Positions 1-37,372 of a DNA stretch of 37,372 bases are shown here, piece by piece. The DNA comes from a virus. Taxonomy: Duplodnaviria; Heunggongvirae; Uroviricota; Caudoviricetes. How positions within the stretch are numbered: position 1 is the stretch's first letter; each line of letters begins with the position of its first letter. The stretch lies in IMG/VR virus record IMGVR_UViG_3300031134_000639; one strand, 5' to 3'. The notes under the pieces were generated by a model. That model was not told the origin of the DNA, made no database searches, and was given only the letters and a program-made list of their open reading frames with translations. Made by a program: the position numbers and the translations under genes.

Positions 1-2
1 CA

Positions 3-926
3 CTACAGTCACCAGACTTCGGAAAAACAATTGAAACAAGCATCCGAGTGCTAACACAGGTTAGCGACATGAGCGACATAGTATCCGTACCAACAGTAGC
101 AGCAGGAAACCGCCGCTCACACGCAATCGGCCTCGGAGCGATGAACCTCCACGGCACATTCGGTTACCACCACATGTACTACGGTGACGAGGAGTCCTTG
201 GACCTCACCAACATGTACTTCAGTGCAGTAACCTACTATGCTCTCCTAGCATCCAACAAGATCGCTAAAGAGCGTAAGGAAACGTTCGTAGGATTTGAGA
301 AGTCAGCCTACGCTGACGGAAGCTACCTACAGAAGTTCATTGACAACGTTGCTGTAGCACGCACAGAGAAGGTCAAAGCAATCTTCGCTGACATTGCTAC
401 CCCAACTAAGGAAGACTGGGAGAAACTATCCGCTTCAATCCAGAAGCACGGTATCTACAACCAGAACCTCCAGGCTGTGCCACCAACAGGGTCTATCAGC
501 TACCTAGCGAACGCGACCGCTTCAATTCATGGAATCACTTCAAAGATTGAGGCTCGTAAAGAAGGTAAGCTCGGTACTGTACGTGTACCAGCTGCTGAGA
601 TGAACAACGATAACATCCAGTACTATGAGGATGCTTACGAAATTGGTTACAAGAAGCTAATGGACGTATATGCAATTGCTGGATTCTACGTTGACCAGGG
701 TCTATCTTTGACTCTCTTCTTCAAGGAGTCAGCTACAACACGTGACCTTAACATGGCTTACCTATATGCTTTTGGTAAGGGTAAAGGCAAGCCAGCCAAG
801 GACGAGCGTGAAGCTATGGTAAATTCATTCAACCAGGGCGAACTGAAAACGATTTACTACATTCGTGTTCAGCAGCAAGCAATCACCGGAACATCAATGG
901 AAGAATGTGTCAGCTGCGCACTCTGA
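3..926 (+). CDS. nrdE: Ribonucleotide reductase class Ib alpha subunit, 3' part (5' end lies outside the window)
   Basis: Frame is open from base 3 ([16 protein letters not shown]). Contains [45 protein letters not shown] and a C-terminal EECVSCAL (CxxC). Confidence 0.95.
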
Positions 927-934
927 TATAGATT

Positions 935-979
935 AACATAAAAATGGCCTCATCATAGCGATGAGGCCATTTTTATGTT
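935..979. terminator. Inverted repeat, probable intrinsic terminator
   Basis: Perfect 20-bp arms AACATAAAAATGGCCTCATC / GATGAGGCCATTTTTATGTT with a 5-nt loop, directly after the nrdE stop. Confidence 0.85.
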
Positions 980-1017
980 GTAACTGTTATTTGTTCTCTA
1001 GTGTTTAGCTGCTGTAA

Positions 1018-1030
1018 CGTTAGATATAGA
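1018..1030 (+). promoter_or_regulatory. CGTTAGAYATAGA motif, copy 1 (candidate phage-specific promoter)
   Basis: CGTTAGATATAGA-TT-ATG(1033); the same motif and spacing occur at 13382-13394. Confidence 0.5.
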
Positions 1031-1032
1031 TT

Positions 1033-1776
1033 ATGGCTAAAACGGATAATATGCACAAGTCTACCGATGGAGTTTGGCGTCCCTGCGAAGCAAAAGGGGA
1101 CTGTCCTTTAGGGCATGCTACTACACGAGATGTAACGTATGCGGGGCAGGCTCTCGCTCGCATTGGTTTCGGTAAGCAGAGCGTTAAAACTCTTGACTCT
1201 AAAACTATTAAATCTCTCGCTGACAAAGAGCGTGCTTACACTAACGCCAATACTCCAGCGTGGGCACTTGCTTCAGAGGATCAGCTACCTCCGGTAGGAG
1301 CGGTTAAGACTATGCCCCGTCAAAATGGTACATTCCAGAGTGCTCTATGGAAATCGGCTGGTGTTTTTGTACGGGAGAACCAAGTCCAAGGCGAGGTGGA
1401 AGTTCTTTCAGAGGAACGCAAAACAGTTTCTGGTAGTTCTTCAACTCCTAAGATTAAAACAGTCAAAGCGACTCTTCAGTATGAGGATAAGAATACCCCT
1501 GGGAACCAAAAGAAACTTGAGTTTGAGTATGAGGAAGAGTCATACGAAAACACTGTAAGTCCAAATGCTGCTATCGTCAAATACTTTGTTCAAAGTGCTG
1601 CCTACCAGCGCTCACTGGGAACAGCAAGCGAGGAGGAAGCTGTTGCTTCCCTGGCTAAGCGAAGCAGGGTTTCAGAAGTGTCTGCCCGCAAGCGTCTTCA
1701 AGCAGAGAAAGTAAAGTACGAAACACTTCGTGACTTTATTGGTCAGAACACAATGAACGCTATGGCGGCAAAATAA
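1033..1776 (+). CDS. Hypothetical protein with N-terminal H-C-C-H module
   Basis: 247 aa ORF; N-terminus HKSTDGVWRPCEAKGDCPLGH resembles those of 13397 and 37372; flanked by terminators. Confidence 0.85.
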   Translation: MAKTDNMHKSTDGVWRPCEAKGDCPLGHATTRDVTYAGQALARIGFGKQSVKTLDSKTIKSLADKERAYTNANTPAWALASEDQLPPVGAVKTMPRQNGTFQSALWKSAGVFVRENQVQGEVEVLSEERKTVSGSSSTPKIKTVKATLQYEDKNTPGNQKKLEFEYEEESYENTVSPNAAIVKYFVQSAAYQRSLGTASEEEAVASLAKRSRVSEVSARKRLQAEKVKYETLRDFIGQNTMNAMAAK

Positions 1777-1804
1777 GTTGCTTTTAAGCGGTCCTGATTT
1801 CTGC

Positions 1805-1840
1805 GTGAGGGGATACATTGATTATAATGTATCCCCTCAC
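1805..1840. terminator. Inverted repeat between convergent genes
   Basis: 15-bp arms GTGAGGGGATACATT / AATGTATCCCCTCAC, 6-nt loop, followed by a T-run. Confidence 0.8.
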
Positions 1841-1957
1841 TTTTTGATTACCCCGAAGTTCTCTCGCAGCATCTGAATAGTCTGTTCCGTAGTCAGTAAT
1901 AGTGGCGGTACACAGATTCATCCCAATCTGCTTCAAAAATGCTGCTCAGATCTTAGC

Positions 1958-2506
1958 CTACTTACCTAGCTGTGCTTCCAAGAGGTCTGCGAACATGAGG
2001 GGTTCTAGGGTGTAGTCTGCTTCGTCTAGGAGAACATAAACTTTTAGCTTTTTGTCTGTTCCATAGGAGGCATTCCAGTTTTTGTTGTGGCCGTGCTTAT
2101 CTGATTCGGCTTCACGGGCTTTGCGGATGGTTTTCATCTGGGTTGTTTCTTTATATGTCACACTCCCCCATGTTCGGCTGTGGGTGTCGGCTTGGTACGC
2201 AATGTAGCTGCTCTGGCCGTCGGGGTAGACTGTGTTGACTACTAACTCGTGGTGTTCAATGTTCTCGCCGTCAAATTCTTGATAGAATTTGATTAGAGTG
2301 TACTCTGTGTTGAGTTCTTCATCTGTCCACTTATGTTCAAGGGTTGGCACTTCTGTTTCAGGGTTATGGGTGAGGCGAACAATCTTTTGGGTGCCGTGTA
2401 GGGCTAAGAGCAGGCTACTGGCGTCTCGGAAGGTCTTGCAAGCGTCTTCTATTGATCCTGTGCTGTTGTTGTAGGGAATGTCATCGTCATGCTGCGGCTG
2501 TATCAT
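1958..2506 (-). CDS. Hypothetical protein
   Basis: 182 aa ORF with upstream AAGGAAA SD-like site; convergent terminator at 1805. Confidence 0.75.
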   Translation of the reverse strand: MIQPQHDDDIPYNNSTGSIEDACKTFRDASSLLLALHGTQKIVRLTHNPETEVPTLEHKWTDEELNTEYTLIKFYQEFDGENIEHHELVVNTVYPDGQSSYIAYQADTHSRTWGSVTYKETTQMKTIRKAREAESDKHGHNKNWNASYGTDKKLKVYVLLDEADYTLEPLMFADLLEAQLGK

Positions 2507-2626
2507 CAGTTTCCTTAGAGTCTGTGTTCTCTTAATTTATCATAGTCGGAGCATGTTTTGTGGTAGAGGTTGTGAGGCAAGCTTTGAAGCGAAAGTTTGT
2601 AGGTTGACCAATGTGGTAGTTCTGTG

Positions 2627-2635
2627 TGGTACAAT
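2627..2635 (+). promoter_or_regulatory. Extended -10 promoter
   Basis: TGG-TACAAT upstream of the SD GGGGAG and ATG 2660. Confidence 0.6.
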
Positions 2636-2659
2636 GACTCTGTAGACAGGGGGAGTAAA

Positions 2660-3268
2660 ATGAGGTCAATGACGTTTCGGCTTTTTAATGAAGTTCGTGA
2701 AGCTGTTTATTACTCTTTCAAGTTGAAGCGACGAAAGTCTAACCTGGCTAAGGTTCGTGCTGGTGTTGCTGGGTATGTTTTGGGCGATGGCACGGAGATA
2801 CCGGACTTTTATGACAACTGGCGTGACACTTCTTGGCAGGATGAGAAGCATATTTATGCTGTACGTAAGTTTAAGGGTGTCACTTACGTGTATGTTGGTG
2901 ATGAGTATCATGAGCATGACCGGTTGAGGTTTGCAGGTGTTGGCAATGATTTCTATGAGGTCACCCGCAACTGTTCTATGGACGCTAGTTTGTCTTTTGA
3001 CCAGACTTTTAATCCTGTGTTGATGTTCAGGGATCCTAATGTTTCTATCGCGGCTTCTGTTCTTTTGACTTCTGCTCCCGGGCACAGGCCTGTTAGGGCG
3101 CTGGCGAATGTGATAAGCCAGATTGGTAATGATTACAGTTTCCAGGACATGCATGATCTGTTTTATCACACTGATATTTTCGCTGAGAAGCATGGACTGT
3201 CGGACATGCCTGAGGAATATGTGAGAGTGCTTACTGCTGGTGTTAACTCTTTAGAGGACAAGCGCTAA
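2660..3268 (+). CDS. HxHD/Hx4H family paralog 1 (unknown function)
   Basis: HEHDRLRFAGV...RNC...DMHDLFYHTDIF...SDMPEEYVRVL; start moved to ATG 2660 (SD GGGGAG). Confidence 0.85.
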   Translation: MRSMTFRLFNEVREAVYYSFKLKRRKSNLAKVRAGVAGYVLGDGTEIPDFYDNWRDTSWQDEKHIYAVRKFKGVTYVYVGDEYHEHDRLRFAGVGNDFYEVTRNCSMDASLSFDQTFNPVLMFRDPNVSIAASVLLTSAPGHRPVRALANVISQIGNDYSFQDMHDLFYHTDIFAEKHGLSDMPEEYVRVLTAGVNSLEDKR

Positions 3269-3390
3269 ACGGTCTAAGACTTATTTTGTAGGAAGCTAAA
3301 AGGTGAGTTAGACTGCCATCTTAAATGCTGCTTGTGTTTTAGTTTTTGAAAGTGTAGAATGTAGTAACTGTTCGTATGAAAGGTTTTATC

Positions 3391-4047
3391 ATGGTCAATA
3401 TCAAGTTGGTTACCCCAAGCATTAGTGTAAAAGATGTGTTCAATGATTTGACGAACTATTTTGGCAACTTCTTCTTTCGGATTCGCCTTAATTCAAGCTT
3501 GACTAAAGTTAAAGCTGGTCTGAATACTTATGCCATTGGTGAAGGCCTCGAGGTTCCTGATTTTTATGATGGCTGGGGTAACGGTGTGGGACCCGTTGAG
3601 AAAAATCTCTTTTCTGTTCGCAAGTTTGATGGTGTCACATATGTTTATGCTACCGAAGATTGTCATGAGCATGACCGTTTGCGATTTGCTGGCGTAGACA
3701 AGGACTTCTATGAAGTTCGTTGGAATTGTTTGACAGGGAGCTATTATGTGGAGAGACCTATCGCACCGACTGTACCGTATAACGGCTTCTGGGTTGAGCA
3801 TAGTTTGCCTGTGGAGACATATTTTCTTGTGTCTAATGTTCCAAGTGATGATACTGTACAGTTGCTGACTTCAGCTTTGAAGAAAACTAGTTGCGAATAT
3901 AGTCTAGAGGATTTCCATAATCTGTTCTACCACACTAGCGTGTTTGCTGATGCTCATGATTTGTCAGATCTTCCTGATGAATATGTGAGGCTTCTTACCG
4001 CTGGTGTAGATTCTTTGGGTGAAGATAGAATTACATTTCTTCTTTGA
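3391..4047 (+). CDS. HxHD/Hx4H family paralog 2 (tandem duplicate of paralog 1)
   Basis: HEHDRLRFAGV...WNC...DFHNLFYHTSVF...SDLPDEYVRLL; colinear with 2660; SD GAAAGG before ATG 3391 (alternative start 3376). Confidence 0.85.
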   Translation: MVNIKLVTPSISVKDVFNDLTNYFGNFFFRIRLNSSLTKVKAGLNTYAIGEGLEVPDFYDGWGNGVGPVEKNLFSVRKFDGVTYVYATEDCHEHDRLRFAGVDKDFYEVRWNCLTGSYYVERPIAPTVPYNGFWVEHSLPVETYFLVSNVPSDDTVQLLTSALKKTSCEYSLEDFHNLFYHTSVFADAHDLSDLPDEYVRLLTAGVDSLGEDRITFLL

Positions 4048-4191
4048 CTGTAAGAATTGACATTTCAAAAGTTCATATGAATACCTGTTTTGTAGTATAC
4101 TAGGAAGTGTATGCTCATGGTAGCTTACTTTGTGTTTGCTGGTGGACGATAGTTTATCAGTGTTACACTTTAACTTGAACCTAGGATTCCT

Positions 4192-5298
4192 ATGATAGCA
4201 AAGTTTTTACACTTCCTTAAGATGAGTTGGATGCTCTCCTGGCGTCTACTTTTTGTGGACGCACTTGTCTTCCATGGTGGGCATGACACTCAGTTCCTGG
4301 TTACAGCTGTTCTGTTCTCTGGGTTCATGGTGTTTTTCCTCAACAAGACTCTGACTGCATTTCCTCTCATCCGCTTGGTTATGCGCAAACCTGTTGTTGT
4401 GTGGGCTGACGGTTTTGCTAATGAGAATGCGCCTCGTGTTGTTAAAAGTAGAATGGCGACTCCTGCGGAGGCAGCCAAGTTAGCTAACCCTGAGCCGGAG
4501 CGTATACAGTTTGTTGGCTCCGCTACCACTAATGGTTTTATGACTGGTTTTGAACCATCTGCTTTAGCGAATGTTCCTATACCTGATGCACCAAAGATGA
4601 AGGGTGTGCCTGGCGCTAGTTTAGGCGGGGAGAATGGAATGGATGAGAACGCTGTTAGCATCGGTATCGTGGGTGAACAGAACTTTGCTCGTGCGTTGAG
4701 TGTGACAAAACTTATCCACCGTTTCAATAGCATTTGGTCTGTCCCTGTGCCTGATGCTGAATTTTTCAGACCAGCGGAGTATGATGCTGACATTGACTGT
4801 GTGATAGCTACTGGTACCTGTATTTACTTAGTTGATTTGAAGCACTATAAGTCAGGTAATGTGCGTTACTACAACATAGGTGATGAACTGTATTGTGAGG
4901 ATGTTGCGACTGGTGCTCAGGTTGGTGAAACCAAAACTATGTCACGGAACATGCAGAATGCAACTGCTGCTCTGAAGCACCATTTCCCGAAAGTTGTTTT
5001 CAAACCTGTTGTTGTACTCATGCCAACTGATAAAGGTGAAGGTATTATTGACAACGTTACATGGCCTGGTCAGATTCAGGCTATGAACCTGACTCAGTTT
5101 ATCTCCCAGTTGCAGGCTGACAGGGACTTTGACTACAGCATGCCTCATGGTGGAGTGTTTGCACGCATCTCTAACCTTGCTGATTTGAAAGTAAGTCGCG
5201 GTAAGCAGAGAGAGCGAGAAGAACAAACAAGGCGTAGGCTGCGAATAGAACATGATGAGCGGTCAGCACGTTATGGCTGGGAAAAACCTAAAGAGTAA
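4192..5298 (+). CDS. Membrane-anchored NERD / PD-(D/E)xK-like nuclease domain protein
   Basis: Two N-terminal hydrophobic segments; GIVGEQNFARAL...DIDCVIATGTCIYLVDLKHYKSG matches the NERD pattern. Confidence 0.7.
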   Translation: MIAKFLHFLKMSWMLSWRLLFVDALVFHGGHDTQFLVTAVLFSGFMVFFLNKTLTAFPLIRLVMRKPVVVWADGFANENAPRVVKSRMATPAEAAKLANPEPERIQFVGSATTNGFMTGFEPSALANVPIPDAPKMKGVPGASLGGENGMDENAVSIGIVGEQNFARALSVTKLIHRFNSIWSVPVPDAEFFRPAEYDADIDCVIATGTCIYLVDLKHYKSGNVRYYNIGDELYCEDVATGAQVGETKTMSRNMQNATAALKHHFPKVVFKPVVVLMPTDKGEGIIDNVTWPGQIQAMNLTQFISQLQADRDFDYSMPHGGVFARISNLADLKVSRGKQREREEQTRRRLRIEHDERSARYGWEKPKE

Positions 5299-5301
5299 CT
5301 A

Positions 5302-6324
5302 ATGTTAGCTCATTTTTTTAAGGAAGTGCGTTACCGGTGGTCTCGTACTGGAAGGTCGGGAGGCCTGCCCTTCAGCCGCCTAGAAACGTTTGAGCTAACA
5401 GCTTGGGGTGCTTTAATTTCTTTCGCGTTTGCTGTTGTGTTGACTCGGATTCTGGTGGGCTACGAGAATATCTATGAGTCCGCCTATACTCTTCTGGTTT
5501 CGGGTGGGCTTTGCGGCATTTTTATTGGAGTGGCAGTTTACTTTTACAGGGTTGTTACCACCGGACGTTTCTTCATCCACGAAGCTGAGCGTAGAGCAGA
5601 AAAAGCGCTGCAAAAATACAGGGCTGCTGTTGTCTTAGGTCAAGACCCAGCCAAAAGGAAAGTCTGGAGACCAAAGCGAATCCTGATACGTGATTTTTGT
5701 AAAGGCGACAAAGCATATTTTTTATGGCCGGAATCTGTGTTCAGTTTTTGGAAAAAATGGGGTGTTATCCTTGTTACTGCTCATGAAAGTTTCGCTGGTG
5801 AACTGCATCCGCATGATCGTCTAAAGTTTATTGGAGTTAAAGTCCTTTGGACCAGACGCTATTATTGGGGCACAGTGCCAGTGTTATGCATGCACAATCA
5901 AATCATTAGGCCTAACCGCGATACGGTGTCTTTTAAGGAGGAAACAACGTTTTGGGGTGAGTTTAGGAAGACCCTTCAAGCTGGAGGGAATATGTTGGAT
6001 TCGGCATGTGGTCGCTCAATTGATGTTTCTGTTGAAGGGTTTGTTGGATTTGCACGTCAGTTTAGGGGTGCATGGAAAGATCATGAGGTTGACCAGCAGG
6101 CTGAGAGGGAGCTTCGTATGTTCAGGGCGAATCTGCCTGATGGCATGGGATGGTCTGATGTTCATGATTATCTTTTTCATAGGAATGTGTTCTTAGAGCG
6201 GTCTGAGTTTTCAGACATACCGTCTGACTATGTAAGGCATCTTCTGGGTGCCACCAATTTGAATGCTTTAGAGAGTCGTGTCGGGCTGCCCGGAGGGCTT
6301 CCAGCGCCCAATAATTTAGTATAG
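5302..6324 (+). CDS. HxHD/Hx4H family paralog 3, with two N-terminal TM segments
   Basis: HPHDRLKFIGV...WSDVHDYLFHRNVF...SDIPSDYVRHL; starts 3 nt after the NERD stop. Confidence 0.85.
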   Translation: MLAHFFKEVRYRWSRTGRSGGLPFSRLETFELTAWGALISFAFAVVLTRILVGYENIYESAYTLLVSGGLCGIFIGVAVYFYRVVTTGRFFIHEAERRAEKALQKYRAAVVLGQDPAKRKVWRPKRILIRDFCKGDKAYFLWPESVFSFWKKWGVILVTAHESFAGELHPHDRLKFIGVKVLWTRRYYWGTVPVLCMHNQIIRPNRDTVSFKEETTFWGEFRKTLQAGGNMLDSACGRSIDVSVEGFVGFARQFRGAWKDHEVDQQAERELRMFRANLPDGMGWSDVHDYLFHRNVFLERSEFSDIPSDYVRHLLGATNLNALESRVGLPGGLPAPNNLV

Positions 6325-6331
6325 CTTTTGT

Positions 6332-6360
6332 TTGACAGCAGACTGTAAGACTGTTATTGT
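6332..6360 (+). promoter_or_regulatory. Sigma70/SigA-type promoter for a leaderless transcript
   Basis: TTGACA-N17-TATTGT (with TGn extension), then 6 nt to ATG 6367. Confidence 0.75.
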
Positions 6361-6366
6361 TGTCAT

Positions 6367-7347
6367 ATGATAAAAACTTTTTCCGCTGCCCTGAGACAGG
6401 ACCGTGAGCGGCGTGCGGAGGCTCGCTCTAATGCGCCTACCGATGATTTTAGTTTCTATCTTCTGATGGGTATAGTGGGTGTCCTGCTCACAGCTTTCGC
6501 GTATGCGGCGCTACCTGAAGGGTACAAGCTGTATTCTTTTCTGCTTTTGTTTTTGTCTGTAGTGATCTGGCGGGCTATTGTTTGTTTCGGTTTTGTTTTC
6601 AGATCTAAATTTCGTGCTGAACTAGCTAGAATGAAAGCAGAGAAAGCTTTCTCAGAGTACAAAGCTAATGTAAAAGCCCAGAAGGACCCTGTGAGTAGGA
6701 AAGTTAGGAACCCCGGCAGAATTTTTTCTCGGTCCATTGGCATGTCTTTTAAATCTGGAGAACCTTATGTAGCTTGGCCTCTCACGGCTTTTACTTTGTG
6801 GAAAAGACGCGGCGTGATTCTTGCTACCGCAAATGAAAGTTTTGCGAGCAGCCTGCATGAACATGACAGGTTGGTGTTTATTGGTGTCAGACGAGGTCTT
6901 TTTGCCAGACTATATTATTGGTTTGAAGCTCCAAGTCTCTGTGCTGATGAAAAAGAGAAACTTGTCCTTTCTGCTATGTCTATGTATGCTAATCTAAAAC
7001 TGTCTGACTCATTCTGGATGAATTTTATGAGTACTCATCAGTGGGGCACCACAACTTTTCGCCCTGAGGGCACGAGTGGAACAAGGCTTGACTTGCCAGC
7101 TTTCATGATTCGCAACCACAACACAATGTACGCTAGCAAAAGTTATCTAGCGGAAGCAGCAGATTTGCATCAACGCCTGGAGGGTGGCACTAGTTGGGTA
7201 GACACTCATAACTTCCTTTTCCATCCTCAGACGTTCTGTGACAAGCCTGAGTTTGAGGGAGTCCCTTTTTCTTATGTGAAGCAAGTTCTTGGATGTGCAA
7301 ACTTTGCTGCGCTGAATACTTTGACTAAGGATGAGGTTTCTACTTGA
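6367..7347 (+). CDS. HxHD/Hx4H family paralog 4, with two N-terminal TM segments
   Basis: HEHDRLVFIGV...WVDTHNFLFHPQTF...EGVPFSYVKQVL; colinear with 5302. Confidence 0.85.
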   Translation: MIKTFSAALRQDRERRAEARSNAPTDDFSFYLLMGIVGVLLTAFAYAALPEGYKLYSFLLLFLSVVIWRAIVCFGFVFRSKFRAELARMKAEKAFSEYKANVKAQKDPVSRKVRNPGRIFSRSIGMSFKSGEPYVAWPLTAFTLWKRRGVILATANESFASSLHEHDRLVFIGVRRGLFARLYYWFEAPSLCADEKEKLVLSAMSMYANLKLSDSFWMNFMSTHQWGTTTFRPEGTSGTRLDLPAFMIRNHNTMYASKSYLAEAADLHQRLEGGTSWVDTHNFLFHPQTFCDKPEFEGVPFSYVKQVLGCANFAALNTLTKDEVST

Positions 7348-7380
7348 GGAGTTAGCTTGACACTTCTTTCCTGTTCTACG

Positions 7381-7432
7381 CAAAAGAGTGGTGGCTACCA
7401 ACAAATTTCTGTTGGTAGCCACCACTCTTTTG
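7381..7432. terminator. Bidirectional terminator-like inverted repeat
   Basis: Perfect 23-bp arms CAAAAGAGTGGTGGCTACCAACA, 6-nt loop, between convergent genes. Confidence 0.85.
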
Positions 7433-7435
7433 TCT

Positions 7436-7669
7436 TTAGAAGCCGTGTCGTAGTGACTTCCAGACTGCCTTAAGTCGGTTCTCGTCTGGGATAGGCTCCC
7501 AGCCCATTGTCTCTCGGAATTCAGCGTAGTCTTTCCGCTGGGCTTTACCGGGGTTCATGAAGAAGAGGAAAGGAAGAATCCACAGTGGCAGAGTAATTGT
7601 TCCAATGACGAGCATACCTGCTCTGACTACCTTTTCTAGAATGTCAGATTTGTTTTCTGAGAGGGCCAT
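7436..7669 (-). CDS. Small membrane protein
   Basis: Start moved to MALSENK (SD AGGAG); one hydrophobic segment GMLVIGTITLPLWILPFLFF. Confidence 0.75.
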   Translation of the reverse strand: MALSENKSDILEKVVRAGMLVIGTITLPLWILPFLFFMNPGKAQRKDYAEFRETMGWEPIPDENRLKAVWKSLRHGF

Positions 7670-7711
7670 AGTAATTCTCCTAATGGTTAAGCTGGGCAAT
7701 AGATTACTTAT

Positions 7712-7740
7712 AGTATAGAGTCAAACAAACATATTGTCAA
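7712..7740 (-). promoter_or_regulatory. Sigma70/SigA-type promoter
   Basis: TTGACA-N17-TATACT on the minus strand. Confidence 0.8.
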
Positions 7741-7828
7741 GCCGTTCGTGCTAAAAGCGTAAGTTTTCTTTTGTTCGGACAGTAATATGTTGTTTTCTTT
7801 TTTGCTTTGCTCTTTTTATTTTTAGAAT

Positions 7829-7835
7829 ACCGATA
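7829..7835 (+). promoter_or_regulatory. ACCGATA motif upstream of pilin 1
   Basis: One of about 10 intergenic, sense-oriented CCGAT(A/T) motifs upstream of genes. Confidence 0.55.
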
Positions 7836-7897
7836 TTCATACTAGGTGAGAATATTGCTGTGTTCTCCCTTTTTCATCGAACCTCCAAGGATAATAA

Positions 7898-8668
7898 ATG
7901 TTTTCAAAGATAAAATCGTTTCAACAACAAGAGGAAGGCTTTACTCTTATTGAGCTTCTAGTCGTAATCCTCATTATTGGTATTTTAGCTGGTATTGCTA
8001 TACCTGTTTTCTTGAACCAGCAGAAAGCTGCTATCAACGCTAGTGTCAAATCTGATGTGCGCAACACTGTGTCTAACGTAAGTTTGTTCCTAACACAGTA
8101 CCCTTCCGCTGCACCTGCTAACAACACTCAGCAGACGGGGCCGACTGTTGGCGCTAACGCTAGTACAGACCCTAAGCCAGTGATTGTTGCTAGCCGCACT
8201 GACACAACTGTTGCTGTTGCTTTCAGTTCAGGTAAGTATGATGTGGAAGGCTATAACAGTAAAACTGTTTTCAAATACAACTTCCAGTCTGAGCTAGGTA
8301 AGTATGGTACAGCTAGTATTGGCGTGGTGGATACTGCTGCTATTCCAGGTGCTACTAGTGGTGCTTCCACACCTCCAGCGGCGGCGGCAGCTACCATGAC
8401 TGCTCCTACCAAGACAAGCGATCCAGCTGGCTATATTGACACTGTTTCTTGGGGTATCCCAACAGGTTACACTGCCTCTAACGTGACCTACAACGTTACG
8501 TCCACTGGAGCTAACAAGTATAACTTCCCAGGCTTGAAAACAAACAAGTTTGAAGTTAGCAAAGATGACGTTGGCTATGGTGACACTTTTGTGACTGTAG
8601 TAGCTGTTGATAGTGCAGGGAAAGAAATTGCTCGGGCAACAGGTATGGTTCAGCTTGGATATGAATGA
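7898..8668 (+). CDS. Type IV pilin-like protein 1
   Basis: Class III signal peptide MFSKIKSFQQQEEG|FTLIELLVVILIIGILAGIAIPVFLNQQ (G-1, F1, E5); beta-rich C-terminal domain. Confidence 0.92.
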   Translation: MFSKIKSFQQQEEGFTLIELLVVILIIGILAGIAIPVFLNQQKAAINASVKSDVRNTVSNVSLFLTQYPSAAPANNTQQTGPTVGANASTDPKPVIVASRTDTTVAVAFSSGKYDVEGYNSKTVFKYNFQSELGKYGTASIGVVDTAAIPGATSGASTPPAAAAATMTAPTKTSDPAGYIDTVSWGIPTGYTASNVTYNVTSTGANKYNFPGLKTNKFEVSKDDVGYGDTFVTVVAVDSAGKEIARATGMVQLGYE

Positions 8669-8693
8669 TAGGTAGTTATTAAACGATTATCAT

Positions 8694-8744
8694 AAACAGT
8701 TGAGGGGTGCCACACAAAATTTGTGTGGCACCCCTCAACTGTTT
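8694..8744. terminator. Near-perfect 51-bp palindrome between convergent genes
   Basis: AAACAGTTGAGGGGTGCCACACAAA-A-TTTGTGTGGCACCCCTCAACTGTTT. Confidence 0.85.
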
Positions 8745-8750
8745 GTTTAG

Positions 8751-10529
8751 TTATGCTTTAGCGATACCATACATTTGGTAGGGCAGTTTTTTGTCTGAGG
8801 CCTGTGTCCAACGTGTCTCATTTAAGTGTGGTACAGGTAGAGCCTCGTACTCTCCTTGTCTGTCCGCGAACATCGGGTTCAGTGTGTTGTGAGGCAGTAG
8901 CATGTTCTTGGTGGAGAAAGTCACTCGCAGGAAGGTTCTAAGGCCCGGGATGGTCTTAAGTGGTGTTCTATGCACAGCGTAGGGGTCCATCAGATATAGA
9001 TGGCCCGGTTTTACTGTGTAGATATTCTCCTCAGATGCTTGCTTGTCAAACTCTGTGAACAGCCTCTCATGAGTGTCATCTAAGTGTCCTACGAAGAACG
9101 GCTGTAGACAAAACTCTGTTCCAGGGTTTGTTGTGAGAATGTAGGAGTGAGCGCTGACTTCTTTCTCAGTGAAAGCTCCACCCTGTAAATCATCACCGTG
9201 GAAGCCTGGGAAGCGATGGGTTTTGCCTTCCTCTATTTCACGGGTGTCGTGAGTGATGTGCGCAACCTGGCTTTCATATAGCGGGTTATGGCATTTGTCG
9301 TAAGTGAAGATGCGCTCTAGGATGCCCTGAATTGGTTTTAGCTCTGCGGGCACCATTATCTCTTGACTGTCCCACCATTTCAGAGGCATACGGAGAGTGT
9401 TCGGAATTGACTGAATCTTGTTCACGTCTGCTGTTCCCAGGTCAATGGGTAGGCGAGGGTTAGTATACTTTCTTGGCTCAAACGGTTCGGTCATGTCCCT
9501 GTATGTGGGTGAGTACGGCTGAACTTTAGGATACCATCTGTCTGGCGCTGTGATTGCTTTACCTGGTGTCAACGGAGCATCATCAAAGGTTCCTATGTCC
9601 TGTTTAGCTTTGCTTCGTTCCTGTTGTACAGCCTCTTCTGTTTTCGCTGTTGGATCTACCTCAATTTTAGCGTCTAGACCGTAGTAGTCGTAGTTCACTT
9701 CTGAGTCTGGTGCACGCAACCAGTCACGAATGTCTAGCTTGAAATTTGGCTTCTCTTGTTCAAGCATCGGGTTCAAAGTGTTGAACTCAATGGGTAGCGG
9801 AGCGTTCGCTACGGTAATACGGATGAACCCACGATGGGTGTCCTCATGGATTGTAGGTGTTCGGTGGACCATATAAGCATCCATCAGGTACAGGTGTTGG
9901 CTGATGCCTTTGAAGATGTTAACATCTTTAGCTTGTTGGTCAAAGGCCTTGAAGAAGTTAGTTATATCCTCATCGTAGTGCTTGATGAAGAAAGGCTGCA
10001 TACAGAACTCTGTGGGGTTGTTTGTTGCGATAACATATGAGTGTTCTGCAAGCAGTTTCTCTTTGAATTTCCCTCCTTGGAGGCCGTCTACATGCCAACC
10101 AGGGAACCGTTGGGTCTCTTGGGCTTTAACGAAACCGTAGTCTGTGGTTATGTGAACTTCACAGTTCTCAAACTGTTCGTTGATCATGCGTTCGTACTCT
10201 AGAACCTGCATGAGGAAAGGTTGAATGGCTTTAAGCTCCTCGGGGATGTAAGCGTTTGTTTCTCCTACAGGTTTTACAGTGAGTCGTAGGACGCGAGGTA
10301 GGTGCTCTACGGCACTGATATCAAAGAAGCCTAAGTCTACAGGTAGGCGCGGGGAAGTGTAATGGTCAAAACTGAACGGTGTTGTCAGATGTGTGTACAC
10401 TGGTGACCAAGACTGGGCTTTAGGCATCCACACGTCCCTGACCTCAACCACATCCCCAGTTGAACTTATCTCAGCGGCATCGTATTGGATGTTATCCACT
10501 GTCTTGTTATCTTCTGGTTTGTATGCCAT
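8751..10529 (-). CDS. Tandem-duplicated 2OG-Fe(II) dioxygenase-like protein
   Basis: Two homologous halves, each with HxD (H146-V-D148; H444-G-D446), a distal His (VHRTP; H222, H520) and an R-x-F-x-R-x-T strand. Confidence 0.75.
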   Translation of the reverse strand: MAYKPEDNKTVDNIQYDAAEISSTGDVVEVRDVWMPKAQSWSPVYTHLTTPFSFDHYTSPRLPVDLGFFDISAVEHLPRVLRLTVKPVGETNAYIPEELKAIQPFLMQVLEYERMINEQFENCEVHITTDYGFVKAQETQRFPGWHVDGLQGGKFKEKLLAEHSYVIATNNPTEFCMQPFFIKHYDEDITNFFKAFDQQAKDVNIFKGISQHLYLMDAYMVHRTPTIHEDTHRGFIRITVANAPLPIEFNTLNPMLEQEKPNFKLDIRDWLRAPDSEVNYDYYGLDAKIEVDPTAKTEEAVQQERSKAKQDIGTFDDAPLTPGKAITAPDRWYPKVQPYSPTYRDMTEPFEPRKYTNPRLPIDLGTADVNKIQSIPNTLRMPLKWWDSQEIMVPAELKPIQGILERIFTYDKCHNPLYESQVAHITHDTREIEEGKTHRFPGFHGDDLQGGAFTEKEVSAHSYILTTNPGTEFCLQPFFVGHLDDTHERLFTEFDKQASEENIYTVKPGHLYLMDPYAVHRTPLKTIPGLRTFLRVTFSTKNMLLPHNTLNPMFADRQGEYEALPVPHLNETRWTQASDKKLPYQMYGIAKA

Positions 10530-10591
10530 ATTTAAGGTCCCCTAAGGTTGAAGTGTCATATAAATAATCGGCTTGGGAGGAGCATATTGTG

Positions 10592-10641
10592 CATATGCGT
10601 GGGAAGGCAGATGATGTATTTCTTACCTTCCCACGCATATG
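10592..10641. terminator. Inverted repeat, probable terminator of the MinD-like gene
   Basis: 16-bp arms CATATGCGTGGGAAGG / CCTTCCCACGCATATG. Confidence 0.75.
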
Positions 10642-10644
10642 GTA

Positions 10645-11667
10645 TTATTCTTTAGTCAAAATGGATGCAACTTTTTTGATGCTTGAGTTGAACTGGTTTT
10701 TTGCTTTGTAGGCTTTAGCAAGTTCGGTAGTTACACTTGCGCGTTTAACAGCTAGCTCGGTCCCTAGTGCTGCTAAAATTGTGATTTCGCTGAAGTATTT
10801 TTCTATTAGCTCTTTACCCAAAAACTGACCTGGCAGAGTCATGTTAGCAATCAGCCCAACTTGATTTAAATTGAAGCGTCTATCCGGTAATCCGTTTAGA
10901 TCCTCTTCCAACTCTTTTTTCCATCTGAACAGATGAGGCAGAGGGTTTCTATCAAGGTCTGCTACATACAGGACTGCATCTGAAATGTTTACAATGCTAG
11001 GGAATGTTTCATCTAGATAAGTTATTCCTGTGTCAACGAAAACAAATTCGTAGTTTGCTTTCAGATTAGCGAGCATGTCTACATAGAACTGGGAGGAGAG
11101 GAGATCAGCTTTTCTGTCGCTACGTTTGGGAGATAGAACAACATCTATGTCTAATGAGTTGTCGTGAATAATGGTTTTTCTGAGAGCATGAATCGTTTTT
11201 TCATCTGAAAGGTAGTAGTTCAACATAGTTGGGGTAGCTTGGCTAACGTAATAGCTCAGCTGACCATTTCTTATGTCAGCATCGACAATTATTGCTGTTG
11301 CACCAGTTTTTCTGACAGCTGCTGCAAGAGCTAAAGCGACACTAGTTTTGCCTGTTCCCCCTTGGCTTGAAGCCAAAGTTATGATACGTCCTTCACCTTT
11401 TGACGAAAAGCCTAGACCAGCAGAAGAAGCAAAACTGTCGGTTGCAGTAGCAGAAATAAGAACGTCATCTCGGATGACTCCCTGTTCTGAGAGCAGGTCT
11501 CGTAGGGTTTCTTCTGTCTGAGTGCCTTTGTTAAGGGTCAAATGGAAACCGCCTGCTTGAACGTCAGGGTCTGTGGTTGTAATATGAATGGTGTCATTCT
11601 TTTTCAGATATGACACTCGTACGTTTTCTAGGGTAACGTATTTTTTGTTTTCGTCAGTTTTTGACAT
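10645..11667 (-). CDS. MinD/ParA/CpaE-like P-loop ATPase with an extra N-terminal domain
   Basis: IITLASSQGGTGKTSVA (deviant Walker A), IIVDAD, FVFVDTG; SD AAGGA. Confidence 0.85.
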   Translation of the reverse strand: MSKTDENKKYVTLENVRVSYLKKNDTIHITTTDPDVQAGGFHLTLNKGTQTEETLRDLLSEQGVIRDDVLISATATDSFASSAGLGFSSKGEGRIITLASSQGGTGKTSVALALAAAVRKTGATAIIVDADIRNGQLSYYVSQATPTMLNYYLSDEKTIHALRKTIIHDNSLDIDVVLSPKRSDRKADLLSSQFYVDMLANLKANYEFVFVDTGITYLDETFPSIVNISDAVLYVADLDRNPLPHLFRWKKELEEDLNGLPDRRFNLNQVGLIANMTLPGQFLGKELIEKYFSEITILAALGTELAVKRASVTTELAKAYKAKNQFNSSIKKVASILTKE

Positions 11668-11724
11668 GGTTCATCCTTAAATTGTTTGGGTCTGGTTTCC
11701 GCCAGTTCGGTTGTTACATCTATT

Positions 11725-11732
11725 GTATCGGA
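11725..11732 (-). promoter_or_regulatory. TCCGATAC motif upstream of the MinD-like gene
   Basis: Reverse complement of GTATCGGA, about 57 nt upstream of the ATG. Confidence 0.5.
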
Positions 11733-11817
11733 CTACATAGTTTCACCTCTGTTTCCATGCACGGCAAGGTCAGGAACACTTTCATGATATAGTAAGGTGA
11801 ACGGATTCGGAGGGTTT

Positions 11818-12477
11818 ATGCGTCAGAAGTATAACCAAGCAGTAGTTGGGCAGAAGGTAACTGATGCTTTAGATGCCTTCAAATATGAGTCCGGTTCTAA
11901 GCTAGCTGGCACCAAGGTGTTTGCTGGTCCTGGCAAGTCAGCTTCTAAGATCGTGTGGGCTTTACACAACTTCCAAGCTTGGGTTCAGCCTGACTCTCCA
12001 GATGCTATCTTCATAACAGTGAACTCTTCTCTAGCTGAAAAGCTACATCCTCACGACTATCTTAGATACGTTGGTATCAGACACTTCGGAAACATGTACT
12101 GGTTTCAGGTTGAAGCAGAGTGCAAACTCCTCTCTTCGGAGCGCTTTGAGATAACGGAAAGGAAACTTTTCTGGTCTCGGATGAGTTCATTTGCTGTGGA
12201 GCCTACGAAACTTGAGAGCGTGTTCGCTAGACCTTGGCTTTTAGGCAAACCAGATTCTAGTACTTTTTACTACGAGCTGATAATGTCAAGTACCAACATT
12301 CAACTTGCAAATACCAAGTTGGAGTCAAAAACTCTGTCAGGGCATAGTAGTTGGGTGGATCTTCATAATCTATACTTCCACCCTGAAGTGTTCGCTGTAG
12401 ATCAGGGTATGCCTGGTGTTCCGGAGGAGCATCTTAAGAAACTGTTTGATGTACCAACTAAGCTGATAATGACATAA
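11818..12477 (+). CDS. HxHD/Hx4H family paralog 5
   Basis: HPHDYLRYVGI...AEC...WVDLHNLYFHPEVF...PGVPEEHLKKL; TGA-TATAGT at 11785-11793 and SD GGAGG support ATG 11818. Confidence 0.85.
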   Translation: MRQKYNQAVVGQKVTDALDAFKYESGSKLAGTKVFAGPGKSASKIVWALHNFQAWVQPDSPDAIFITVNSSLAEKLHPHDYLRYVGIRHFGNMYWFQVEAECKLLSSERFEITERKLFWSRMSSFAVEPTKLESVFARPWLLGKPDSSTFYYELIMSSTNIQLANTKLESKTLSGHSSWVDLHNLYFHPEVFAVDQGMPGVPEEHLKKLFDVPTKLIMT

Positions 12478-12529
12478 AATAATCTTAGCGCTACCGAAAA
12501 CTACCTCACTATTGTGGTACCATAGTAGA

Positions 12530-13360
12530 ATGAGTTCTTACTGGCCGACTATGACACGGTTCTTTGCTATGTTGCTTGGCCCAGTTCGTGATTTTGTAGA
12601 GGCAACAAAGCAAGCTCTAGGAGACATAGTTTCCCAGTTCAAAAATCCTGGTGTCACTAAAAGGTTTTTTGCTGTTCCACTCAAAATTTTTACAACTCCA
12701 TTTGTTGCTGTTGCCTCTATGTTTGAAAGCAGAGCAAAAATTAAAGCTCATGGGGTGGTAGCTGGTCTAGACAGCTTGCATACTGAAGGCAAACATCTTC
12801 ACAAATTCTTCAGGTATTGGGCTTATCTTTTTACTCTTGATCTTCTAACTAAGAAGCGGTTCTCATGGGTTGACAAGAAGTTAAGTGTCTACGACTATGG
12901 TTGGGGAACTATGATAGCTTCTCTTCACAGAGACCAGGCTAAACTTTTTCATGAGCATGACCGCATGCAATATATCCGGGTTAAACTTTTTGGGCTAATA
13001 CCGTACTGGTTCCAGATAGAAAGAAACTGTGCTGAGTCTCCTTCTTTTACTCTTAGAGCTTGCACCACCCGTTTCTGGTGGATGCTTGCCGTGGTCCATA
13101 ACTCTAAGACGTTTGACAAAATTGATTTGTCTGACCTTGAAAAGTTTTTGTTACCTCCCGGATGGGATTCGTCTCTCACCACATGGAGTGCATCAGCGCT
13201 TAGTTTAAGGCAGACTTTAGATACTTTATCTCCAGACTACGATTGGGTTGACCTACATAACCTGTATTACCATCCAAGCGTTTTCGCTGCTGACCATGAC
13301 TTTGAGGGAATCCCAGGTGAGTATGTCCGAAAGGTACTTGGAGTACCCGAAAGACTTTAG
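12530..13360 (+). CDS. HxHD/Hx4H family paralog 6 (probably leaderless)
   Basis: HEHDRMQYIRV...RNC...WVDLHNLYYHPSVF...EGIPGEYVRKVL; TGG-TACCAT-N6-ATG 12530. Confidence 0.85.
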   Translation: MSSYWPTMTRFFAMLLGPVRDFVEATKQALGDIVSQFKNPGVTKRFFAVPLKIFTTPFVAVASMFESRAKIKAHGVVAGLDSLHTEGKHLHKFFRYWAYLFTLDLLTKKRFSWVDKKLSVYDYGWGTMIASLHRDQAKLFHEHDRMQYIRVKLFGLIPYWFQIERNCAESPSFTLRACTTRFWWMLAVVHNSKTFDKIDLSDLEKFLLPPGWDSSLTTWSASALSLRQTLDTLSPDYDWVDLHNLYYHPSVFAADHDFEGIPGEYVRKVLGVPERL

Positions 13361-13381
13361 GCTGTGTCTACTGTAGACTTC

Positions 13382-13394
13382 CGTTAGACATAGA
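13382..13394 (+). promoter_or_regulatory. CGTTAGAYATAGA motif, copy 2
   Basis: CGTTAGACATAGA-GC-ATG(13397); same spacing as the copy at 1018. Confidence 0.5.
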
Positions 13395-13396
13395 GC

Positions 13397-14221
13397 ATGA
13401 GACAGCACTATTCTACGCTTACTGGCAGCTGGGAAGATTGCAGCGCTACAATACGTAAATGCCAATATGAACATCGTAATGGTAGCCTGTCCGCTCCTGC
13501 TGTCTCTTCACCGGAGAGGGAAGCTGTTGAAGCTGACAAAGCTTCTTTCTTAGACCAAATGGTCAAACTGTGGTCACCTAAAAAGTTTGATATTCCAGAG
13601 TCTTTTTCTTTAGTCACTAGCCGCACTAAGAGTAAAGAAATTCGCGTTGCTGATGCAGGTTCAACAGCTAAACGTTGCCACAGATGCAATGTCTATGTTT
13701 CTGAGGAAGAAGTTGAAACAATGTACTCGGAAGACTACAGGTGCAGCAAATGTGGTGAAAAGCCGCCCACTGGACTTGGAGTTGACACCCCCTATGTTGT
13801 TGAAATTGACCGTGGTGAAGCTGTTTTCCTAGTTGACAAGAAAGCAGCTAAAGAACGCACTTGGTATCATGCTACAATCAAGAAGGACTGGGAAGATGGA
13901 GTCCGCTCTAACAGTGTTTATGTCCACGCTGGCTCACGTGAGGCTGCGGAAGACCGCATCAAAATTGACTGGCCCAACCAAGTATTCTTCCTGTATGAAC
14001 TTAAACTGAAGAAGAACACTAAGTTTGGTGAGAACGCTTGGGATGATAACGATTTTCCGGAGACCACACATCATCCTCTTTCTGAGACAAACTCTCCTCT
14101 TGCAGCTGACAAAGTGACCTTATATGTCAACAAGTACGAGCACCCTGGGAGCGTAAGCATGGTATCTGCCCCACGCAATTTTGATGTTGTAAAGAAATCT
14201 ACAATTACGCCAAGCTTCTAG
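13397..14221 (+). CDS. Protein with N-terminal H-C-C-H module, central CxxC...CxxC zinc finger and a possible ADP-ribosyltransferase-like C-terminal domain
   Basis: HYSTLTGSWEDCSATIRKCQYEH; CHRC...CSKC; TWYHAT...VYVHAGSREAAEDR...LYELKL. The ORF is solid; the ART assignment is tentative. Confidence 0.75.
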   Translation: MRQHYSTLTGSWEDCSATIRKCQYEHRNGSLSAPAVSSPEREAVEADKASFLDQMVKLWSPKKFDIPESFSLVTSRTKSKEIRVADAGSTAKRCHRCNVYVSEEEVETMYSEDYRCSKCGEKPPTGLGVDTPYVVEIDRGEAVFLVDKKAAKERTWYHATIKKDWEDGVRSNSVYVHAGSREAAEDRIKIDWPNQVFFLYELKLKKNTKFGENAWDDNDFPETTHHPLSETNSPLAADKVTLYVNKYEHPGSVSMVSAPRNFDVVKKSTITPSF

Positions 14222-14290
14222 CACAAGAACAATCAAACTTGATTTGTGCTATAGTTGAGATACCAACTTATTTCAACTACGGAGGCAATT

Positions 14291-15001
14291 TTGTTTGAAG
14301 GGCACGAATCGGCCTTAGCTAGAGCTAACAACTTTGCGGCAAGCTATGTCCTTGGCTCAGGTAACTTAATTACCTCAAAAAAGTATCAGTTTTGGAAACG
14401 TTTAAACCAGACCAACTCACTGAAAGAAGACGCTCATGTTTGGGCGGCAGCTAACTTAAACGTTCACAAGATTGGCAACATGTTTGCTGTGACGGTAAAG
14501 AAGAAACACGGCCTCCATGACCACGACCGTCTTAAATTTGTTGGAATCAAAAGTCTTTTTAGCACCAGATGGTATGAAGTATCCCCTAGATGCGATAAGA
14601 CAGATGTTACGCCTGTGTACATTAGCAGCGAAGTAGCTCACTACGGTTTTTGGGCTGAACTTGCAAAGCACAGCCAACGTGGGTTCAACAATGACTACTT
14701 CAGGACTGAGTCTGTTGTAACTTCAACTGAGGCTGGCTTAGAAGGCTTTGTAGGCGAAGTTAAAAAGGGAAGCGACCCTGATTATCGGGTTCGTGCTGAA
14801 GGAATGCGTAGGCTCAGCCAGCTGCTACCAGAAGGTATGGGCTGGGCTAACGTACACAACTACGTGTATCACCCAGATGTTTTCACTGAAAATACTGAGC
14901 TTGAGGGTGTGCCCATGGTTTATGTGAAGCAAATGTTTAACTTGCCAGATGATGCTCAACTTCTTGCAAGCATAAAGAGCGAACAACTGGTAGCTTCATG
15001 A
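14291..15001 (+). CDS. HxHD/Hx4H family paralog 7
   Basis: HDHDRLKFVGI...PRC...WANVHNYVYHPDVF...EGVPMVYVKQM; TGC-TATAGT at 14247-14255 and SD GGAGG support TTG 14291. Confidence 0.85.
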   Translation: MFEGHESALARANNFAASYVLGSGNLITSKKYQFWKRLNQTNSLKEDAHVWAAANLNVHKIGNMFAVTVKKKHGLHDHDRLKFVGIKSLFSTRWYEVSPRCDKTDVTPVYISSEVAHYGFWAELAKHSQRGFNNDYFRTESVVTSTEAGLEGFVGEVKKGSDPDYRVRAEGMRRLSQLLPEGMGWANVHNYVYHPDVFTENTELEGVPMVYVKQMFNLPDDAQLLASIKSEQLVAS

Positions 15002-15258
15002 AGACGATGCGTCTAATCCGTACAATTCTACTGTTCCCTATTATGTTCCCTTTGGTTGTGGCTCTTGGGTTAGGTAGAATATTGCTTCGCCGTTGGTCTG
15101 TACTTAGCAGACTAACTTTTGTATTAGCTCTAGTCGGTTCTTTCTTAATATGTATACCCTATTGGGAGAGCTTAGCTACTACAATTCATTACTCTCTTGT
15201 TTACGCTTGTCTGTTCACGTTTTCCTTTGAAATTTGGAAGAAAGCTTGTAGACTCTAA
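14998..15258 (+). CDS. Small membrane protein
   Basis: ATGA overlap with the upstream gene; about 3 hydrophobic segments. Confidence 0.75.
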   Translation: MKTMRLIRTILLFPIMFPLVVALGLGRILLRRWSVLSRLTFVLALVGSFLICIPYWESLATTIHYSLVYACLFTFSFEIWKKACRL

Positions 15259-15322
15259 ATTAGGTTAGTCATGAATCACCGATATTATTAAGGAGCCAGA
15301 TAACAAGTGAGGTGATGTTAGT

Positions 15323-15580
15323 ATGAGTAACAACGAAAAACTTAACACTAAAAAGCCGAAACGCAACATCCAGCGGTTAAGCTATTGGAATCAAATTTCA
15401 ATACCTGTAGCTATCGCATATCTAATAATAGCTGTGTTCTTCACAAGCGTAATTTTCATCAACGTAGACATGAGCGAGTCCAGCTGGGTAATTTTTGTTG
15501 GATTCCCTGTTATGGTCATCATAGAGTTCTTATTTTTGTGTATAACACTGCCGTTTATCTTCAAGCCAACTAAAAGGTAA
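15323..15580 (+). CDS. Small two-TM membrane protein
   Basis: SD GAGG; two hydrophobic segments; ACCGATA at 15278-15284. Confidence 0.75.
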   Translation: MSNNEKLNTKKPKRNIQRLSYWNQISIPVAIAYLIIAVFFTSVIFINVDMSESSWVIFVGFPVMVIIEFLFLCITLPFIFKPTKR

Positions 15581-15645
15581 CTGGTTTTCTTTAAGTTACC
15601 GATACTTCTGTAGTATGCTTGAAGTATAATCTAGCGGGAGTTTTT

Positions 15646-16662
15646 GTGCTTAAAGAATTTGGTAGAGCGAGTTTCACAGGTGAGACTCTAGAGAACCGAC
15701 CAGTTGAATTTCGTGGAGTCGCCGGTAGCGCTGTCGCTACGGTCATAAACCGGGAGAACGTTCAGGCTTTGGATGGCCTGTGGAAGAACAAAGAGTTCCG
15801 TGGATGCTATATTCTGTTAGGTCCGCGAATGCTCTCCGGAGAGTACCATTTCTATGTTGGCCTTATGGGGGATGCTACTCCAGAAGAAGGTGGCAACACG
15901 TTCGCTGGGAGGATGTTTAGTCATGGAGTTAATCCTAGAACCCGTAAAGAGTTCTGGGTTACAGCTGTACTTGTCTCAGATGAGTCTCCGGGTTTCTTTG
16001 ACAGCAGCCAGGTAAAATGGATGGAAGGTGAGCTTGACCGCTTGTTCTCCAATGTTGTCGGGACCCGACGTGTGAACATTGCTCCGACTGGGGATAGGAC
16101 CACAAAGCAGGAGGCTAGGGAAGCATGCTATCCTGCTATTGAAACTCTTCTGCGGATTGTACAGATGCTTGGTTACTCTGCGACTCAAAAGCCTGTCAAA
16201 GTTGAGGAAACTATAATACCTGACTTCATACCTAATCTTCCTGCTCCCGGTGAGATACCAGTTGAAAAACTGGCTGCTCCTGGTACTTTCCTTGATGCGC
16301 AACCTGTTGTAGCCTCTTATCTTCCTGAGGTTATTGATCATGACTACAATGTGCGATATCCTGCTGGTCTTAAAGAGTCCGACAAAGCTGAGTACGCTGA
16401 TTTCTGGATGTGGCGTCAGAGAGCTATGTACGCTGAGATAGAGTCGGGAAACCGTAACGTTACTAACTCAGGTTACATACTTGGGAACAACCTGCTTGTG
16501 ACTGTCATGAAAGAGAAACCTCGTTCATTAGATCAACTTATGAACATCCAAGGCGTAAGCAAAAATCGCAGAAAGACACTTGCGCGTTACTGGGATGACT
16601 TGGATGAAGTAATTGCTATGCATTCAAAGAAGACTGGTTGGTTCGGGCGTAAAAAGTCTTAG
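15646..16662 (+). CDS. GIY-YIG-type nuclease fused to a C-terminal HRDC-like domain
   Basis: GCYILLG...FYVG...GRMFSH...KEFW...EGEL...N; C-terminus WMWRQRA...YILGNNLL...KPRSLDQLMNIQGVS; SD GGGAG before GTG 15646. Confidence 0.7.
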   Translation: MLKEFGRASFTGETLENRPVEFRGVAGSAVATVINRENVQALDGLWKNKEFRGCYILLGPRMLSGEYHFYVGLMGDATPEEGGNTFAGRMFSHGVNPRTRKEFWVTAVLVSDESPGFFDSSQVKWMEGELDRLFSNVVGTRRVNIAPTGDRTTKQEAREACYPAIETLLRIVQMLGYSATQKPVKVEETIIPDFIPNLPAPGEIPVEKLAAPGTFLDAQPVVASYLPEVIDHDYNVRYPAGLKESDKAEYADFWMWRQRAMYAEIESGNRNVTNSGYILGNNLLVTVMKEKPRSLDQLMNIQGVSKNRRKTLARYWDDLDEVIAMHSKKTGWFGRKKS

Positions 16663-16699
16663 CCAAAGACTGACAGTATGATGTATAACCCAGGACAGC

Positions 16700-17200
16700 T
16701 TATTTTTGTATGGTTGTAGTTGATGTACAAGTTGAAACAAAACCACCTGCACGGCTAGAGTAAATTAGGCGTGTTGTGTCATTGCCTCCAGAGAAAGAAC
16801 TTCTGGGAGATGCAGCTTCAATGCAGAACCACTGTCCAGGTGCCTGACCGGAGTAAACCCCAGCGTCATAAGAATGAAGACGCGTACCTTCGGAGAAGTT
16901 GAAGTCTTTGTTGAACACACCATTGTTGGTGTTCGTAAGGCCAGTGTCTCCATCGTTTCTCCAATCCCTTTGATAATCAGGGAACACAGTGTTCGGGCGA
17001 TCAACCGCATACGTGTGATATATGGTTGCTAGGTTCTTTACATCAGATTTTAATGCTGCATCGCCAGCTTTCTTTTGCTGGTTTAAGAAAACCGGAATGG
17101 CGATAGCTGCGAGGATACCAATAATGAGAATAACGACAAGAAGCTCAATCAGGGTAAACCCGGCTTCGTCTTTGCTGAAGTTGCGGAATCTTGCGAACAT
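16700..17200 (-). CDS. Type IV pilin-like protein 2 (short, with a C-terminal Cys pair)
   Basis: MFARFRNFSKDEAG|FTLIELLVVILIIGILAAIAIPVFLNQQ; WFCIEA...STCT. Confidence 0.92.
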   Translation of the reverse strand: MFARFRNFSKDEAGFTLIELLVVILIIGILAAIAIPVFLNQQKKAGDAALKSDVKNLATIYHTYAVDRPNTVFPDYQRDWRNDGDTGLTNTNNGVFNKDFNFSEGTRLHSYDAGVYSGQAPGQWFCIEAASPRSSFSGGNDTTRLIYSSRAGGFVSTCTSTTTIQK

Positions 17201-17315
17201 GAACTATTGTTACCTTAATCTCATTGGGTTGGCTTTGGCTGCTTAGGTGCAACTAATTTATTATTGTTATGCACTTGCAAGACGGCTGTGTCCGTCTTAG
17301 AGGATCTAACATTTT

Positions 17316-17322
17316 TATCGGA
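17316..17322 (-). promoter_or_regulatory. TCCGATA motif upstream of pilin 2
   Basis: Reverse complement of TATCGGA; reads TCCGATAA on the minus strand. Confidence 0.5.
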
Positions 17323-17407
17323 CTTAAGTTTGCGACTTTCATTAGATACCTAACTAGTCTTATCAAACGTTGCTATCTATAGTTGTTCATCTTCACTAAG
17401 CGTCTAG

Positions 17408-17437
17408 TTGACAAACTATCGCATAAGACTGTATGAT
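17408..17437 (+). promoter_or_regulatory. Sigma70/SigA-type promoter
   Basis: TTGACA-N18-TATGAT. Confidence 0.7.
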
Positions 17438-17477
17438 GGGTTTACATGGCAGTTATCTTTCCTCCGGAGGTGCACTT

Positions 17478-18239
17478 TTGAAGTCTTCAAGCTTAGTAGC
17501 TTTTGAATGGACGGCACTCAGCACTACGTGTGTTGTGGCACTTGTTGTATTCTTTGCGATCATGGTCTTCTTCGTTGGCACGCCATCAAGTCCCGGCCTT
17601 GTGCCTAAGTACTCTCAGCGTTTCACTAAGAAGCTTAAGTCTGATGTGAATAAGTTCTTGAGCGATTACAGGAATGGTTCTACAGCCACAGTCGTTGTCC
17701 ACTCTCATCACTTTTTCAGGGCTAAAGATGAGCGAACAACTCTTTGGGCTGAAGAAAATCTTGTTGTAGAAAAAGCTGGTCGGTTTTTTGTTGTCAGGGT
17801 TAACGATCAAGTCGGTGTTCATGTTCACTCTCACTATCATGTAAAGTTTGTTGGCGTGCGCGCTTTCCTTAGAGTACGTTGGTTTAGGACAGATTTCAGT
17901 TGCTATGATAACCAGTTTGCAACTGCTCCTGTGAGGGATATGAAAACGCCGTTCTGGGCTTATATCCAGGATAAGGTAGAGTATTTTTCAACTCACGGTA
18001 AGGATAAGTTTGCTGGTTTTAACTGCTATCAGTGGTCTACTTCTTACATGTCTGAATATGAGCATGAAGAGAAGATTAATTTTGCTCCTAATTCAGACTG
18101 GGTTGCTCTTCATGATCTGTACTGTCATCCTGACGACATTGACCCTGGACATGAGTGGGCTGACGTACCTGTGGAATTCATTAAAAAGCTGAACAACTTG
18201 CCTGACAAGGCTTACGAGTTGTTTACGTGCAGGATCTGA
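17478..18239 (+). CDS. HxHD/Hx4H family paralog 8 (divergent), with one N-terminal TM segment
   Basis: HVHSHYHVKFVGV...FSC...PFW...WVALHDLYCHPDDI...ADVPVEFIKKL; SD GGAGG supports TTG 17478. Confidence 0.8.
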   Translation: MKSSSLVAFEWTALSTTCVVALVVFFAIMVFFVGTPSSPGLVPKYSQRFTKKLKSDVNKFLSDYRNGSTATVVVHSHHFFRAKDERTTLWAEENLVVEKAGRFFVVRVNDQVGVHVHSHYHVKFVGVRAFLRVRWFRTDFSCYDNQFATAPVRDMKTPFWAYIQDKVEYFSTHGKDKFAGFNCYQWSTSYMSEYEHEEKINFAPNSDWVALHDLYCHPDDIDPGHEWADVPVEFIKKLNNLPDKAYELFTCRI

Positions 18240-18952
18240 GGCGAGCTAGCCTTTTCACCACCGACATAGTTCAGGAAGTATCTGACACCCATGACACTTT
18301 CTTCCCAGCAAATGCGGGATAGTGTCCCTGGCTTATCGTTGTCTGTTACAATGGTCCCGTCAAGACTGAAAGCAATCAGTACGCGATTGACAAATCGTGT
18401 AAGCATCTTCTTCCTATTGTTGCCAAAGTAGTAGTTACCTTTGGGCAACACGAGAGGGGCGAGGTCATACTTGTTTAATAGATAAGAGGTTGTCTTGTCA
18501 GAGTTGTAGTACTTAGCTCCTTTTTTCTCTGTCACCAAACGCTCCCGCTTTATTTCTTCAGGGCTTAGTAGGTGGAGCAAGAATTTCTGTGAGCGTAACT
18601 CTCGGTCATATGCCATAAATTTGTTCATTAGTATTGTGGCAGGCATGGGGACCCCAGAACCAGATGACGGGTTAACCTTTTTTGCGCCAAAATTAAAGGG
18701 AGACAGCTTTTTTGACAGAGGAGGCTTAAGCTGCTCATTGTATGCCTCACTAGCAACCTGTAGAAATGTCTCCAGGAAGCCTTGTACGGCATTCTGCGGG
18801 GATATGGTGTTCATTGTAAGCGCTCGTACGTACTCTTCTGGTAAGCCGTCAGCGAGCAGCTGAGCGACTTGAAGGCTGTCAGAGTTTGAAGTCAGCATGG
18901 CGTAATCCCAAAGTAGTCCTTGTTCAAGCTCAGGCTTAGGAAGAGATATCAT
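18212..18952 (-). CDS. Hypothetical protein (probably leaderless)
   Basis: 246 aa ORF; TAGACA-N17-TATAAT-N6-ATG; 3' end overlaps paralog 8 by 28 bp. Confidence 0.8.
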   Translation of the reverse strand: MISLPKPELEQGLLWDYAMLTSNSDSLQVAQLLADGLPEEYVRALTMNTISPQNAVQGFLETFLQVASEAYNEQLKPPLSKKLSPFNFGAKKVNPSSGSGVPMPATILMNKFMAYDRELRSQKFLLHLLSPEEIKRERLVTEKKGAKYYNSDKTTSYLLNKYDLAPLVLPKGNYYFGNNRKKMLTRFVNRVLIAFSLDGTIVTDNDKPGTLSRICWEESVMGVRYFLNYVGGEKASSPQILHVNNS

Positions 18953-18958
18953 AAAACA

Positions 18959-18987
18959 ATTATATCATCATTATGCATGTGTGTCTA
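18959..18987 (-). promoter_or_regulatory. Sigma70/SigA-type promoter for a leaderless transcript
   Basis: TAGACA-N17-TATAAT with TGn extension, 6 nt before the ATG. Confidence 0.75.
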
Positions 18988-18994
18988 GGTGACA

Positions 18995-19037
18995 AAAACG
19001 TGTGGTCTAAACCTCAGAAGTTTAGACCACACGTTTT
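18995..19037. terminator. Inverted repeat, probable terminator of pilin 3
   Basis: 18-bp arms AAAACGTGTGGTCTAAAC, 7-nt loop. Confidence 0.85.
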
Positions 19038-19048
19038 CCTATTTAATT

Positions 19049-20245
19049 TTATCCTGTGGTGCTGCCAGAACCATAACCTAGGTTTAGTGTTGCACTAGAA
19101 CGTGCTAGCTCAGCTCCAGCACTGTTGTAAGCAATTACTGTAACTGTTGTTGCTCCATCTGAAATTTGTCCGGCCTGTCCAATACTCTTAGGGGAACTAG
19201 TTACTCCGGTTACTGTCTGTGTGTGTGCACCCTTCATCACGATAGTGTATGTTGCTGCTGAAGTTGCAGTGTACTGCGGTGCGGTGAATCTAATGTTTAC
19301 TGCACCACCACCTGTTTGGGCTGAAGTTGGAGCAGCCATTGTCACAGCTGGACGAGTTGCTGTTGTCTGTGATAAGGACTTAGCCGCGCTGTCAACACTG
19401 AATTCTGTTGCACTCACATAGCAGCGTGCAATAACCTGGATGCTAGCCTGAGTGCTGTAAGGCAAGGATATTGCTGGCGTGCTCAAGCTAGTGCTGTATG
19501 CACTGTATGTTCCACCGTTGAATGAGTACTTGTACTGTGCTGTACCTGTTGTACAAGTTACTGCTGTCCAGCTAAAAACGTTGTTTGAGCTAGAGTAGTT
19601 AATAGGGGTGCTGCTCATAGTTACTGTAGCTGGCGCACTAGGTGGTGCAACAACCGGTGCTGCGGGCGGTGTGGTTGTTGGAGGTGTCGTAGGCTCAGTT
19701 GTTGGCGGCGTGGTTGGCGTTGTTGTCGGAGGAGTTGTAGGCTCAGTTGTAGGGGGAGTTGTAGGCCCTGTTGTTCCTCCGGAACCTGGGTTAGTAGCTC
19801 CAGGAATCTTCGTAGTGTCAATAATACCGGAAGGAGTCTCGGTGTATTTTCCAGTGGAAGAAGAGAAAGAGTAGGTAAAGTTTGTCTTAGAGTTGAAGCC
19901 TTCTACCGTGTAGATACCAGTTGAGAAAGCGACACCAACTGTTGTGTTGTCATCTGTAATCACAAGTTTTGGTGTCAAAGCAGTGTCTGCATTTAACCCG
20001 GACGCGGAGCCTGTTCGTTGAACATTGTTGGATGCTCCAGGAGAAGTTTCAGTATTGAAAAGGTTCACGTTCGTTACAGTGTTACGAACATCTGATTTGA
20101 CCCCTGCATTAATTGCAGCCTTCTGTTGGTTTAGGAACACTGGAATTGCTATACCAGCTAGAATACCGATGATGAGGATCACGACCAGAAGTTCGATTAA
20201 AGTGAAACCGTCTTCATGGGAGTGGGTATTAATTTTATTGAACAT
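19049..20245 (-). CDS. Type IV pilin-like protein 3 (long; Pro/Thr linker and extra FN3-like domain)
   Basis: MFNKINTHSHEDG|FTLIELLVVILIIGILAGIAIPVFLNQQ; TTPP/TTEP repeats; FSWTAVTC...YKYSFNGG...IQVIARCY FN3-like segment. Confidence 0.92.
   Translation of the reverse strand: MFNKINTHSHEDGFTLIELLVVILIIGILAGIAIPVFLNQQKAAINAGVKSDVRNTVTNVNLFNTETSPGASNNVQRTGSASGLNADTALTPKLVITDDNTTVGVAFSTGIYTVEGFNSKTNFTYSFSSSTGKYTETPSGIIDTTKIPGATNPGSGGTTGPTTPPTTEPTTPPTTTPTTPPTTEPTTPPTTTPPAAPVVAPPSAPATVTMSSTPINYSSSNNVFSWTAVTCTTGTAQYKYSFNGGTYSAYSTSLSTPAISLPYSTQASIQVIARCYVSATEFSVDSAAKSLSQTTATRPAVTMAAPTSAQTGGGAVNIRFTAPQYTATSAATYTIVMKGAHTQTVTGVTSSPKSIGQAGQISDGATTVTVIAYNSAGAELARSSATLNLGYGSGSTTG
19664..19774 (-). repeat. 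Coding tandem repeat of 4-aa (12-bp) TTxP units in pilin 3
   Basis: TTGP-TTPP-TTEP-TTPP-TTTP-TTPP-TTEP-TTPP-TTTP-P (aa 158-194); synonymous positions differ between units. Confidence 0.9.
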
Positions 20246-20397
20246 CTATACTTCCGTGTTGAAATGAGCAGAATAAAACATTTGTTATTCTATACTATTA
20301 TCTGCCTATCAACTTTCAAAATAAAATTACACCTTGTCAAATATAGCCAACTCTAGTACTTTGAGGGACTACTGACAACATTTATTTAACTTTTGGA

Positions 20398-21156
20398 CTA
20401 TCTCGGTGTAGTTCCTTCAGCTGTCCCAAGAATTAGTACTGAACTTACCCGCCCTATCTCTTCTCCATTGCTGCCAAATGCAATTACCAAAACCGTTGTT
20501 GGCTCTTTGGACAAATTAGACTGTGAGCCAAGAAACAGCTGATTTGTAGTCACAGAAGTATAACTTCTCTCGTGCCCACCTGTCATCTTTATATTGTAGG
20601 ATGCGACGGGTGGTTGTGCGGCACCCCATTTTATAGTCGACTGTTGGTCAGAGTTTACAGAGAGTGTAGAAGGAGTCATAGAAGCAGTTGGAGGAACAGG
20701 ATAGTTAGGTATTTTGTTTGTGTCCAGAATACCACTTGGTGTCTTTTCATATTTGCCGCTGGCTGACGAGAAACTGTATGTAAAGTTTGTCTTAGAGTTG
20801 TAACCTTCTACAGTGTATTTATTAGGATTAAAAGCCACCCCAACTGTTGTGCCGTTATCACTTATCACAAGCTTGGGCACATTACTACTTGGCGTTGCAG
20901 TACTTGGTGTTGCCGAGCCAGTTTGCTGTACATTATTTGCTGAAGATGTTGTTGAAACCTCTGTGTTAAACAGGTTAACATTTGTTATCGTATTGCGAAC
21001 ATCTGACTGCACACCTGCATTAATAGCTGCCTTCTGTTGGTTAAGAAAAACAGGTATTGCAATGCTAGCAAGCACACCAATGATAAGAATGACAACAAGA
21101 AGTTCAATAAGCGTAAAACCGTCTTCATGTTTTTGGTTAGAAAACTTAACAGACAT
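20398..21156 (-). CDS. Type IV pilin-like protein 4 (tandem paralog of pilin 3)
   Basis: MSVKFSNQKHEDG|FTLIELLVVILIIGVLASIAIPVFLNQQ; colinear with pilins 1 and 3. Confidence 0.92.
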   Translation of the reverse strand: MSVKFSNQKHEDGFTLIELLVVILIIGVLASIAIPVFLNQQKAAINAGVQSDVRNTITNVNLFNTEVSTTSSANNVQQTGSATPSTATPSSNVPKLVISDNGTTVGVAFNPNKYTVEGYNSKTNFTYSFSSASGKYEKTPSGILDTNKIPNYPVPPTASMTPSTLSVNSDQQSTIKWGAAQPPVASYNIKMTGGHERSYTSVTTNQLFLGSQSNLSKEPTTVLVIAFGSNGEEIGRVSSVLILGTAEGTTPR

Positions 21157-21306
21157 TTTTCCTCCTGATAGGACGCTGGTAAAATACCTTTACATATAGT
21201 AAATATCCGCTGTATAAACCAATTATGAAAAATAGCTTTATCAAACATCATCAAGTGCCTCTATAAGAGTCGAAAATTGCAGAATACTACTAAGATGGTA
21301 GAGCAT

Positions 21307-21349
21307 AAAAAAGTGTGGCCCATCCGTCTTGGATGGGCCACACTTTTTT
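21307..21349. terminator. Inverted repeat, probable terminator
   Basis: 19-bp arms AAAAAAGTGTGGCCCATCC, 5-nt loop. Confidence 0.85.
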
Positions 21350-21359
21350 CGCAATATTT

Positions 21360-21833
21360 TTAGAAGTCGTCGTCAGACTCCACAGGCATGAATGACGCAG
21401 CAAGAGCGCTGAGGTGCTTACTGGAAGTAAGGTTCTGAAAAGCCTGGTAGGCCAGCAGACCTGAGGGAGCTAAGATTGTCACCTCAATATCCTGGTCTTC
21501 CTCCTCACCCTTACCTGTGAAAGAGAACTCAAGGAACTTCTCATGTGTTTCTGTAAGCACTGTTGCTGCATCCTCAGGGTGCTCCTCCATAATCTCAATG
21601 AAGTTGTCACCGAAGAGGTGTGCACCAACAACGCTGAGAACGTCATCACCATCATGTAGGTTACTAAGCACACCTAGAGCGAACTTGACAGTTGTAGCTT
21701 CCACCTTGACGGAAACAGACTGCTGAGAACCATCAGCGTTCTTGAAAGGATGAACCTGCTCATCAAGTTCAAGACTAAGAGTGAAGTCTGCTTTAACTTC
21801 GAGAGCAGAGGGATCCCAAATATGTGTAGTCAT
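21360..21833 (-). CDS. Hypothetical acidic protein
   Basis: 157 aa ORF; TACAAT and GAAAG SD-like site upstream; C-rich third codon positions. Confidence 0.8.
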   Translation of the reverse strand: MTTHIWDPSALEVKADFTLSLELDEQVHPFKNADGSQQSVSVKVEATTVKFALGVLSNLHDGDDVLSVVGAHLFGDNFIEIMEEHPEDAATVLTETHEKFLEFSFTGKGEEEDQDIEVTILAPSGLLAYQAFQNLTSSKHLSALAASFMPVESDDDF

Positions 21834-21921
21834 ATTGTATTCTTTCTGTGGTTGATTTAGTTACTCTATTGTACCTTGGTTACCATTAAAAAGCAAAACG
21901 AAGTGTCTTGCTACTAGACAA

Positions 21922-22401
21922 TCAAAGGATCTCAAAGAAAGTGAAATCGTTCAGGTCGCTGTTGCTTCCGGTCAGGCGCACATCAGCAGGACGGGTGACT
22001 TTAGTGCCCTTCTTCCATGAAGCAATATCTGCATAGACGACCTCGTCTCCTTCGGTAGGGTGGAAGACAACGTCACCTTTGGTACCCCATTCTCCATGAC
22101 CAGGAGCAACAGTAAGGGCGTCTTTGAGTTCAGCGAACCTGCCGACAGTGTGATTCCTGTTACCGAAGTCGCTGTGTCCGACAACGACGAAATGACCTTC
22201 AGGGAAGTTAGGCTTCATTCGGAGGACAGTGTACTCCTCCATTACCTTAGGGTCAGAGATGACGTTAGCTGCTTCCTTGCGGGTGGCATAGAGCCTAGCG
22301 GAAGCATAACGCGAGTAAGGCGAGACTTTGATATCACGGCTGCCATCAGCCTTCTTCAGAACACGTGTCTTTTCAATAAGCAGGTAAACTGTATCAGTCA
22401 T
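21922..22401 (-). CDS. Hypothetical protein
   Basis: 159 aa ORF; GAAAG SD-like site and TATAAT upstream. Confidence 0.75.
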   Translation of the reverse strand: MTDTVYLLIEKTRVLKKADGSRDIKVSPYSRYASARLYATRKEAANVISDPKVMEEYTVLRMKPNFPEGHFVVVGHSDFGNRNHTVGRFAELKDALTVAPGHGEWGTKGDVVFHPTEGDEVVYADIASWKKGTKVTRPADVRLTGSNSDLNDFTFFEIL

Positions 22402-22561
22402 GTTTTACTTCTTTCTTGTTGTTTTGTCCGAGCGTCCAAGTAACCTCGGTGGTTGTTTACAATTATATGCTAGCACCTCTTTTCAATGCTGTCAACATTC
22501 TACGCAAAATAGTTTAGTTTGCAAGCAAATACCGATACTTCTAATGACCTTAAGGAAAACT

Positions 22562-23257
22562 ATGCTTCTCACGGATATCGCAGGCAATATTGAACGTCGG
22601 TTGTTGATAAGTTACAGAGTTGACCCTGAAGTAGTTCAACCGTATCTGCCAGCGGAGCTTAGGCCACAAATAATTGACGGATCAGCTGTCGCTGGAATCT
22701 GCCTCATCAGGATGGGTAAAATGCGACCGTCTTTCATTAAACCTGAGTTTGGCTGGACCGGTGAGAACGCTGCCCGTCGCATAGCTGTTGAATATGAAGA
22801 CGATGACAACATAACTCGTACTGGAGTGTTCATCCCTCAGAGGTTCAGCGGTTCATGGCTCCCCGTCCTTGCAGGTGGGCGAGTTTTCCCAGGAGAGCAC
22901 AAGCATTCTGAGTTCGCTGTTAAGGAAACTGAGAACAACATAAATGTTAAGATGACTACGTTAGGTGAACGCTTTGAAGCTAACGTGACTGTAGTTAAAG
23001 AGTTCCAAAGTGGACTTTTTGGCTCATTAGAGGAAGCATCACGTTTCTATCAGGACAGTCCTGTTGGTTGGTCGCCTAGAGGTGGAGGGGTAGCTGACAT
23101 TGAAGGGGTCCGACTGAAAACAGACCAGTGGAAAGTTGAACCGGGACGTGTAAACATTCTACGTTCAAGTTTCTTTGAAGAGATACCTAAAGATCAGATA
23201 GAATTTGACCATGCGCTGGTTATGCGTAACGTGCCTGTTTTGTGGACTAACCCGTGA
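22562..23257 (+). CDS. DUF2071-like protein
   Basis: NIERRLLISYRVDPEVVQPYLP...AVAGICLIRM..MRP...AGGRVFPGEH; SD AAGGA before ATG 22562; ACCGATA at 22531. Confidence 0.7.
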   Translation: MLLTDIAGNIERRLLISYRVDPEVVQPYLPAELRPQIIDGSAVAGICLIRMGKMRPSFIKPEFGWTGENAARRIAVEYEDDDNITRTGVFIPQRFSGSWLPVLAGGRVFPGEHKHSEFAVKETENNINVKMTTLGERFEANVTVVKEFQSGLFGSLEEASRFYQDSPVGWSPRGGGVADIEGVRLKTDQWKVEPGRVNILRSSFFEEIPKDQIEFDHALVMRNVPVLWTNP

Positions 23258-23330
23258 AGTTGCACAATAAGCATTTTTAGGGTGTGATGACCGATACTTC
23301 TTCTGTACAAAGAGCGAAAAGGCAGCGGGA

Positions 23331-23621
23331 ATGCAAGAGGATACAAAACCAACTAAAAAACGCATCATGAACCCTGATGACAGCAACTATGATGCATTGC
23401 TAGCAGCGAGTGTGTTTACCATACTGTTGCTAGGTACCGTCTGGCTTATGCATTTTATTGACGGCTGGATGAGAGTCCCAGTCACAGCTGCGGGTAGCAT
23501 CACCTCTTTGGTTGTCGCCATAATAGTATGGAAAGCATACCGCAAGCAGCATGTCTTGAATCAGAAAAAATGTGATGAAGCTGAGTCAGCTTCTAACAAC
23601 ACTGACAACGCTGCCAGGTGA
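23331..23621 (+). CDS. Small two-TM membrane protein
   Basis: Two hydrophobic segments; ACCGATA at 23290-23296. Confidence 0.7.
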   Translation: MQEDTKPTKKRIMNPDDSNYDALLAASVFTILLLGTVWLMHFIDGWMRVPVTAAGSITSLVVAIIVWKAYRKQHVLNQKKCDEAESASNNTDNAAR

Positions 23622-23780
23622 GATATCAATCTGCTTGATACCAAGCTTAATACTGTAACCCTTAGTGGTCTCGGTTAGATACCCGGACAACGCTCTACGC
23701 GAGGCCAAACGGATAGTTACAGTTGTGTTCACGTTCTTCTTGAGCAAATCTTCGTTGTTTGCGTTCTCTTTAATAGTCAT
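23586..23780 (-). CDS. Small hypothetical protein
   Basis: TTGACT-N17-TATAGT ends 9 nt upstream of the ATG; 36-bp convergent overlap with the preceding gene. Confidence 0.6.
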   Translation of the reverse strand: MTIKENANNEDLLKKNVNTTVTIRLASRRALSGYLTETTKGYSIKLGIKQIDISPGSVVSVVRS

Positions 23781-23953
23781 AATATACTCACTATAGCATG
23801 CCCTCAGGGAACAGTCAACTATGGGTTTACAATCCTGGTGATAAACCGATAAACCTTGAACAGGGTACCTGGTAAGTTATTAAACTGCTTGTGAACGGTC
23901 CCCAGCGGGTTAGTAATATCAGAGCACAGTTAACTAAACACCTAGGAGTACAA

Positions 23954-24844
23954 ATGACGAACAGTAATGCGGTAGGTACCGTTGAAACAGCCGTACCTAC
24001 AGAAAGTCAAGCAAAAGTCTGGCGCAAGAATAGCATCATTGTTATTCTCAGTGGCATAGGTATCTCTATTGTATTAGGCTTTAGTAGTCTATTGTATCTA
24101 AACTCCGACTGGAACTTCTCAGGTTATGCAGCACAAACAGCTCTACTAGTTTCATTCGCTGGGGTTTTAACTTATCTAGGCTTAGTGTCATATAATGTCC
24201 CGGCTCGCCGCTGGCTATCAATGTTGGCAATTGGCCTGTCCTGGATTGCTACAGCCTATAGCACCTTGTTTGTATGGGATATTCTCCAGTCAGACAACTT
24301 CCTTCACTTTGAAGGCAAGCTGCTAGCTGTAATATGGTTGTGGACAGCAATCACTTTAGCTAGCTCTCTCCTTATTGCCCTATCATCAGGTCTAACTAGA
24401 GCACCTTATATTTTCACATACGTAACTGTAGGTTTAGGTATCCTTCAGGGTATCTTTGGTTCAATTAACATCCTAGGTTCATTCAACCCTGCAACTCAAA
24501 TTGCATTTGATCGCGTGCTGATGGTGAACTACAACTTCATCGTCGCCAGCCTTGTCCTAGCTGTTGCCTTCTCGCTAATCCGTCGATTCTGGAATAATGA
24601 CATGACAGAGATGAAAAAATTTAATGCTCAGTCATCTGAACAGCCGTCAGTTGTCATCTCAACTAACTCACTACAGAACGTTGCTGCTCATTCTATGTTT
24701 GCTCAAGAGGATCCTGACGAGTTGATTACAAGACTTCTAAATGAAGACTTCATTCGCATCTCTGAAGAACGCAAGAAAGCGGAACCTGTTATCCCAGCAG
24801 CAGTAATGCCTATTGAGGAAATTTCTGGGAGTCAGAACTTATAA
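23954..24844 (+). CDS. Multi-pass membrane protein (about 6 TM), paralog A
   Basis: SD AGGAG before ATG 23954; about 6 hydrophobic segments; GKLLAVIWLW...LLIALSSGL. Confidence 0.85.
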   Translation: MTNSNAVGTVETAVPTESQAKVWRKNSIIVILSGIGISIVLGFSSLLYLNSDWNFSGYAAQTALLVSFAGVLTYLGLVSYNVPARRWLSMLAIGLSWIATAYSTLFVWDILQSDNFLHFEGKLLAVIWLWTAITLASSLLIALSSGLTRAPYIFTYVTVGLGILQGIFGSINILGSFNPATQIAFDRVLMVNYNFIVASLVLAVAFSLIRRFWNNDMTEMKKFNAQSSEQPSVVISTNSLQNVAAHSMFAQEDPDELITRLLNEDFIRISEERKKAEPVIPAAVMPIEEISGSQNL

Positions 24845-25749
24845 TGAGTACAGCAAGTCAGGCAGTAGCCAAAAAGACAGGAGTCTCTTTAGGTAGAAAA
24901 ATTGTTCTCATTGTCATGATAGCAACCTACAGTATCTCTGCAATCATTGGTATTGTAACTATCTTATCTTTCACTAATGGCTCCTCAAGTGTTTGGGCCG
25001 ACTCTGAAACTGAGTGGAGAACAATAGCGACAACAGCGTTAATTGGGACTAGCTCCCTCATCATACTTTGTGCCCTTGCAGTAGCTAACATCAAAACATG
25101 GCGTATCTTAGGATGGGTCACAGGGGCGACAGGGTTCGCTTCAGCGTTACTGACCCTCTTCTTTGTTTGGGGAGTAATAAGCTACGACAGAACAATAGAC
25201 AGCTATAGTTCCTACAGTTCAAGCTCAGACAACATACGTTGGTTGACTATGGATGCTTATGAGAACCTAATCAAGCTAGATGGAGTTCTTTGGGTTTGGT
25301 CATTTATCTTAGTGTTCACATGCCTTCTTATAGCTGCGACCCACGGGTTAAGCAAAATCGCTACAGCTTTCGCCTACATTTCAAGTGGTCTTGGTATGCT
25401 AAACGGAGTGATAATAACTTACCTTGTGTTCATAGGGACAGAGGACAGTTTCAATCTTGAATCACTGATAAAAACAGTTGCTGTAACATCCATTCTAGCA
25501 GTTCTTGGAACGCTAATAACTCTTACCCTAGCTTTGGTGCAGAGAACGACTGCTAAGAAGCAGAAGCCGGTACAATCTGCTACTTCTGTTGTCGGTGTCC
25601 AAGTCCCCGCTAGCGACAACACTCAGGCATCATACCAGTCGTCAACAATTACTGAGCACAGTCTGTCCCTGCTACAGGAGCGCTCAAAAGAACGCGGCTT
25701 AGACATAAATGACTACGTTGAGCGACTTCTCATAAAAGATGAGGACTAG
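24844..25749 (+). CDS. Multi-pass membrane protein (about 6 TM), paralog B
   Basis: TAATG coupling to paralog A; KLDGVLWVW...LLIAATHGL; soluble C-terminal tail. Confidence 0.85.
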   Translation: MSTASQAVAKKTGVSLGRKIVLIVMIATYSISAIIGIVTILSFTNGSSSVWADSETEWRTIATTALIGTSSLIILCALAVANIKTWRILGWVTGATGFASALLTLFFVWGVISYDRTIDSYSSYSSSSDNIRWLTMDAYENLIKLDGVLWVWSFILVFTCLLIAATHGLSKIATAFAYISSGLGMLNGVIITYLVFIGTEDSFNLESLIKTVAVTSILAVLGTLITLTLALVQRTTAKKQKPVQSATSVVGVQVPASDNTQASYQSSTITEHSLSLLQERSKERGLDINDYVERLLIKDED

Positions 25750-25774
25750 ATCTGAGAAAACAACTAGTAGCTTT

Positions 25775-26290
25775 TCAACGCCTAAACAAATTCAGTAGGC
25801 TACGCCTTTTGGTATCATATATTGCTATAAAAGATTGAATCTCCTTATACTGTTCACAAGTCCATCCTACTTTAGGGTCGCATGTTATAAGTAGAGTATT
25901 GGGGCGTGTAGCCGCCCAGTCGTAAGCATCTTGTTCAAATTCATCATCAAGCCAAATGACTGGTTCAGATATCTTCTTTAAGAATTGTTTTACCGCTGGC
26001 AGCTTCCATGTCAAGTTAGGCTTTGTGTTTGGCGGTACTATTCTGAAGGGAACATATTCGTATTTTTTGTTACCAAAGAAAAGGCTGATATCGTTAGATG
26101 ACTCCTCCCAAGCGGAACACCAAACCATACGAGCTTTGCTCTCTAAGTCTTTCATCCAAAGACCATGTGTTGTCGGGTTAAGTTGCCAGGAGGCCCATCC
26201 TGAAGTTAATGGCAAGAACCCTAAGTCAGGGGCGGAATCGCTTAGAGAAGGGTTAAGCACGCCATCAATATCCCATAAAATAACTGTCAT
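25775..26290 (-). CDS. HAD-superfamily phosphatase-like protein (Swiss Army Knife RNA-repair HAD type)
   Basis: ILWDIDGVLN (motif I), VWCSAWE (motif II), VIWLDDE (motif IV); leaderless TGA-TACTAT-N6-ATG. Confidence 0.8.
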   Translation of the reverse strand: MTVILWDIDGVLNPSLSDSAPDLGFLPLTSGWASWQLNPTTHGLWMKDLESKARMVWCSAWEESSNDISLFFGNKKYEYVPFRIVPPNTKPNLTWKLPAVKQFLKKISEPVIWLDDEFEQDAYDWAATRPNTLLITCDPKVGWTCEQYKEIQSFIAIYDTKRRSLLNLFRR

Positions 26291-26405
26291 ATATAGATAG
26301 TATCATCTTTCGGCGTAGTAAGGCGAAAGATGTAGGGCTGCCATCTTTATAGTTGATTTTTAGTGCTATTTAGTGTATACTTAAAAGATACTCTGAAAGG
26401 TTACA

Positions 26406-26888
26406 ATGAACCGTCTCATTATTTTTAGCGATAAATATAGCACCCGCATTTTTGATGCATCAACACCCGAGCTTCTTTCTAGAGCATGTTTAAAAGTTCT
26501 GCGTGAGCGCTTCAAAGAAGGTTATGTTTACCTTGAGCCGGAGCTTTCTTTTCTTAGCTTGTCCGCTGAGGATGCAGCTATCATGGCTCTTACAGAAGAG
26601 CAGGTTGACGGTCTACCGGAGCCTATTAAAGGAACGACTGCTGCTAAAAGAAAAAGCATTTCCGAACGGAACGCTAGGTTTGAGCGAACCTACGAAGAAG
26701 AAAAAGCATGGTATGACCGTGTAGTTAGTCTATGTGCCATGGACCCTGAGGAAGGTTACAAAGTGGAGGACAAGTCCACTCGTCGTGGACGTAAAGCTTC
26801 ATCAGAAGCTGTGGCTCTTCTGTCAGACAGAGCGGACTATCAGTATGAGGGCTTTGAGCTTGAACAAGTTGAGACATATAAAGAATGA
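26406..26888 (+). CDS. Hypothetical protein
   Basis: 160 aa ORF; TATACT and SD GAAAGG upstream. Confidence 0.8.
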   Translation: MNRLIIFSDKYSTRIFDASTPELLSRACLKVLRERFKEGYVYLEPELSFLSLSAEDAAIMALTEEQVDGLPEPIKGTTAAKRKSISERNARFERTYEEEKAWYDRVVSLCAMDPEEGYKVEDKSTRRGRKASSEAVALLSDRADYQYEGFELEQVETYKE

Positions 26889-26890
26889 CA

Positions 26891-26938
26891 AAACGTGAAT
26901 GGGCCGGTAAGTTATAACTTACCGGCCCATTCACGTTT
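26891..26938. terminator. Perfect 48-bp palindrome between convergent genes
   Basis: AAACGTGAATGGGCCGGTAAGTTA|TAACTTACCGGCCCATTCACGTTT with no spacer. Confidence 0.85.
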
Positions 26939-26946
26939 CAGCAGGT

Positions 26947-27669
26947 TTACTTCTTTTTGTTAGCAGCATCTACCTTACTTACAATCTCAGAAAAGCTAGC
27001 GAATAGAGACAAGACTTCTTTACTAGGAAGAATTTCAAAAGTAAAGTAGTCGTCAATGGCTCTTAACAGAGCATAGATATAATTGTGCCTGAAGTACTCA
27101 GGCTCAGAAAGAGTACCGTATTTTTGAGTGACGATAATATTCTCATGGAGAAACTTGTCGTAGTCTTCGACAGATGTAGGGGCTGAGTAGAGCAAAGTTT
27201 CCATATGCTTGTTGTCCCATCTCATACCAGTGGCTGCTGACGCTGTTTTAGCTACTTCGTCATGCGACCTCATTAACTTGACGAGAGTATCAAAGAAAGG
27301 AGTTCTGGCACGAATTTGGTAAGGAATCCTAGCATACTCTAAACCACTCATGTCTAGAACGCTACCAAAGAAACTGGTCTTTAGACCATCGCCCTTTCTG
27401 AAAACATGGGGGAAGAAGCCGTATGACTTCTCAACACGCCGCTTTTCTTTATTGCACAAGATGTAGAATGCGTTCATGTAGGAATTAACACTGTATGAGG
27501 TGGCGTCTACAGTGAAGTACTCGCCATATAGGCTCTTCAAATAGTTTGTAGGAATCTCAGTGTCAGTTACAGCTGAAACAAACTCAGCAAGGTTAGCTCC
27601 GAGACTCTTCTGGCTTAAAGTTGAACTCAGAAGAGTGTTAAGAAACTCCCTTTCAGTTACATCGCTCAT
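26947..27669 (-). CDS. Hypothetical protein
   Basis: 240 aa ORF; GAAAG upstream. Confidence 0.8.
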   Translation of the reverse strand: MSDVTEREFLNTLLSSTLSQKSLGANLAEFVSAVTDTEIPTNYLKSLYGEYFTVDATSYSVNSYMNAFYILCNKEKRRVEKSYGFFPHVFRKGDGLKTSFFGSVLDMSGLEYARIPYQIRARTPFFDTLVKLMRSHDEVAKTASAATGMRWDNKHMETLLYSAPTSVEDYDKFLHENIIVTQKYGTLSEPEYFRHNYIYALLRAIDDYFTFEILPSKEVLSLFASFSEIVSKVDAANKKK

Positions 27670-27736
27670 GTCTACCTTGCTTTCAAAGTCACGGATTTAT
27701 GTACGAGAGATAGTTTATAGGAAAGTCATCCTAAAG

Positions 27737-28060
27737 TCAAGGAAGCATCAGATCGTTTGATGTTCCCATGGCTAAGTCAACTTTCCTTCTCTTAGCGGAT
27801 GTTGTAAACCATTTCTTTTGCTCATCGCTTACACCGTAAACTAGGACTTTTGTTGCATTCCTGACCTTTAGAAGACGGACTACTTCGTCTACAACAACTT
27901 CGTTGGTGGTTGAAATTCTGTTCCCAAAGAGGAAAACAGTTTCGCCTGTAAGGTCAGCAGGAACATCACGGTTAAACCAATCCCCGACCTGCTGTTGGTT
28001 ACCGGTCATGCTAGGGAATCTAACTTCCACGCGCTCTACATTTCCTTCATACTTTGTCAT
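27737..28060 (-). CDS. Hypothetical protein, possibly STAS-like (leaderless)
   Basis: Start moved to MTKYEG using TGG-TACAAT-N6-ATG; TVFLFGNRISTTNEVVVDEVVRLL loosely matches a STAS/DUF4325 pattern. Confidence 0.7.
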   Translation of the reverse strand: MTKYEGNVERVEVRFPSMTGNQQQVGDWFNRDVPADLTGETVFLFGNRISTTNEVVVDEVVRLLKVRNATKVLVYGVSDEQKKWFTTSAKRRKVDLAMGTSNDLMLP

Positions 28061-28066
28061 AGTCCT

Positions 28067-28119
28067 ATTGTACCACAATACTGCTAGAGTTGACAGAGGC
28101 AACATTTGTGAGATATCAT
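28067..28119. promoter_or_regulatory. Back-to-back divergent promoters for two leaderless genes
   Basis: Minus strand: TGG-TACAAT (28067-28075). Plus strand: TTGACA(28090)-N18-TATCAT(28114-28119). Each -10 box ends 6 nt before an ATG. Confidence 0.75.
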
Positions 28120-28125
28120 AACTGT

Positions 28126-28599
28126 ATGACAAACACTAACCTTTATAATAACCCAGTTACTGCATTGAAGAGGGCTGTTGATGCAGCTGTTGAGAATGTG
28201 AAATCAGGTGGTGGCCCCTTTGGTGCTGTAATTGTTTTCCCAGATGGCAGAGTATTTGAAGGGGTGAACAGAGTTACAGCTAACAATGACCCAACTGCTC
28301 ACGCTGAAGTACAGGCTATCCGTAACGCTTGCGCAGCAATTGGTTCGTTCTCTTTGGAGGGAGCAGTTCTGTTTACCTCATGTGAACCTTGTCCTATGTG
28401 CCTTGGCGCTGCCCTGTGGTCTAGGGTAGACAAAATTGTTTACACTGCTGACCGTTTTGATGCTGCTGACGCAGGTTTTGATGATGCCGAGTTCTACGCT
28501 CTTCTTGAGCAAGGCAATATTGCGGAAAGAGTGGAAACAGGTTATCATCTGGCACCTTTTGATGAGTGGCGGTCAAAAGTCAACCGAACAGACTACTAA
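28126..28599 (+). CDS. guaD: Zn-dependent nucleoside/guanine deaminase (cytidine deaminase fold, Bacillus GuaD type)
   Basis: GGPFGAVIV, NDPTAHAEVQAIRNAC, TSCEPCPMCLGAALWSR, AGFDD, FDEW; start moved to ATG 28126. Confidence 0.88.
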   Translation: MTNTNLYNNPVTALKRAVDAAVENVKSGGGPFGAVIVFPDGRVFEGVNRVTANNDPTAHAEVQAIRNACAAIGSFSLEGAVLFTSCEPCPMCLGAALWSRVDKIVYTADRFDAADAGFDDAEFYALLEQGNIAERVETGYHLAPFDEWRSKVNRTDY

Positions 28600-28604
28600 T
28601 ATAG

Positions 28605-28642
28605 GTGTGGCCCTGAACGAAGTTTCTAGTTCAGGGCCACAC
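28605..28642. terminator. Inverted repeat between convergent genes
   Basis: 14-bp arms GTGTGGCCCTGAAC / GTTCAGGGCCACAC. Confidence 0.8.
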
Positions 28643-28673
28643 TTATATGTTTATGTGAGCATATGAGGTTAGG

Positions 28674-28961
28674 TCAACTTTGGCTTTTAAGGGCCTTCTC
28701 CCGCAGGATATTAAGAATAGAAAGGGCTGGAACTCCGCTGCCACTTGAGACATTCTGCATGAGGGCAAAAGAAAGAACCATAAGTCCTTCAACAAGGTCC
28801 TTGTCGGTAACACCAGCTTGCTTCATCTCATGGAAAATTTTATCTTCGTTTCCTTGCAGGGTCTGCTCTAGCAGATTAATGGAAAGAAGATAGTTGCTCA
28901 TAATCTCACGAGGGGTGTGGTCCGTGTGCTCAGGGACGTTCTCATCACTCATCAGATTCAC
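28674..28961 (-). CDS. Hypothetical protein
   Basis: 95 aa ORF overlapping the upstream gene; true start may be M4. Confidence 0.7.
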   Translation of the reverse strand: MNLMSDENVPEHTDHTPREIMSNYLLSINLLEQTLQGNEDKIFHEMKQAGVTDKDLVEGLMVLSFALMQNVSSGSGVPALSILNILREKALKSQS

Positions 28962-29214
28962 CTACAGCCTTGTTGAAAGCGATAAGTGCAACATCACAGG
29001 GGGACTTGAGAGTGGGCTTGTCTGCGGCTCTGAATGAGTTTACTCCACTAGCGCCATAGGCAGGCTTTTTGTCTAAACGGACAACCCGAATCATCTTGGT
29101 TGTGAAACCTACAACCCGGAACGGTACCATGTGCTTGTAGCCACCATCTGTTGACACAACAATGTCGTTCTCATTGAGAGGGTTACCTTGAAAATCTACC
29201 TGATTTGAACTCAT
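28945..29214 (-). CDS. Small hypothetical protein (SH3/KOW-like start)
   Basis: DFQGNPLNENDIVV...FRVVGFTTKMIRV; TATAAT and GAAAG upstream. Confidence 0.75.
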   Translation of the reverse strand: MSSNQVDFQGNPLNENDIVVSTDGGYKHMVPFRVVGFTTKMIRVVRLDKKPAYGASGVNSFRAADKPTLKSPCDVALIAFNKAVGESDE

Positions 29215-29309
29215 AGTTTCTACTTTCTTGTGGTCGTGAGATAGAGCGTGCTTCTATTATACAAGAAGACGCACCAAAAAGCAAGTTTATAAAAATCTTA
29301 TTTCAAGAG

Positions 29310-29338
29310 TTGACATGCTCTAATTCTTGGGTTAAAGT
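29310..29338 (+). promoter_or_regulatory. Sigma70/SigA-type promoter of rIIA
   Basis: TTGACA-N17-TAAAGT; SD AAGGAG at 29367-29372. Confidence 0.75.
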
Positions 29339-29381
29339 AGGGTTATCACTTATTCGCCCCTTATCTAAGGAGTACCAAGCT

Positions 29382-31583
29382 ATGAAGATTAATTCCACTG
29401 TTGCAACTGTTGAGACTTCCGCCGTGTTTGATACCACCACACGCATGAGTGTTGAGGATGAGTCTCTTGTCTTCATCCTCTCCAGCCTAACCAACCTGTA
29501 CTCCAACCGTGAGGCAGCTGTTCTTCGTGAGACTGCCGGTAACGCTTACGACTCCCACATTCTTGCTGGGCAGACTCGCCCGGTTGAGGTCACTCTCCCC
29601 ACTGCTCTGAATCCTTCTCTTGTCATCCGCGACTACGGTGTGGGCATGAGCCGTGATGAGCTTGTCAACATCTACTCCAAGTACGGAGCTTCAACGAAGC
29701 GTGACACCAACAAGCAGATTGGTGCGTTCGGCTTGGGAGCTAAGTCCCCGCTGGCTCTCGTTGACCAGTTCACTGTTATCTCTGTAAAGGATGGCATCAA
29801 GAACACGGTCCTCATCTCTAAGGGTACTGATGGTGTTGGTGGACTTAACTTCCTTCCTGAGAAGGCTACGGATGAGGCCAACGGTGTGACCGTTGACATT
29901 CCCATCCCGGATGCCGGTAAGATGGTCCGCGCATCTGAGGACATGTTCAGCGGATGGCCTCTCGGGTCTGTTCTCATCAACGGTGCCGCACCGAAGTTCT
30001 CCATTCACGACACCGCGCAGTCCAACAAGATTGCAGACGCCGGTTGGACTGCTGTTTCTCCCGAGCGATGGGGTAACACTGTCGTCAAGGCTTTCATTGG
30101 TCCGGTCCTCTACACGATTGAGCTTAACGAGGCTTTCAACGACTACTCCACCCGCCAGGAGGCGCTGGGAATCATCAACGGTTTCCGATCCACTGACGTG
30201 TACCTGAACCTGCCTATTGGCTCTGTTGAGCTTACGCCGTCACGTGAGAACCTTGTTTACAATGACGTTTCTCGTGCCGGTATCCTTGCTGCCCTTGACG
30301 AGTTTAACCGTCAGTACACCATCTCCATTGAGACTGAGCTTAACAAGATTGAGGACCGCACAAAGGCTTTCGGCTTCATTGCTAACCATGTCCGTAACGG
30401 TGCTTTCCCTAACGGTCTCTCGTGGAAGGGTGAGTCTCTTCCGGCATGGGAGGAGACCGGCGTTGACTCTTGGACTATTGGTGTTGTTGACCTGGACACC
30501 ACCAGTGCAAAGTACACTACTCCGGAAAAGTACAACCTGCTTTCCTACCAGTTGCACAACAGCCTCATGTCTCTTAAGTCTAGTGTCGTTGTGCAGAATG
30601 TGAAGGACCTTGAGGCAACCAAGCGTCACGTCCGTGATTATGTTCGTTCCACCGGCGAGCGTGTCATCAAGTTTGCTTTCACTGAGGGCGCAGTCACTAA
30701 CCCCTGGCTTGCTGTTGCAATCGGTTCAACGATTGAGGCTTCAGAGCTTGCAGACCAGGCTCGTGCTTACCGTGTTGAGGCTGACCGTAAGGCTCGGGAG
30801 CTTGCAAAGCTTGGTCTTACCTCTGGCCGTATCAAGGCGAACGAGAAGTTCTCAACCATTGAGGCGCTTAGCTCCTCCTGGTACAGCAAGAAGTTCACCG
30901 TCACTGAGCGTGCAGCCAACACATTCACTGAAGACACAAAGGTCATGTACCTGATGGTGGATGAGACTGTTGACGCGGTGAACCACAAGCTAAACCATGC
31001 AATTCGTGAGTCTGTCAGCGCTACCGGTGGTGGCTTCGGTCGTCGTGCTGATGGTTTGGAACTGGTTATCGCTGAGCTACTTAAGTCAGACAAGGATGTG
31101 GCTCTCATTAAGCTGCCTAAGGGGCGTAACCTTGGTAAGTTCAAGGAGATTTTCCCTAAGGCTGTGCCTGTCGCTGAGGTTGTCATCGAGTTCGTTAACA
31201 CCACTCGCCTGAACTCAACTGACCTTGAGAAGGAGTGGTTCAGTGTCAACATGCACAAGGAGCTTGATTACGCAATTCTTCTCAACGAAGAGGTCGTCAG
31301 CCGCGTAGGTGAGATCAGCAACGTTGACACACGTGCTTGGGTTCTTGCAGGTGCTAACAACGGTCACCGTAAAGCTTCAGCAGCGATTGGCGCTCTCGCT
31401 TCCAGCAGCCGCACCATTCCTTCAGAGGCACTAACTACTGCTGTCAAGGAATATGTTGACAGCGTTAAAGTCGCCCAGACAAAGGGTAACCGCAACTACG
31501 GCCTACTTAAGTCTGTTCAGAAGTTTGACGCCACTGACGTGATTGAGTACGTCAACATGAAAGACGCTCAGGCTAACAAGTAA
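29382..31583 (+). CDS. rIIA: rIIA-like protein (N-terminal GHKL/HATPase_c ATPase)
   Basis: LYSNREAAVLRETAGNAYDSH, IRDYGVGMS, YGASTKR...IGAFGLGAKS, GSVELTPSRENL; adjacent to rIIB; start moved to ATG 29382. Confidence 0.88.
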   Translation: MKINSTVATVETSAVFDTTTRMSVEDESLVFILSSLTNLYSNREAAVLRETAGNAYDSHILAGQTRPVEVTLPTALNPSLVIRDYGVGMSRDELVNIYSKYGASTKRDTNKQIGAFGLGAKSPLALVDQFTVISVKDGIKNTVLISKGTDGVGGLNFLPEKATDEANGVTVDIPIPDAGKMVRASEDMFSGWPLGSVLINGAAPKFSIHDTAQSNKIADAGWTAVSPERWGNTVVKAFIGPVLYTIELNEAFNDYSTRQEALGIINGFRSTDVYLNLPIGSVELTPSRENLVYNDVSRAGILAALDEFNRQYTISIETELNKIEDRTKAFGFIANHVRNGAFPNGLSWKGESLPAWEETGVDSWTIGVVDLDTTSAKYTTPEKYNLLSYQLHNSLMSLKSSVVVQNVKDLEATKRHVRDYVRSTGERVIKFAFTEGAVTNPWLAVAIGSTIEASELADQARAYRVEADRKARELAKLGLTSGRIKANEKFSTIEALSSSWYSKKFTVTERAANTFTEDTKVMYLMVDETVDAVNHKLNHAIRESVSATGGGFGRRADGLELVIAELLKSDKDVALIKLPKGRNLGKFKEIFPKAVPVAEVVIEFVNTTRLNSTDLEKEWFSVNMHKELDYAILLNEEVVSRVGEISNVDTRAWVLAGANNGHRKASAAIGALASSSRTIPSEALTTAVKEYVDSVKVAQTKGNRNYGLLKSVQKFDATDVIEYVNMKDAQANK

Positions 31584-31589
31584 GACCAA

Positions 31590-31637
31590 TCTATGTGGGG
31601 AAAGTGACTTGCACATGAGTTGCTTTCCCCACATAGA
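31590..31637. terminator. Inverted repeat between rIIA and rIIB
   Basis: 15-bp arms TCTATGTGGGGAAAG / CTTTCCCCACATAGA plus an inner wobble stem. Confidence 0.75.
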
Positions 31638-31648
31638 AATGATATAAT
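31620..31648 (+). promoter_or_regulatory. Promoter of rIIB
   Basis: TTGCTT-N17-TATAAT with TGn extension; the -35 box overlaps the hairpin's right arm. Confidence 0.65.
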
Positions 31649-31693
31649 CATTAAACACTAAACTTTCCACACCCCACAACGACTAGGAAAACA

Positions 31694-33103
31694 ATGTCTA
31701 CTTTCTATAACCTCTACACAGGACGCAATTCCTCTGGTATCACAATCATCTTTGAGAACACCAACCCCCGGTCAATCACCAATGACCACCCATTCTTTGA
31801 GCATGTCAAAAGCATCTTCCTCACTACAGCGCCTGAGGACATTGACGAGAGCCAGATTCTGGATCTTATCAACCCGGTTAGCAAGATTGGTGCCGCTCTA
31901 ACTAAGTTGTCCAGCCGCGTTACCTACAACGGTACCGACATTTTCTTTGACGGTGATGTTGTCAACAACTCACTGAGCGGACAGATCGTGAAGGCAATTC
32001 AGAACGGTGAAGAGGAATCAGCCTACCAGCCTCTCATTAACTTCCTTGAGAAGGTCAGCACCAACCCTAATCCGACAGCTGTTGAAGGTCTCTATGACTT
32101 CCTTTCCAGGTATGATTTCACAATTGCACCTGACGGTGACTTGCTCGCCCACAAGAAGGTTACCCCAGCAGGCACAAGCTTCCACAGCGGTTACGGTATC
32201 GTAGATGGAGTTGTTTACAAGAACTCACAGCTTCCCAACGCTGTCGGTAGCGTGGTTGAGTTCCCGCGTTCTCGTGTGGACGCCAACCAGCTTCACGGTT
32301 GTTCCACCGGACTGCACGCTGGTTCCTACGATTTCGCTGTGAACTTCGCTACGGGCATTCTTCTAGTTGTCAAGATCAACCCTCGTGATGTTGTCTCTGT
32401 CCCCTATGACTTCGCTTTCCAGAAGATTCGCACCTGCCGCTACGTGGTACTACACGAGGTTGAGACAGAGCAGCCTGCAACTGTCTGGGACCGTGTTCTA
32501 CAGAAGCACTCCCCTGAGAATGCTACCCCTGAAGAGGAGCCTGAGGAAGAGGAAATCGCAGAGGACAGTGCGATCATGCGAATTCTTCACCAGAGCAAGG
32601 ACGAGCAGGAAGAGGTCGGTTTCGGCTACACCAAGCTTGATGGCCGCTACGTGTCTGTTGACAGGTTCATGCCGGAGAGCTTCAGAGGAGACACTGTCAC
32701 TGGCTTGACTGACCGTGGTTACCGAACCTATGTTGTTGATGGCATTGAGGACATTGCATTCCTGTCCAAGGAGAGGAACAAAGAAGCTGGTGTAGATTCT
32801 CTCATCGACTCCATGAATGTGTTCTTCAAGGCTGCACATGATAAGGGAGTCTCCGATGAGCATGTAATCAAGATTTTGGATGAGATCACAGAACTGCTCA
32901 ACAAAAGCCACGTCAACAAGGAGCTAGCTGCTACTCAGCTTCCTGATGGCGAAGGCCTGAAAGCTATTCGTGATTCAGCTGGTAATGTTTCATTCTACGT
33001 CCGCACTCAGACTAAAGATGGGAAGACAACAGCAGTCGGAGCGCCCATCTTCAAGACTGGCGATGCTCTCGCTGATGAGGTCTTTGATGCTCTAGCTGAG
33101 TAG
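31694..33103 (+). CDS. rIIB: rIIB-like protein with a C-terminal extension
   Basis: DGDLLAHKKV, NAVGSVVEFPRSRVD, CSTGLHAGS, VKINPRDVVSVP, KIRTCRYVV. Confidence 0.88.
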   Translation: MSTFYNLYTGRNSSGITIIFENTNPRSITNDHPFFEHVKSIFLTTAPEDIDESQILDLINPVSKIGAALTKLSSRVTYNGTDIFFDGDVVNNSLSGQIVKAIQNGEEESAYQPLINFLEKVSTNPNPTAVEGLYDFLSRYDFTIAPDGDLLAHKKVTPAGTSFHSGYGIVDGVVYKNSQLPNAVGSVVEFPRSRVDANQLHGCSTGLHAGSYDFAVNFATGILLVVKINPRDVVSVPYDFAFQKIRTCRYVVLHEVETEQPATVWDRVLQKHSPENATPEEEPEEEEIAEDSAIMRILHQSKDEQEEVGFGYTKLDGRYVSVDRFMPESFRGDTVTGLTDRGYRTYVVDGIEDIAFLSKERNKEAGVDSLIDSMNVFFKAAHDKGVSDEHVIKILDEITELLNKSHVNKELAATQLPDGEGLKAIRDSAGNVSFYVRTQTKDGKTTAVGAPIFKTGDALADEVFDALAE

Positions 33104-33112
33104 CTTTCAGCG

Positions 33113-33161
33113 AAAAATGTCTATCCCCCGCATGTAACCTGTGCGGGGGATAGACATTTTT
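33113..33161. terminator. Inverted repeat, terminator after rIIB
   Basis: 20-bp arms AAAAATGTCTATCCCCCGCA, 9-nt loop. Confidence 0.85.
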
Positions 33162-33212
33162 GTCTTTAGGGGACAATAAATGACAAACTTTCATGTTTTT
33201 TCTCTGATGTTG

Positions 33213-33219
33213 ACCGATA
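33213..33219 (+). promoter_or_regulatory. ACCGATA motif upstream of the LAxTG surface protein
   Basis: 34 nt upstream of ATG 33254, just downstream of the rIIB terminator; no SigA-type promoter noticed. Confidence 0.55.
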
Positions 33220-33253
33220 CAACTAACGAACCTTCTACAGAGAGAATATTTTT

Positions 33254-35557
33254 ATGCCCATTTCAGAAAGTTTCCGCAGCAAGATGCGTAAATCTGCGAC
33301 AGTCACTTGTGTGAGCAGCGTTGCATTAGCAGGATTTATGTTCAGCGTACCAGTAGCTAACGCCGCTGAGTACCAAGCAGACACTACTTGGGGTAGCAAC
33401 GGACAGATTAACTTGTCCGAAAACTACTCATCAGTTTACGAGCCTGGTCTAGACAGTGCCAACAACCTATACATCGTTAACAACGCACAAAGCGGTGCTG
33501 GTGTAGACGCACCAGATGGTATCACCAAATACAATGCGCAAGGTCAGATTGATGTTTCATGGGGAGCAAACGGTTTCCTAGAGCTTGCAGACATTGTTGA
33601 CATTCAAGTATTAGGTGACGGTACCATCTACGCTCTAACCGACACAACTGTTAACGTCTACAGCGCAGATGGTGCGCTAGTTTCAAGCTTTGATATTAGT
33701 GACGTTTCAGGCTTAGGCGCAACCAACGTTGCTGTCACACCTGAAGGTGAAATTGTGGTAGCTGTAGCAACACAGATTGACTTCGCAGACACAAACGTTC
33801 TCTACAAGCTGTCAGCGACTGGTGACATTGTAAACGACTTCGGAACCAATGGTCTAGTTAACCTAGGCGCAGGAACACTCAACGATGTTGCAGTCACAGC
33901 TGATGGTAGTATTTACGTTGCTTCCGCTGGTGAGGCACTAGCTAAGTTCTCTGCTGCTGGTATCACTGATGATGGTTTCGTAGCAGACGTAACAAATGCT
34001 GGTACAGAGCTACTAGATCTACAGGCTTCACCCACAGACAACAGTGTTTATGTTAAAGGAAACGCTGCTCTAGTTAAGGTATCTCCTACCGGCGCTCAGG
34101 AGGCATGGAATGATGGTGACGGGTTTGCAGATGCAACCGGAACAGTCTTCGCTCTCAACGCAGCTGGTGACCTGTACGTAGCTAACCAGACTGTTGGCTC
34201 AACATACAGCAAACTAGTTACAGTAGCTGATGTAGCTGCACCAAGCCAGCCTACAAACGTTACTTTCACAAACATTGCTGAACGCAGTGCAACAGTCAAC
34301 TGGGAAGCACCAGTTAACACAGGTGGAAGCGATGTTACAGGCTATGACGTGCAGTACCGTGCTGTTGGCGCAACTGACTGGCTTCTACTTGACACACTTC
34401 CAGGTACCGCAAGGTCTGCTAACCTTACAGGTCTTACAGGCGAAACAGGATACGAAGTTTCTATCACAGCAACTAACGCTACAGGTACAGGTGCTGCTGC
34501 CGGAGCCGTCTTCAACACAGCAGCTGCACAAGCAGACGTTATTACAGCGCCTACTTCTCTAAGTGTTGTATCTGAGCAGTCAGGTCAGGCTACATTCGTG
34601 TGGGCTGCGCCAGCCGTACCTGAAGGTGTTACAATTACCGGCTATGAAGTTCAGTACCGTCTTGACGGTGGTGACACAGCAGTTACAAATAGAACTGTTG
34701 CTGCTAACACCACTGAATTCTCTGCAACAGGCCTTGAGAACTTGAGCAAGTACAACTTCAGTGTTCGCACGCTGACGAGTGCTGGTGCAAGCCAGTTCTC
34801 TCCTGGCGTAGTTATTACCCCATTTGAGTTCGCTCCTGTAGCAAACTACACTGACACTCGTGAAGAAGCAGGAGTGCAGCAGGTTCCTGGAAGCACAATC
34901 AAGCTTACACCTTCAAACGTTAATGATCTGCTCCCTGTTGGCGCAACAGTCAACCTGAAACTTGTTAACGCTGCTGGTGTTGAGACCTTAATTGGCTCAC
35001 AGGTTGTGGGTGCTGATGGTGGTTACGACCTAACCGGTACAATCCCAGCAGATTATGCAACAGGTAACGCTACTTTGCTTGCTGAGGTAGCATTTGAAAA
35101 CAGTGTACGTCAGGCTGTTGAAGAAAGCCTAGTTGTTGTAGCTGCCGAGTCTGCTCCAGACCCTAATGCTCCCGTTGTAGGAGGTAGCGGCGATAATGGT
35201 GGAGTTGCACCTGCTGACAATGGCACCACACCTATTGCATCTGGTGGAGACACTGGTGTGATAGGCGAAAACGGCTCAGCTACCCCCACATACGCCAATT
35301 GTGATGCAGCTATTGCCGATGGTAATGGGAATCTACAGACAACTGACCGTAACCTTGATGGCGATGGCGATGGGATTGGCTGTGAAGTAGCTGGTGGACC
35401 ACAGAACGCATCTGCTCTAGCTTACACCGGTACAGATGGAACCAGTTCACTCATCGGTGCTGGACTCCTTCTTCTTGGTGCTGGTGCTGGTTTAGGCGCT
35501 ATTAGCTTGAAGCGTCGTAAGAAGTATGAAAGCTTCCTACCAAGTAACATTAGCTAA
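33254..35557 (+). CDS. Sortase-anchored cell-surface protein: signal peptide, beta-propeller-like repeats, 2x FN3, Ig-like domain, Excalibur Ca-binding domain, LAYTG anchor
   Basis: Signal peptide ending VANA|A; D-x-[ST]-W/F-G-x-N-G repeats; two FN3 domains (W...P...YDVQYR...YEVSITATN; YEVQYR...YNFSVRT); YANC...DRNLDGDGDGIGCE (35291-35386); LAYTG (35417-35431) followed by a TM segment and KRRKK. Confidence 0.9.
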   Translation: MPISESFRSKMRKSATVTCVSSVALAGFMFSVPVANAAEYQADTTWGSNGQINLSENYSSVYEPGLDSANNLYIVNNAQSGAGVDAPDGITKYNAQGQIDVSWGANGFLELADIVDIQVLGDGTIYALTDTTVNVYSADGALVSSFDISDVSGLGATNVAVTPEGEIVVAVATQIDFADTNVLYKLSATGDIVNDFGTNGLVNLGAGTLNDVAVTADGSIYVASAGEALAKFSAAGITDDGFVADVTNAGTELLDLQASPTDNSVYVKGNAALVKVSPTGAQEAWNDGDGFADATGTVFALNAAGDLYVANQTVGSTYSKLVTVADVAAPSQPTNVTFTNIAERSATVNWEAPVNTGGSDVTGYDVQYRAVGATDWLLLDTLPGTARSANLTGLTGETGYEVSITATNATGTGAAAGAVFNTAAAQADVITAPTSLSVVSEQSGQATFVWAAPAVPEGVTITGYEVQYRLDGGDTAVTNRTVAANTTEFSATGLENLSKYNFSVRTLTSAGASQFSPGVVITPFEFAPVANYTDTREEAGVQQVPGSTIKLTPSNVNDLLPVGATVNLKLVNAAGVETLIGSQVVGADGGYDLTGTIPADYATGNATLLAEVAFENSVRQAVEESLVVVAAESAPDPNAPVVGGSGDNGGVAPADNGTTPIASGGDTGVIGENGSATPTYANCDAAIADGNGNLQTTDRNLDGDGDGIGCEVAGGPQNASALAYTGTDGTSSLIGAGLLLLGAGAGLGAISLKRRKKYESFLPSNIS

Positions 35558-35564
35558 AAAGTAG

Positions 35565-35608
35565 TAAAAGTTGAGGCCCACAAGTTTTCTTGTGGGCCTC
35601 AACTTTTA
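35565..35608. terminator. Bidirectional terminator-like inverted repeat
   Basis: 20-bp arms TAAAAGTTGAGGCCCACAAG, 4-nt loop, between convergent genes. Confidence 0.85.
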
Positions 35609-36277
35609 TGTTAGCGCTACTAACCATTCAATTGGTACATCTTTGATTCCTAAAGCTTCCTTCTCCGTCATACCTCTACCTAGGGCATAGTACGCCTTAG
35701 ATGGGGCAAGACCATTTTCAAGCAAACTAATTGCAGTCTTGAACACTGAATGCTCGTGGCTACTGATACCACTTTCCAGAAGAGGCACCTTGTAGTCTAA
35801 TCTTTTCCGCGCAATATATGGAACAAGAGGAGATAGCTTGACTGCCAGTTGGGGGTCAGCGTCATTTTCAATAAGAAAACTAGCGAGCTTACCCTTGTAT
35901 TCTTCTAGGGCAGTAAAGAACGTTTCTTTATCCACGTTGAAGTAGGTTTTGTTGCTATTTTGTTTAACCTTTGCAGTGGGAGAGACCAGACATGCGCGTA
36001 GGAAATTATGGAAGGGATAGTCTGTGTCATAAAGTTTGTACCCCTGGACAACCTGCTTAAAAGCTATCCCTAGGGTGTGGTTTGCAAACTGGCGAGTTGT
36101 CATGTTGCCGTCAGGCTGAAGGAGCTTTGATACGAGAGTGAGATCGTTGGGGTTGTCGTTTTTCAGTACTTCATACTCTTCTAACCACCCATTGTCAGCA
36201 AAGTACTTGCGTGTCTGATAGATGGACTGCCTGTCAGACTCAGTAAGCTCAGGGGCTTCAAATTTGCGGTTCATCAT
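35606..36277 (-). CDS. Hypothetical protein (leaderless)
   Basis: Start moved to MMNRKF using TGA-TATAAT-N7-ATG; C-terminus KDVPIEWLVAL. Confidence 0.8.
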   Translation of the reverse strand: MMNRKFEAPELTESDRQSIYQTRKYFADNGWLEEYEVLKNDNPNDLTLVSKLLQPDGNMTTRQFANHTLGIAFKQVVQGYKLYDTDYPFHNFLRACLVSPTAKVKQNSNKTYFNVDKETFFTALEEYKGKLASFLIENDADPQLAVKLSPLVPYIARKRLDYKVPLLESGISSHEHSVFKTAISLLENGLAPSKAYYALGRGMTEKEALGIKDVPIEWLVALT

Positions 36278-36335
36278 GTTAGTTATTATATCAGAGGTTA
36301 CACCCGCTGGCAACAGCCCGAGCAGAAAGTTTTCC

Positions 36336-36623
36336 ATGAGCGAGACTAAAAGGCAACCTACAGTTTACAAACATCCAGATATCCGAGAGTTTAATGTTTC
36401 AGCTATTGTTGCGCTAGCGTTAGCGATTATCTACTTATTATCCTCTGGGTTCTTCCTGCTCCTCATTGGAGTTATAATCTTTGGTCACCGTGCTTTGCTT
36501 CAGATGAGAATTGACCCGTACACTAGAGGCAAGGTTATGGCTATCATTGCTTTAACTGTTGCATATGTCTCACTAGGATTAACAGTTATCAGTATACTAG
36601 CTAACTACTTCATACTTTCTTAA
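36336..36623 (+). CDS. Small membrane protein, DUF4190-like
   Basis: NVSAIVALALA...GVIIFGHRALLQMR...RGKVMAIIAL matches the DUF4190 pattern (A..SL...GH.AL.QI....G.G.A..G); GAAAG upstream. Confidence 0.7.
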   Translation: MSETKRQPTVYKHPDIREFNVSAIVALALAIIYLLSSGFFLLLIGVIIFGHRALLQMRIDPYTRGKVMAIIALTVAYVSLGLTVISILANYFILS

Positions 36624-36682
36624 GCATAAATCAAGTGTGGCCCAAGCTAGAAACTAGCTTGGGCCACACTTGATTTATGCTT
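36622..36682. terminator. Longest inverted repeat in the window, between convergent genes
   Basis: Perfect 29-bp arms AAGCATAAATCAAGTGTGGCCCAAGCTAG, loop AAA. Confidence 0.88.
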
Positions 36683-37372
36683 TTATTTGATTATAGAGTC
36701 GTAGTAAATTTCTACCTTGAGGCTCGGGTCGTTAAAACCATCAACAAGACGGGTATTTTTAGTTCCCTGTCCTGCTCTGTCTGTCTTACGTACAGGTGAA
36801 CCTTCCTGAATCATGTTATCAAAGTTGTCCTCAAATTCTTCCATAGCTATTCCTAAGTCGTCTCTACGGGTTTTAGTAGTATCAGAGTAGACTGTGAAGG
36901 AATATGGTGAATCCATTTCAGGGTCGCCTAAGGATTCTCCTGCAACCGTAGCGCGGTAGTTATAGCCGATGATTTGAGCCATCTTTCTAGCTTCAGATTC
37001 GGAGATAGGTCGGTTAGCCTGGAATCGCATGGAGTAAGGCCAGTCGGCGTAGACTCCATCACGTCTACGGTGATAGACTGTACCATCTACCGTGACCTCG
37101 TTTAGCACTTCACCATTTTGTACTCGTGCATCGTCGCTGAGTACTGTAGGCGCAGATGACTGCTCAGGAGCCACATAAATGTCATCAGGTATCTGCCACT
37201 CAGCAAGCTTACTATCTCGTTCACGAATTAGTTCATCCAATTTACGCTCAAATTCATCGCGGATGGCTCTGTTCTGGTCTGCTACATTTGTGGCATGGTC
37301 TAGGCTGCAATTTTTGGTATAACAGTCACTTCCGTCCGTGTGCATGTATGGGGCTTTGCGTTTGCCTGCCAT
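36683..37372 (-). CDS. Hypothetical protein with N-terminal H-C-C-H module (start at the window edge)
   Basis: MHTDGSDCYTKNCSLDH; upstream sequence is not visible, so the start is unconfirmed. Confidence 0.75.
   Translation of the reverse strand: MAGKRKAPYMHTDGSDCYTKNCSLDHATNVADQNRAIRDEFERKLDELIRERDSKLAEWQIPDDIYVAPEQSSAPTVLSDDARVQNGEVLNEVTVDGTVYHRRRDGVYADWPYSMRFQANRPISESEARKMAQIIGYNYRATVAGESLGDPEMDSPYSFTVYSDTTKTRRDDLGIAMEEFEDNFDNMIQEGSPVRKTDRAGQGTKNTRLVDGFNDPSLKVEIYYDSIIK

Follow-up and report, generated by a model that had tools for sequence, protein, structure and literature searches.

A previously undescribed multigene family with invariant histidine and cysteine residues in giant phage-like genomes

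Giant and T4-like phages possess arsenals of paralogs, among them the genes for the ADP-ribosyltransferases Alt, ModA and ModB of phage T4. Like the family described here, these are accessory genes that have been duplicated in tandem and have diverged strongly, lying outside the structural part of a large phage genome and among genes for host takeover and counter-defence. The two sets have no sequence or fold relation, the T4 enzymes possessing a catalytic R-S-E core and the present family a His4-Cys set, and many of its members, unlike the T4 proteins, are membrane-tethered. Structural zinc modules with mixed His/Cys ligands include T4 gp32 (His plus three Cys), the treble-clef and zinc-ribbon knuckles. 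A possible analogy lies in the few invariant His/Cys residues within very variable sequence and in ligands contributed by a beta-hairpin region and a helix; however, the family matched no zinc-finger profile or fold, and its candidate ligands, a His-rich set in the order HxH, C, Hx4H, extend over 90-130 residues. The metallo-beta-lactamase (MBL) motif, HxHxDH...H...C/D...H, is superficially mirrored in ligand order by the HxHD...C...H...H of the clade studied here. This superfamily was nevertheless rejected, as the Asp is not conserved, the predicted core comprises about four strands rather than an alpha-beta/beta-alpha sandwich of more than 200 residues, and neither a Lactamase_B profile match nor any MBL match in Pfam, PDB or AFDB was found.

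The window, a stretch of 37,372 nucleotides from the virus record IMGVR_UViG_3300031134_000639, carries eight plus-strand open reading frames (W1 to W8, Table 1) that a first-pass annotation had grouped as paralogs. This grouping holds, with start positions agreeing with independent gene calls on the parent contig. The paralogy signal is far above chance; leave-one-out HMMs, built with each gene and its sister both removed, recovered every gene at E-values of 1.5e-14 to 4.7e-34, and among 96 window ORFs none outside the family matched these HMMs at E<=10. Three adjacent pairs, as proposed at the outset, are also real (2660/3391, 5302/6367 and 11818/12530), W1 and W2 being sisters in the tree with support of 100/100 and 45% identity, and W3 and W4 with support of 100/99. 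Three ORFs carrying the same C-terminal micro-motif as the members were rejected, hhalign aligning them over 13-15 residues only, with a probability of 1-8%.

Table 1. Family genes W1 to W8 and the elements beside them in the window
Feature	Position	Strand	Description
Paralog W1	2660..3268	+	202 aa, soluble; HEHD...C...DMHDLFYH...MPEEYVR
W1 upstream signals	2627-2635 (extended -10)	+	Extended -10 TGGTACAAT; RBS GGGGGAG
Paralog W2	3391..4047	+	218 aa, soluble; tandem sister of W1
NERD-domain protein gene	4192..5298	+	Hydrophobic N-terminus; Pfam NERD E 9.6e-07
Paralog W3	5302..6324	+	340 aa, 2 N-terminal TM helices
Sigma-70-type promoter before W4	6332..6360	+	TTGACA-17-TATTGT, upstream TG; end 6 nt from W4 ATG
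Paralog W4	6367..7347	+	326 aa, 2 N-terminal TM helices; tandem sister of W3
Intrinsic-terminator-like hairpin	7383..7430	+	20-bp stem; closes W4 transcription unit
Paralog W5	11818..12477	+	219 aa, soluble
W5 upstream signals	11785-11793 (extended -10)	+	Extended -10 TGATATAGT; RBS GGAGGG
Paralog W6	12530..13360	+	276 aa; no TM helix by hydropathy scan
W6 extended -10	12515-12523	+	TGGTACCAT; end 6 nt from W6 ATG
Paralog W7	14291..15001	+	236 aa, soluble; TTG start, RBS GGAGG; protein modelled
W7 extended -10	14247-14255	+	TGCTATAGT
Sigma-70-type promoter at W8	17408..17437	+	TTGACA-18-TATGAT; -10 hexamer overlaps annotated W8 ATG
Paralog W8	17433..18239	+	268 aa, 1 TM helix; HVHSHYH, with HxH kept and Tyr instead of Asp
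Type IV (N_methyl) pilin-like genes	7898, 16700(-), 19049(-), 20398(-)		Interspersed with paralogs
CpaE/ParA-like ATPase gene	10645-11667	-	Interspersed with paralogs

Alignment of the eight sequences reveals invariant H, H, C, H, H and P positions, and a comparison of 29 members shows conservation of HxH, C, Hx4H and one Pro, with all five His/Cys residues kept in 27 of the 29 and [DE]xH[ND] in 25-27. The constancy of four His and a Cys despite low identity, emphasised in the initial annotation, is thus confirmed at an identity of 14-27%. The HxHD signature defined there survives in part, with HxH conserved but the Asp constant only in the window's own clade; the following residue is Tyr in W8 and T, N, S, Q, Y, H or A among distant members. 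The deviant HVHSHYH segment reported for W8 is present and lacks the Asp, but HxH is not lost, being retained as H-S-H. In the tandem copy L095 (8909-9694), all five His/Cys residues are replaced (Q, G, W, Y, N), with the C-terminal motif retained. The fixation of five residues at such low identity, together with their joint loss in one paralog, is consistent with one metal-binding or catalytic site, the co-loss argument being based on this single degenerate paralog, and from these sequence patterns we infer metal binding by the His4-Cys set.

The conserved core spans about 145-200 residues per protein, starting with two predicted beta-hairpins whose connecting loop carries HxH, with the invariant Cys directly after the fourth strand. 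The Cys is followed by a variable insert (59-97 residues), and the core ends in a predicted bundle of short helices bearing [DE]xH[ND]xxxH and the invariant Pro in [VILM]PxEY[VIL][KR]. The four His and the Cys may form one metal site, most likely for Zn(II), clamping the beta-sheet to the helical part. Two independent AlphaFold models (full W7 and core), with pLDDT of 73-76 and built from only 28-30 sequences, display the same secondary-structure order, the motif regions being the best-predicted parts. Neither model gave a significant match in the fold searches: the best scores of the full model were E 0.81 (PDB-Foldseek), E 0.14 (AFDB clusters), Z 3.9 (VIA), E 0.095 (BFVD) and TM <=0.31 (ESM Atlas), and the core model, likewise based on few sequences and searched against the same libraries minus BFVD, reached Z 2.9, E 1.3, E 0.34 and TM <=0.34. 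Feature searches of the ESM Atlas returned nothing usable. A known fold could be masked by model error, given this pLDDT and the 28-30 sequences available.

The family was first described as unrecognised, and no significant match was obtained from Pfam, PHROGs, NCBIfam, PADLOC, PDB sequences or six fold libraries. The best Pfam-A matches, at E 0.0076-0.21, lie far below the cut-off, and when 30 members were scanned at E<=10, no family recurred in more than two of them. PHROGs yielded no family and no structural PHROG, the lone fragment match (E 0.0019) involving W8 only; NCBIfam gave none for the window copies, PADLOC contained no family match, and a profile search of PDB sequences reached E 0.47 at best. 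Resemblances to HIT-triad, JAMM, LAS, HD, HEPN, DinB and deformylase proteins were supported by no search. Eight copies, the number given originally, is correct for the window, but the family is bigger: the rest of the genome contains seven or more additional copies, for a total of at least 15, and copy number varies among close relatives. Only 25 matching clusters, all metagenomic, emerged when 1.84 billion cluster representatives were searched exhaustively. Neither tblastn against 50,697 GenBank phage records nor two IMG/VR pattern scans yielded a family match, a 20-kb portion of the window had no megablast match in that GenBank phage collection, and single-protein scans of genome contigs and viral contigs revealed no relatives. 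Six-frame searches, run without a positive control, were likewise negative in a single Curtobacterium genome and in a sample of 301 genomes from the same order, and literature word searches retrieved no description of the family. This multigene family, previously undescribed, is so far known from just a handful of huge phage-like metagenomic genomes.

The replicon is a giant phage-like genome, represented by contigs of 625-885 kb from plant-surface metagenomes and encoding rIIA (E 2.7e-81) and rIIB (E 6.4e-50). An origin in Saccharibacteria/CPR, considered on the basis of small genome, pilins and an actinobacterial-like NrdE, was dropped after the rIIA/rIIB matches and in view of the plant-metagenome, giant-element context. 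Family genes lie in accessory regions, outside any morphogenesis module, in the company of genes for conflict and host takeover, including ADP-ribosyltransferases (ARTs), PARP, SIR2, RNA-repair enzymes and rIIA/rIIB. Such conflict-type neighbourhoods recur at four independent loci. Conflict enzymes beside family genes comprise ARTs, PARP, SIR2, a NERD nuclease, Tpt1, Thg1 and PTH2. The window also encodes a sortase-type surface protein.

The N-termini vary as originally reported, with two transmembrane (TM) helices in the proteins at 5302 and 6367, one in that at 17433 and none in the other five, which also lack any signal-like segment. The domain would be at work in the cytoplasm of the infected cell. 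In W1, W2, W5, W6 and W7 it would be free, whereas in W3, W4, W8 and most distant members one or two N-terminal TM helices would anchor it to the inner membrane face. The two-TM forms carry positive charge on both flanks, and in some single-TM members the flanking charge is neutral or slightly negative, which makes their topology less certain; the cytoplasmic location is predicted from these sequence features.

Extended -10 elements occur within 80 nt upstream of five of the eight family genes, against about 1.1 expected, and the two sigma-70-type promoters match the consensus at 10-11 of 12 positions. Across the region, 26 promoter-like sites were found against 23.4 expected, a total not above chance. 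The NERD gene and W3 are probably carried on one transcript because only 4 nt separate the stop codon of the former from the start of the latter. With the promoter ending 6 nt before its ATG, the W4 mRNA is predicted to be leaderless. The real W8 start codon may lie downstream of the annotated ATG, since the -10 hexamer overlaps this ATG; the W8 ortholog P0010 starts about 17 residues later than annotated W8. Transcription would be by the RNA polymerase of the host, from promoters of housekeeping type that are in part leaderless, and these host-type elements suggest early expression.

The reading we favour, with somewhat less than even confidence, is that the family represents a new cytoplasmic domain that binds a metal, probably Zn, and is soluble or TM-tethered and expressed from host-type promoters, acting as an accessory host-takeover or counter-defence protein. 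The effector or anti-defence role, a suggestion of the first-pass annotation, is proposed from genomic context. A constant scaffold stabilised by metal would be common to the members, their differences lying in the insert and the N-terminal region. A bolder extension, which we regard as unlikely, is that a new fold surrounds a new His4-Cys metal centre and that 15 cytoplasmic or membrane-tethered enzymes or inhibitors of this kind are deployed by giant phages of plant-surface Actinobacteria, each against a different host process or defence. If true, this new fold and multi-target set would constitute a new class of phage effectors without cellular counterpart; an ordinary structural Zn module on miscellaneous proteins would be a smaller gain, amounting to one new domain entry. 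Giant phages consist largely of genetic dark matter; within it, the His4-Cys family is unusually tractable, offering five invariant metal-type ligands, soluble versions likely to be easy to express, and a natural "dead" paralog as control. Given the lack of relatives in family and structure libraries, solving a structure would probably reveal both a new fold and a metal-site geometry not seen before, and the family could offer insight into the takeover or defence of cells by very large phages of plant-associated Actinobacteria.

Alternatively, the proteins may be metal-dependent enzymes (hydrolases or transferases), with a catalytic mono- or binuclear centre built from the HxH, Cys and Hx4H residues plus the semi-conserved acidic and Asn/Asp positions, the paralogs being isozymes, for example for host envelope, nucleic-acid or defence-signal molecules. 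Five fixed His/Cys residues and the semi-conserved [DE]xH[ND] are more than the four ligands that a structural Zn site requires and fit an enzyme active site equally well; the Asp after HxH in the window clade, the tandem copy devoid of all five residues, reminiscent of pseudo-enzyme paralogs, and the neighbouring enzymes of biological conflict are also consistent with catalysis. However, only one clade retains this Asp, no additional polar position is invariant, the predicted core of four strands and short helices is small for an enzyme, and profile and fold searches produced no MBL, cupin, JAMM, LAS, HIT, amidohydrolase or deformylase match, so that we consider a metalloenzyme possible but doubtful.

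The interspersion of the paralogs with N_methyl pilin genes and a ParA-like ATPase gene, and the membrane anchoring of many members, raise the possibility of pilus or cell-surface remodelling, the family supplying membrane-anchored assembly or regulatory factors for a phage apparatus. Minor pseudopilins do appear among the weak fold matches (GspK Z 3.5, XcpW Z 3.0, PilX Z 2.3), but at noise level and tied with unrelated entries. Five window copies are soluble without an export signal, and the other seven genome copies and the distant members occupy loci free of pilin genes, adjoining gyrase, a Ter cluster, SIR2, Dam, Tpt1, ARTs and PARP, all of which renders a pilus-related role improbable. 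Identity with type IV pilins or pseudopilins was itself rejected, the eight proteins giving no N_methyl match at E<=1 and no member matching the prepilin motif; four neighbouring genes match N_methyl at E 5e-09 to 1.3e-07.

Metal-free catalysis by a Cys-His dyad or triad (thiol protease, acyl-/amidotransferase or deamidase), with the other His positioning substrate, would account for the single invariant Cys and several invariant His, and Cys-His enzymes are common among phage and bacterial effectors; yet four invariant His are more than needed, the Cys follows a beta-strand in both models instead of standing at a helix start, and no search yielded a papain-like, NlpC/P60, transglutaminase or LRAT-like fold or profile, making this very improbable. 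Giant phages do have many paralogous structural and internal proteins, but a purely structural part as virion-associated or intracellular-compartment proteins, with a metal site for stability only and no effector role, merits hardly any credence against promoters that are host-type and partly leaderless rather than late-type, the lack of structural PHROG matches, positions in accessory regions instead of a morphogenesis module, and copy numbers that differ between close relatives.

Diversifying selection, initially invoked to explain the expansion, is not supported by orthologs in a related phage, whose dN/dS of 0.21-0.33 indicates purifying selection, looser than that on neighbouring genes (0.04-0.11). 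Tree branches of 0.6-2.8 substitutions per site mark the paralogs as old, and the family grew by ancient tandem duplication, each copy since being kept under purifying selection. Such individual retention suggests an own target or job for each copy, and with at least 15 copies so maintained in one genome, many separate host targets would be implied. Between orthologs, differences per site amount to 0.244 in the insert and 0.154-0.167 in other regions, the insert thus evolving only about 1.5 times faster than the scaffold, which lends weak support to its being a variable specificity region.

The eight plus-strand open reading frames (ORFs) proposed by the first-pass annotation as one paralogous family, here W1 to W8 in order along the window, were all found, with the described motifs visible in their translations, and gene calls made independently on the parent metagenome contig agree on their starts (table). 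In an alignment of the eight proteins, six columns do not vary (H, H, C, H, H, and P), with identities of the aligned paralogs to the first sequence ranging from 17 to 42%. To exclude coincidence of the motif alone, leave-out profiles were built with each gene and its sister both omitted; every left-out gene was regained, at E-values of 1.5e-14 to 4.7e-34, and among the 88 remaining ORFs of the window with 80 aa or more, none gave a score even at E<=10. That W1 to W8 form a true family is virtually certain. All three reported tandem pairs are indeed adjacent, and the maximum-likelihood tree places W1/W2 (support 100/100) and W3/W4 (100/99) as sisters. The variety of N-termini was likewise borne out by a hydropathy scan, which gave two transmembrane (TM) helices in W3 and W4, one in W8, and none in the rest.

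The family extends beyond the window. When 1.84 billion cluster representatives were searched exhaustively with HMMER, 25 clusters matched at E<=1e-3; of these, eight correspond to window genes or their near-orthologs. A word-indexed search through 5.8 billion proteins yielded six matches. Cluster look-ups and context retrieval traced further tandem copies at three other loci of the same genome: three in L093, beside gyrB/gyrA, a SocA_Panacea gene, and a Ter/TelA/PRTase cluster; two in L095, near Dam, Tpt1, metallophosphatase, HD, PTH2, and a second rIIA-like gene; and two in L097, adjoining SIR2. Together with the window copies, these enlarge the family to at least 15 copies in this genome. 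Three distant members (P0033, P0034, and P0038) lie on other contigs of 25-37 kb, among neighbours of the same flavour (ADPrib_exo_Tox, PARP, CCA-adding enzyme, Thg1, PTH2, and GmrSD_C). No family match occurred among 50,697 GenBank phage records, in two pattern scans of IMG/VR, or, in a search run without a positive control, among a sample of 301 genomes of the order to which one Curtobacterium genome belongs. The family is extremely rare, and its sightings are so far confined to a handful of giant phage-like genomes.

Examination of 29 members showed all five His/Cys residues, in the order HxH, C, Hx4H, in 27 of them and the proline in all 29. The aspartate of the HxHD signature described earlier is restricted to the window's clade; in W8, noted as carrying HVHSHYH, the aspartate is replaced by tyrosine and HxH persists as H-S-H. 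The third histidine is commonly flanked by [DE] at -2 and [ND] at +1, and an aromatic-rich strand region (W, F.GV, WF) and a C-terminal motif, [VILM]PxEY[VIL][KR], are also common. HxH and the cysteine are separated by 18-34 residues, usually 21-22, and the cysteine is followed by a poorly conserved insert of 59-97 residues before the next histidine. A tandem copy at 8909-9694 of L095 has all five positions replaced (Q, G, W, Y, and N) with the C-terminal motif intact, making it a degenerate paralog with a naturally 'dead' form of the domain. Of the evidence gathered here, this all-or-none pattern argues most strongly for a joint role of the five residues.

Two AlphaFold2 models, of full-length W7 (pLDDT 75.6, pTM 0.73) and of the W1 core (pLDDT 72.7, pTM 0.58), share one order of elements: a hairpin, the HxH loop, a hairpin, the cysteine, a low-confidence insert, and four to five short helices. 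In both, the two histidines of the C-terminal part lie at a helix-helix junction, and confidence is highest in the motif regions. Binding of a metal by the domain is probable. The main rival to the composite reading given below, in which the family is a true metalloenzyme, is less likely.

Searches of curated families (Pfam, PHROGs, NCBIfam, and PADLOC) gave no match, in agreement with the description of the family as unrecognised; PDB sequences gave none to the family profile, and embedding searches returned no usable match. Possible look-alikes (MBL HxHxDH, HIT triad, JAMM, LAS, deformylase, DinB, and HEPN) were unsupported by any search. For the W7 and W1 models, respectively, the best structural matches were E 0.81 and 1.3 in the PDB with Foldseek, E 0.14 and 0.34 in the AFDB clusters, Z 3.9 and 2.9 in the PDB with VIA-wide, and TM at most 0.31 and 0.34 in the ESM Atlas; the W7 model, searched in BFVD, gave a best E of 0.095. 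The searches made tie these proteins to no known family or fold. As the models rest on only 28-30 sequences, the predicted fold is graded as likely, rather than demonstrably, new.

Diversifying selection, as suggested for the expansion, was not borne out gene-wide. Orthologs in a related strain (contig L003) gave dN/dS of 0.21 for W1, 0.33 for W2, and 0.28 for W4, indicating purifying, somewhat relaxed selection; the NERD gene gave 0.21 and three neighbouring non-family genes 0.04-0.11. Between orthologs the insert evolves at about 1.5 times the rate of the scaffold (0.244 vs 0.154-0.167 differences per site). Paralog branch lengths of 0.6-2.8 substitutions per site indicate an old expansion in which each copy was retained. 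Copy number turns over between close relatives, since the related strain has an additional copy (P0025, 6545-7279) upstream of its W1 ortholog that is absent from the window, and lacks a W3 ortholog, with the W4 ortholog coming immediately after its NERD gene (8834-9943). No gene has diverged more between the two strains than NERD (73% aa identity, dS 0.84).

Five of the eight family genes have an extended -10 element (TGnTAnnnT) no more than 80 nt upstream, against about 1.1 expected from the window's own element frequency. Two of these elements end 6 nt before the ATG, at 6367 and 12530, predicting leaderless mRNAs. W4 and W8 also have sites matching TTGACA-N17/18-TATAAT at 10-11 of 12 positions; the total count of promoter-like sites across the region is not above chance, so only placement is informative. 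The annotated W8 start codon is probably mis-set, as its ortholog P0010 begins about 17 residues downstream. W3 starts 4 nt after the NERD stop codon and is probably co-translated with that gene, and a strong hairpin terminator is predicted 3' of W4. Five W copies lack both TM helix and export signal, and in the two-TM forms basic residues flank the TM segment on both sides, which would place the domain in the cytoplasm; judged from sequence, TM forms would be anchored at the inner membrane face, with some single-TM members ambiguous.

Taken together, a metal, probably zinc, would clamp the scaffold of the domain, which would be cytoplasmic or membrane-tethered; the genes would be read from host-type promoters, and each copy would have its own accessory job in host takeover or counter-defence. 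This composite is put forward as the leading, if tentative, reading, and an effector role of the family as a possibility held with some reserve.

Nothing in the window points to a phage more clearly than the adjacent rIIA and rIIB homologs; outside it, the genome carries another rIIA-like gene, with HATPase_c_3 (L095, 14909-16912, minus strand). Window genes also occur on metagenome contigs of 625-885 kb, and the DNA was found in nine studies' metagenomes, of phyllosphere, plant, and straw material. On the parent contig nrdH and nrdI precede nrdE, whose product shows at most 59% identity to any species genome searched, with top matches mostly in Actinomycetota and many Rhizobiales close behind. 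The leaderless promoters and this NrdE affinity point to a presumably actinobacterial host.

Four pilin-like genes with the prepilin N_methyl motif (E 5e-09 to 1.3e-07), also matching PHROG pilin families, and a ParA/CpaE-like ATPase are unusual phage cargo; a surface protein with FN3 and Excalibur domains is encoded as well. The 592-aa protein had no Pfam match, and its two-stretch phrog_1843 match would fit an internal duplication. The hairpin at 8696-8742 looks like a bidirectional terminator. Residues 34-46 of an otherwise unrelated 246-aa protein, ADGLPEEYVRALT, nearly copy the family C-terminal motif (hhalign: 13 columns, 62% identity, 8% probability), and two further ORFs match under a relaxed pattern only; such look-alikes may have arisen by chance or may represent a short docking motif that the proteins share.

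Positions of family genes and other features in the window
Feature	Position	Strand	Remarks
NrdE (class Ib RNR), C-terminus	3-926	+	window begins inside nrdE
W1	2660 (start)	+	
W2	3391 (start)	+	
NERD-domain protein	4192-5298	+	hydrophobic N-terminus
W3	5302 (start)	+	
W4	6367 (start)	+	
N_methyl pilin-like gene	7898-8668	+	
Hairpin	8696-8742		perfect 20-bp stem, T-runs on both strands; between the flanking entries
592-aa protein	8751-10529	-	phrog_1843 (unknown function), two separate stretches, E 6e-36
ParA/CpaE-like ATPase	10645-11667	-	
W5	11818 (start)	+	
W6	12530 (start)	+	
W7	14291 (start)	+	
N_methyl pilin-like gene	16700-17200	-	
W8 promoter-like site	17408-17437		TTGACA-18-TATGAT, 11/12, region's best; -10 hexamer over annotated ATG
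W8	17433 (start)	+	
246-aa protein	18212-18952	-	
N_methyl pilin-like gene	19049-20245	-	
N_methyl pilin-like gene	20398-21156	-	
ORF, looser motif match	26947-27669	-	
rIIA homolog	29310-31583	+	phrog_612, E 2.7e-81
rIIB homolog	31694-33103	+	phrog_609, E 6.4e-50
ORF, looser motif match	35606-36337	-

Follow-up and report, generated by a model that had tools for sequence, protein, structure and literature searches.

Promoters of the sigma-28 type (FliA, SigD and WhiG; group 3 sigma factors) are built as TAAA-N15-GCCGATAA or, in the case of actinobacterial WhiG, as T(A/C)AA-N16-GCCGATAA. The late promoters of phage T4 carry TATAAATA at -10 only and are read by the truncated sigma factor gp55, which is assisted by gp33 and by gp45, the sliding clamp. 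Giant phages frequently possess RNA polymerases of their own, and promoters of single-subunit polymerases usually contain about 20 conserved bases. Literature searches brought up no account of phage promoters of the CCGATA type. The window analysed here (all 37,372 nucleotides of the Caudoviricetes record IMGVR_UViG_3300031134_000639) had been proposed in a first-pass annotation to contain a second promoter class with a sigma28-like -10 box, marked by CCGATA in front of genes and devoid of a consistent TAAA -35 element.

Placement of CCGATA in the window

An exact-match search retrieved ten copies of CCGATA, seven of them as ACCGATA on the plus strand (starting at 7829, 15278, 15598, 22531, 23290, 23845 and 33213), two as TCCGATA on the minus strand (11726-11732 and 17316-17322) and a tenth, also on the minus strand, at 14783-14788. 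The latter is the sole coding copy, lies antisense within gene 14255-15001 and is probably non-functional. All coordinates given earlier for ACCGATA, TCCGATA, GCCGATT and two variant sites were correct on re-search. The accompanying statement that all sites are intergenic and sense holds for nine copies but missed the tenth, and the location upstream of starts was confirmed with a recomputed range of 30–121 nt, counted from the first C up to the probable start codon, instead of 24–115 nt.

Intergenic DNA makes up 10.3% of the window and contains nine of the ten copies (binomial p = 7.6e-9), compared to 0.67 expected from the intergenic dinucleotide content (Poisson p = 4e-8); CCGATA is thereby the top hexamer of the window for intergenic enrichment. 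Its total is unremarkable (10 versus 6.6 expected; reached in 14 of 100 shuffles), so that the placement and not the total number of copies is unusual, while ACCGATA occurs 7 times versus 1.9 expected, a count reached in none of 100 shuffles. All nine intergenic copies are oriented toward the next gene.

The ACCGATA box at 7829..7835 (+) is located 68 nt (from its first C) 5' of a pilin-like gene (7898-8668), in a divergent gap offering no sigma-70-like alternative, with a predicted transcription start near 7844. On the minus strand, the one-mismatch box GCCGATT (10566..10572), a weakly supported member, lies 42 nt 5' of the gene for a 592-aa clade-marker protein (8751-10529), and the TCCGATA boxes at 11726..11732 and 17316..17322 precede the gene of a MinD/ParA-like ATPase (10645-11667) by 64 nt and a further pilin-like gene (16700-17200) by 121 nt. 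On the plus strand, ACCGATA at 15278..15284 is found in sense orientation in a co-directional gap, 44 nt 5' of the gene for an 85-aa membrane protein (15323-15580). It is followed by ACCGATACTTCT at 15598..15604 (+) in front of the gene for a 347-aa protein, the likely start of which is GTG 15646 after GGGAG, 47 nt from the box, and not TTG 15619. The ACCGATACTTCT box at 22531..22537 (+) stands 5' of a DUF2071 gene starting at ATG 22562 after AAGGA (30 nt from the box) or at the in-frame ATG 22544 (12 nt), and that at 23290..23296 (+) 40 nt 5' of the gene for a 96-aa membrane protein (23331-23621). The remaining ACCGATA boxes are situated at 23845..23851 (+), 45 nt 5' of the gene for a 317-aa membrane protein (23891-24844) which forms an operon with 24844-25749, and at 33213..33219 (+), directly 3' of rIIB and 40 nt 5' of the gene for an fn3-containing, LAYTG cell-wall-anchored protein (33254-35557). 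A box after rIIB is also present in the relatives L092 (position 11955) and L094 (11851).

About ten transcription units of the window would be driven by the CCGATA box, namely those of two pilin-like genes, the MinD-like ATPase, three small membrane proteins, the DUF2071 protein, the 347-aa protein, the LAYTG-anchored fn3 protein and probably the 592-aa marker, and the others would depend on promoters of host type (sigma-70 or extended -10). The CCGATA class does not constitute a regulon of pilins or surface proteins; in relatives the same box precedes genes for RNase H, nrdF, an SNF2 helicase, NucS and an ADP-ribosyltransferase. PHROGs scans of 20 window proteins without assigned function yielded nothing useful, and neither Rfam nor tRNA scans gave a hit in the window.

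Conservation and exactness in the clade

Two flanking stretches of this contig, 9 kb each, served as held-out DNA; four of their six CCGATA copies are intergenic, sense and 34–135 nt 5' of starts. In the pooled clade DNA of 212 kb, consisting of this locus and the loci of eight distant relatives, 36 of 64 copies are intergenic versus 11.6% expected (p = 8e-18), which extends the comparison of intergenic with coding frequency suggested in the first-pass annotation beyond the window. CCGATA is also the top intergenic hexamer in the relatives L094 and L120 individually; in L119, the marker protein of which is 73% identical, none of 11 copies is intergenic. The pooled intergenic copies in co-directional gaps comprise 20 in sense and 1 in antisense orientation, 13 of the 36 reside in divergent gaps, and only 2 in convergent gaps although these account for 18% of the intergenic DNA.

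The core hardly tolerates changes. Among the 18 one-mismatch variants of CCGATA in the pooled DNA, none is significantly enriched intergenically except the AT-rich CCTATA; CAGATA and CGGATA, with 18 of 129 and 9 of 64 copies intergenic, show no enrichment, and that of CCGATT (7 of 35) is marginal. Because of the former two values, the variants GCAGATAA (20298-20305, -) and GCGGATAT (21203-21210, -), which had been counted as class members before pilins 3 and 4, are present but unsupported as such, and we rejected both as boxes. GCAGATAA is, moreover, placed inside the spacer of a sigma-70-like site, TTGAAA-16-TAGTAT. The membership of GCCGATT near 10566 is weakly upheld by box-type sites at the orthologous position of the marker gene (TCCGATAG in L120 and GCCGATG in L115), the enrichment of CCGATT being marginal.

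In the window, L115 and L120 this marker gene is preceded by a box of the CCGATA type, and in L116, L117, L124 and L125 by an extended -10 element, TGnTAGnnT, in the same place, a pattern which suggests promoter-class turnover at one orthologous gene. It is the only gene common to the window and the relatives' loci compared, and orthologue footprinting is therefore confined to it. Two strains that were compared are 99% identical and, for this reason, silent on selective conservation. Relatives selected by rIIB (130-kb actinophages and others in IMG/VR, and GTDB contigs) display no CCGATA enrichment and therefore stand outside the motif-bearing clade. GenBank phages gave no DNA match to the window, and single-protein searches of IMG/VR no close relative; an identical copy of the window's marker protein is encoded on an 885-kb contig. 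The motif-bearing clade comprises uncultured giant phages (contigs of 0.6–0.9 Mb), probably with actinobacterial hosts.

Proposed start-site geometry and promoter architecture

Twelve of the 36 intergenic copies are followed by an open reading frame (58–654 codons) starting at an offset of 13–17 nt from the first C, with 14 as the mode (five times), 15 three times and 16 twice (null 2.7%, p = 1e-10). Such offsets leave no room for a ribosome-binding site and therefore imply leaderless mRNAs starting there. On this basis, we infer a transcription start about 14 nt downstream of the first C, with CCGATA spanning -14 to -9. The numbering (-15)GCCGATAA(-8) used for the solved open complex of sigma-28, in which A-11 is flipped and position -7 is not conserved (PMC12784957), likewise sets +1 at exactly 14 nt from the first C and thus coincides with the mode of the leaderless starts in the relatives. 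The start position is carried over from these relatives, since the nine sites of the window itself all lack a leaderless gene. Leaderless starts occur in the window as well, from sigma-70-type promoters with the -10 end 6 nt before ATG: TAGACA-17-TGnTATAAT (18959..18987, -) in front of ATG 18952 and TTGACA-17-TATTGT (6332..6360, +) in front of ATG 6367.

Column counts over 37 sites disclosed no conserved base 16–36 nt upstream, and thus no -35 box at any spacing, in agreement with the absence of a consistent TAAA reported before. Upstream, only a weak preference for T stands out, 14 and 13 nt ahead of the first C (23/37 and 22/37). At position -15, G occurs in 2 of 37 sites and is otherwise replaced by A/T, position -8 is free and T-7 is not conserved; six of the eight positions of the sigma-28 -10 consensus GCCGATAA are kept. 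A sigma-70-like site is found in front of 0 of 9 CCGATA genes versus 12 of 24 other genes (Fisher p = 0.012), so that CCGATA genes and sigma-70/extended -10 genes form two non-overlapping promoter classes in the window.

Placement, orientation, class separation and leaderless spacing support the second promoter class with its sigma28-like -10, and the suggestion of a factor reading only a -10 box agrees with the box being the sole conserved element. Together with its exactness and its conservation in relatives, these features, as judged from sequence, mark CCGATA as the likely -10 element in a second, -10-only, sigma-28-like promoter class across the clade. Two other interpretations of the site were discarded. 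An SPO1-late-like arrangement, CGTTAGA-N18-GATATT, is fitted by two L120 sites and was rejected because no upstream column is conserved in the 37 sites; a sigma-70 hexamer GATAnn, as in the T7 A1 promoter (GATACT), has the same spacing but is disfavoured by the lack of a conserved T-7 and the obligatory CCG.

The resemblance to sigma-28 promoters consists in the identical six central letters, the intolerance of the core to change and the absence of a conserved T at -7, and differs from them in the lack of a -35 box at any spacing, in A/T instead of G at -15, in the free position -8 and in the genes served, which have replication, effector and surface functions of the phage instead of flagellar ones. 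With T4 late promoters the CCGATA class shares the concentration of all sequence information in one short exact -10 element without -35 box and the coexistence with host-type early promoters in a phage carrying rIIA/rIIB. Unlike those, its sequence is CCGATA and not TATAAATA, homologues of gp55, gp33 and gp45 are absent from the DNA examined, and the genes concerned (RNase H, nrdF, helicase) look early or middle and not only late. Actinobacterial extended -10/leaderless promoters (TGnTAnnnT) are likewise independent of a strong -35 box, permit leaderless mRNAs and are found at the corresponding site 5' of the marker gene in relatives; in contrast to them, the CCGATA class has G for T-12, an unconserved T-7 and a requirement for C-14 and C-13, and the two types never share a gene in the window.

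Mechanistically, RNA polymerase equipped with domains 2/3 of a sigma-28-like (group 3 type) factor might read the box by holding C-13 and G-12 in the duplex and flipping out A-11, as found in solved sigma-28 complexes, and a contact of region 4 with a -35 box would not be needed.

Candidate factors reading the box

We infer both the sigma type and the phage origin of the reading factor, and regard a phage-encoded sigma factor as plausible at slightly less than even expectation. No such factor was found in the 55 kb examined around and including the window, where hhalign comparison of 46 proteins with a giant-phage sigma family gave probabilities below 5%. This family was derived from two distant IMG/VR giant phages (452 and 481 kb) which encode a sigma factor of 209–217 aa with regions 2 and 4 and lack the motif. 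A word-index search with it returned, among the matches listed, only near copies from the other clade, an exhaustive profile search revealed a large family (2254 hits, without genomic context), and its HMM gave no significant hit when run on about 400 kb of loci from the clade and related to it. No late-transcription proteins were detected among 40 window proteins scanned against PHROGs and Pfam.

A host WhiG/FliA factor, with or without a phage helper, appears a rather doubtful reader, and it is still less to be expected that a host factor of the sigma-28 family reads the boxes in such a way that the pilins and other genes are tied to the motility, pilus or developmental programme of the host. 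Nevertheless, the boxes share both their core letters and the deduced spacing with the sigma-28 -10 box. The host is, moreover, probably an actinobacterium, as indicated by the rIIA/rIIB relatives (the closest being Microbacterium, Arthrobacter and Streptomyces phages and Microbacteriaceae MAG contigs), the LAYTG sorting signal, the leaderless mRNAs and the TAGnnT -10 boxes. In several families of Actinomycetota, type IV pilus genes are predicted targets of WhiG homologues (PMC12871210), and here, too, boxes stand 5' of pilin genes. The WhiG -35 element is, however, highly conserved as T(A/C)AA or CTCA with N16 (PMC12871210), and it is missing at our sites. As G-15 is also almost never present, a standard FliA/WhiG holoenzyme of the host is expected to read them poorly. 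Furthermore, placing RNase H, nrdF and helicase under a conditionally active host sigma factor would be risky for a lytic phage.

A sigma-free RNA polymerase encoded by the phage, either multisubunit of the phiKZ type or single-subunit, would be compatible with a short, exact element without -35 box that is confined to one clade of giant phages, in which such polymerases are frequent. We consider it very unlikely, as an unrelated polymerase would have to match six letters and the start distance of the sigma-28 -10 box by coincidence, no polymerase subunit was seen either in the 55 kb examined here or in the relatives' loci (about 160 kb), and the box is short compared to usual single-subunit promoters. 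Highly improbable, in our view, is also a function other than that of a promoter, i.e. as operator of a phage DNA-binding regulator or as RNA-level signal for processing or translation control in the 5' leader. Sites of RNA cleavage or of a monomeric regulator would look equally intergenic, sense, exact and conserved, but CCGATA is a single asymmetric 6-7-mer without palindrome or repeat partner, is interchangeable with an extended -10 promoter at the marker gene and, in divergent gaps, is the only candidate for the promoter that such a gap must contain. Its distance to the start, either variable (30–135 nt) or fixed at 13–17 nt without ribosome-binding site, fits a -10 box with leaderless starts and not a translation operator.

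Implications

Returning to a phage-encoded sigma factor as reader, we tentatively envisage, as a possibility held with reserve, that the clade encodes its own sigma-28-derived factor which dispenses with -35 recognition or has lost it, and runs most post-early genes from CCGATA, many of them as leaderless mRNAs beginning 14 nt after the box. The phages might thereby have taken over the pilus/motility promoter type of their hosts for their own pilins and wall-anchored proteins. New in this analysis are the geometry of the start site, the mismatch intolerance of the core, the exclusivity of the two classes, the promoter turnover at the marker gene and the rejection of two variants. The leaderless genes predict +1 to lie 14 nt after the first C. 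If confirmed, the CCGATA class would represent natural sigma-28-type recognition without a -35 box, which bears on the stringency of alternative sigma factors. The box would then also provide a simple and exact marker of transcription units in the largest known phage genomes, and the genes of these phages could be sorted by sequence alone into host-type and phage-type expression classes.

Genomic setting and probable host

The window recurs without change within two contigs, one from ENA (624,949 bp) and one from JGI (663,129 bp). Its source is a giant, uncultured, phage-like genome. It encodes the terminal portion of a class Ib ribonucleotide reductase, rIIA and rIIB, a dCMP deaminase, a NERD nuclease, a MinD/ParA-like ATPase, a DUF2071 protein, an fn3 protein and four type IV pilin-like proteins, all with the N-terminal methylation motif; many other products are without Pfam or PHROGs match. 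The fn3-repeat protein (33254-35557, +), with a signal peptide and a C-terminus composed of LAYTG, a hydrophobic stretch and RRKK, is predicted to be a phage-encoded sortase-anchored wall protein, and is encoded beside the four pilin-like genes, which share the leader GFTLIELLVVILIIG.

The host is probably an actinobacterium. This assignment is based on the nearest rIIA/rIIB relatives, found in phages of Microbacterium, Arthrobacter, Streptomyces and Rhodococcus and on contigs placed in bins of Microbacterium and Lysinibacter, on the LAxTG sorting signal of the fn3 protein, which is of the class E sortase type, and on the use of TGnTAGnnT -10 boxes and predicted leaderless mRNAs by the window phage.

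The 592-residue product of gene 8751-10529 (-) serves as a clade marker: contigs of up to 907 kb encode versions with 70-86% identity, and one contig of 885 kb carries an identical copy. The protein is also the most conserved one seen, without a sequence match in Pfam, PHROGs or PDB. It consists of an internal tandem duplication, and each half carries RFPG(W/F)H(V/G)D, GG, HSY and H(R)TP motifs in this order and looks like a metal-binding cupin or 2OG-oxygenase domain. Single-domain relatives occur in jumbo phages, e.g. phiRSL1, SCTP-2 and RsoM2USA.

Placement of CCGATA

CCGATA occurs ten times in the window compared to 6.6 times in shuffles, a count unremarkable in itself. Nine of the ten copies are intergenic (p=7.6e-9; intergenic share 10.3% from a simple gene call), and CCGATA is the top intergenic-enriched hexamer. 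The first-pass annotation, in which the motif was considered as the sigma28-like -10 element of a second promoter class, gave correct coordinates throughout, and the enrichment of intergenic over coding DNA that it made the test of this idea was indeed found, with nine intergenic copies against 0.67 expected from intergenic dinucleotide content (p=4e-8) and a single coding copy. The latter, missing from its list, lies antisense within gene 14255-15001. The seven copies of ACCGATA (1.9 expected) were attained by no shuffle, and a longer form, ACCGATACTTCT, is common to three sites. One copy in 33.6 kb of coding DNA compares with about six expected from whole-window shuffles, a hint that copies within genes are selected against.

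GCCACAC ranks second in intergenic enrichment (8/8 copies). Long perfect hairpins between gene ends at 21311-21350, 28603-28650 and 36633-36675 have stems of nearly the same sequence (AAGTGTGGCCC ... GGGCCACACTT), with a related stem at 8696-8742, and resemble two-way terminators that form one family through their conserved stem.

Outside the window, the held-out flanks (ca. 9 kb on each side of the same contig) contain six more CCGATA copies, four of them intergenic and directed toward the next gene, which starts 34-135 nt further on. With the 592-aa marker and rIIB, loci of eight relatives totalling about 160 kb were retrieved; in the pooled 212 kb, 36 of 64 copies are intergenic versus 11.6% expected (p=8e-18), and in the relatives' loci L094 (on a 696-kb contig) and L120 CCGATA is again the top intergenic hexamer. 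Co-directional gaps hold 20 sense copies versus one antisense, and convergent gaps constitute 18% of the intergenic DNA but contain only 2 of the 36 intergenic copies. The motif is clade-specific: no enrichment was detected in rIIB-bearing actinophages, GTDB contigs or three distant IMG/VR giant phages. In one locus with a 73% identical marker (L119, Ga0206103_100014) none of 11 copies is intergenic. Another locus, L117 (Ga0247807_10000037), has an unusually large non-coding share (about 22%) and repeats intergenic words of its own, GTAGAG and TGTTAG/GTTAGA, which may represent another repeated control element.

Exactness of the box

Among the 18 one-mismatch versions, none is intergenic-enriched in the pooled clade DNA except the AT-rich CCTATA. 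Since CAGATA (18/129 intergenic) and CGGATA (9/64) are background-like, the variants GCAGATAA (20298-20305, -) and GCGGATAT (21203-21210, -), attributed in the first-pass annotation to the class as boxes of pilins 3 and 4, are unsupported; the former falls within the spacer of a TTGAAA-16-TAGTAT site. For GCCGATT (10566-10572, -), placed in the class as the box of the 592-aa gene, the statistics are weak (CCGATT 7/35), but relatives hold a box at this place (TCCGATAG in L120, GCCGATG in L115). In 37 aligned sites, the core is preceded by A in 21, T in 10 and G in 2 cases, and a weak preference for T exists 14 and 13 nt upstream (23/37 and 22/37). Nothing resembling a -35 box appears at any spacing; for the window, the first-pass annotation had found no consistent TAAA at the 15-nt spacing.

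Two proposed promoter classes and the probable transcription start

Sigma-70-like sites (at least 9/12 matches) precede none of the nine CCGATA-preceded window genes versus 12 of 24 others with an upstream gap (Fisher p=0.012). The 592-aa marker gene is preceded by a CCGATA-type box in three cases (window, L115, L120), whereas its orthologues in L116, L117, L124 and L125 have an extended -10 box of the form TGnTAGnnT at the corresponding position, a swap that would be expected if the two were alternative promoters.

For 12 of the 36 intergenic copies in the relatives, an ATG or GTG that opens an ORF of 58-654 codons lies 13-17 nt after the first C of the box (14 nt in five cases, 15 in three, 16 in two, 13 and 17 in one each); under the null, such a start is expected at 2.7% of intergenic positions (p=1e-10). 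As no space is left for a ribosome-binding site, these 12 ORFs should be expressed from leaderless mRNAs whose 5' end coincides with the start codon or lies immediately ahead of it. In the cryo-EM structure of a Pseudomonas sigma-28 open complex the fliC box is numbered (-15)GCCGATAA(-8), with A-11 flipped out, G-12 and C-13 contacted and position -7 neither conserved nor flipped (PMC12784957). Transferred to CCGATA, this numbering places +1 exactly 14 nt past the first C, the modal leaderless offset. The window's own nine sites include no leaderless one; their predicted leaders span some 16-107 nt, and most contain a ribosome-binding site of the GGAG type. Near-consensus sigma-70-type promoters at 6332-6369, 18950-18987 (-) and 23778-23818 (-) have their -10 end 6-9 nt before the start codon (6 nt upstream of the ATG for genes 6367 and 18952), and leaderless mRNAs are therefore expected for these three genes.

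The putative factor reading the box

For actinobacterial WhiG homologues, which belong to the sigma-28 family, a 2026 preprint (PMC12871210) reports the promoter T(A/C)AA-N16-GCCGATAA with a highly conserved -35 box and predicts control of type IV pilus genes in several families. The parallel to the phage pilin genes is striking and would speak for an unaided host factor; however, the conserved -35 box is absent at the phage sites, which renders this possibility rather unlikely. For the same reason we favour, tentatively, a phage-encoded factor that needs the -10 box only. The 55 kb examined encode no sigma-like protein. Two distant giant phages in IMG/VR (481 and 452 kb) encode a conserved small sigma factor of 209-217 aa with regions 2 and 4 (L139 1327-1956, L140 1315-1968), one of the genes directly upstream of nrdF; its family has more than 2000 members in a 50%-identity library, and a search for a link to the CCGATA clade found none. 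A sigma-independent phage polymerase as reader of the box is an improbable, minor option, and a non-promoter role of the box is, if anything, slightly less probable still.

Scope of the class

A search of open-access text found no published account of phage promoters with a CCGATA box. The target genes named for the window (pilins, LAxTG protein, ATPase, membrane proteins, DUF2071) stand as listed. Nevertheless, the class is not a surface-remodelling regulon, because the boxes of the relatives precede RNase H, nrdF, SNF2 helicase, NucS, ADP-ribosyltransferase and other genes. Moreover, a box follows rIIB in three of four relatives regardless of the next gene. We read CCGATA as a general phage-specific promoter class which, as a guess, is perhaps active in the middle phase.

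What the first reader, a model, noticed from the sequence alone, without database searches (positions are those of the whole stretch)
7898..35557. Candidate phage-encoded host-surface remodelling system (pilins, sortase substrate, ATPase and membrane proteins under one regulon)
Seen in sequence: four prepilins, an LAYTG wall-anchored FN3/Excalibur protein, a MinD/CpaE-like ATPase and several membrane proteins sit among phage genes (rIIA/B, nrdE). Most have a CCGATA or near-variant motif upstream. No prepilin peptidase, assembly ATPase or sortase was recognised in the window. Established: class III signal peptides require a prepilin peptidase and LPxTG-type anchors require a sortase. Inference: the phage uses host machinery, or machinery encoded elsewhere in its genome, to re-coat infected cells. 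Possible purposes are blocking receptors against competing pilus-binding phages or changing adhesion, aggregation and motility. I do not know of this combination being described in an actinophage.
Basis: partly seen in the sequence, partly recalled or inferred. Interest (0 to 1): 0.9.

Follow-up and report, generated by a model that had tools for sequence, protein, structure and literature searches.

The report
Giant element's outlying pilin genes
The four pilin genes, the wall-anchored protein and the shared CCGATA motif are real, but the same roughly 885-kb uncultivated phage-like element also carries two complete pilus-building machines, at least 15 more pilin genes and its own sigma factor about 300 kb away. 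It therefore most likely builds its own pili rather than borrowing the host's.

Summary
Observation confirmed. The window holds four type IV prepilins, a Sec/LAYTG-anchored beta-propeller-FN3-Excalibur protein, a MinD/ParA-superfamily ATPase, several membrane proteins and an rIIA/rIIB pair. No pilus machinery or sortase lies in the window or within 9 kb either side.

CCGATA is the most upstream-enriched hexamer in the window (9 of 10 copies, P about 1e-11).

Interpretation partly supported.
- The same replicon encodes pilM-N-O, pilT, pilB, a second pilT-like gene and pilC. Next come ten tandem pilins with the same N-terminus as the window pilins, a full Tad locus with its own CpaE/TadZ-like ATPase, and a divergent sigma factor. 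A VirB4-like conjugation-type module sits beside them. Three independent assemblies support the linkage.
- CCGATA is the core of the sigma-28/WhiG -10 box (GCCGATAA). It also precedes nrdH, RNase H, an ADP-ribosyltransferase gene and the pilus machinery. It is a genome-wide promoter class, not a surface regulon.
- The window ATPase is not specifically CpaE-like.
- Virus-encoded pilins that use host machinery are already published (SNJ2, P-FimU).

Still missing: a prepilin peptidase, a sortase, and proof that the element is a phage.

Earlier scan notes recorded other pilins and an orphan PilD N-domain in this genome, but not the machinery.

The parts
7898..8668 (+). Pilin 1 (256 aa). A modular type IV pilin: leader, alpha-1 helix, pilin head, Ala/Pro/Thr linker, then a C-terminal FN3-like domain.
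   Evidence: N_methyl at 31.4 bits. Alignment A1. CCGATA lies at 7830-7835, 62 nt upstream.
10645..11667 (-). MinD/ParA-superfamily P-loop ATPase (340 aa). Its Walker A reads SSQGGTGKT. It has DxDxR and hhhhDT motifs like BY-kinase cores, and an uncharacterised roughly 65-aa N-terminal beta-rich domain. It is not assignable to pilus function.
   Evidence: The N-domain is shared with FtsK/SpoIIIE-type proteins. CCGATA lies at 11726-11731 on the minus strand.
15323..15580 (+). 85-aa protein with two transmembrane segments, preceded by a CCGATA site at 15279.
16700..17200 (-). Pilin 2 (166 aa). A short, conventional pilin with two Cys in its C-terminal third.
   Evidence: N_methyl at 35.8 bits.. 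CCGATA lies at 17316-17321 on the minus strand, 115 nt upstream.
19049..20245 (-). Pilin 3 (398 aa). Pilin head, a Thr/Pro-rich repeat linker, an extra Cys-containing domain, then an FN3-like C-terminal domain. It has no CCGATA; the upstream sequence contains TTGACA.
20398..21156 (-). Pilin 4 (252 aa). Pilin head, short linker and an FN3-like C-terminal domain. It has no CCGATA upstream.
   Evidence: In the model, residues 160-245 have pLDDT 65-88. Fold match to FN3 domains: Z 8.5, rmsd 2.9-3.5 over 85-90 residues.
23331..23621 (+). 96-aa protein with two transmembrane segments, preceded by a CCGATA site at 23291.
23891..25749 (+). Two overlapping paralogous polytopic membrane protein genes (317 and 301 aa, 5-6 transmembrane segments each), function unknown. 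One CCGATA site lies at 23846. They are not prepilin peptidases.
   Evidence: The nearest Atlas clusters are unannotated Actinomycetota membrane families.
29310..33103 (+). rIIA-like (757 aa) and rIIB-like (469 aa) gene pair. These are the only clear phage-type markers in the window.
   Evidence: Precomputed PF26926 hit.
33254..35557 (+). Secreted wall-anchored protein: signal peptide, beta-propeller-like N-region, two FN3 domains, an Ig-like region, Excalibur, then the LAYTG sorting signal.
   Evidence: CCGATA lies at 33214-33219, 34 nt upstream.
7830..33219 (.). Nine promoter-like CCGATA sites, matching the core of the sigma-28/WhiG -10 box. They lie at 7830+, 11726-, 15279+, 15599+, 17316-, 22532+, 23291+, 23846+ and 33214+.
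   Evidence: The consensus GCCGATAA is quoted in PMC8325347. No fixed -35 TAAA was found.

Best explanation
The window is an accessory stretch of a roughly 885-kb uncultivated, phage-like extrachromosomal element. The element comes from plant-surface communities and has Actinomycetota-type genes. Its four pilin genes are outlying members of a repertoire of at least 19 type IV pilins.

The element encodes the apparatus for these pilins itself, about 290-330 kb away on the same replicon. The order there is:
1. pilM, a pilN-like gene and pilO
2. pilT, pilB, a second pilT-like ATPase and pilC
3. a serine recombinase
4. ten tandem pilins
5. a Tad locus (CpaB-like, CpaE/TadZ-like, TadA, TadB, TadC, TadE/G-like)
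6. a third secretion ATPase and a divergent sigma-70-family factor

A VirB4-like ATPase, a mobilome membrane protein and an M23 hydrolase lie just upstream of this block.

Inferred mechanism:
- The window pilins share the identical cleavage site and alpha-1 helix with the tandem pilins.
- They are inserted in the membrane and cleaved by a prepilin peptidase, which is host-supplied or not yet found.
- The element's own PilB/PilC platform then polymerises them.
- Pilins 1, 3 and 4 display an extra FN3-like domain on a Pro/Thr-rich stalk. They act as adhesive or variant subunits.
- The LAYTG protein is an independent adhesin-like product attached by a class E sortase, probably the host's.

CCGATA is the conserved core of a sigma-28/WhiG-type -10 element without a -35 box. 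It is probably read by the element's own sigma factor, which lacks a detectable region 4, or by host WhiG. It drives a large share of the element's genes, not only surface genes.

The ATPase and the small membrane proteins share this promoter class but have no demonstrated role in pili.

Shown: gene identities, linkage, motif statistics and purifying selection. Inferred: assembly by the element's machine, the role of the sigma factor, and the adhesive function.
For: Machinery on the same contig.
- JGI Ga0540631_0000001 carries the window genes (L002).
- The same contig carries the pilus super-locus at 244-286 kb (L101, L102, L104, L108).
- Family hits there are PilM_2, PilO, three or more T2SSE, T2SSF and ten N_methyl genes.
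- The Tad locus hits are CpaB (E 5e-6), AAA_31/MinD, TadE and Tad.

Independent linkage.
- A 338-kb contig from another sample holds the pil cluster (L105). It also holds near-identical copies of the window ATPase (P0004), the LAYTG protein (P0018) and pilin 1 (P0020).
- Contigs of 885 and 884 kb hold both window pilins and tandem pilins.
- The two ENA contigs sum to 624,949 + 259,059 = 884,008 bp.
- GC is 44-45% in all pieces.

Same pilin family.
- All 14 pilins read share G|FTLIELLVVILIIG(I/V)LA.(I/V)AIPVFLNQQK.
- A profile search puts the tandem pilins (P0025/P0181, P0027) among the best hits, at 155-172 bits.

Functional constraint.
- Across 30 codons of the cleavage site and alpha-1 helix there are 0-2 amino-acid changes.
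- In the same stretch, 54-72% of the identical codons differ synonymously.

Promoter.
- The motif precedes pilM, pilB, pilT, the recombinase, four tandem pilins, TadB, a TadE-like gene and the third ATPase.
- It also precedes nrdH, RNase H, a bPH/SHOCT gene and an ART gene.
- It matches the flagellar/WhiG -10 box GCCGATAA, and WhiG drives type IV pilus clusters in Actinomycetota (PMC8325347).
- A sigma factor gene lies in the locus (NCBIfam E 1.4e-8; PDB SigA E 1.5e-6). Only regions 2-3 are matched.

Actinomycetota affinity.
- The best 80 genome matches to the pilin N-terminus are almost all Actinomycetota; none is named as another phylum.
- The closest rIIA relatives are in actinophages.

Stability.
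- The region is syntenic at 1-2.4% divergence in runs from four studies.
Against: - No peptidase_A24 and no sortase were seen in any of the roughly 130 kb of this genome that I could read. The machine is therefore not demonstrably self-sufficient.
- The window pilins lie about 300 kb from the machinery. Pilins 3 and 4 lack the motif.
- There are no expression data, so the promoter role of CCGATA and the role of the sigma factor are inferred.
- The -35 half of the sigma-28 consensus is absent. Only 8 of 31 sites have the flanking G.
- The pilin head domain modelled poorly (pLDDT under 50).
- All linkage rests on metagenome assemblies, although three agree.
- Whether the element is a virus at all is unresolved.
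Confidence: 0.65

Rival explanations
1. First reader's preferred reading. A phage without pilus machinery feeds its pilins into the host's type IV pilus machine, and its LAYTG protein to host sortase. This re-coats the infected cell, for example to exclude pilus-binding competitors.
For: - No machinery lies in the window or within 9 kb either side.
- The pilin N-termini are of Actinomycetota type.
- All five actinobacterial genomes tested have PilB and PilD.
- 54 of the 80 loci have PilB, PilT and PilC within 10 kb of the pilin.
- Published precedents exist: SNJ2 pilins and P-FimU/P-PilA.
- No A24 peptidase or sortase was found on the element, so these two steps may well be host-dependent.
Against: - The element itself encodes PilMNO, PilB, PilT, PilC, a Tad system and ten pilins of the same family.
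- These machinery genes carry the same promoter motif as the window pilins.
- Carrying a full machine makes reliance on the host's machine unnecessary.
Confidence: 0.15
2. The element is not a virus but a giant conjugative plasmid-like replicon. Its type IV and Tad pili, modular pilins and wall-anchored adhesin serve cell-to-cell contact for transfer. This would resemble the thin pilus and variable PilV adhesins of IncI plasmid R64.
For: - A VirB4-like AAA_10 ATPase, a CD3337/EF1877 mobilome membrane protein (E 1e-18) and an M23 hydrolase lie directly upstream of the pil cluster.
- The same order occurs in a 128-kb relative with GC 38%.
- A serine recombinase sits between pilC and the pilin array.
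- ParA-type ATPases are present.
- No capsid, portal or terminase gene was seen in any piece read.
- No bona fide cultured phage in 50,697 records has a close PilB.
- The R64 comparison is from my own knowledge.
Against: - There is an adjacent rIIA/rIIB pair whose best relatives are in actinophages.
- A phage family hit (phrog_1843, E 6e-36) is present.
- The nucleotide-metabolism gene set is T4-like.
- No relaxase or coupling protein was seen.
- Earlier scan notes describe head-protein-type cargo tags (e1-1930614, untested here).
- Only about 15% of the genome was readable to me.
Confidence: 0.3
3. The contig is the chromosome of an ultra-small episymbiotic bacterium (Patescibacteria/Saccharibacteria-like). 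In such bacteria, several pilus loci, many pilins, a type IV secretion system and sortase substrates are ordinary.
For: - Genome size (about 0.885 Mb), GC (45%) and plant-surface habitat resemble a 0.83-Mb rice-phyllosphere Saccharibacteria chromosome that has four pil regions (PMC10973392).
- Bacterial-type LigA, RecX and an RNase H gene are nearby.
- Some nearest Atlas clusters for PilB are Minisyncoccota.
Against: - About 130 kb read by me contains no tRNA genes. About 120 kb of it gave no Rfam match of any kind.
- The gene tables I read show no ribosomal-protein operon, tRNA synthetase or RNA polymerase subunit.
- Most genes lack any family hit and occur in paralogue arrays.
- Earlier notes report about 44 ADP-ribosyltransferase genes (e1-1680183).
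- The pilin N-terminus matches are Actinomycetota, with no Patescibacteria among the top 80.
- An rIIA/rIIB pair is present.
Confidence: 0.06

Closest known systems
SNJ2 provirus pilins PilA1/PilA2 of Natrinema (Xiang et al. 2025, PMC12426801)
   Same: A virus genome encodes type IV pilins that reach the cell surface as filaments and change adhesion, motility and susceptibility to another virus.
   Different: SNJ2 carries two pilins and no machinery, and hijacks the host's. Here the element carries at least 19 pilins plus complete type IVa and Tad machines. The lineage is bacterial (Actinomycetota-type), not archaeal. Nothing has been shown experimentally.
Prophage P-FimU and phage P-PilA proteins (Sztanko et al. 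2026, PMC12952977)
   Same: Phage-encoded pilins carry a conserved N-terminus and diversified exposed parts. They are incorporated into pili and may block competing pilus-binding phages.
   Different: Those are single genes in small Pseudomonas or Xylella phages and replace a host subunit. Here there is a large paralogue family with extra FN3-like modules and its own assembly apparatus.
IncI1 plasmid R64 thin pilus with PilV shufflon (from my own knowledge)
   Same: A mobile replicon combines a type IV secretion module, its own type IV pilus cluster, a site-specific recombinase and variable pilin adhesins.
   Different: R64 is a 120-kb Gram-negative plasmid with a secretin, and its PilV variants arise by DNA inversion. 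Here the variants are separate genes, the envelope is monoderm-type, and the replicon also has rIIA/rIIB. No relaxase was seen.
WhiG/sigma-28-controlled type IV pilus clusters of Actinomycetota (Schumacher et al. 2021, PMC8325347)
   Same: Pilus genes are preceded by the flagellar-type -10 box GCCGATAA, and the system is a monoderm one without a secretin.
   Different: Here only the CCGATA core is conserved and there is no TAAA -35 box. The motif is spread over many non-pilus genes. A divergent sigma factor without a detectable region 4 is encoded in the locus.
Modular pilins such as Streptococcus sanguinis PilB (PMC8179133)
   Same: A pilin module is followed by an extra globular domain displayed on the filament for adhesion.
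   Different: The appended domain here is FN3-like on a Pro/Thr-rich stalk rather than vWA or lectin-like. No structure or binding data exist.

Membership tests
Type IV pilin (class III signal peptide, PF07963/TIGR02532) | Short charged leader ending in Gly, then Phe+1, Glu+5 and a hydrophobic alpha-1 helix of about 20 residues. | tested here: met
   All four ORFs score 31-36 bits against a cut-off of 21.2. The sequences were read.
Type IV pilin (class III signal peptide, PF07963/TIGR02532) | Cleavage and N-methylation by an A24 prepilin peptidase, and assembly into a filament. | not testable with these tools
No A24 gene was found in the roughly 130 kb read.
Monoderm type IVa pilus system | PilB extension ATPase, PilT retraction ATPase, PilC platform and PilM/N/O alignment proteins on the same replicon. 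| tested here: met
   L101, L102 and L104 on the JGI contig that also holds the window genes. The relative L092 shows T2SSE at E 9e-141, T2SSF at 1e-57 and PilM_2 at 3e-25.
Monoderm type IVa pilus system | Dedicated prepilin peptidase PilD in or near the cluster. | tested here: inconclusive
   Not present from 244 to 286 kb of the JGI contig. The rest of the genome was not searchable.
Tad/Flp pilus system | TadA ATPase, TadB/TadC, TadZ/CpaE, CpaB/RcpC and TadE/G pseudopilins. | tested here: met
   L101 12518-19746 holds CpaB (E 5e-6), AAA_31/MinD, T2SSE, two T2SSF, TadE (1.5e-5) and Tad (6.5e-7). Flp pilin and TadV were not identified.
CpaE/TadZ (for the window ATPase 10645-11667) | Location in a tad locus, a receiver-like N-domain, and a score above the family model's cut-off. 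| tested here: not met
   TIGR03815 scores 21.9 bits against a cut-off of 154. There are no tad genes nearby. The N-domain is a different beta-rich module of about 65 aa. TadZ structure 3fkq ranks only 34th.
Sortase substrate (LPXTG-type, LAxTG class E variant) | N-terminal Sec signal and a C-terminal pentapeptide, followed by a hydrophobic segment and a basic tail. | tested here: met
   LAYTG, then about 25 hydrophobic residues, then KRRKK. TIGR01167 scores 17.7 against 15.9. That LAxTG belongs to class E sortases is from established knowledge.
Sortase substrate (LPXTG-type, LAxTG class E variant) | A cognate sortase is available. | tested here: inconclusive
   No PF04203 appears in any gene table read. 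The host is unknown.
Sigma-28 (FliA/WhiG) promoter | A -10 box reading GCCGATAA. | tested here: met
   The CCGATA core is invariant at 31 upstream sites. The flanking G occurs in 8 of 31 and the flanking A in 11 of 31. The consensus comes from PMC8325347.
Sigma-28 (FliA/WhiG) promoter | A -35 box reading TAAA about 15 nt upstream. | tested here: not met
   No preferred TAAA spacing was found among the 31 sites.
Tailed phage | Major capsid, portal and large terminase genes. | not testable with these tools
   No whole genome is held. None of these genes appears in the pieces read. Only rIIA/rIIB and phrog_1843 are phage-typical.
Gram-positive-type conjugative type IV secretion module | VirB4-like ATPase, VirB6-like mobilome membrane protein, cell-wall hydrolase, coupling protein and relaxase. 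| tested here: inconclusive
   AAA_10, CD3337/EF1877 (E 1e-18) and Peptidase_M23 are present. No coupling protein or relaxase was seen in the DNA read.

The most novel reading that the evidence does not exclude
An approximately 885-kb virus of plant-surface Actinomycetota, larger than any described phage genome, brings its own retractile type IVa and Tad pilus machines and more than twenty pilin variants. It also brings a wall-anchored adhesin and a dedicated sigma-28-like factor that reads a minimal CCGATA promoter. Infected cells would therefore grow virus-specified pili. This would be a virus that equips its host with a complete surface organelle, rather than adding one subunit to the host's.
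Probability: 0.25. Interest if true: 0.9.

Novelty: new variant of a known kind. Interest (0 to 1): 0.6.

Why it matters
Mobile-element-encoded pilins are known as single genes that slip into host pili. Plasmid-borne pili are known from Gram-negative conjugative plasmids.

Here a giant, still unclassified replicon linked to Actinomycetota combines several features:
- two full pilus machines
- an expanded, modular pilin family
- a sortase-type adhesin
- a conjugation-type module
- phage-type rII genes
- its own sigma factor with a one-box promoter

If the element is viral, it widens what a virus can make its host build. If it is a plasmid-like element, it is an unusually large and autonomous one.

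The CCGATA/sigma pair is directly testable. It could explain how the element runs hundreds of genes independently of host promoters.

For the finding as submitted, the main lesson is corrective. The 'missing machinery' is not missing.

Tried and rejected
- Whole-genome search for PilB, PilC, PilD and sortase. No genome is held for the window or its records, so I hopped with 12 exact-protein look-ups instead.
- Megablast of 22 kb against 50,697 phage records: no match. tblastn of pilin 4 against the same set: no match at 1e-5.
- IMG/VR scans with an exact 42-mer, the ATPase, rIIB and a PilB alignment. These gave nothing, or one unrelated 8-kb contig.
- First genome-contig scan with whole pilin 2: no relatives. 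Repeating it with the N-terminal 60 aa worked.
- Search for homologues of the pilin globular part and of the LAYTG protein's N-region in 5.8 billion proteins. Only the element's own lineage appeared, plus one weak beta-propeller hit.
- Test of ATPase linkage to pilins. The homologue in an 828-kb relative has other neighbours, and the adjacent 611-aa and 592-aa proteins are unrelated.
- Idea that the two polytopic membrane proteins are a divergent prepilin peptidase. Rejected: no family hit, I saw no GxGD-type motif on reading them, and the nearest Atlas clusters are unannotated.
- Search for a -35 partner of CCGATA: none.
- Expression: no RNA holder was listed among the public runs.
- Laying contigs of four runs showed synteny and strain variation, but cannot rank genes by variability.
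- Assembly breaks at window 7389-7419 looked like a genome end. They coincide with a perfect 23-bp hairpin, so they are probably an assembler artefact.
- Inverted repeats that would indicate a pilin shufflon next to the recombinase: none found.
- The pilin head domain modelled too poorly for a fold search.
- Pilin FN3-like domain against the FN3 domains of the LAYTG protein: no significant similarity.
- The first Rfam call exceeded the size limit. The repeat on 120 kb found nothing.

Full report
**What is in the window.** The window has about 45% GC, 89% coding density and no tRNA genes.

- Four ORFs are type IV prepilins by Pfam and NCBIfam: 7898-8668+, 16700-17200-, 19049-20245- and 20398-21156-. 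Each has a 12-13-residue leader ending in Gly, followed by FTLIELLVV with Glu at +5.
- Pilin 2 is short (166 aa) and conventional.
- Pilins 1, 3 and 4 have a pilin head (residues 1 to about 136), a Pro/Thr/Ala-rich linker and a C-terminal beta-sandwich. A model and fold search identify the sandwich as FN3-like: Z 8.5, rmsd 2.9-3.5 over 85-90 residues, pLDDT 65-88. Pilin 3 has a further inserted domain.
- The 767-aa product of 33254-35557 has a signal peptide, a beta-propeller-like N-region, two fn3 domains and Excalibur. It ends in LAYTG, a hydrophobic segment and KRRKK.
- rIIA and rIIB are genuine.
- The ATPase at 10645-11667 has a generic MinD/FlhG/ParA fold. It has BY-kinase-like DxDxR and hhhhDT motifs and no signature lysine.
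- Nothing resembling PilB, PilC, PilD or a sortase lies in the window or in the 9 kb on either side.

**The motif.** CCGATA occurs ten times on both strands. Nine copies lie in correctly oriented upstream intergenic DNA, which is 4.7% of the search space. That makes it the most upstream-enriched of all hexamers counted (P about 1e-11).

It precedes pilins 1 and 2, the ATPase, the LAYTG gene and three membrane-protein units. It also precedes a 347-aa cytoplasmic protein and the DUF2071 gene, whose true start is probably near 22546. Pilins 3 and 4 lack it and have TTGACA-type upstream sequence.

In the flanks it also precedes RNase H, the nrdH-nrdI-nrdE operon, a bPH/SHOCT gene and an unknown gene. 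Elsewhere in the genome it precedes an ADP-ribosyltransferase gene. It is a general promoter class, not a surface-specific regulon.

**The genome.** The window lies at 542-579 kb of ENA contig k141_624373 (624,949 bp). It also lies on JGI contig Ga0540631_0000001 (603,234 bp).
- No whole genome is held, so I moved around it by exact-protein look-ups.
- A second ENA contig of 259,059 bp from the same sample carries further pilins.
- The two ENA contigs sum to 884,008 bp. This matches contigs of 884,011 and 885,359 bp from other samples that carry the same proteins.
- The sequence recurs in phyllosphere, straw and plant metagenomes from several studies. This region is syntenic there at 1-2.4% divergence.

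**The decisive result.** A profile search with the pilin alignment returned many short pilins. Their cluster members sit on the same 603-kb and 885-kb contigs. Looking two of them up showed the following gene order at 244-286 kb of the JGI contig:
1. a VirB4-like AAA_10 ATPase
2. a CD3337/EF1877 mobilome membrane protein (E 1e-18)
3. an M23 peptidase
4. an ABC transporter pair
5. pilM, a pilN-like gene and pilO
6. pilT, pilB (MshEN plus T2SSE), a second pilT-like ATPase and pilC
7. a serine recombinase
8. ten tandem N_methyl pilins
9. a Tad locus (CpaB-like, CpaE/TadZ-like AAA_31, TadA, TadB, TadC, TadE-like, Tad/TadG-like)
10. a third T2SSE ATPase
11. a 393-aa sigma-70-family protein

The tandem pilins share the cleavage site and alpha-1 helix of the window pilins almost letter for letter.

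The linkage does not depend on a single assembly. A 338-kb contig from another sample carries both the pil cluster (L105) and near-identical copies of the window ATPase, LAYTG protein and pilin 1. GC is 44-45% throughout.

Counting only what I saw, the element has at least 19 pilin genes:
- four in the window
- ten tandem
- three near 455-476 kb
- two more on the 603-kb contig (P0171, P0178)

**Are the pilins functional?** Across the 30 codons that encode the cleavage site and alpha-1 helix, the window pilins differ at 0-2 amino acids. Yet 54-72% of the identical codons differ synonymously. These are old paralogues under strong purifying selection, not recent copies or decaying genes.

The N-terminal 60 residues find their best 80 genome matches almost entirely in Actinomycetota, and none is named as another phylum. 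The matches include Solirubrobacterales, Nocardioides, Cellulomonas, Kineococcus and Glaciihabitans. Their pilin genes usually sit beside PilB, PilT and PilC. The five genomes tested all have PilB and PilD.

**The promoter and the sigma factor.** In the pilus super-locus, CCGATA sits 9-58 nt upstream of pilM, pilB, pilT, the recombinase, four tandem pilins, TadB, a TadE-like gene and the third ATPase.

The hexamer is the core of the flagellar/WhiG -10 consensus GCCGATAA. WhiG-type factors drive type IV pilus clusters in Actinomycetota (PMC8325347). Among 31 upstream sites, only the hexamer is conserved and there is no TAAA -35 box at any preferred spacing.

The locus-encoded sigma factor matches regions 2 and 3 only (NCBIfam E 1.4e-8; PDB SigA E 1.5e-6). 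That would fit recognition without a -35 box. This link is my inference. Host WhiG is the alternative reader.

**What it most likely does.** The window pilins are best read as additional subunits for the element's own type IVa pilus. Pilin 2 would be a plain subunit. Pilins 1, 3 and 4 would display FN3-like domains on flexible stalks, as adhesive or antigenically variant subunits.

The LAYTG protein is a separate wall-anchored adhesin-like product. Its attachment needs a class E-type sortase, which I did not find on the element.

The ATPase, the two polytopic paralogues and the small membrane proteins share the promoter class. They have no family, neighbourhood or fold evidence tying them to pili. 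A Wzy_C-family membrane protein (E 1.6e-18) and a GDSL hydrolase lie 2-4 kb beyond the window end. This hints at further envelope modification.

**What kind of element is it?** This is unresolved.
- For a phage: the rIIA/rIIB pair has actinophage relatives, a phrog_1843 protein is present, and the nucleotide-metabolism set is T4-like.
- For a conjugative replicon: there is a VirB4-like ATPase, mobilome membrane protein and hydrolase module, ParA-type ATPases and a recombinase. I saw no virion genes in the roughly 130 kb read. No bona fide cultured phage carries a close PilB.
- For a reduced episymbiotic cell: size, GC and habitat resemble a phyllosphere Saccharibacteria chromosome. Against this, about 130 kb contains no tRNA genes, and 120 kb of it gave no Rfam match. 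The gene tables I read show no ribosomal-protein operon, tRNA synthetase or RNA polymerase subunit, and there are many paralogue arrays.

**Comparison with the known.** Virus-encoded pilins that use host machinery are established (SNJ2, PMC12426801; P-FimU and P-PilA, PMC12952977). PHROGs already lists pilin families.

What differs here is scale and autonomy: two machines, a large modular pilin family, a dedicated sigma factor and a minimal promoter, all on a giant replicon. I class it as a new variant of a known kind.

Noticed in passing
L108:12126-13307 (JGI contig about 251-252 kb): A divergent 393-aa sigma-70-family protein sits at the end of the pilus super-locus. Only regions 2-3 are detectable and the C-terminal 200 aa match nothing. 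It is a candidate reader of the -35-less CCGATA promoters.
   Followed up: partly
L104:1-5886 and L100:1-5844: A VirB4-like AAA_10 ATPase, a 956-aa CD3337/EF1877 mobilome membrane protein and an M23 peptidase lie directly upstream of the pil cluster. The order is conserved in a 128-kb relative with GC 38%.
   Followed up: partly
L089:4921-6700 (equivalent to about 2.3-4.0 kb beyond the window end): A Wzy_C-family membrane protein (303 aa, E 1.6e-18) lies next to a GDSL/SGNH hydrolase. This suggests possible glycan or pilin-glycosylation functions. The Thr/Pro-rich pilin linkers would be plausible targets.
   Followed up: no
window 7381-7432: A perfect 23-bp inverted repeat with a 6-nt loop lies between convergent genes. 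The JGI contig and contigs in two runs (X3, X6) break at this point, so it is probably a terminator that confuses assemblers rather than a genome end.
   Followed up: yes
window 10645-11667, residues 1-65: The ATPase's N-terminal beta-rich domain is 41-57% identical to the N-termini of FtsK/SpoIIIE-family proteins (310-411 aa) on other contigs, including a 695-kb relative. It appears to be a portable module on different P-loop NTPases.
   Followed up: partly
window 2624-3268, 3376-4047, 5302-6324, 6367-7347, 11797-12477, 12512-13360, 14255-15001, 17433-18239: Eight paralogues share a C-terminal motif (HNLY[YF]HP..F, then P.EYV). Some have N-terminal transmembrane segments. None has a family hit.
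   Followed up: no
window 1033-1776, 13397-14221, 36683-37372: Three proteins start with a similar His/Cys knuckle (H..G....C......C...H). A conserved sequence of about 13 nt lies just before the start codon of the first two.
   Followed up: no
L107:3453-7175 and 11036-20514: Long same-strand arrays of unannotated paralogues of about 190-230 aa surround three further pilin genes, a pectate-lyase-like beta-helix protein, a Laminin_G_3 protein and an ADP-ribosyltransferase gene.
   Followed up: no
L101:6564-10447: A 38-nt element (core CATCATTTTGCAATAGATGATAAG) recurs four times between the tandem pilin genes. It may be a regulator site.
   Followed up: no
window 22400-23257: The DUF2071 ORF as listed starts about 48 codons too early. 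A CCGATA site at 22532 and the start of the domain match suggest the real start is near 22546.
   Followed up: partly
L089:7113-7376: An 87-aa protein gives a weak partial match to ribosomal protein S10 (23.8 bits, E 5.6e-5).
   Followed up: no
window 8751-10529: A 592-aa internally duplicated protein matches phrog_1843 (E 6e-36) twice. Pfam finds nothing.
   Followed up: no

Follow-up and report, generated by a model that had tools for sequence, protein, structure and literature searches.

Modular type IV pilins, of which Raynaud et al. are said to have published a survey in 2021, have a pilin module at the N-terminus, with its class III signal peptide, and behind it a functional module displayed by the filament. 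Examples are found in Streptococcus sanguinis, where PilB carries a vWA module and PilC a lectin module. Type IV pili also occur on mobile elements: the IncI1 plasmid R64 encodes a type IVb thin pilus whose single pilV gene undergoes rearrangement at sfx repeats through the Rci recombinase. In Neisseria, the pilS sequences are promoterless, 5′-truncated cassettes that act through tracts of DNA identity with pilE. In Actinomycetota, secretin-less type IVa pili under WhiG/sigma-28 control have been described in Rubrobacter and Actinoplanes (PMC8325347). Pilins of phage origin are documented as well, namely P-FimU of Pseudomonas F10-like phages and P-PilA of Xylella prophages and virulent phages; these phages encode one pilin each, depend wholly on the host machine and block rival phages (PMC12952977).

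The pilin genes studied here lie in a window of 37,372 nucleotides (the whole stretch of DNA analysed), which is part of an uncultivated phage-like replicon of ~885 kb found in phyllosphere, straw and plant metagenomes. Like known modular pilins, three of the four window pilins display one or two FN3-like modules behind the pilin module; unlike them, they are encoded on a phage-like element of this size, away from the machine, within a family of at least 24 members, and two of them (pilins 1 and 3) contain long Pro/Thr/Ala-rich linkers. As with P-FimU and P-PilA, the genes are located in a phage-type genome and their N-terminus is suited to host processing, but this element also possesses the machine itself (PilMNO, PilB, two PilT and PilC), along with a Tad system and 24 or more pilins. 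The case therefore differs from a single phage pilin on a host machine, although additional use of that machine is possible. The machinery resembles that of the pili of Rubrobacter and Actinoplanes, with which it shares PilB, PilT, PilC, PilMNO, the lack of a secretin, a nearly identical pilin N-terminus and a CCGATA element resembling a −10 box; here, in contrast, it is carried by a giant mobile element, in a superlocus with a T4SS and Tad, and has 14 dispersed pilins in addition to an array of ten. We consider it probable that the four window pilins are substrates of the type IVa machine encoded on the same replicon and serve as accessory adhesive subunits of the element's own pilus.

Four type IV pilin genes in the window

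Four prepilin ORFs, described in an earlier note based on the DNA sequence, are present at 7898-8668 (+), 16700-17200 (−), 19049-20245 (−) and 20398-21156 (−), and are referred to as pilins 1 to 4. In all four, a leader of 13-14 residues with a terminal Gly precedes F-T-L-I-E and a hydrophobic helix; the residues G-1, F+1 and E+5, said to be intact, are found in 4/4 ORFs, and 29-32 of the 32 positions of the N-terminal helix are identical among the four. In the HMM search that the note had called for, every ORF exceeds the curated cut-offs of both PF07963 (31.4-35.8 bits; cut-off 21.2) and TIGR02532 (29.1-33.0 bits; cut-off 16.3). Structure prediction, also proposed there, was carried out with AlphaFold2 on pilins 2 and 3, and both models fold as type IV pilins, with an alpha-1 helix of ~50 residues and a beta-sheet. 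The lollipop fold is formed by a helix at residues 16-66 and four strands in pilin 3, and by a helix at residues 17-67 and a sheet in pilin 2. The four ORFs are thus confirmed as genuine type IV pilin genes whose leaders look cleavable, the cleavage itself being predicted from sequence. Their layout is also as reported, with pilins 3 and 4 in tandem, pilins 1 and 2 alone and no adjoining assembly gene.

A complete pilin module together with an extra folded module is present in pilins 1, 3 and 4. Pilin 1 (256 aa; PF07963 31.4 bits, TIGR02532 29.1 bits) is composed of a 14-aa leader (G-1 codon at 7937-7939), the pilin module, an Ala/Pro/Thr linker and, at the C-terminus, one FN3-like beta-sandwich; the difference in a strain variant is a single in-frame Ala codon. 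Pilin 3 (398 aa), characterized by HMM scores, AlphaFold2 and Foldseek, comprises a leader (residues 1-13), the alpha-1 helix (14-66), a head (67-150), a disordered Pro/Thr-rich linker (about 151-222) and two C-terminal domains, at about 223-298 (low confidence) and 300-390 (pLDDT about 90); pLDDT exceeds 90 across residues 20-140. Foldseek matched tandem FN3 pairs (E 2e-4, probability 1.0), with overall TM-scores that are low because the model has several domains. On the strength of these matches and of a model with a low-confidence middle domain, the C-terminal domains are predicted to be FN3-like. Pilin 4 (252 aa; above both HMM cut-offs) consists of a pilin module, a short linker and one FN3-like domain, and a 99% identical copy occurs in another sample.

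Pilin 2, in contrast, has no extra module and is a canonical short type IVa pilin (166 aa; PF07963 35.8 bits). It is a host-like, disulfide-bonded protein, the disulfide being predicted from the C-terminal pair C126 and C158, each at least 90% conserved in the alignment with cellular actinobacterial pilins (alignment A2). Its AlphaFold2 model has a mean pLDDT of 83, and its PDB matches are all pilins, Thermus PilA4 (6xxd) being the best, with 3sok and 1oqw. Among named proteins, those closest to it are PilA-like and come from Aeromicrobium, Kineococcus and Nocardioides (40-44% identity), and in the tree pilin 2 groups with cellular actinobacterial pilins. The heads of the four pilins had been called divergent, but those of pilins 1, 3 and 4 are related as paralogues, 46-64% identical (64% between pilins 3 and 4), and the head of pilin 2 is the only one of a different kind. 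Their C-terminal domains share less identity, about 29% for pilins 3/4 and 1/4 and 17% for pilins 3/1.

The replicon and its assembly machinery

The window occupies positions ~542-579 kb of a 624,949-bp contig that carries a Tad locus at 5-27 kb. On a 603-kb contig, Tad is contiguous with the type IVa pilus locus and the T4SS, while a 663-kb contig links the pilus locus to a five-pilin cluster located 9-16 kb past the window; together, these contigs place the cognate machine and the window in the same genome. The portion read amounts to ~162 kb, about 17% of the genome, and includes the whole T4SS-T4P-Tad superlocus. The earlier statement that the pilins are not in an assembly operon thus holds for the surroundings of the four genes but not for the replicon, which encodes a complete secretin-less type IVa machine comprising PilM, PilN, PilO, PilB, two PilT (the second a PilT-like ATPase) and PilC. 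The superlocus unites this machine with the Tad pilus system and a Tcp/VirB4-type T4SS. In a distant relative (PilB 57% identical), the gene order hydrolase, ABC, PilMNO, PilT, PilB, PilT2, PilC, recombinase and pilin array recurs. The nearest named relatives of the element's PilB and PilA are actinobacterial (40-51% identity), and the homologues nearest to the four window pilins are located on this element and on related giant contigs, rather than in chromosomal pil operons syntenic with the region.

A search for a prepilin peptidase gene (Peptidase_A24) in the ~162 kb read, the whole superlocus included, gave no match. Processing would thus require either a gene outside this portion or, as is probable, the enzyme of the host. 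The host itself is probably a plant-surface member of Actinomycetota, as supported by the LAxTG signal of a surface protein, the named relatives of the pilins, the PilB and VirB4 relatives, and rIIA matches in actinophages.

The composition of the superlocus bears on the nature of the replicon. The element could be a giant conjugative mega-element instead of a virus, with type IV pili whose interchangeable adhesive pilins would stabilize donor-recipient contact for the adjacent T4SS, in analogy to the thin pilus of R64 and its PilV tip variants. A coupling-protein-like gene, TcpC, TcpE, a VirB4-like AAA_10 protein (E 5e-68), a 956-aa protein and an M23 hydrolase are encoded directly upstream of pilM, and the best plasmid relatives of VirB4 are actinobacterial, located on Nocardiopsis plasmids (35-37% identity) and in a Nonomuraea record listed as a plasmid in PLSDB, though 11.85 Mb long. 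Capsid, portal, terminase and tail genes were not seen in the ~162 kb read, which carries little weight given that this is about 17% of the genome. A serine-recombinase-like gene between pilC and the pilin array also fits a conjugative element, but in this genome it encodes YSRVPT in place of YSRVST, with Pro instead of the catalytic Ser, and the array contains terminator-like hairpins and neither shufflon-like inverted repeats nor an invertible segment. Moreover, no relaxase was recognized in the superlocus flanks read.

Phage-type genes stand further against this reading. The dispersal of pilins in a phage-like genome, proposed at the outset, is borne out by the presence in the same window of rIIA (29310-31583, +; phrog_612, E 2.7e-81) and rIIB (31694-33103, +; phrog_609, E 6.4e-50), which form its main phage-type marker. 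Their best matches among isolated phages are actinobacteriophages throughout, whereas rIIB is nearly absent from 72,556 plasmids (12 matches, all partial). Elsewhere, the element encodes a T4-type RNA ligase 1 (Rnl1), PHROG-type proteins and a vWA protein with full-length relatives in Mycobacterium cluster C phages, all coexisting with the conjugation-type T4SS. A conjugative element devoted to mating thus appears rather unlikely, yet both classes of replicon, phage and conjugative element, are compatible with the ~162 kb read, where no virion gene was seen. Pilus assembly would follow the same mechanism in either case, the difference being in the nature of the replicon and the purpose of the pilus. 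For the four pilins, we retain as the favored reading that of accessory subunits of the element's own pilus.

The pilin repertoire and its promoter-like motifs

The repertoire counts at least 24 pilins, a lower bound obtained from ~162 kb, and the four scattered pilins of the earlier note are only a sixth of it; ten genes are arranged in tandem in the array of the type IVa operon and 14 are dispersed. Among the other dispersed pilins, the appended modules include DUF285 (E 1e-54); weak signals below threshold hint at CBM_4_9 (E 0.025) and WxLIP_HBD (E 1e-4). Across the 19 pilins compared, the 32 N-terminal residues are nearly invariant, while the same codon is used at only about 45% of the identical helix residues. 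Because codon identity is this low, recombination is not the cause of helix identity, which points instead to long-term purifying selection on each copy. In the tree, pilins 1, 3 and 4 form a clade (92/80) within a clade of 18 element pilins (94/86) that includes pilins of the T4P operon, and they appear to have arisen by radiation within the element. In strains from other studies the genes are syntenic (98-99% DNA identity), with the pilin genes 98-100% identical and indels inside them in frame only. Between lineages, conservation declines from the helix (98%) to the head (73%), the linker (58%) and the FN3 domains (47-50%), as expected of exposed distal modules.

Two types of promoter-like motif accompany these genes. 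A CCGATA element (7830..7835, +) lies 68 nt ahead of pilin 1 and is similar to the −10 core of sigma-28/WhiG promoters (GCCGATAA), and we infer that it is a promoter element; promoters of the GCCGATAA consensus drive pilus genes in Actinomycetota (PMC8325347). It also precedes most separately transcribed pilins of the T4P operon and two further genes of the window. One of these (10645..11667, −; CCGATA at about 11726-11731) encodes a TadZ/CpaE-like ParA-family ATPase (Pfam AAA_31, ParA, CbiA), a paralogue of the TadZ-like protein of the element's Tad locus (30% identity over 233 aa, E 6e-34). The other (33254..35557, +) encodes, from its sequence and Pfam domains, a surface protein anchored to the cell wall through a sortase-type signal (LAYTG) and containing two FN3 domains as well as an Excalibur domain, which may be co-regulated with pilin 1 since CCGATA lies 40 nt upstream of its gene. 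Unlike in Rubrobacter and Actinoplanes, the canonical −35 TAAA is not evident, and the dispersed pilins use a second, bipartite motif. One copy, TTGACA-N30-CAGATA (20299..20340, −), ends 53 nt upstream of pilin 3, and another, TTGATA-N29-CGGATA (21204..21244, −), ends 47 nt upstream of pilin 4; the motif is absent upstream of pilins 1 and 2. In the form TTGAYA-N27-31-CVGATW it occurs 11 times in 162 kb, 11/11 copies being upstream of dispersed pilin genes, compared with 1.6 on average and at most 5 in shuffled sequence. This sharing of a promoter-like motif suggests co-regulation of the pilin genes.

Another possible function is that of decoys, by which element pilins would enter host pili, replace or cap their subunits and exclude rival pilus-dependent phages. 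Prophage-encoded FimU has been shown to act in this way, and the same is proposed for PilA-like proteins of phages (PMC12952977), so that the role has a documented precedent. The window pilins almost match the cellular actinobacterial consensus (alignment A2) in their leader and alpha-1 helix, and host machinery could process and incorporate them; the kinship of pilin 2 with cellular pilins and the missing Peptidase_A24 on the part of the element read are in line with this. A decoy, however, needs neither its own assembly and retraction machine nor ten operon pilins, and a set of 24 or more pilins, of which many bear large extra modules, goes far beyond the needs of receptor masking; nor would it explain a superlocus kept in distant relatives. 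A pure decoy role is possible but, given the element's own complete machine, unlikely.

Antigenic or phase variation, in which genes with a constant helix and variable heads would be switched or recombined to alter the filament surface, is very improbable: the numerous paralogues with an invariant N-terminus, the rapid divergence of the exposed modules and the recombinase-like gene adjoining the array would suit it, but the saturated synonymous sites deprive the helix of long identity tracts that gene conversion could use, all copies are full genes with their own start codons, many having their own promoter motifs and terminators, with no silent cassette among them, the recombinase lacks its nucleophile Ser with no invertible segment found, and the pilin genes remain stable between strains. 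The resemblance to Neisseria pilE/pilS, where numerous pilin-related sequences likewise keep the N-terminal part constant and vary in the exposed part, therefore does not extend to the mechanism of that system. The same applies to an R64 PilV-type shufflon: as in R64, a type IV pilus lies beside a conjugation system on a mobile element, with alternative adhesive subunits and a recombinase nearby, but here the variants are separate complete genes, shufflon repeats are missing from the array and the machine is of type IVa and monoderm.

Proposed pilus model and significance

With the four pilins regarded as subunits of the element's own pilus, the element most likely dresses its host cell with sticky, self-made filaments. 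Prepilins would be inserted in the membrane, where a prepilin peptidase would cleave after Gly-1 and methylate Phe+1. The subunits would then be polymerized by the PilB/PilC/PilMNO platform of the element, and the filament retracted by its PilT ATPases. The near-identical alpha-1 helix of all of the at least 24 pilins would allow packing into one common filament core. Pilins 1, 3 and 4 would be accessory modular adhesive subunits that display one or two FN3-like domains, carried in pilins 1 and 3 by flexible Pro/Thr/Ala-rich linkers, and pilin 2 would be a canonical, host-like subunit. The benefit to the element may be surface or cell-to-cell contact that aids its spread, since the pilus locus adjoins the T4SS and Tad and the sortase-anchored adhesin appears to share a promoter element.

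More tentatively, the element may belong to a family of 0.5-1.0-Mb phage-like replicons of Actinomycetota that possess a conserved core toolkit for contact, comprising their own type IVa pilus, two dozen interchangeable pilins, many of them adhesive-tipped, Tad, a T4SS, a sortase-anchored adhesin and pilin-specific promoters. If this is true, such an element re-equips the surface of its host and might spread by cell contact, alone or together with virions, and the boundary between giant phages and conjugative elements would be blurred. The element's ~885 kb would, moreover, be more than the 735 kb of the largest phage genome listed in a 2026 review (PMC13282480).

Known cases are phages whose single pilin genes tamper with host pili and plasmids such as R64, which encode thin pili of type IVb. 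An element that combines phage-type genes with an entire monoderm type IVa machine, Tad, a T4SS and no fewer than 24 pilins would differ from both. If so, giant mobile elements can install complete surface organelles, beyond the mere modification of those of the host, which bears on the spread of elements on leaf surfaces, on how large phage-like genomes can become and on what modular pilins do.

The four window pilins

The four scattered prepilin genes described in the earlier note are located at 7898-8668 (+; pilin 1, an ORF of 256 aa), 16700-17200 (-; pilin 2, 166 aa), 19049-20245 (-; pilin 3, 398 aa) and 20398-21156 (-; pilin 4, 252 aa), in a window with a G+C content of 44%. In each of the four ORFs, a charged, Gly-terminated leader of 13-14 residues precedes FTLIE and a hydrophobic helix, and all four passed the curated PF07963 and TIGR02532 thresholds in HMM searches. 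The AlphaFold2 model of pilin 3 adopts a pilin fold, with a helix at residues 16-66 and four strands at pLDDT >90. That of pilin 2 adopts the same fold (mean pLDDT 83), with Thermus PilA4 as its top PDB match. Profile thresholds and predicted folds confirm that the four ORFs are type IV pilins.

Of the four, pilin 2 has the canonical short form and a conserved pair of C-terminal Cys residues. A tree built from pilin modules clusters it with two other pilins of the element, the phage-like replicon that carries the window, adjoining cellular actinobacterial pilins. Pilins 1, 3 and 4 form a single clade (92/80), nested in a radiation (94/86) that comprises 18 element pilins, those of the T4P operon among them. 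These three proteins are modular, a pilin module of ~140 aa being followed by a linker and a C-terminal beta-sandwich. Pilin 4 has almost no linker, that of pilin 1 is rich in Ala, Pro and Thr, and pilin 3 has a disordered one of ~70 aa, rich in Pro and Thr. AlphaFold2 models the C-terminal beta-sandwich at pLDDT ~90, and in pilin 3 places ahead of it an extra domain of lower confidence; in Foldseek searches the C-terminal part matches tandem FN3 pairs.

The window pilin genes are interleaved with a paralogous family (2624-3268, 3376-4047, 5302-6324, 6367-7347, 11797-12477, 12512-13360, 14255-15001 and 17433-18239) that shares the motifs HEHDRL.F.GV, W.D.HN..YHP..F and a C-terminal P.EYV. Membrane helices occur at the N-terminus of some members, and the one member searched (5302-6324) gave no Pfam match.

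Pilus machinery on a giant replicon

The four window genes are modular and canonical type IV pilins, and what makes them of interest is the giant element to which they belong. An exact-protein look-up placed pilin 3 at ~561 kb of a 624,949-bp ENA contig, so that the window corresponds to ~542-579 kb of that contig. Contigs of 603, 663 and 885 kb likewise carry protein clusters of the element. ENA contigs of 624,949 and 259,059 bp sum to 884 kb, a single contig of 885,359 bp also exists, and the genome measures about 885 kb. Window DNA recurs across phyllosphere, straw and plant metagenomes of several studies. The 15-kb stretch around the four pilins is covered by contigs from three other studies, with gene order kept and 98-99% identity. 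Among INPHARED phages, window positions 1-20000 had no nucleotide match and pilin 3 no tblastn match; IMG/VR scans with pilin 3, PilB and rIIA as queries returned no relative, and pilin 2 had no match in PLSDB.

The earlier note placed the four pilins outside any assembly operon. None stands beside them, yet a full type IVa pilus machine and a Tad locus are encoded on the same replicon. The machine, secretin-less and complete (PilM, PilN, PilO, PilT, PilB, a second PilT-like ATPase and PilC), precedes a tandem array of ten pilin genes. The Tad locus follows this array directly and comprises an RcpC-like protein, TadZ, TadA, TadB, TadC, TadE/G-like proteins and a further ATPase; a paralogue of its TadZ is found in the window at 10645-11667 (30% identity, E 6e-34). 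Directly upstream of pilM is a Tcp/VirB4-type T4SS module (L025:2519-13674 and L031:10001-21407; ~272-294 kb of JGI contig Ga0540631_0000001), with genes for a coupling-protein-like protein (784 aa), TcpC, TcpE, an AAA_10 ATPase (823 aa, E 5e-68), a 956-aa protein and an M23 hydrolase. Machinery and window pilins are assigned to one replicon because one ENA contig carries both the Tad locus and the window, while the 663-kb JGI contig carries both the T4P locus and a five-pilin cluster.

The element encodes at least 24 pilins: four in the window, five (224-344 aa) in the cluster 9-16 kb beyond the window end, three on contig k141_970874 of ERZ27247443 (48-69 kb), two of pilin 2 type on contig k141_624373 of the same record (151-171 kb), and the ten of the T4P array (119-176 aa). 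One of the three pilins on k141_970874 has a DUF285 module; matches of other dispersed pilins to CBM_4_9 or WxLIP_HBD are weak and sub-threshold. In 5 of 24 pilins (L005:13571-15788; L021:4641-6020, 7464-8459 and 10001-10987), Ala replaces Gly at position -1 (EDA/FTLIEL, cleavage at the slash). These five form a well-supported clade (100/100); for them, cleavage may be less efficient or carried out by another peptidase.

Other genes accompany the pilins. At the end of the array, a 122-aa protein (L001:15404-15772, +) has a lipoprotein-type signal (LGGC) and no prepilin leader; its body is like the head of the neighbouring pilins and ends ...FTYTFDSSTGSY, so that from its sequence it looks like a membrane-tethered pilin head. 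Midway through the five-pilin cluster is a gene of the adenylosuccinate synthase family (L005:12195-13448). At two loci, Laminin_G_3 (lectin-like) and Pel9A-like beta-helix proteins adjoin dispersed pilin genes (L021:414-1820 and 8523-9830; L022:4487-6244 and 7419-8837); they could be polysaccharide-binding or -degrading partners, or phage fibre or spike proteins.

Pilin variation and putative promoters

The earlier note proposed a repertoire serving as decoys or for antigenic variation. A decoy role is possible: the N-terminus of the element's pilins is almost identical to the actinobacterial consensus, and no prepilin peptidase gene was found in the element's loci. The latter search used a Peptidase_A24 profile of five bacterial PilD proteins (best E 0.23), whose sole control was its source in true family members, the loci intended as positive controls containing no PilD. 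As the main role of the pilins, however, a decoy function is opposed by the complete machine that the element itself encodes.

Antigenic variation fares worse. Across 19 pilins compared, the 32 residues past the cleavage site are near-invariant, yet the same codon is used at only ~45% of identical helix residues (8-14 of ~30 among the four window genes). Such low codon identity argues that selection on the protein of each copy, and not recombination, maintains the helix. Every pilin copy is a complete gene, and hairpin terminators lie between the genes of the array. No invertible promoter, invertible segment or shufflon was found there, terminator hairpins being all that the search met. A small gene combining a MerR-type HTH with a serine-recombinase-like domain lies between pilC and the array in both of two distantly related genomes (L001:9265-9852, -; L034:16460-17071, -). 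Its catalytic motif reads YSRVST in a distant relative and YSRVPT (Ser to Pro) in the genome of the window, where the recombinase consequently has no nucleophile.

Strain-level pilin variants are 99-100% identical. Between strains, indels inside pilin genes are exclusively in-frame and confined to linkers, namely a 3-nt deletion in the Ala run of pilin 1 (window 8378) and 6 nt in the Pro/Thr repeat of pilin 3 (window 19711-19715); the remaining indels of the 15-kb stretch are intergenic. Between lineages, conservation declines from 98% in the helix to 73% in the head, 58% in the linker and 47-50% in the FN3 domains. The exposed parts of the pilins diverge over long times, and nothing suggests switching within a population. 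Complete genes, low helix codon identity, the lack of any invertible segment in the array and stable strains speak against antigenic variation. The observation made in the earlier note holds, and its interpretation is supported in part.

A bipartite motif, TTGAYA-N27-31-C[ACG]GAT[AT], has 11 copies in 162 kb of the element (mean 1.6 and maximum 5 in shuffled sequence), all 11 located 10-152 nt upstream of dispersed pilin genes, those of pilins 3 and 4 included. A CCGATA element precedes pilin 1, the TadZ-like ATPase, an LAxTG surface protein and the lead gene of a pair encoding multi-pass membrane proteins, and CCGATA or CCGATT precedes most of the separately transcribed pilins of the T4P operon. 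The -10 consensus of sigma-28/WhiG, GCCGATAA, has CCGATA as its core and directs the expression of pilus genes in both Rubrobacter and Actinoplanes (PMC8325347). No -35 TAAA is evident at the CCGATA sites of the element. These putative promoters could be read by a host WhiG or by a putative sigma-like protein of 393 aa encoded just after the Tad locus (L019:16256-17437), which has weak Sigma70_r2/r3 matches.

Nature of the replicon and proposed function

Within the window, the clearest phage-type marker is the rIIA/rIIB pair (29310-33103; E 2.7e-81 and 6.4e-50 against PHROGs). Among isolated phages, every top match of rIIA is an actinobacteriophage, the hosts being Microbacterium, Arthrobacter, Streptomyces and Rhodococcus; Zooman, the nearest phage carrying rIIA, has a terminase that is split and atypical. 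Among 72,556 plasmids, rIIB gave only 12 matches, all partial. Mycobacterium cluster C phages encode full-length relatives of a vWA protein whose gene lies beside the five-pilin cluster. A T4-type RNA ligase 1 and RecA are encoded near the superlocus formed by the T4SS, T4P and Tad loci. With RecX (the three genes at L031:668-1966 and 5987-7045 and L005:19528-20136), they give the element a recombination and repair set whose completeness is unusual in mobile elements. Two results point away from a phage. The T4SS is conjugative in type, and the plasmid sequences closest to it are Nocardiopsis plasmids and a Nonomuraea record of 11.85 Mb listed as a plasmid by PLSDB. In addition, no capsid, portal, terminase or tail gene was seen in ~162 kb (~17% of the genome). 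On balance, we favour a replicon that forms virions; a conjugative or other giant element is appreciably less probable. A cell, such as a reduced bacterial genome of the Saccharibacteria kind, is highly improbable and was rejected, no tRNA being present in 121 kb and no translation or core housekeeping gene among the genes called in ~162 kb, and the majority of genes in the superlocus and its flanks having no Pfam family.

The host is most likely an actinobacterium, judging from the LAYTG sorting signal of the surface protein at 33254-35557, the closest named relatives of pilin 2 (Aeromicrobium, Kineococcus, Nocardioides and Tessaracoccus) and those of PilB (Sporichthya, Modestobacter, Nocardioides and Microbacterium, 46-51% identity). 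A GTDB genome scan with PilB, by a peptide-pattern method uninformative on the host, gave only distant matches (34-45% identity) in assorted phyla.

Modular pilins and plasmid-borne thin pili are already known. Phages with single pilin genes are known as well (PMC12952977). Searches of isolated phages turned up no phage-like replicon with a complete monoderm T4aP machine and at least 24 pilins, nor does a 2026 review of jumbo phages mention one. The largest phage genome in that review is 735 kb; if a phage, the ~885-kb element exceeds this maximum (PMC13282480). PilB matches in a collection labelled 'phages' were set aside as bacterial contigs filed as phage or as unannotated fragments, the remaining match being a Dolichospermum jumbo phage (28%). 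A relative with a PilB of 57% identity has its superlocus genes in the same order. PilB relatives of 52-68% identity lie on contigs of 0.2-1.0 Mb, those of 52-60% on contigs of 0.69-1.0 Mb. This recurrence, on large contigs, points to a family of such elements.

In the proposed mechanism, prepilins would be cut and methylated by PilD, probably that of the host, and polymerised by the PilB/PilC/PilMNO platform of the element into a single type of filament, its core set by the common helix. The short operon pilins would form the bulk of the filament, with pilin 2 and its relatives as host-like subunits. Pilins 1, 3 and 4 would be sparse and would hold their FN3-like modules off the shaft, those of pilins 1 and 3 on flexible linkers, so as to bind surfaces or cells. 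That the pilus locus is flanked by a T4SS and a Tad locus, and that an adhesin bears the shared promoter element, suggests a contact apparatus serving the transmission of the element.

Follow-up and report, generated by a model that had tools for sequence, protein, structure and literature searches.

A putative wall-anchored surface protein with an actinobacteria-type sorting signal in a very large phage of plant surfaces

Phage genes that remodel the surface of the host determine its exposure to other phages, the adhesion of infected cells, and the spread of progeny. The stretch of DNA analysed here (37,372 nucleotides from a virus, hereafter the window) encodes a protein of 767 amino acids, P0001 (33254..35557, + strand), with a predicted export signal at one end and a predicted wall-sorting signal at the other. 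This raises the question of where a viral protein with this pair of signals ends up. The reading favoured here, with a probability of roughly 60%, is that P0001 is made during infection as a surface protein, by a phage of very large size (contigs to 663 kb) whose host is an actinobacterium, and that it is probably displayed on the wall of the infected cell. Because the tail of P0001 matches the signal by which actinobacteria fasten proteins to their wall, infection by the virus probably changes how the cell surface is decorated.

Gene and domain organization of P0001

An earlier reading of the DNA letters, made without database searches (the sequence-only reading), had given exactly this open reading frame, and had proposed that it forms its own transcription unit. 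The gene lies directly after rIIA-rIIB, and is flanked by two strong hairpin terminators. The first, of intrinsic type, closes the rIIA-rIIB unit (33114..33160, + strand; 20-bp stem with 9 GC pairs, T-rich tail), while the second is bidirectional (35565..35608; 20-bp stem) and is common to the P0001 gene and a convergent gene (35606-36337, − strand). This convergent reading frame of 243 amino acids, a DUF4190 protein and others occupy the 3′ side. A promoter-like motif, ACCGATA, is found at 33213..33219 (+ strand), 35 nt before the start codon. The window contains seven copies, with 1.9 expected, all of them on the + strand, intergenic, and upstream of + strand genes; a count of seven was reached in 0 of 100 shuffled sequences. 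The shorter core CCGATA is intergenic and points at the gene downstream in nine of its ten copies. The two hairpins and the excess of the motif agree with the proposal of a separate unit.

At the N-terminus, a Sec-type signal peptide is predicted from sequence and hydropathy for residues 1–37 (33254..33364, + strand). It has four Lys/Arg in residues 1–13, a hydrophobic core at residues 17–35 (Kyte-Doolittle 19-mer mean of 1.85), and A-N-A at residues 35–37, after which cleavage is predicted. The two most hydrophobic 19-residue segments of the protein are exactly this one and a C-terminal one (1.88). These features agree with the Sec signal of the sequence-only reading.

Residues 38–330 (33365..34243, + strand), previously described as propeller-like repeats, are confidently modelled as a six-bladed NHL/delta-60-type β-propeller. 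The AlphaFold2 model, obtained with an alignment of 46 rows, has a pLDDT of 86.8 and a pTM of 0.87, and Foldseek matches it to six-bladed NHL-type propellers (E about 1e-10, TM 0.65), with TRIM2, TRIM71, Pizza6 and PknD at TM 0.58–0.67 (E about 1e-10 to 1e-8). A structure search of the Atlas returned DUF5122 clusters at TM 0.70–0.78, and the alignment consensus is a delta-60-type repeat of about 48 residues. The predicted fold is therefore like that of the NHL/delta-60 (DUF5122) propellers, including the sensor domain of M. tuberculosis PknD (1RWL) and the NHL domains of TRIM proteins, but the sequence misses the cut-offs of the corresponding models (TIGR02608, 15.8 against 76.5; NHL, PF01436, 10.8 against 20). 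An exhaustive search gave distant, partial, repeat-level relatives with at most 34% identity, so that no donor lineage can be named for this domain. A fold search of BFVD indicated that propellers of this type are common in viruses, and taught nothing more.

The propeller is followed by two fibronectin type III (FN3) domains, at residues 331–414 and 432–522 (34244..34819, + strand), both already named in the sequence-only reading and recovered by Pfam in two stretches (PF00041, 103.5 bits against a cut-off of 25, 6.9e-30). The Ig-like domain proposed for the next region (34820..35173, + strand; residues about 523 to 640–645) stands as a structure-level lead, with no Pfam family assigned. The Atlas search places it at TM of about 0.7 to bacterial Ig-like sandwiches, and a single-sequence AlphaFold2 model of residues 523–720 has an all-β core with pLDDT 70–86; this model is of low confidence over its Excalibur part, and usable for the β-sandwich core only. 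A flexible linker rich in Gly, Asn and Asp (residues 641–679; 35174..35290, + strand; pLDDT below 50), which is also found in a paralogous cassette, leads to the C-terminal tail.

The C-terminal tail and its predicted sorting signal

The tail begins with an Excalibur calcium-binding module (residues 680–711; 35291..35386, + strand). It contains C683 and C710, and the mature protein has no other Cys. The core NCDAA...DxDGDGxxCE is invariant in five sequences, with D-G-D-G-D-G-I-G-C-E as the P0001 loop. The window allele scores 19.7 bits with PF05901, below the gathering cut-off of 22, and two sister alleles score above it (P0002, 32.0; P0204, 26.6). The Excalibur domain of the sequence-only reading is thus supported by the Cys pair and the calcium-binding loop, but not by the profile score of this particular allele.

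The cell-wall sorting signal (35417..35524, + strand) was found as previously described, with LAYTG at residues 722–726, the hydrophobic maximum of the protein at residues 734–752, and the basic tail KRRKK at residues 753–757. The NCBIfam model LPXTG_anchor (TIGR01167) scores 17.7, above its cut-off of 15.9. A regular expression for the sorting-signal pattern, run on all six-frame reading frames of the window and four loci, retrieved P0001 and the relative that shares its cassette, and no others. For the class E sortases of Actinobacteria, LAxTG is the documented signal (PMC5148588), as the sequence-only reading had it. It is also the type found in the three Micrococcales genomes tested: the top sorting-signal match is LASTG in Microbacterium, LANTG in Arthrobacter and LAATG in Brachybacterium, and each of these genomes has a sortase. 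In the Microbacterium genome, the only PF04203 match found gives 152.8 bits to class_E_sortase on a 131-residue piece, so that one of the three has a sortase of class E type.

The tail also behaves as a portable anchoring cassette, which these phages attach to different passengers. It is found on two unrelated ones, namely the propeller-FN3-Ig protein of P0001 and, on other huge contigs, a protein with DUF8394 and TIG repeats. Five cassette sequences are 44–54% identical in the module; all of them share LAYTG and the tail's RR without any change, and the flanking residues are divergent. A genome scan with the cassette returned mostly bare Excalibur modules, in many Actinomycetota, Bacillus, Saccharibacteria and Chloroflexota, and did not discriminate the host.

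These observations bear on the alternative that P0001 is exported without any later cleavage by a sortase, and stays in the membrane as a type I protein tethered by its C-terminal helix, with LAYTG a mere juxtamembrane motif. No sortase gene (PF04203) was found among the called genes of the window or of the 10 kb beyond its 3′ end, and the Pfam model Gram_pos_anchor (PF00746) gives 15.0 on the full protein, below its cut-off of 20. It reaches 20.1 on the C-terminal piece of a sister allele with the identical signal. The basic tail is followed by 10 residues, longer than usual, and at least one Excalibur protein of a bacterial genome (L018) ends in a plain hydrophobic segment without LPXTG-like motif. 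Against a simple tether, LAYTG is kept in the diverged cassettes on both passengers while its flanks vary, TIGR01167 is above cut-off, and the motif is of the class used by sortase substrates of the inferred host lineage. I therefore regard the membrane tether as unlikely, if worth keeping in mind, and attachment to the wall as the better account of the tail.

The gene itself is under purifying selection. Compared to the related locus L003, it shows 13 synonymous and 0 non-synonymous changes, and compared to L001, 11 synonymous and 0 non-synonymous changes outside a patch in the Excalibur region. Four more metagenomes, from plants and straw, contain the gene in intact form, and 17 of the 17 differences listed for them outside the patch are at third codon positions. 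The patch itself (codons 674–709, 36 codons; 35273..35380, + strand) is allele-swapped: relative to the strain on the 338-kb contig it contains 34 nucleotide differences, and all 10 amino-acid differences of the gene. The same patch is variable in the runs X4 and X7. A diversity-generating retroelement was considered as its origin and rejected; since the changes are multi-nucleotide codon replacements, many of them synonymous, they indicate a recombination tract and not adenine-directed mutagenesis.

Identity of the element and its host lineage

The same stretch of DNA is found on metagenome contigs of 338–663 kb from plant surfaces, among them JGI 3300031088 Ga0308157_10000032 (663 kb) and 3300055081 Ga0540631_0000001 (603 kb). 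Directly upstream of the P0001 gene are rIIA (2.4e-81) and rIIB (6.4e-50), and the gene order dCMP deaminase-rIIA-rIIB is that of Streptomyces phage Bmoc. In a tblastn search, the top matches of rIIA and rIIB were all phages of Microbacterium, Arthrobacter, Streptomyces and Rhodococcus, even though the 2,900 matching records are mostly from enterobacterial phages. The best relatives of the rIIA, rIIB and DnaE of the window are all from actinophages, and the class of the sorting signal (LAxTG) fits a host of this lineage. The G+C content speaks against such a host: it is 45% for the window, typical leaf actinobacteria are of high G+C, and even the cultured relative Zooman has 58%. Saccharibacteria, which have a similar G+C and type IV pili, were tried as hosts and rejected; cells of their small size could hardly support a genome of more than 600 kb, and the relatives of the rII genes are in actinophages. 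A further point against an actinobacterial host is that the four prepilin genes of the phage with an N_methyl motif lack an equivalent in the three Micrococcales genomes; the motif does occur, however, in 219 of 301 sampled Actinomycetota genomes, a sample that includes the unpublished genomes G004, G051, G091 and G123.

Other searches for relatives were negative. Megablast of the 3′ half of the window (20000–37372) and tblastn of P0001 gave no match in 50,697 phage records, and scans of IMG/VR with P0001, rIIA and the cassette alignment gave no relatives. A search for full-length homologues returned the cluster of P0001 itself, and otherwise matches driven by the FN3 domains.

It could be argued that the element is not a phage but a giant plasmid-like or chromosome-like replicon, or that the P0001 gene is a passenger that contributes nothing to infection, in which case the protein would belong to the ordinary surface biology of the replicon or of the cell. 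Genes for capsid, portal and terminase were all absent from the contig stretches read, so that the term phage rests on the rII-type and nucleotide-metabolism genes. At 603–663 kb, the largest contigs are as long as small bacterial genomes can be, and the window also includes pilin-like genes and a ParA-like gene. However, the rII genes are present and stand with dCMP deaminase in the order of cultured lytic actinophages, analogous LAxTG proteins are encoded by cultured Microbacterium phages, and the 37-kb window has no tRNA genes. On this evidence a non-phage replicon, or a passenger gene, is quite improbable.

Phage particles often bear FN3 and Ig-like domains, and P0001 might be a virion protein, for example a tail fibre or a capsid decoration. 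It matches the PHROG families ‘central tail fiber J’ (3.6e-10) and ‘major tail protein’ (1.1e-4), and β-propellers are common in viral proteins. These PHROG matches are nevertheless confined to the FN3 region (residues 290–520), and the gene is a lone transcription unit adjoining the rII genes, not part of a structural module. The predicted Sec and sorting signals would moreover send the protein out of the cytoplasm, where particles of tailed phages assemble. A place on the virion is thus very improbable, and the two signals, in their phage context, point to the wall of the host cell, as the sequence-only reading had suggested.

Finally, a piece of chromosome that entered as a recent contaminant, or a chimeric assembly, the condition under which that reading would have fallen, can be dismissed, and nothing was found in its favour. 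Three samples each gave a JGI contig with the gene and its neighbours (100%, 99.0% and 98.7% nucleotide identity over 14 kb), public runs of other studies add more single contigs with them, and the synteny is identical in seven assemblies. Since the composition of the gene matches that of the phage (GC3 of 0.36, within the window range of 0.33–0.58 and far from that of a high-G+C host) the locus is neither contaminant nor misassembly.

Proposed role and comparison with known systems

The preferred reading of P0001, as a protein displayed on the wall of the infected cell, suggests the following path. The protein would be exported by the Sec pathway through its predicted N-terminal signal peptide, and held in the membrane by its C-terminal hydrophobic segment and KRRKK tail. 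The housekeeping class E sortase of the host would then cut LAYT|G, and join the Thr to peptidoglycan. Going by the domain order, the Excalibur module and the Gly-rich linker would lie at the wall, followed by a stalk made of the Ig-like and both FN3 domains, and the six-bladed propeller would be a distal head that binds a ligand. The likeliest purpose would be to change what the surface of the infected cell binds. The protein may cover receptors in the wall, so that superinfecting phages are kept off or progeny are not lost on debris, or it may be an adhesin on the leaf surface; I do not rank one of these above the other.

A broader proposal, which I put forward tentatively and consider somewhat less likely to be right than wrong, is that large phages of Actinomycetota, from cultured Microbacterium phages of ∼190 kb to plant megaphages of more than 600 kb, routinely hijack the housekeeping class E sortase of their host to graft proteins onto its wall. 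The megaphages would do so with a portable, recombining Excalibur-LAYTG cassette bearing different heads, and this, together with prepilins under a common CCGATA-type promoter, would make up a surface-remodelling programme for superinfection exclusion or leaf adhesion. The P0001 locus shows such a modular anchoring cassette under selection. Perhaps the most useful by-product of the analysis is the finding of unannotated proteins with a signal peptide and LAxTG in cultured, genetically tractable Microbacterium phages, which makes the wall-display hypothesis testable at the bench now.

These proteins are Zooman gp245 and Pumpernickel gp243, both annotated as ‘membrane protein’, from phages among the closest rIIA relatives of the window. 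They possess a signal peptide, LAATG or LATTG, a hydrophobic segment and a basic tail (RRKR or RRRK), and score above the TIGR01167 cut-off. They differ from P0001 in their passengers, which show no sequence similarity to it, in having no Excalibur module, and in the size of their genomes (about 190 kb, against more than 600 kb). The predicted signals of P0001 are also like those of known class E sortase substrates, the chaplins ChpA-C of Streptomyces coelicolor, which are handled by SrtE1/SrtE2 (Kattke et al., 2016; PMC5148588): an N-terminal signal peptide, L-A-x-T-G, a hydrophobic segment and a basic tail. In contrast to the chaplins, P0001 is encoded by a phage-type genome and not by the cell, and has an unrelated passenger (propeller, two FN3, Ig-like and Excalibur).

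Discussion of phage proteins displayed by sortases has until now concerned staphylococcal prophages and, most recently, huge gut phages of Bacillota. In the former, SasX/SesI, carried by a phiSPbeta-like prophage of staphylococci, is likewise a phage-borne surface protein that uses the host sortase; unlike P0001, it is a moron, carried in Bacillota by a temperate prophage, its motif is a canonical LPXTG, and its passenger is small and unrelated. In the latter, SrtB-substrate modules have been described, whose products are proposed to be displayed on the host wall (Yuan & Chen, bioRxiv 2026, doi 10.64898/2026.10.24.761521). These resemble the P0001 locus in belonging to very large phages, and in combining a signal peptide, a variable stalk-like passenger and a sorting signal. 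However, those phages come from the gut and infect Bacillota, and encode their own SrtB directly downstream of the substrate, with a PXTG motif and SHIRT/FctA passengers; P0001 comes from plant surfaces and an actinobacterial lineage, has no sortase match among the called genes within 10 kb, and has A-Y-T-G in its LAYTG motif and an Excalibur module in its anchoring cassette. The idea of phage proteins anchored in the wall was therefore put forward before, with SasX and the SrtB modules of huge phages, but for neither this group of hosts nor this type of signal, and the P0001 locus extends it to actinobacteria-type LAxTG signals, to a phage that would rely on the enzyme of its host, and to the communities of plant surfaces.

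Domain architecture and transcription of P0001

The protein under study, P0001, is encoded at 33254..35557 (+) and spans 767 amino acids, as the sequence-only reading had placed it. The Sec signal suggested there corresponds to an N-terminus with four basic residues, a hydrophobic core and A-N-A, and Pfam locates the two suggested FN3 domains at residues 331–414 and about 432–522 (6.9e-30). The LAYTG-TM-KRRKK sorting signal also holds, with a score of 17.7 to NCBIfam LPXTG_anchor (curated cut-off 15.9); Pfam Gram_pos_anchor gives a weak match (15.0, cut-off 20). In this C-terminus, seven residues separate LAYTG from the hydrophobic segment, which is followed by KRRKK and a final ten residues. 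The most hydrophobic 19-residue segments are the N-terminal core (residues 17–35, 1.85) and the C-terminal segment (734–752, 1.88), and none exceeds 1.2 elsewhere.

Pfam does match the suggested Excalibur domain at residues 680–711, but weakly (19.7 bits, cut-off 22); the only two cysteines of the mature protein both lie within this module, and residues 641–679 form a Gly-rich linker, modeled with low confidence by AlphaFold2. The suggested Ig-like domain is probable, but not proven, as a sandwich at residues 523–645, where a structure search of the Atlas returned mostly actinobacterial proteins (TM about 0.7), and a single-sequence AlphaFold2 model shows an all-beta core (pLDDT 70–86). For the propeller-like repeats I modeled residues 38–330 with AlphaFold2, using a 46-row alignment from an exhaustive search (pLDDT 86.8, pTM 0.87). 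Foldseek neighbours of this model are the TRIM2/TRIM71 NHL domains, the designed Pizza6 and the PknD sensor domain (E 1e-10 to 1e-8, TM about 0.6–0.67), identifying a six-bladed NHL-type propeller, and the ESM Atlas leads to DUF5122/delta-60 propellers. This assignment is at fold level only, since the Pfam and NCBIfam NHL/delta-60-type repeat models do not reach their cut-offs on P0001.

The gene had been proposed to form its own transcription unit, and is indeed flanked by hairpins, with ACCGATA upstream. The first hairpin, at 33114–33160 after the rIIB stop codon, has a 20-bp stem and a T-rich tail, and the second, of the same strength, separates the gene from the convergent downstream gene (35565–35608). 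Seven ACCGATA sites, each on the + strand, are present in the window, where 1.9 would be expected; this count was reached in 0 of 100 shuffles. Nine of the ten CCGATA cores lie in non-coding DNA (13% of the window) and point to a downstream start, at a distance of 15–116 nt for seven of them. These intergenic motifs, of the form CCGATA or ACCGATA(C)TTCT, are at 7829, 15278, 15598, 22531, 23290, 23845 and 33213 (+) and at 11731 and 17321 (-). They precede the P0001 gene, two of four prepilin-like genes, a ParA/MinD-like ATPase gene and a DUF2071 gene, and the motif is probably a phage-specific promoter element. A perfect 61-nt palindrome, which came up as a reverse self-match in BLAST, lies at 36622–36682 between convergent ORFs (36222–36623, +; 36683–37372, -), and is probably another bidirectional terminator.

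The LAxTG signal and the proposed role of P0001

LAxTG is the signal of class E sortases in Actinobacteria (PMC5148588). In three Micrococcales genomes reached via other loci, the top LPXTG_anchor match carries LASTG (Microbacterium), LANTG (Arthrobacter) or LAATG (Brachybacterium), and in each case a hydrophobic segment and then an RRR-type tail come after it. Each genome encodes at least one sortase, and the sole Sortase-family (PF04203) match found in Microbacterium scores 152.8 bits to NCBIfam class_E_sortase, on a 131-aa piece and far above other sortase classes.

A TIGR01167 scan of five cultured relatives gave two matches over the cut-off. Zooman gp245 (861 aa; L047:2400-4985), which has relatives in Microbacterium and Micrococcus phages (10 records), has a clear signal peptide, and its C-terminus consists of LAATG, a hydrophobic segment and RRKR. 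Pumpernickel gp243 (L046:2593-4671) has LATTG, a hydrophobic segment and RRRK at its C-terminus, and its start seems to have been annotated too far downstream, since an in-frame ATG upstream of it provides a typical signal peptide. Neither carries an annotation beyond 'membrane protein', and a literature search found no paper connecting Microbacterium phages with sortase. No sequence similarity to P0001 was found in either, and they are analogues rather than homologues.

A search with the C-terminal part of P0001 identified three further proteins of 955–986 aa, on plant-associated contigs whose length reaches 791 kb, one sharing its sample with a 663-kb JGI contig. P0204 (L004:10001-12961), P0207 (L048:3001-5931) and P0208 form a second cassette family, all with a DUF8394 domain and TIG repeats; P0204, the one fully read, has a signal peptide and four recognisable TIG repeats. 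All three end, like P0001, in a Gly-rich linker, Excalibur, LAYTG, a hydrophobic segment and an RR tail. A five-sequence alignment of this cassette shows 44–54% identity to the query, with LAYTG, the Excalibur core and RR invariant and the residues flanking LAYTG different, and Excalibur in the relatives clears the Pfam cut-off (32.0 and 26.6 bits). That the pentapeptide is retained on two unrelated passengers is the strongest indication from sequence that LAYTG is functional.

P0001 would be exported by Sec and retained by its C-terminal segment, whereupon a housekeeping class E sortase of the host may cut LAYT/G and transfer the product to peptidoglycan. From the domain order, the Excalibur module and linker would be wall-proximal, the Ig-like and two FN3 domains a stalk, and the propeller a distal binding head. 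The favoured role is surface remodelling of the infected cell, which could mask receptors against superinfection or progeny loss on debris, or promote leaf adhesion. No sortase gene was found in the window or in 10 kb past its 3' end. Set against the invariant LAYTG, I consider a membrane anchor without sortase processing unlikely, if the most credible of the alternatives.

Genome context, host and authenticity of the locus

The two genes upstream of P0001 are rIIA (PHROG 2.4e-81) and rIIB (6.4e-50). The window also encodes a ribonucleotide reductase fragment and dCMP deaminase, with RNase H, RecX and YqaJ exonuclease farther downstream. Despite an enterobacterial majority among the about 2,900 phage records matching rIIA or rIIB, the best matches are all actinophages, namely Microbacterium phages Zooman, Pumpernickel and Big4, Arthrobacter phages Mimi and Racecar, Streptomyces phages and Rhodococcus phage Trina. 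The order dCMP deaminase-rIIA-rIIB is the same in Streptomyces phage Bmoc. An 83-kb cassette-bearing contig encodes a DnaE that likewise leads to actinophages, together with a Ter-type PRTase/StiP cluster and NAPRTase. In cultured relatives rIIB precedes other genes, so the P0001 gene is an addition. A point of tension with this lineage is the G+C content, 45% in the window and 58% in Zooman. Within the window, GC3 peaks in the rIIA and rIIB genes (29382–33103; 0.58 and 0.56, most others about 0.35–0.47), which hints at a history or expression class unlike that of their neighbours.

The prepilin N-terminal methylation motif (PF07963) is matched by four window ORFs at 1e-7 to 5e-9, at 7898–8668 (+), 16700–17200 (-), 19049–20245 (-) and 20398–21156 (-), so that this megaphage encodes type IV pilin-like proteins. 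Among them, preceded by a CCGATA motif, is the gene for a ParA/MinD/CpaE-like P-loop ATPase (10645–11667, -; AAA_31, 1.2e-8). The prepilin motif, a further point of tension, has no counterpart in the three Micrococcales genomes or five cultured relatives searched, but occurs in 219 of the 301 genomes of a sample from across Actinomycetota (including the unpublished G004, G051, G091 and G123). An actinobacterium is therefore the probable host, though it need not be one of the tested Micrococcales.

That the genome is a phage is well supported, not proven; in the about 45 kb read, no structural phage genes were seen. A non-phage replicon, or a P0001 gene that is an idle passenger, is doubtful given the rII genes, and a virion protein is very improbable.

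P0001 itself is also encoded on two JGI contigs, of 663 kb and 603 kb, and a third contig, of 338 kb, encodes a protein 99% identical to it. The window is identical to the 663-kb contig across their 14,119-nt overlap. Codon changes in the gene are 13 synonymous and 0 non-synonymous against the 603-kb contig and, outside codons 674–709, 11 and 0 against the 338-kb contig. The gene is also present without frameshift in four other public metagenomes from plants and straw, one study each, with 17 of 17 listed differences outside this patch at third codon positions; the sequence occurs in public runs of phyllosphere, plant and straw metagenomes. GC3 is 0.36, within the window range of 0.33–0.58. 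Together with the identical neighbours of the gene on the three contigs, from three samples, these observations exclude contamination, misassembly and pseudogene status, so that the chromosomal contaminant or misassembly envisaged in the sequence-only reading fails, and an artefact is scarcely conceivable.

Codons 674–709 hold all ten amino-acid differences from the 338-kb strain as well as 34 nucleotide differences, and this patch is also variable in two of the four further metagenome runs. Since it consists of multi-base codon replacements, many of them synonymous, the pattern indicates a recombination tract, probably from exchange with a paralogous module, and directed mutagenesis was rejected as its source.

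Comparison with known systems

A phage-borne sortase substrate is already known in SasX, on a phiSPbeta-like prophage, and an October 2026 preprint (doi 10.64898/2026.10.24.761521) reports that huge Bacillota phages of the gut encode a sortase B next to a substrate that combines a signal peptide with a PXTG motif. The P0001 locus differs from both SasX and the huge-phage SrtB module in host lineage, sortase class, habitat and passenger, and lacks two defining features of the latter, the adjacent phage sortase and the PXTG motif. The cultured Microbacterium phages allow a direct test, which is of practical value. To the known systems the P0001 locus adds a recombining Excalibur-LAYTG cassette.
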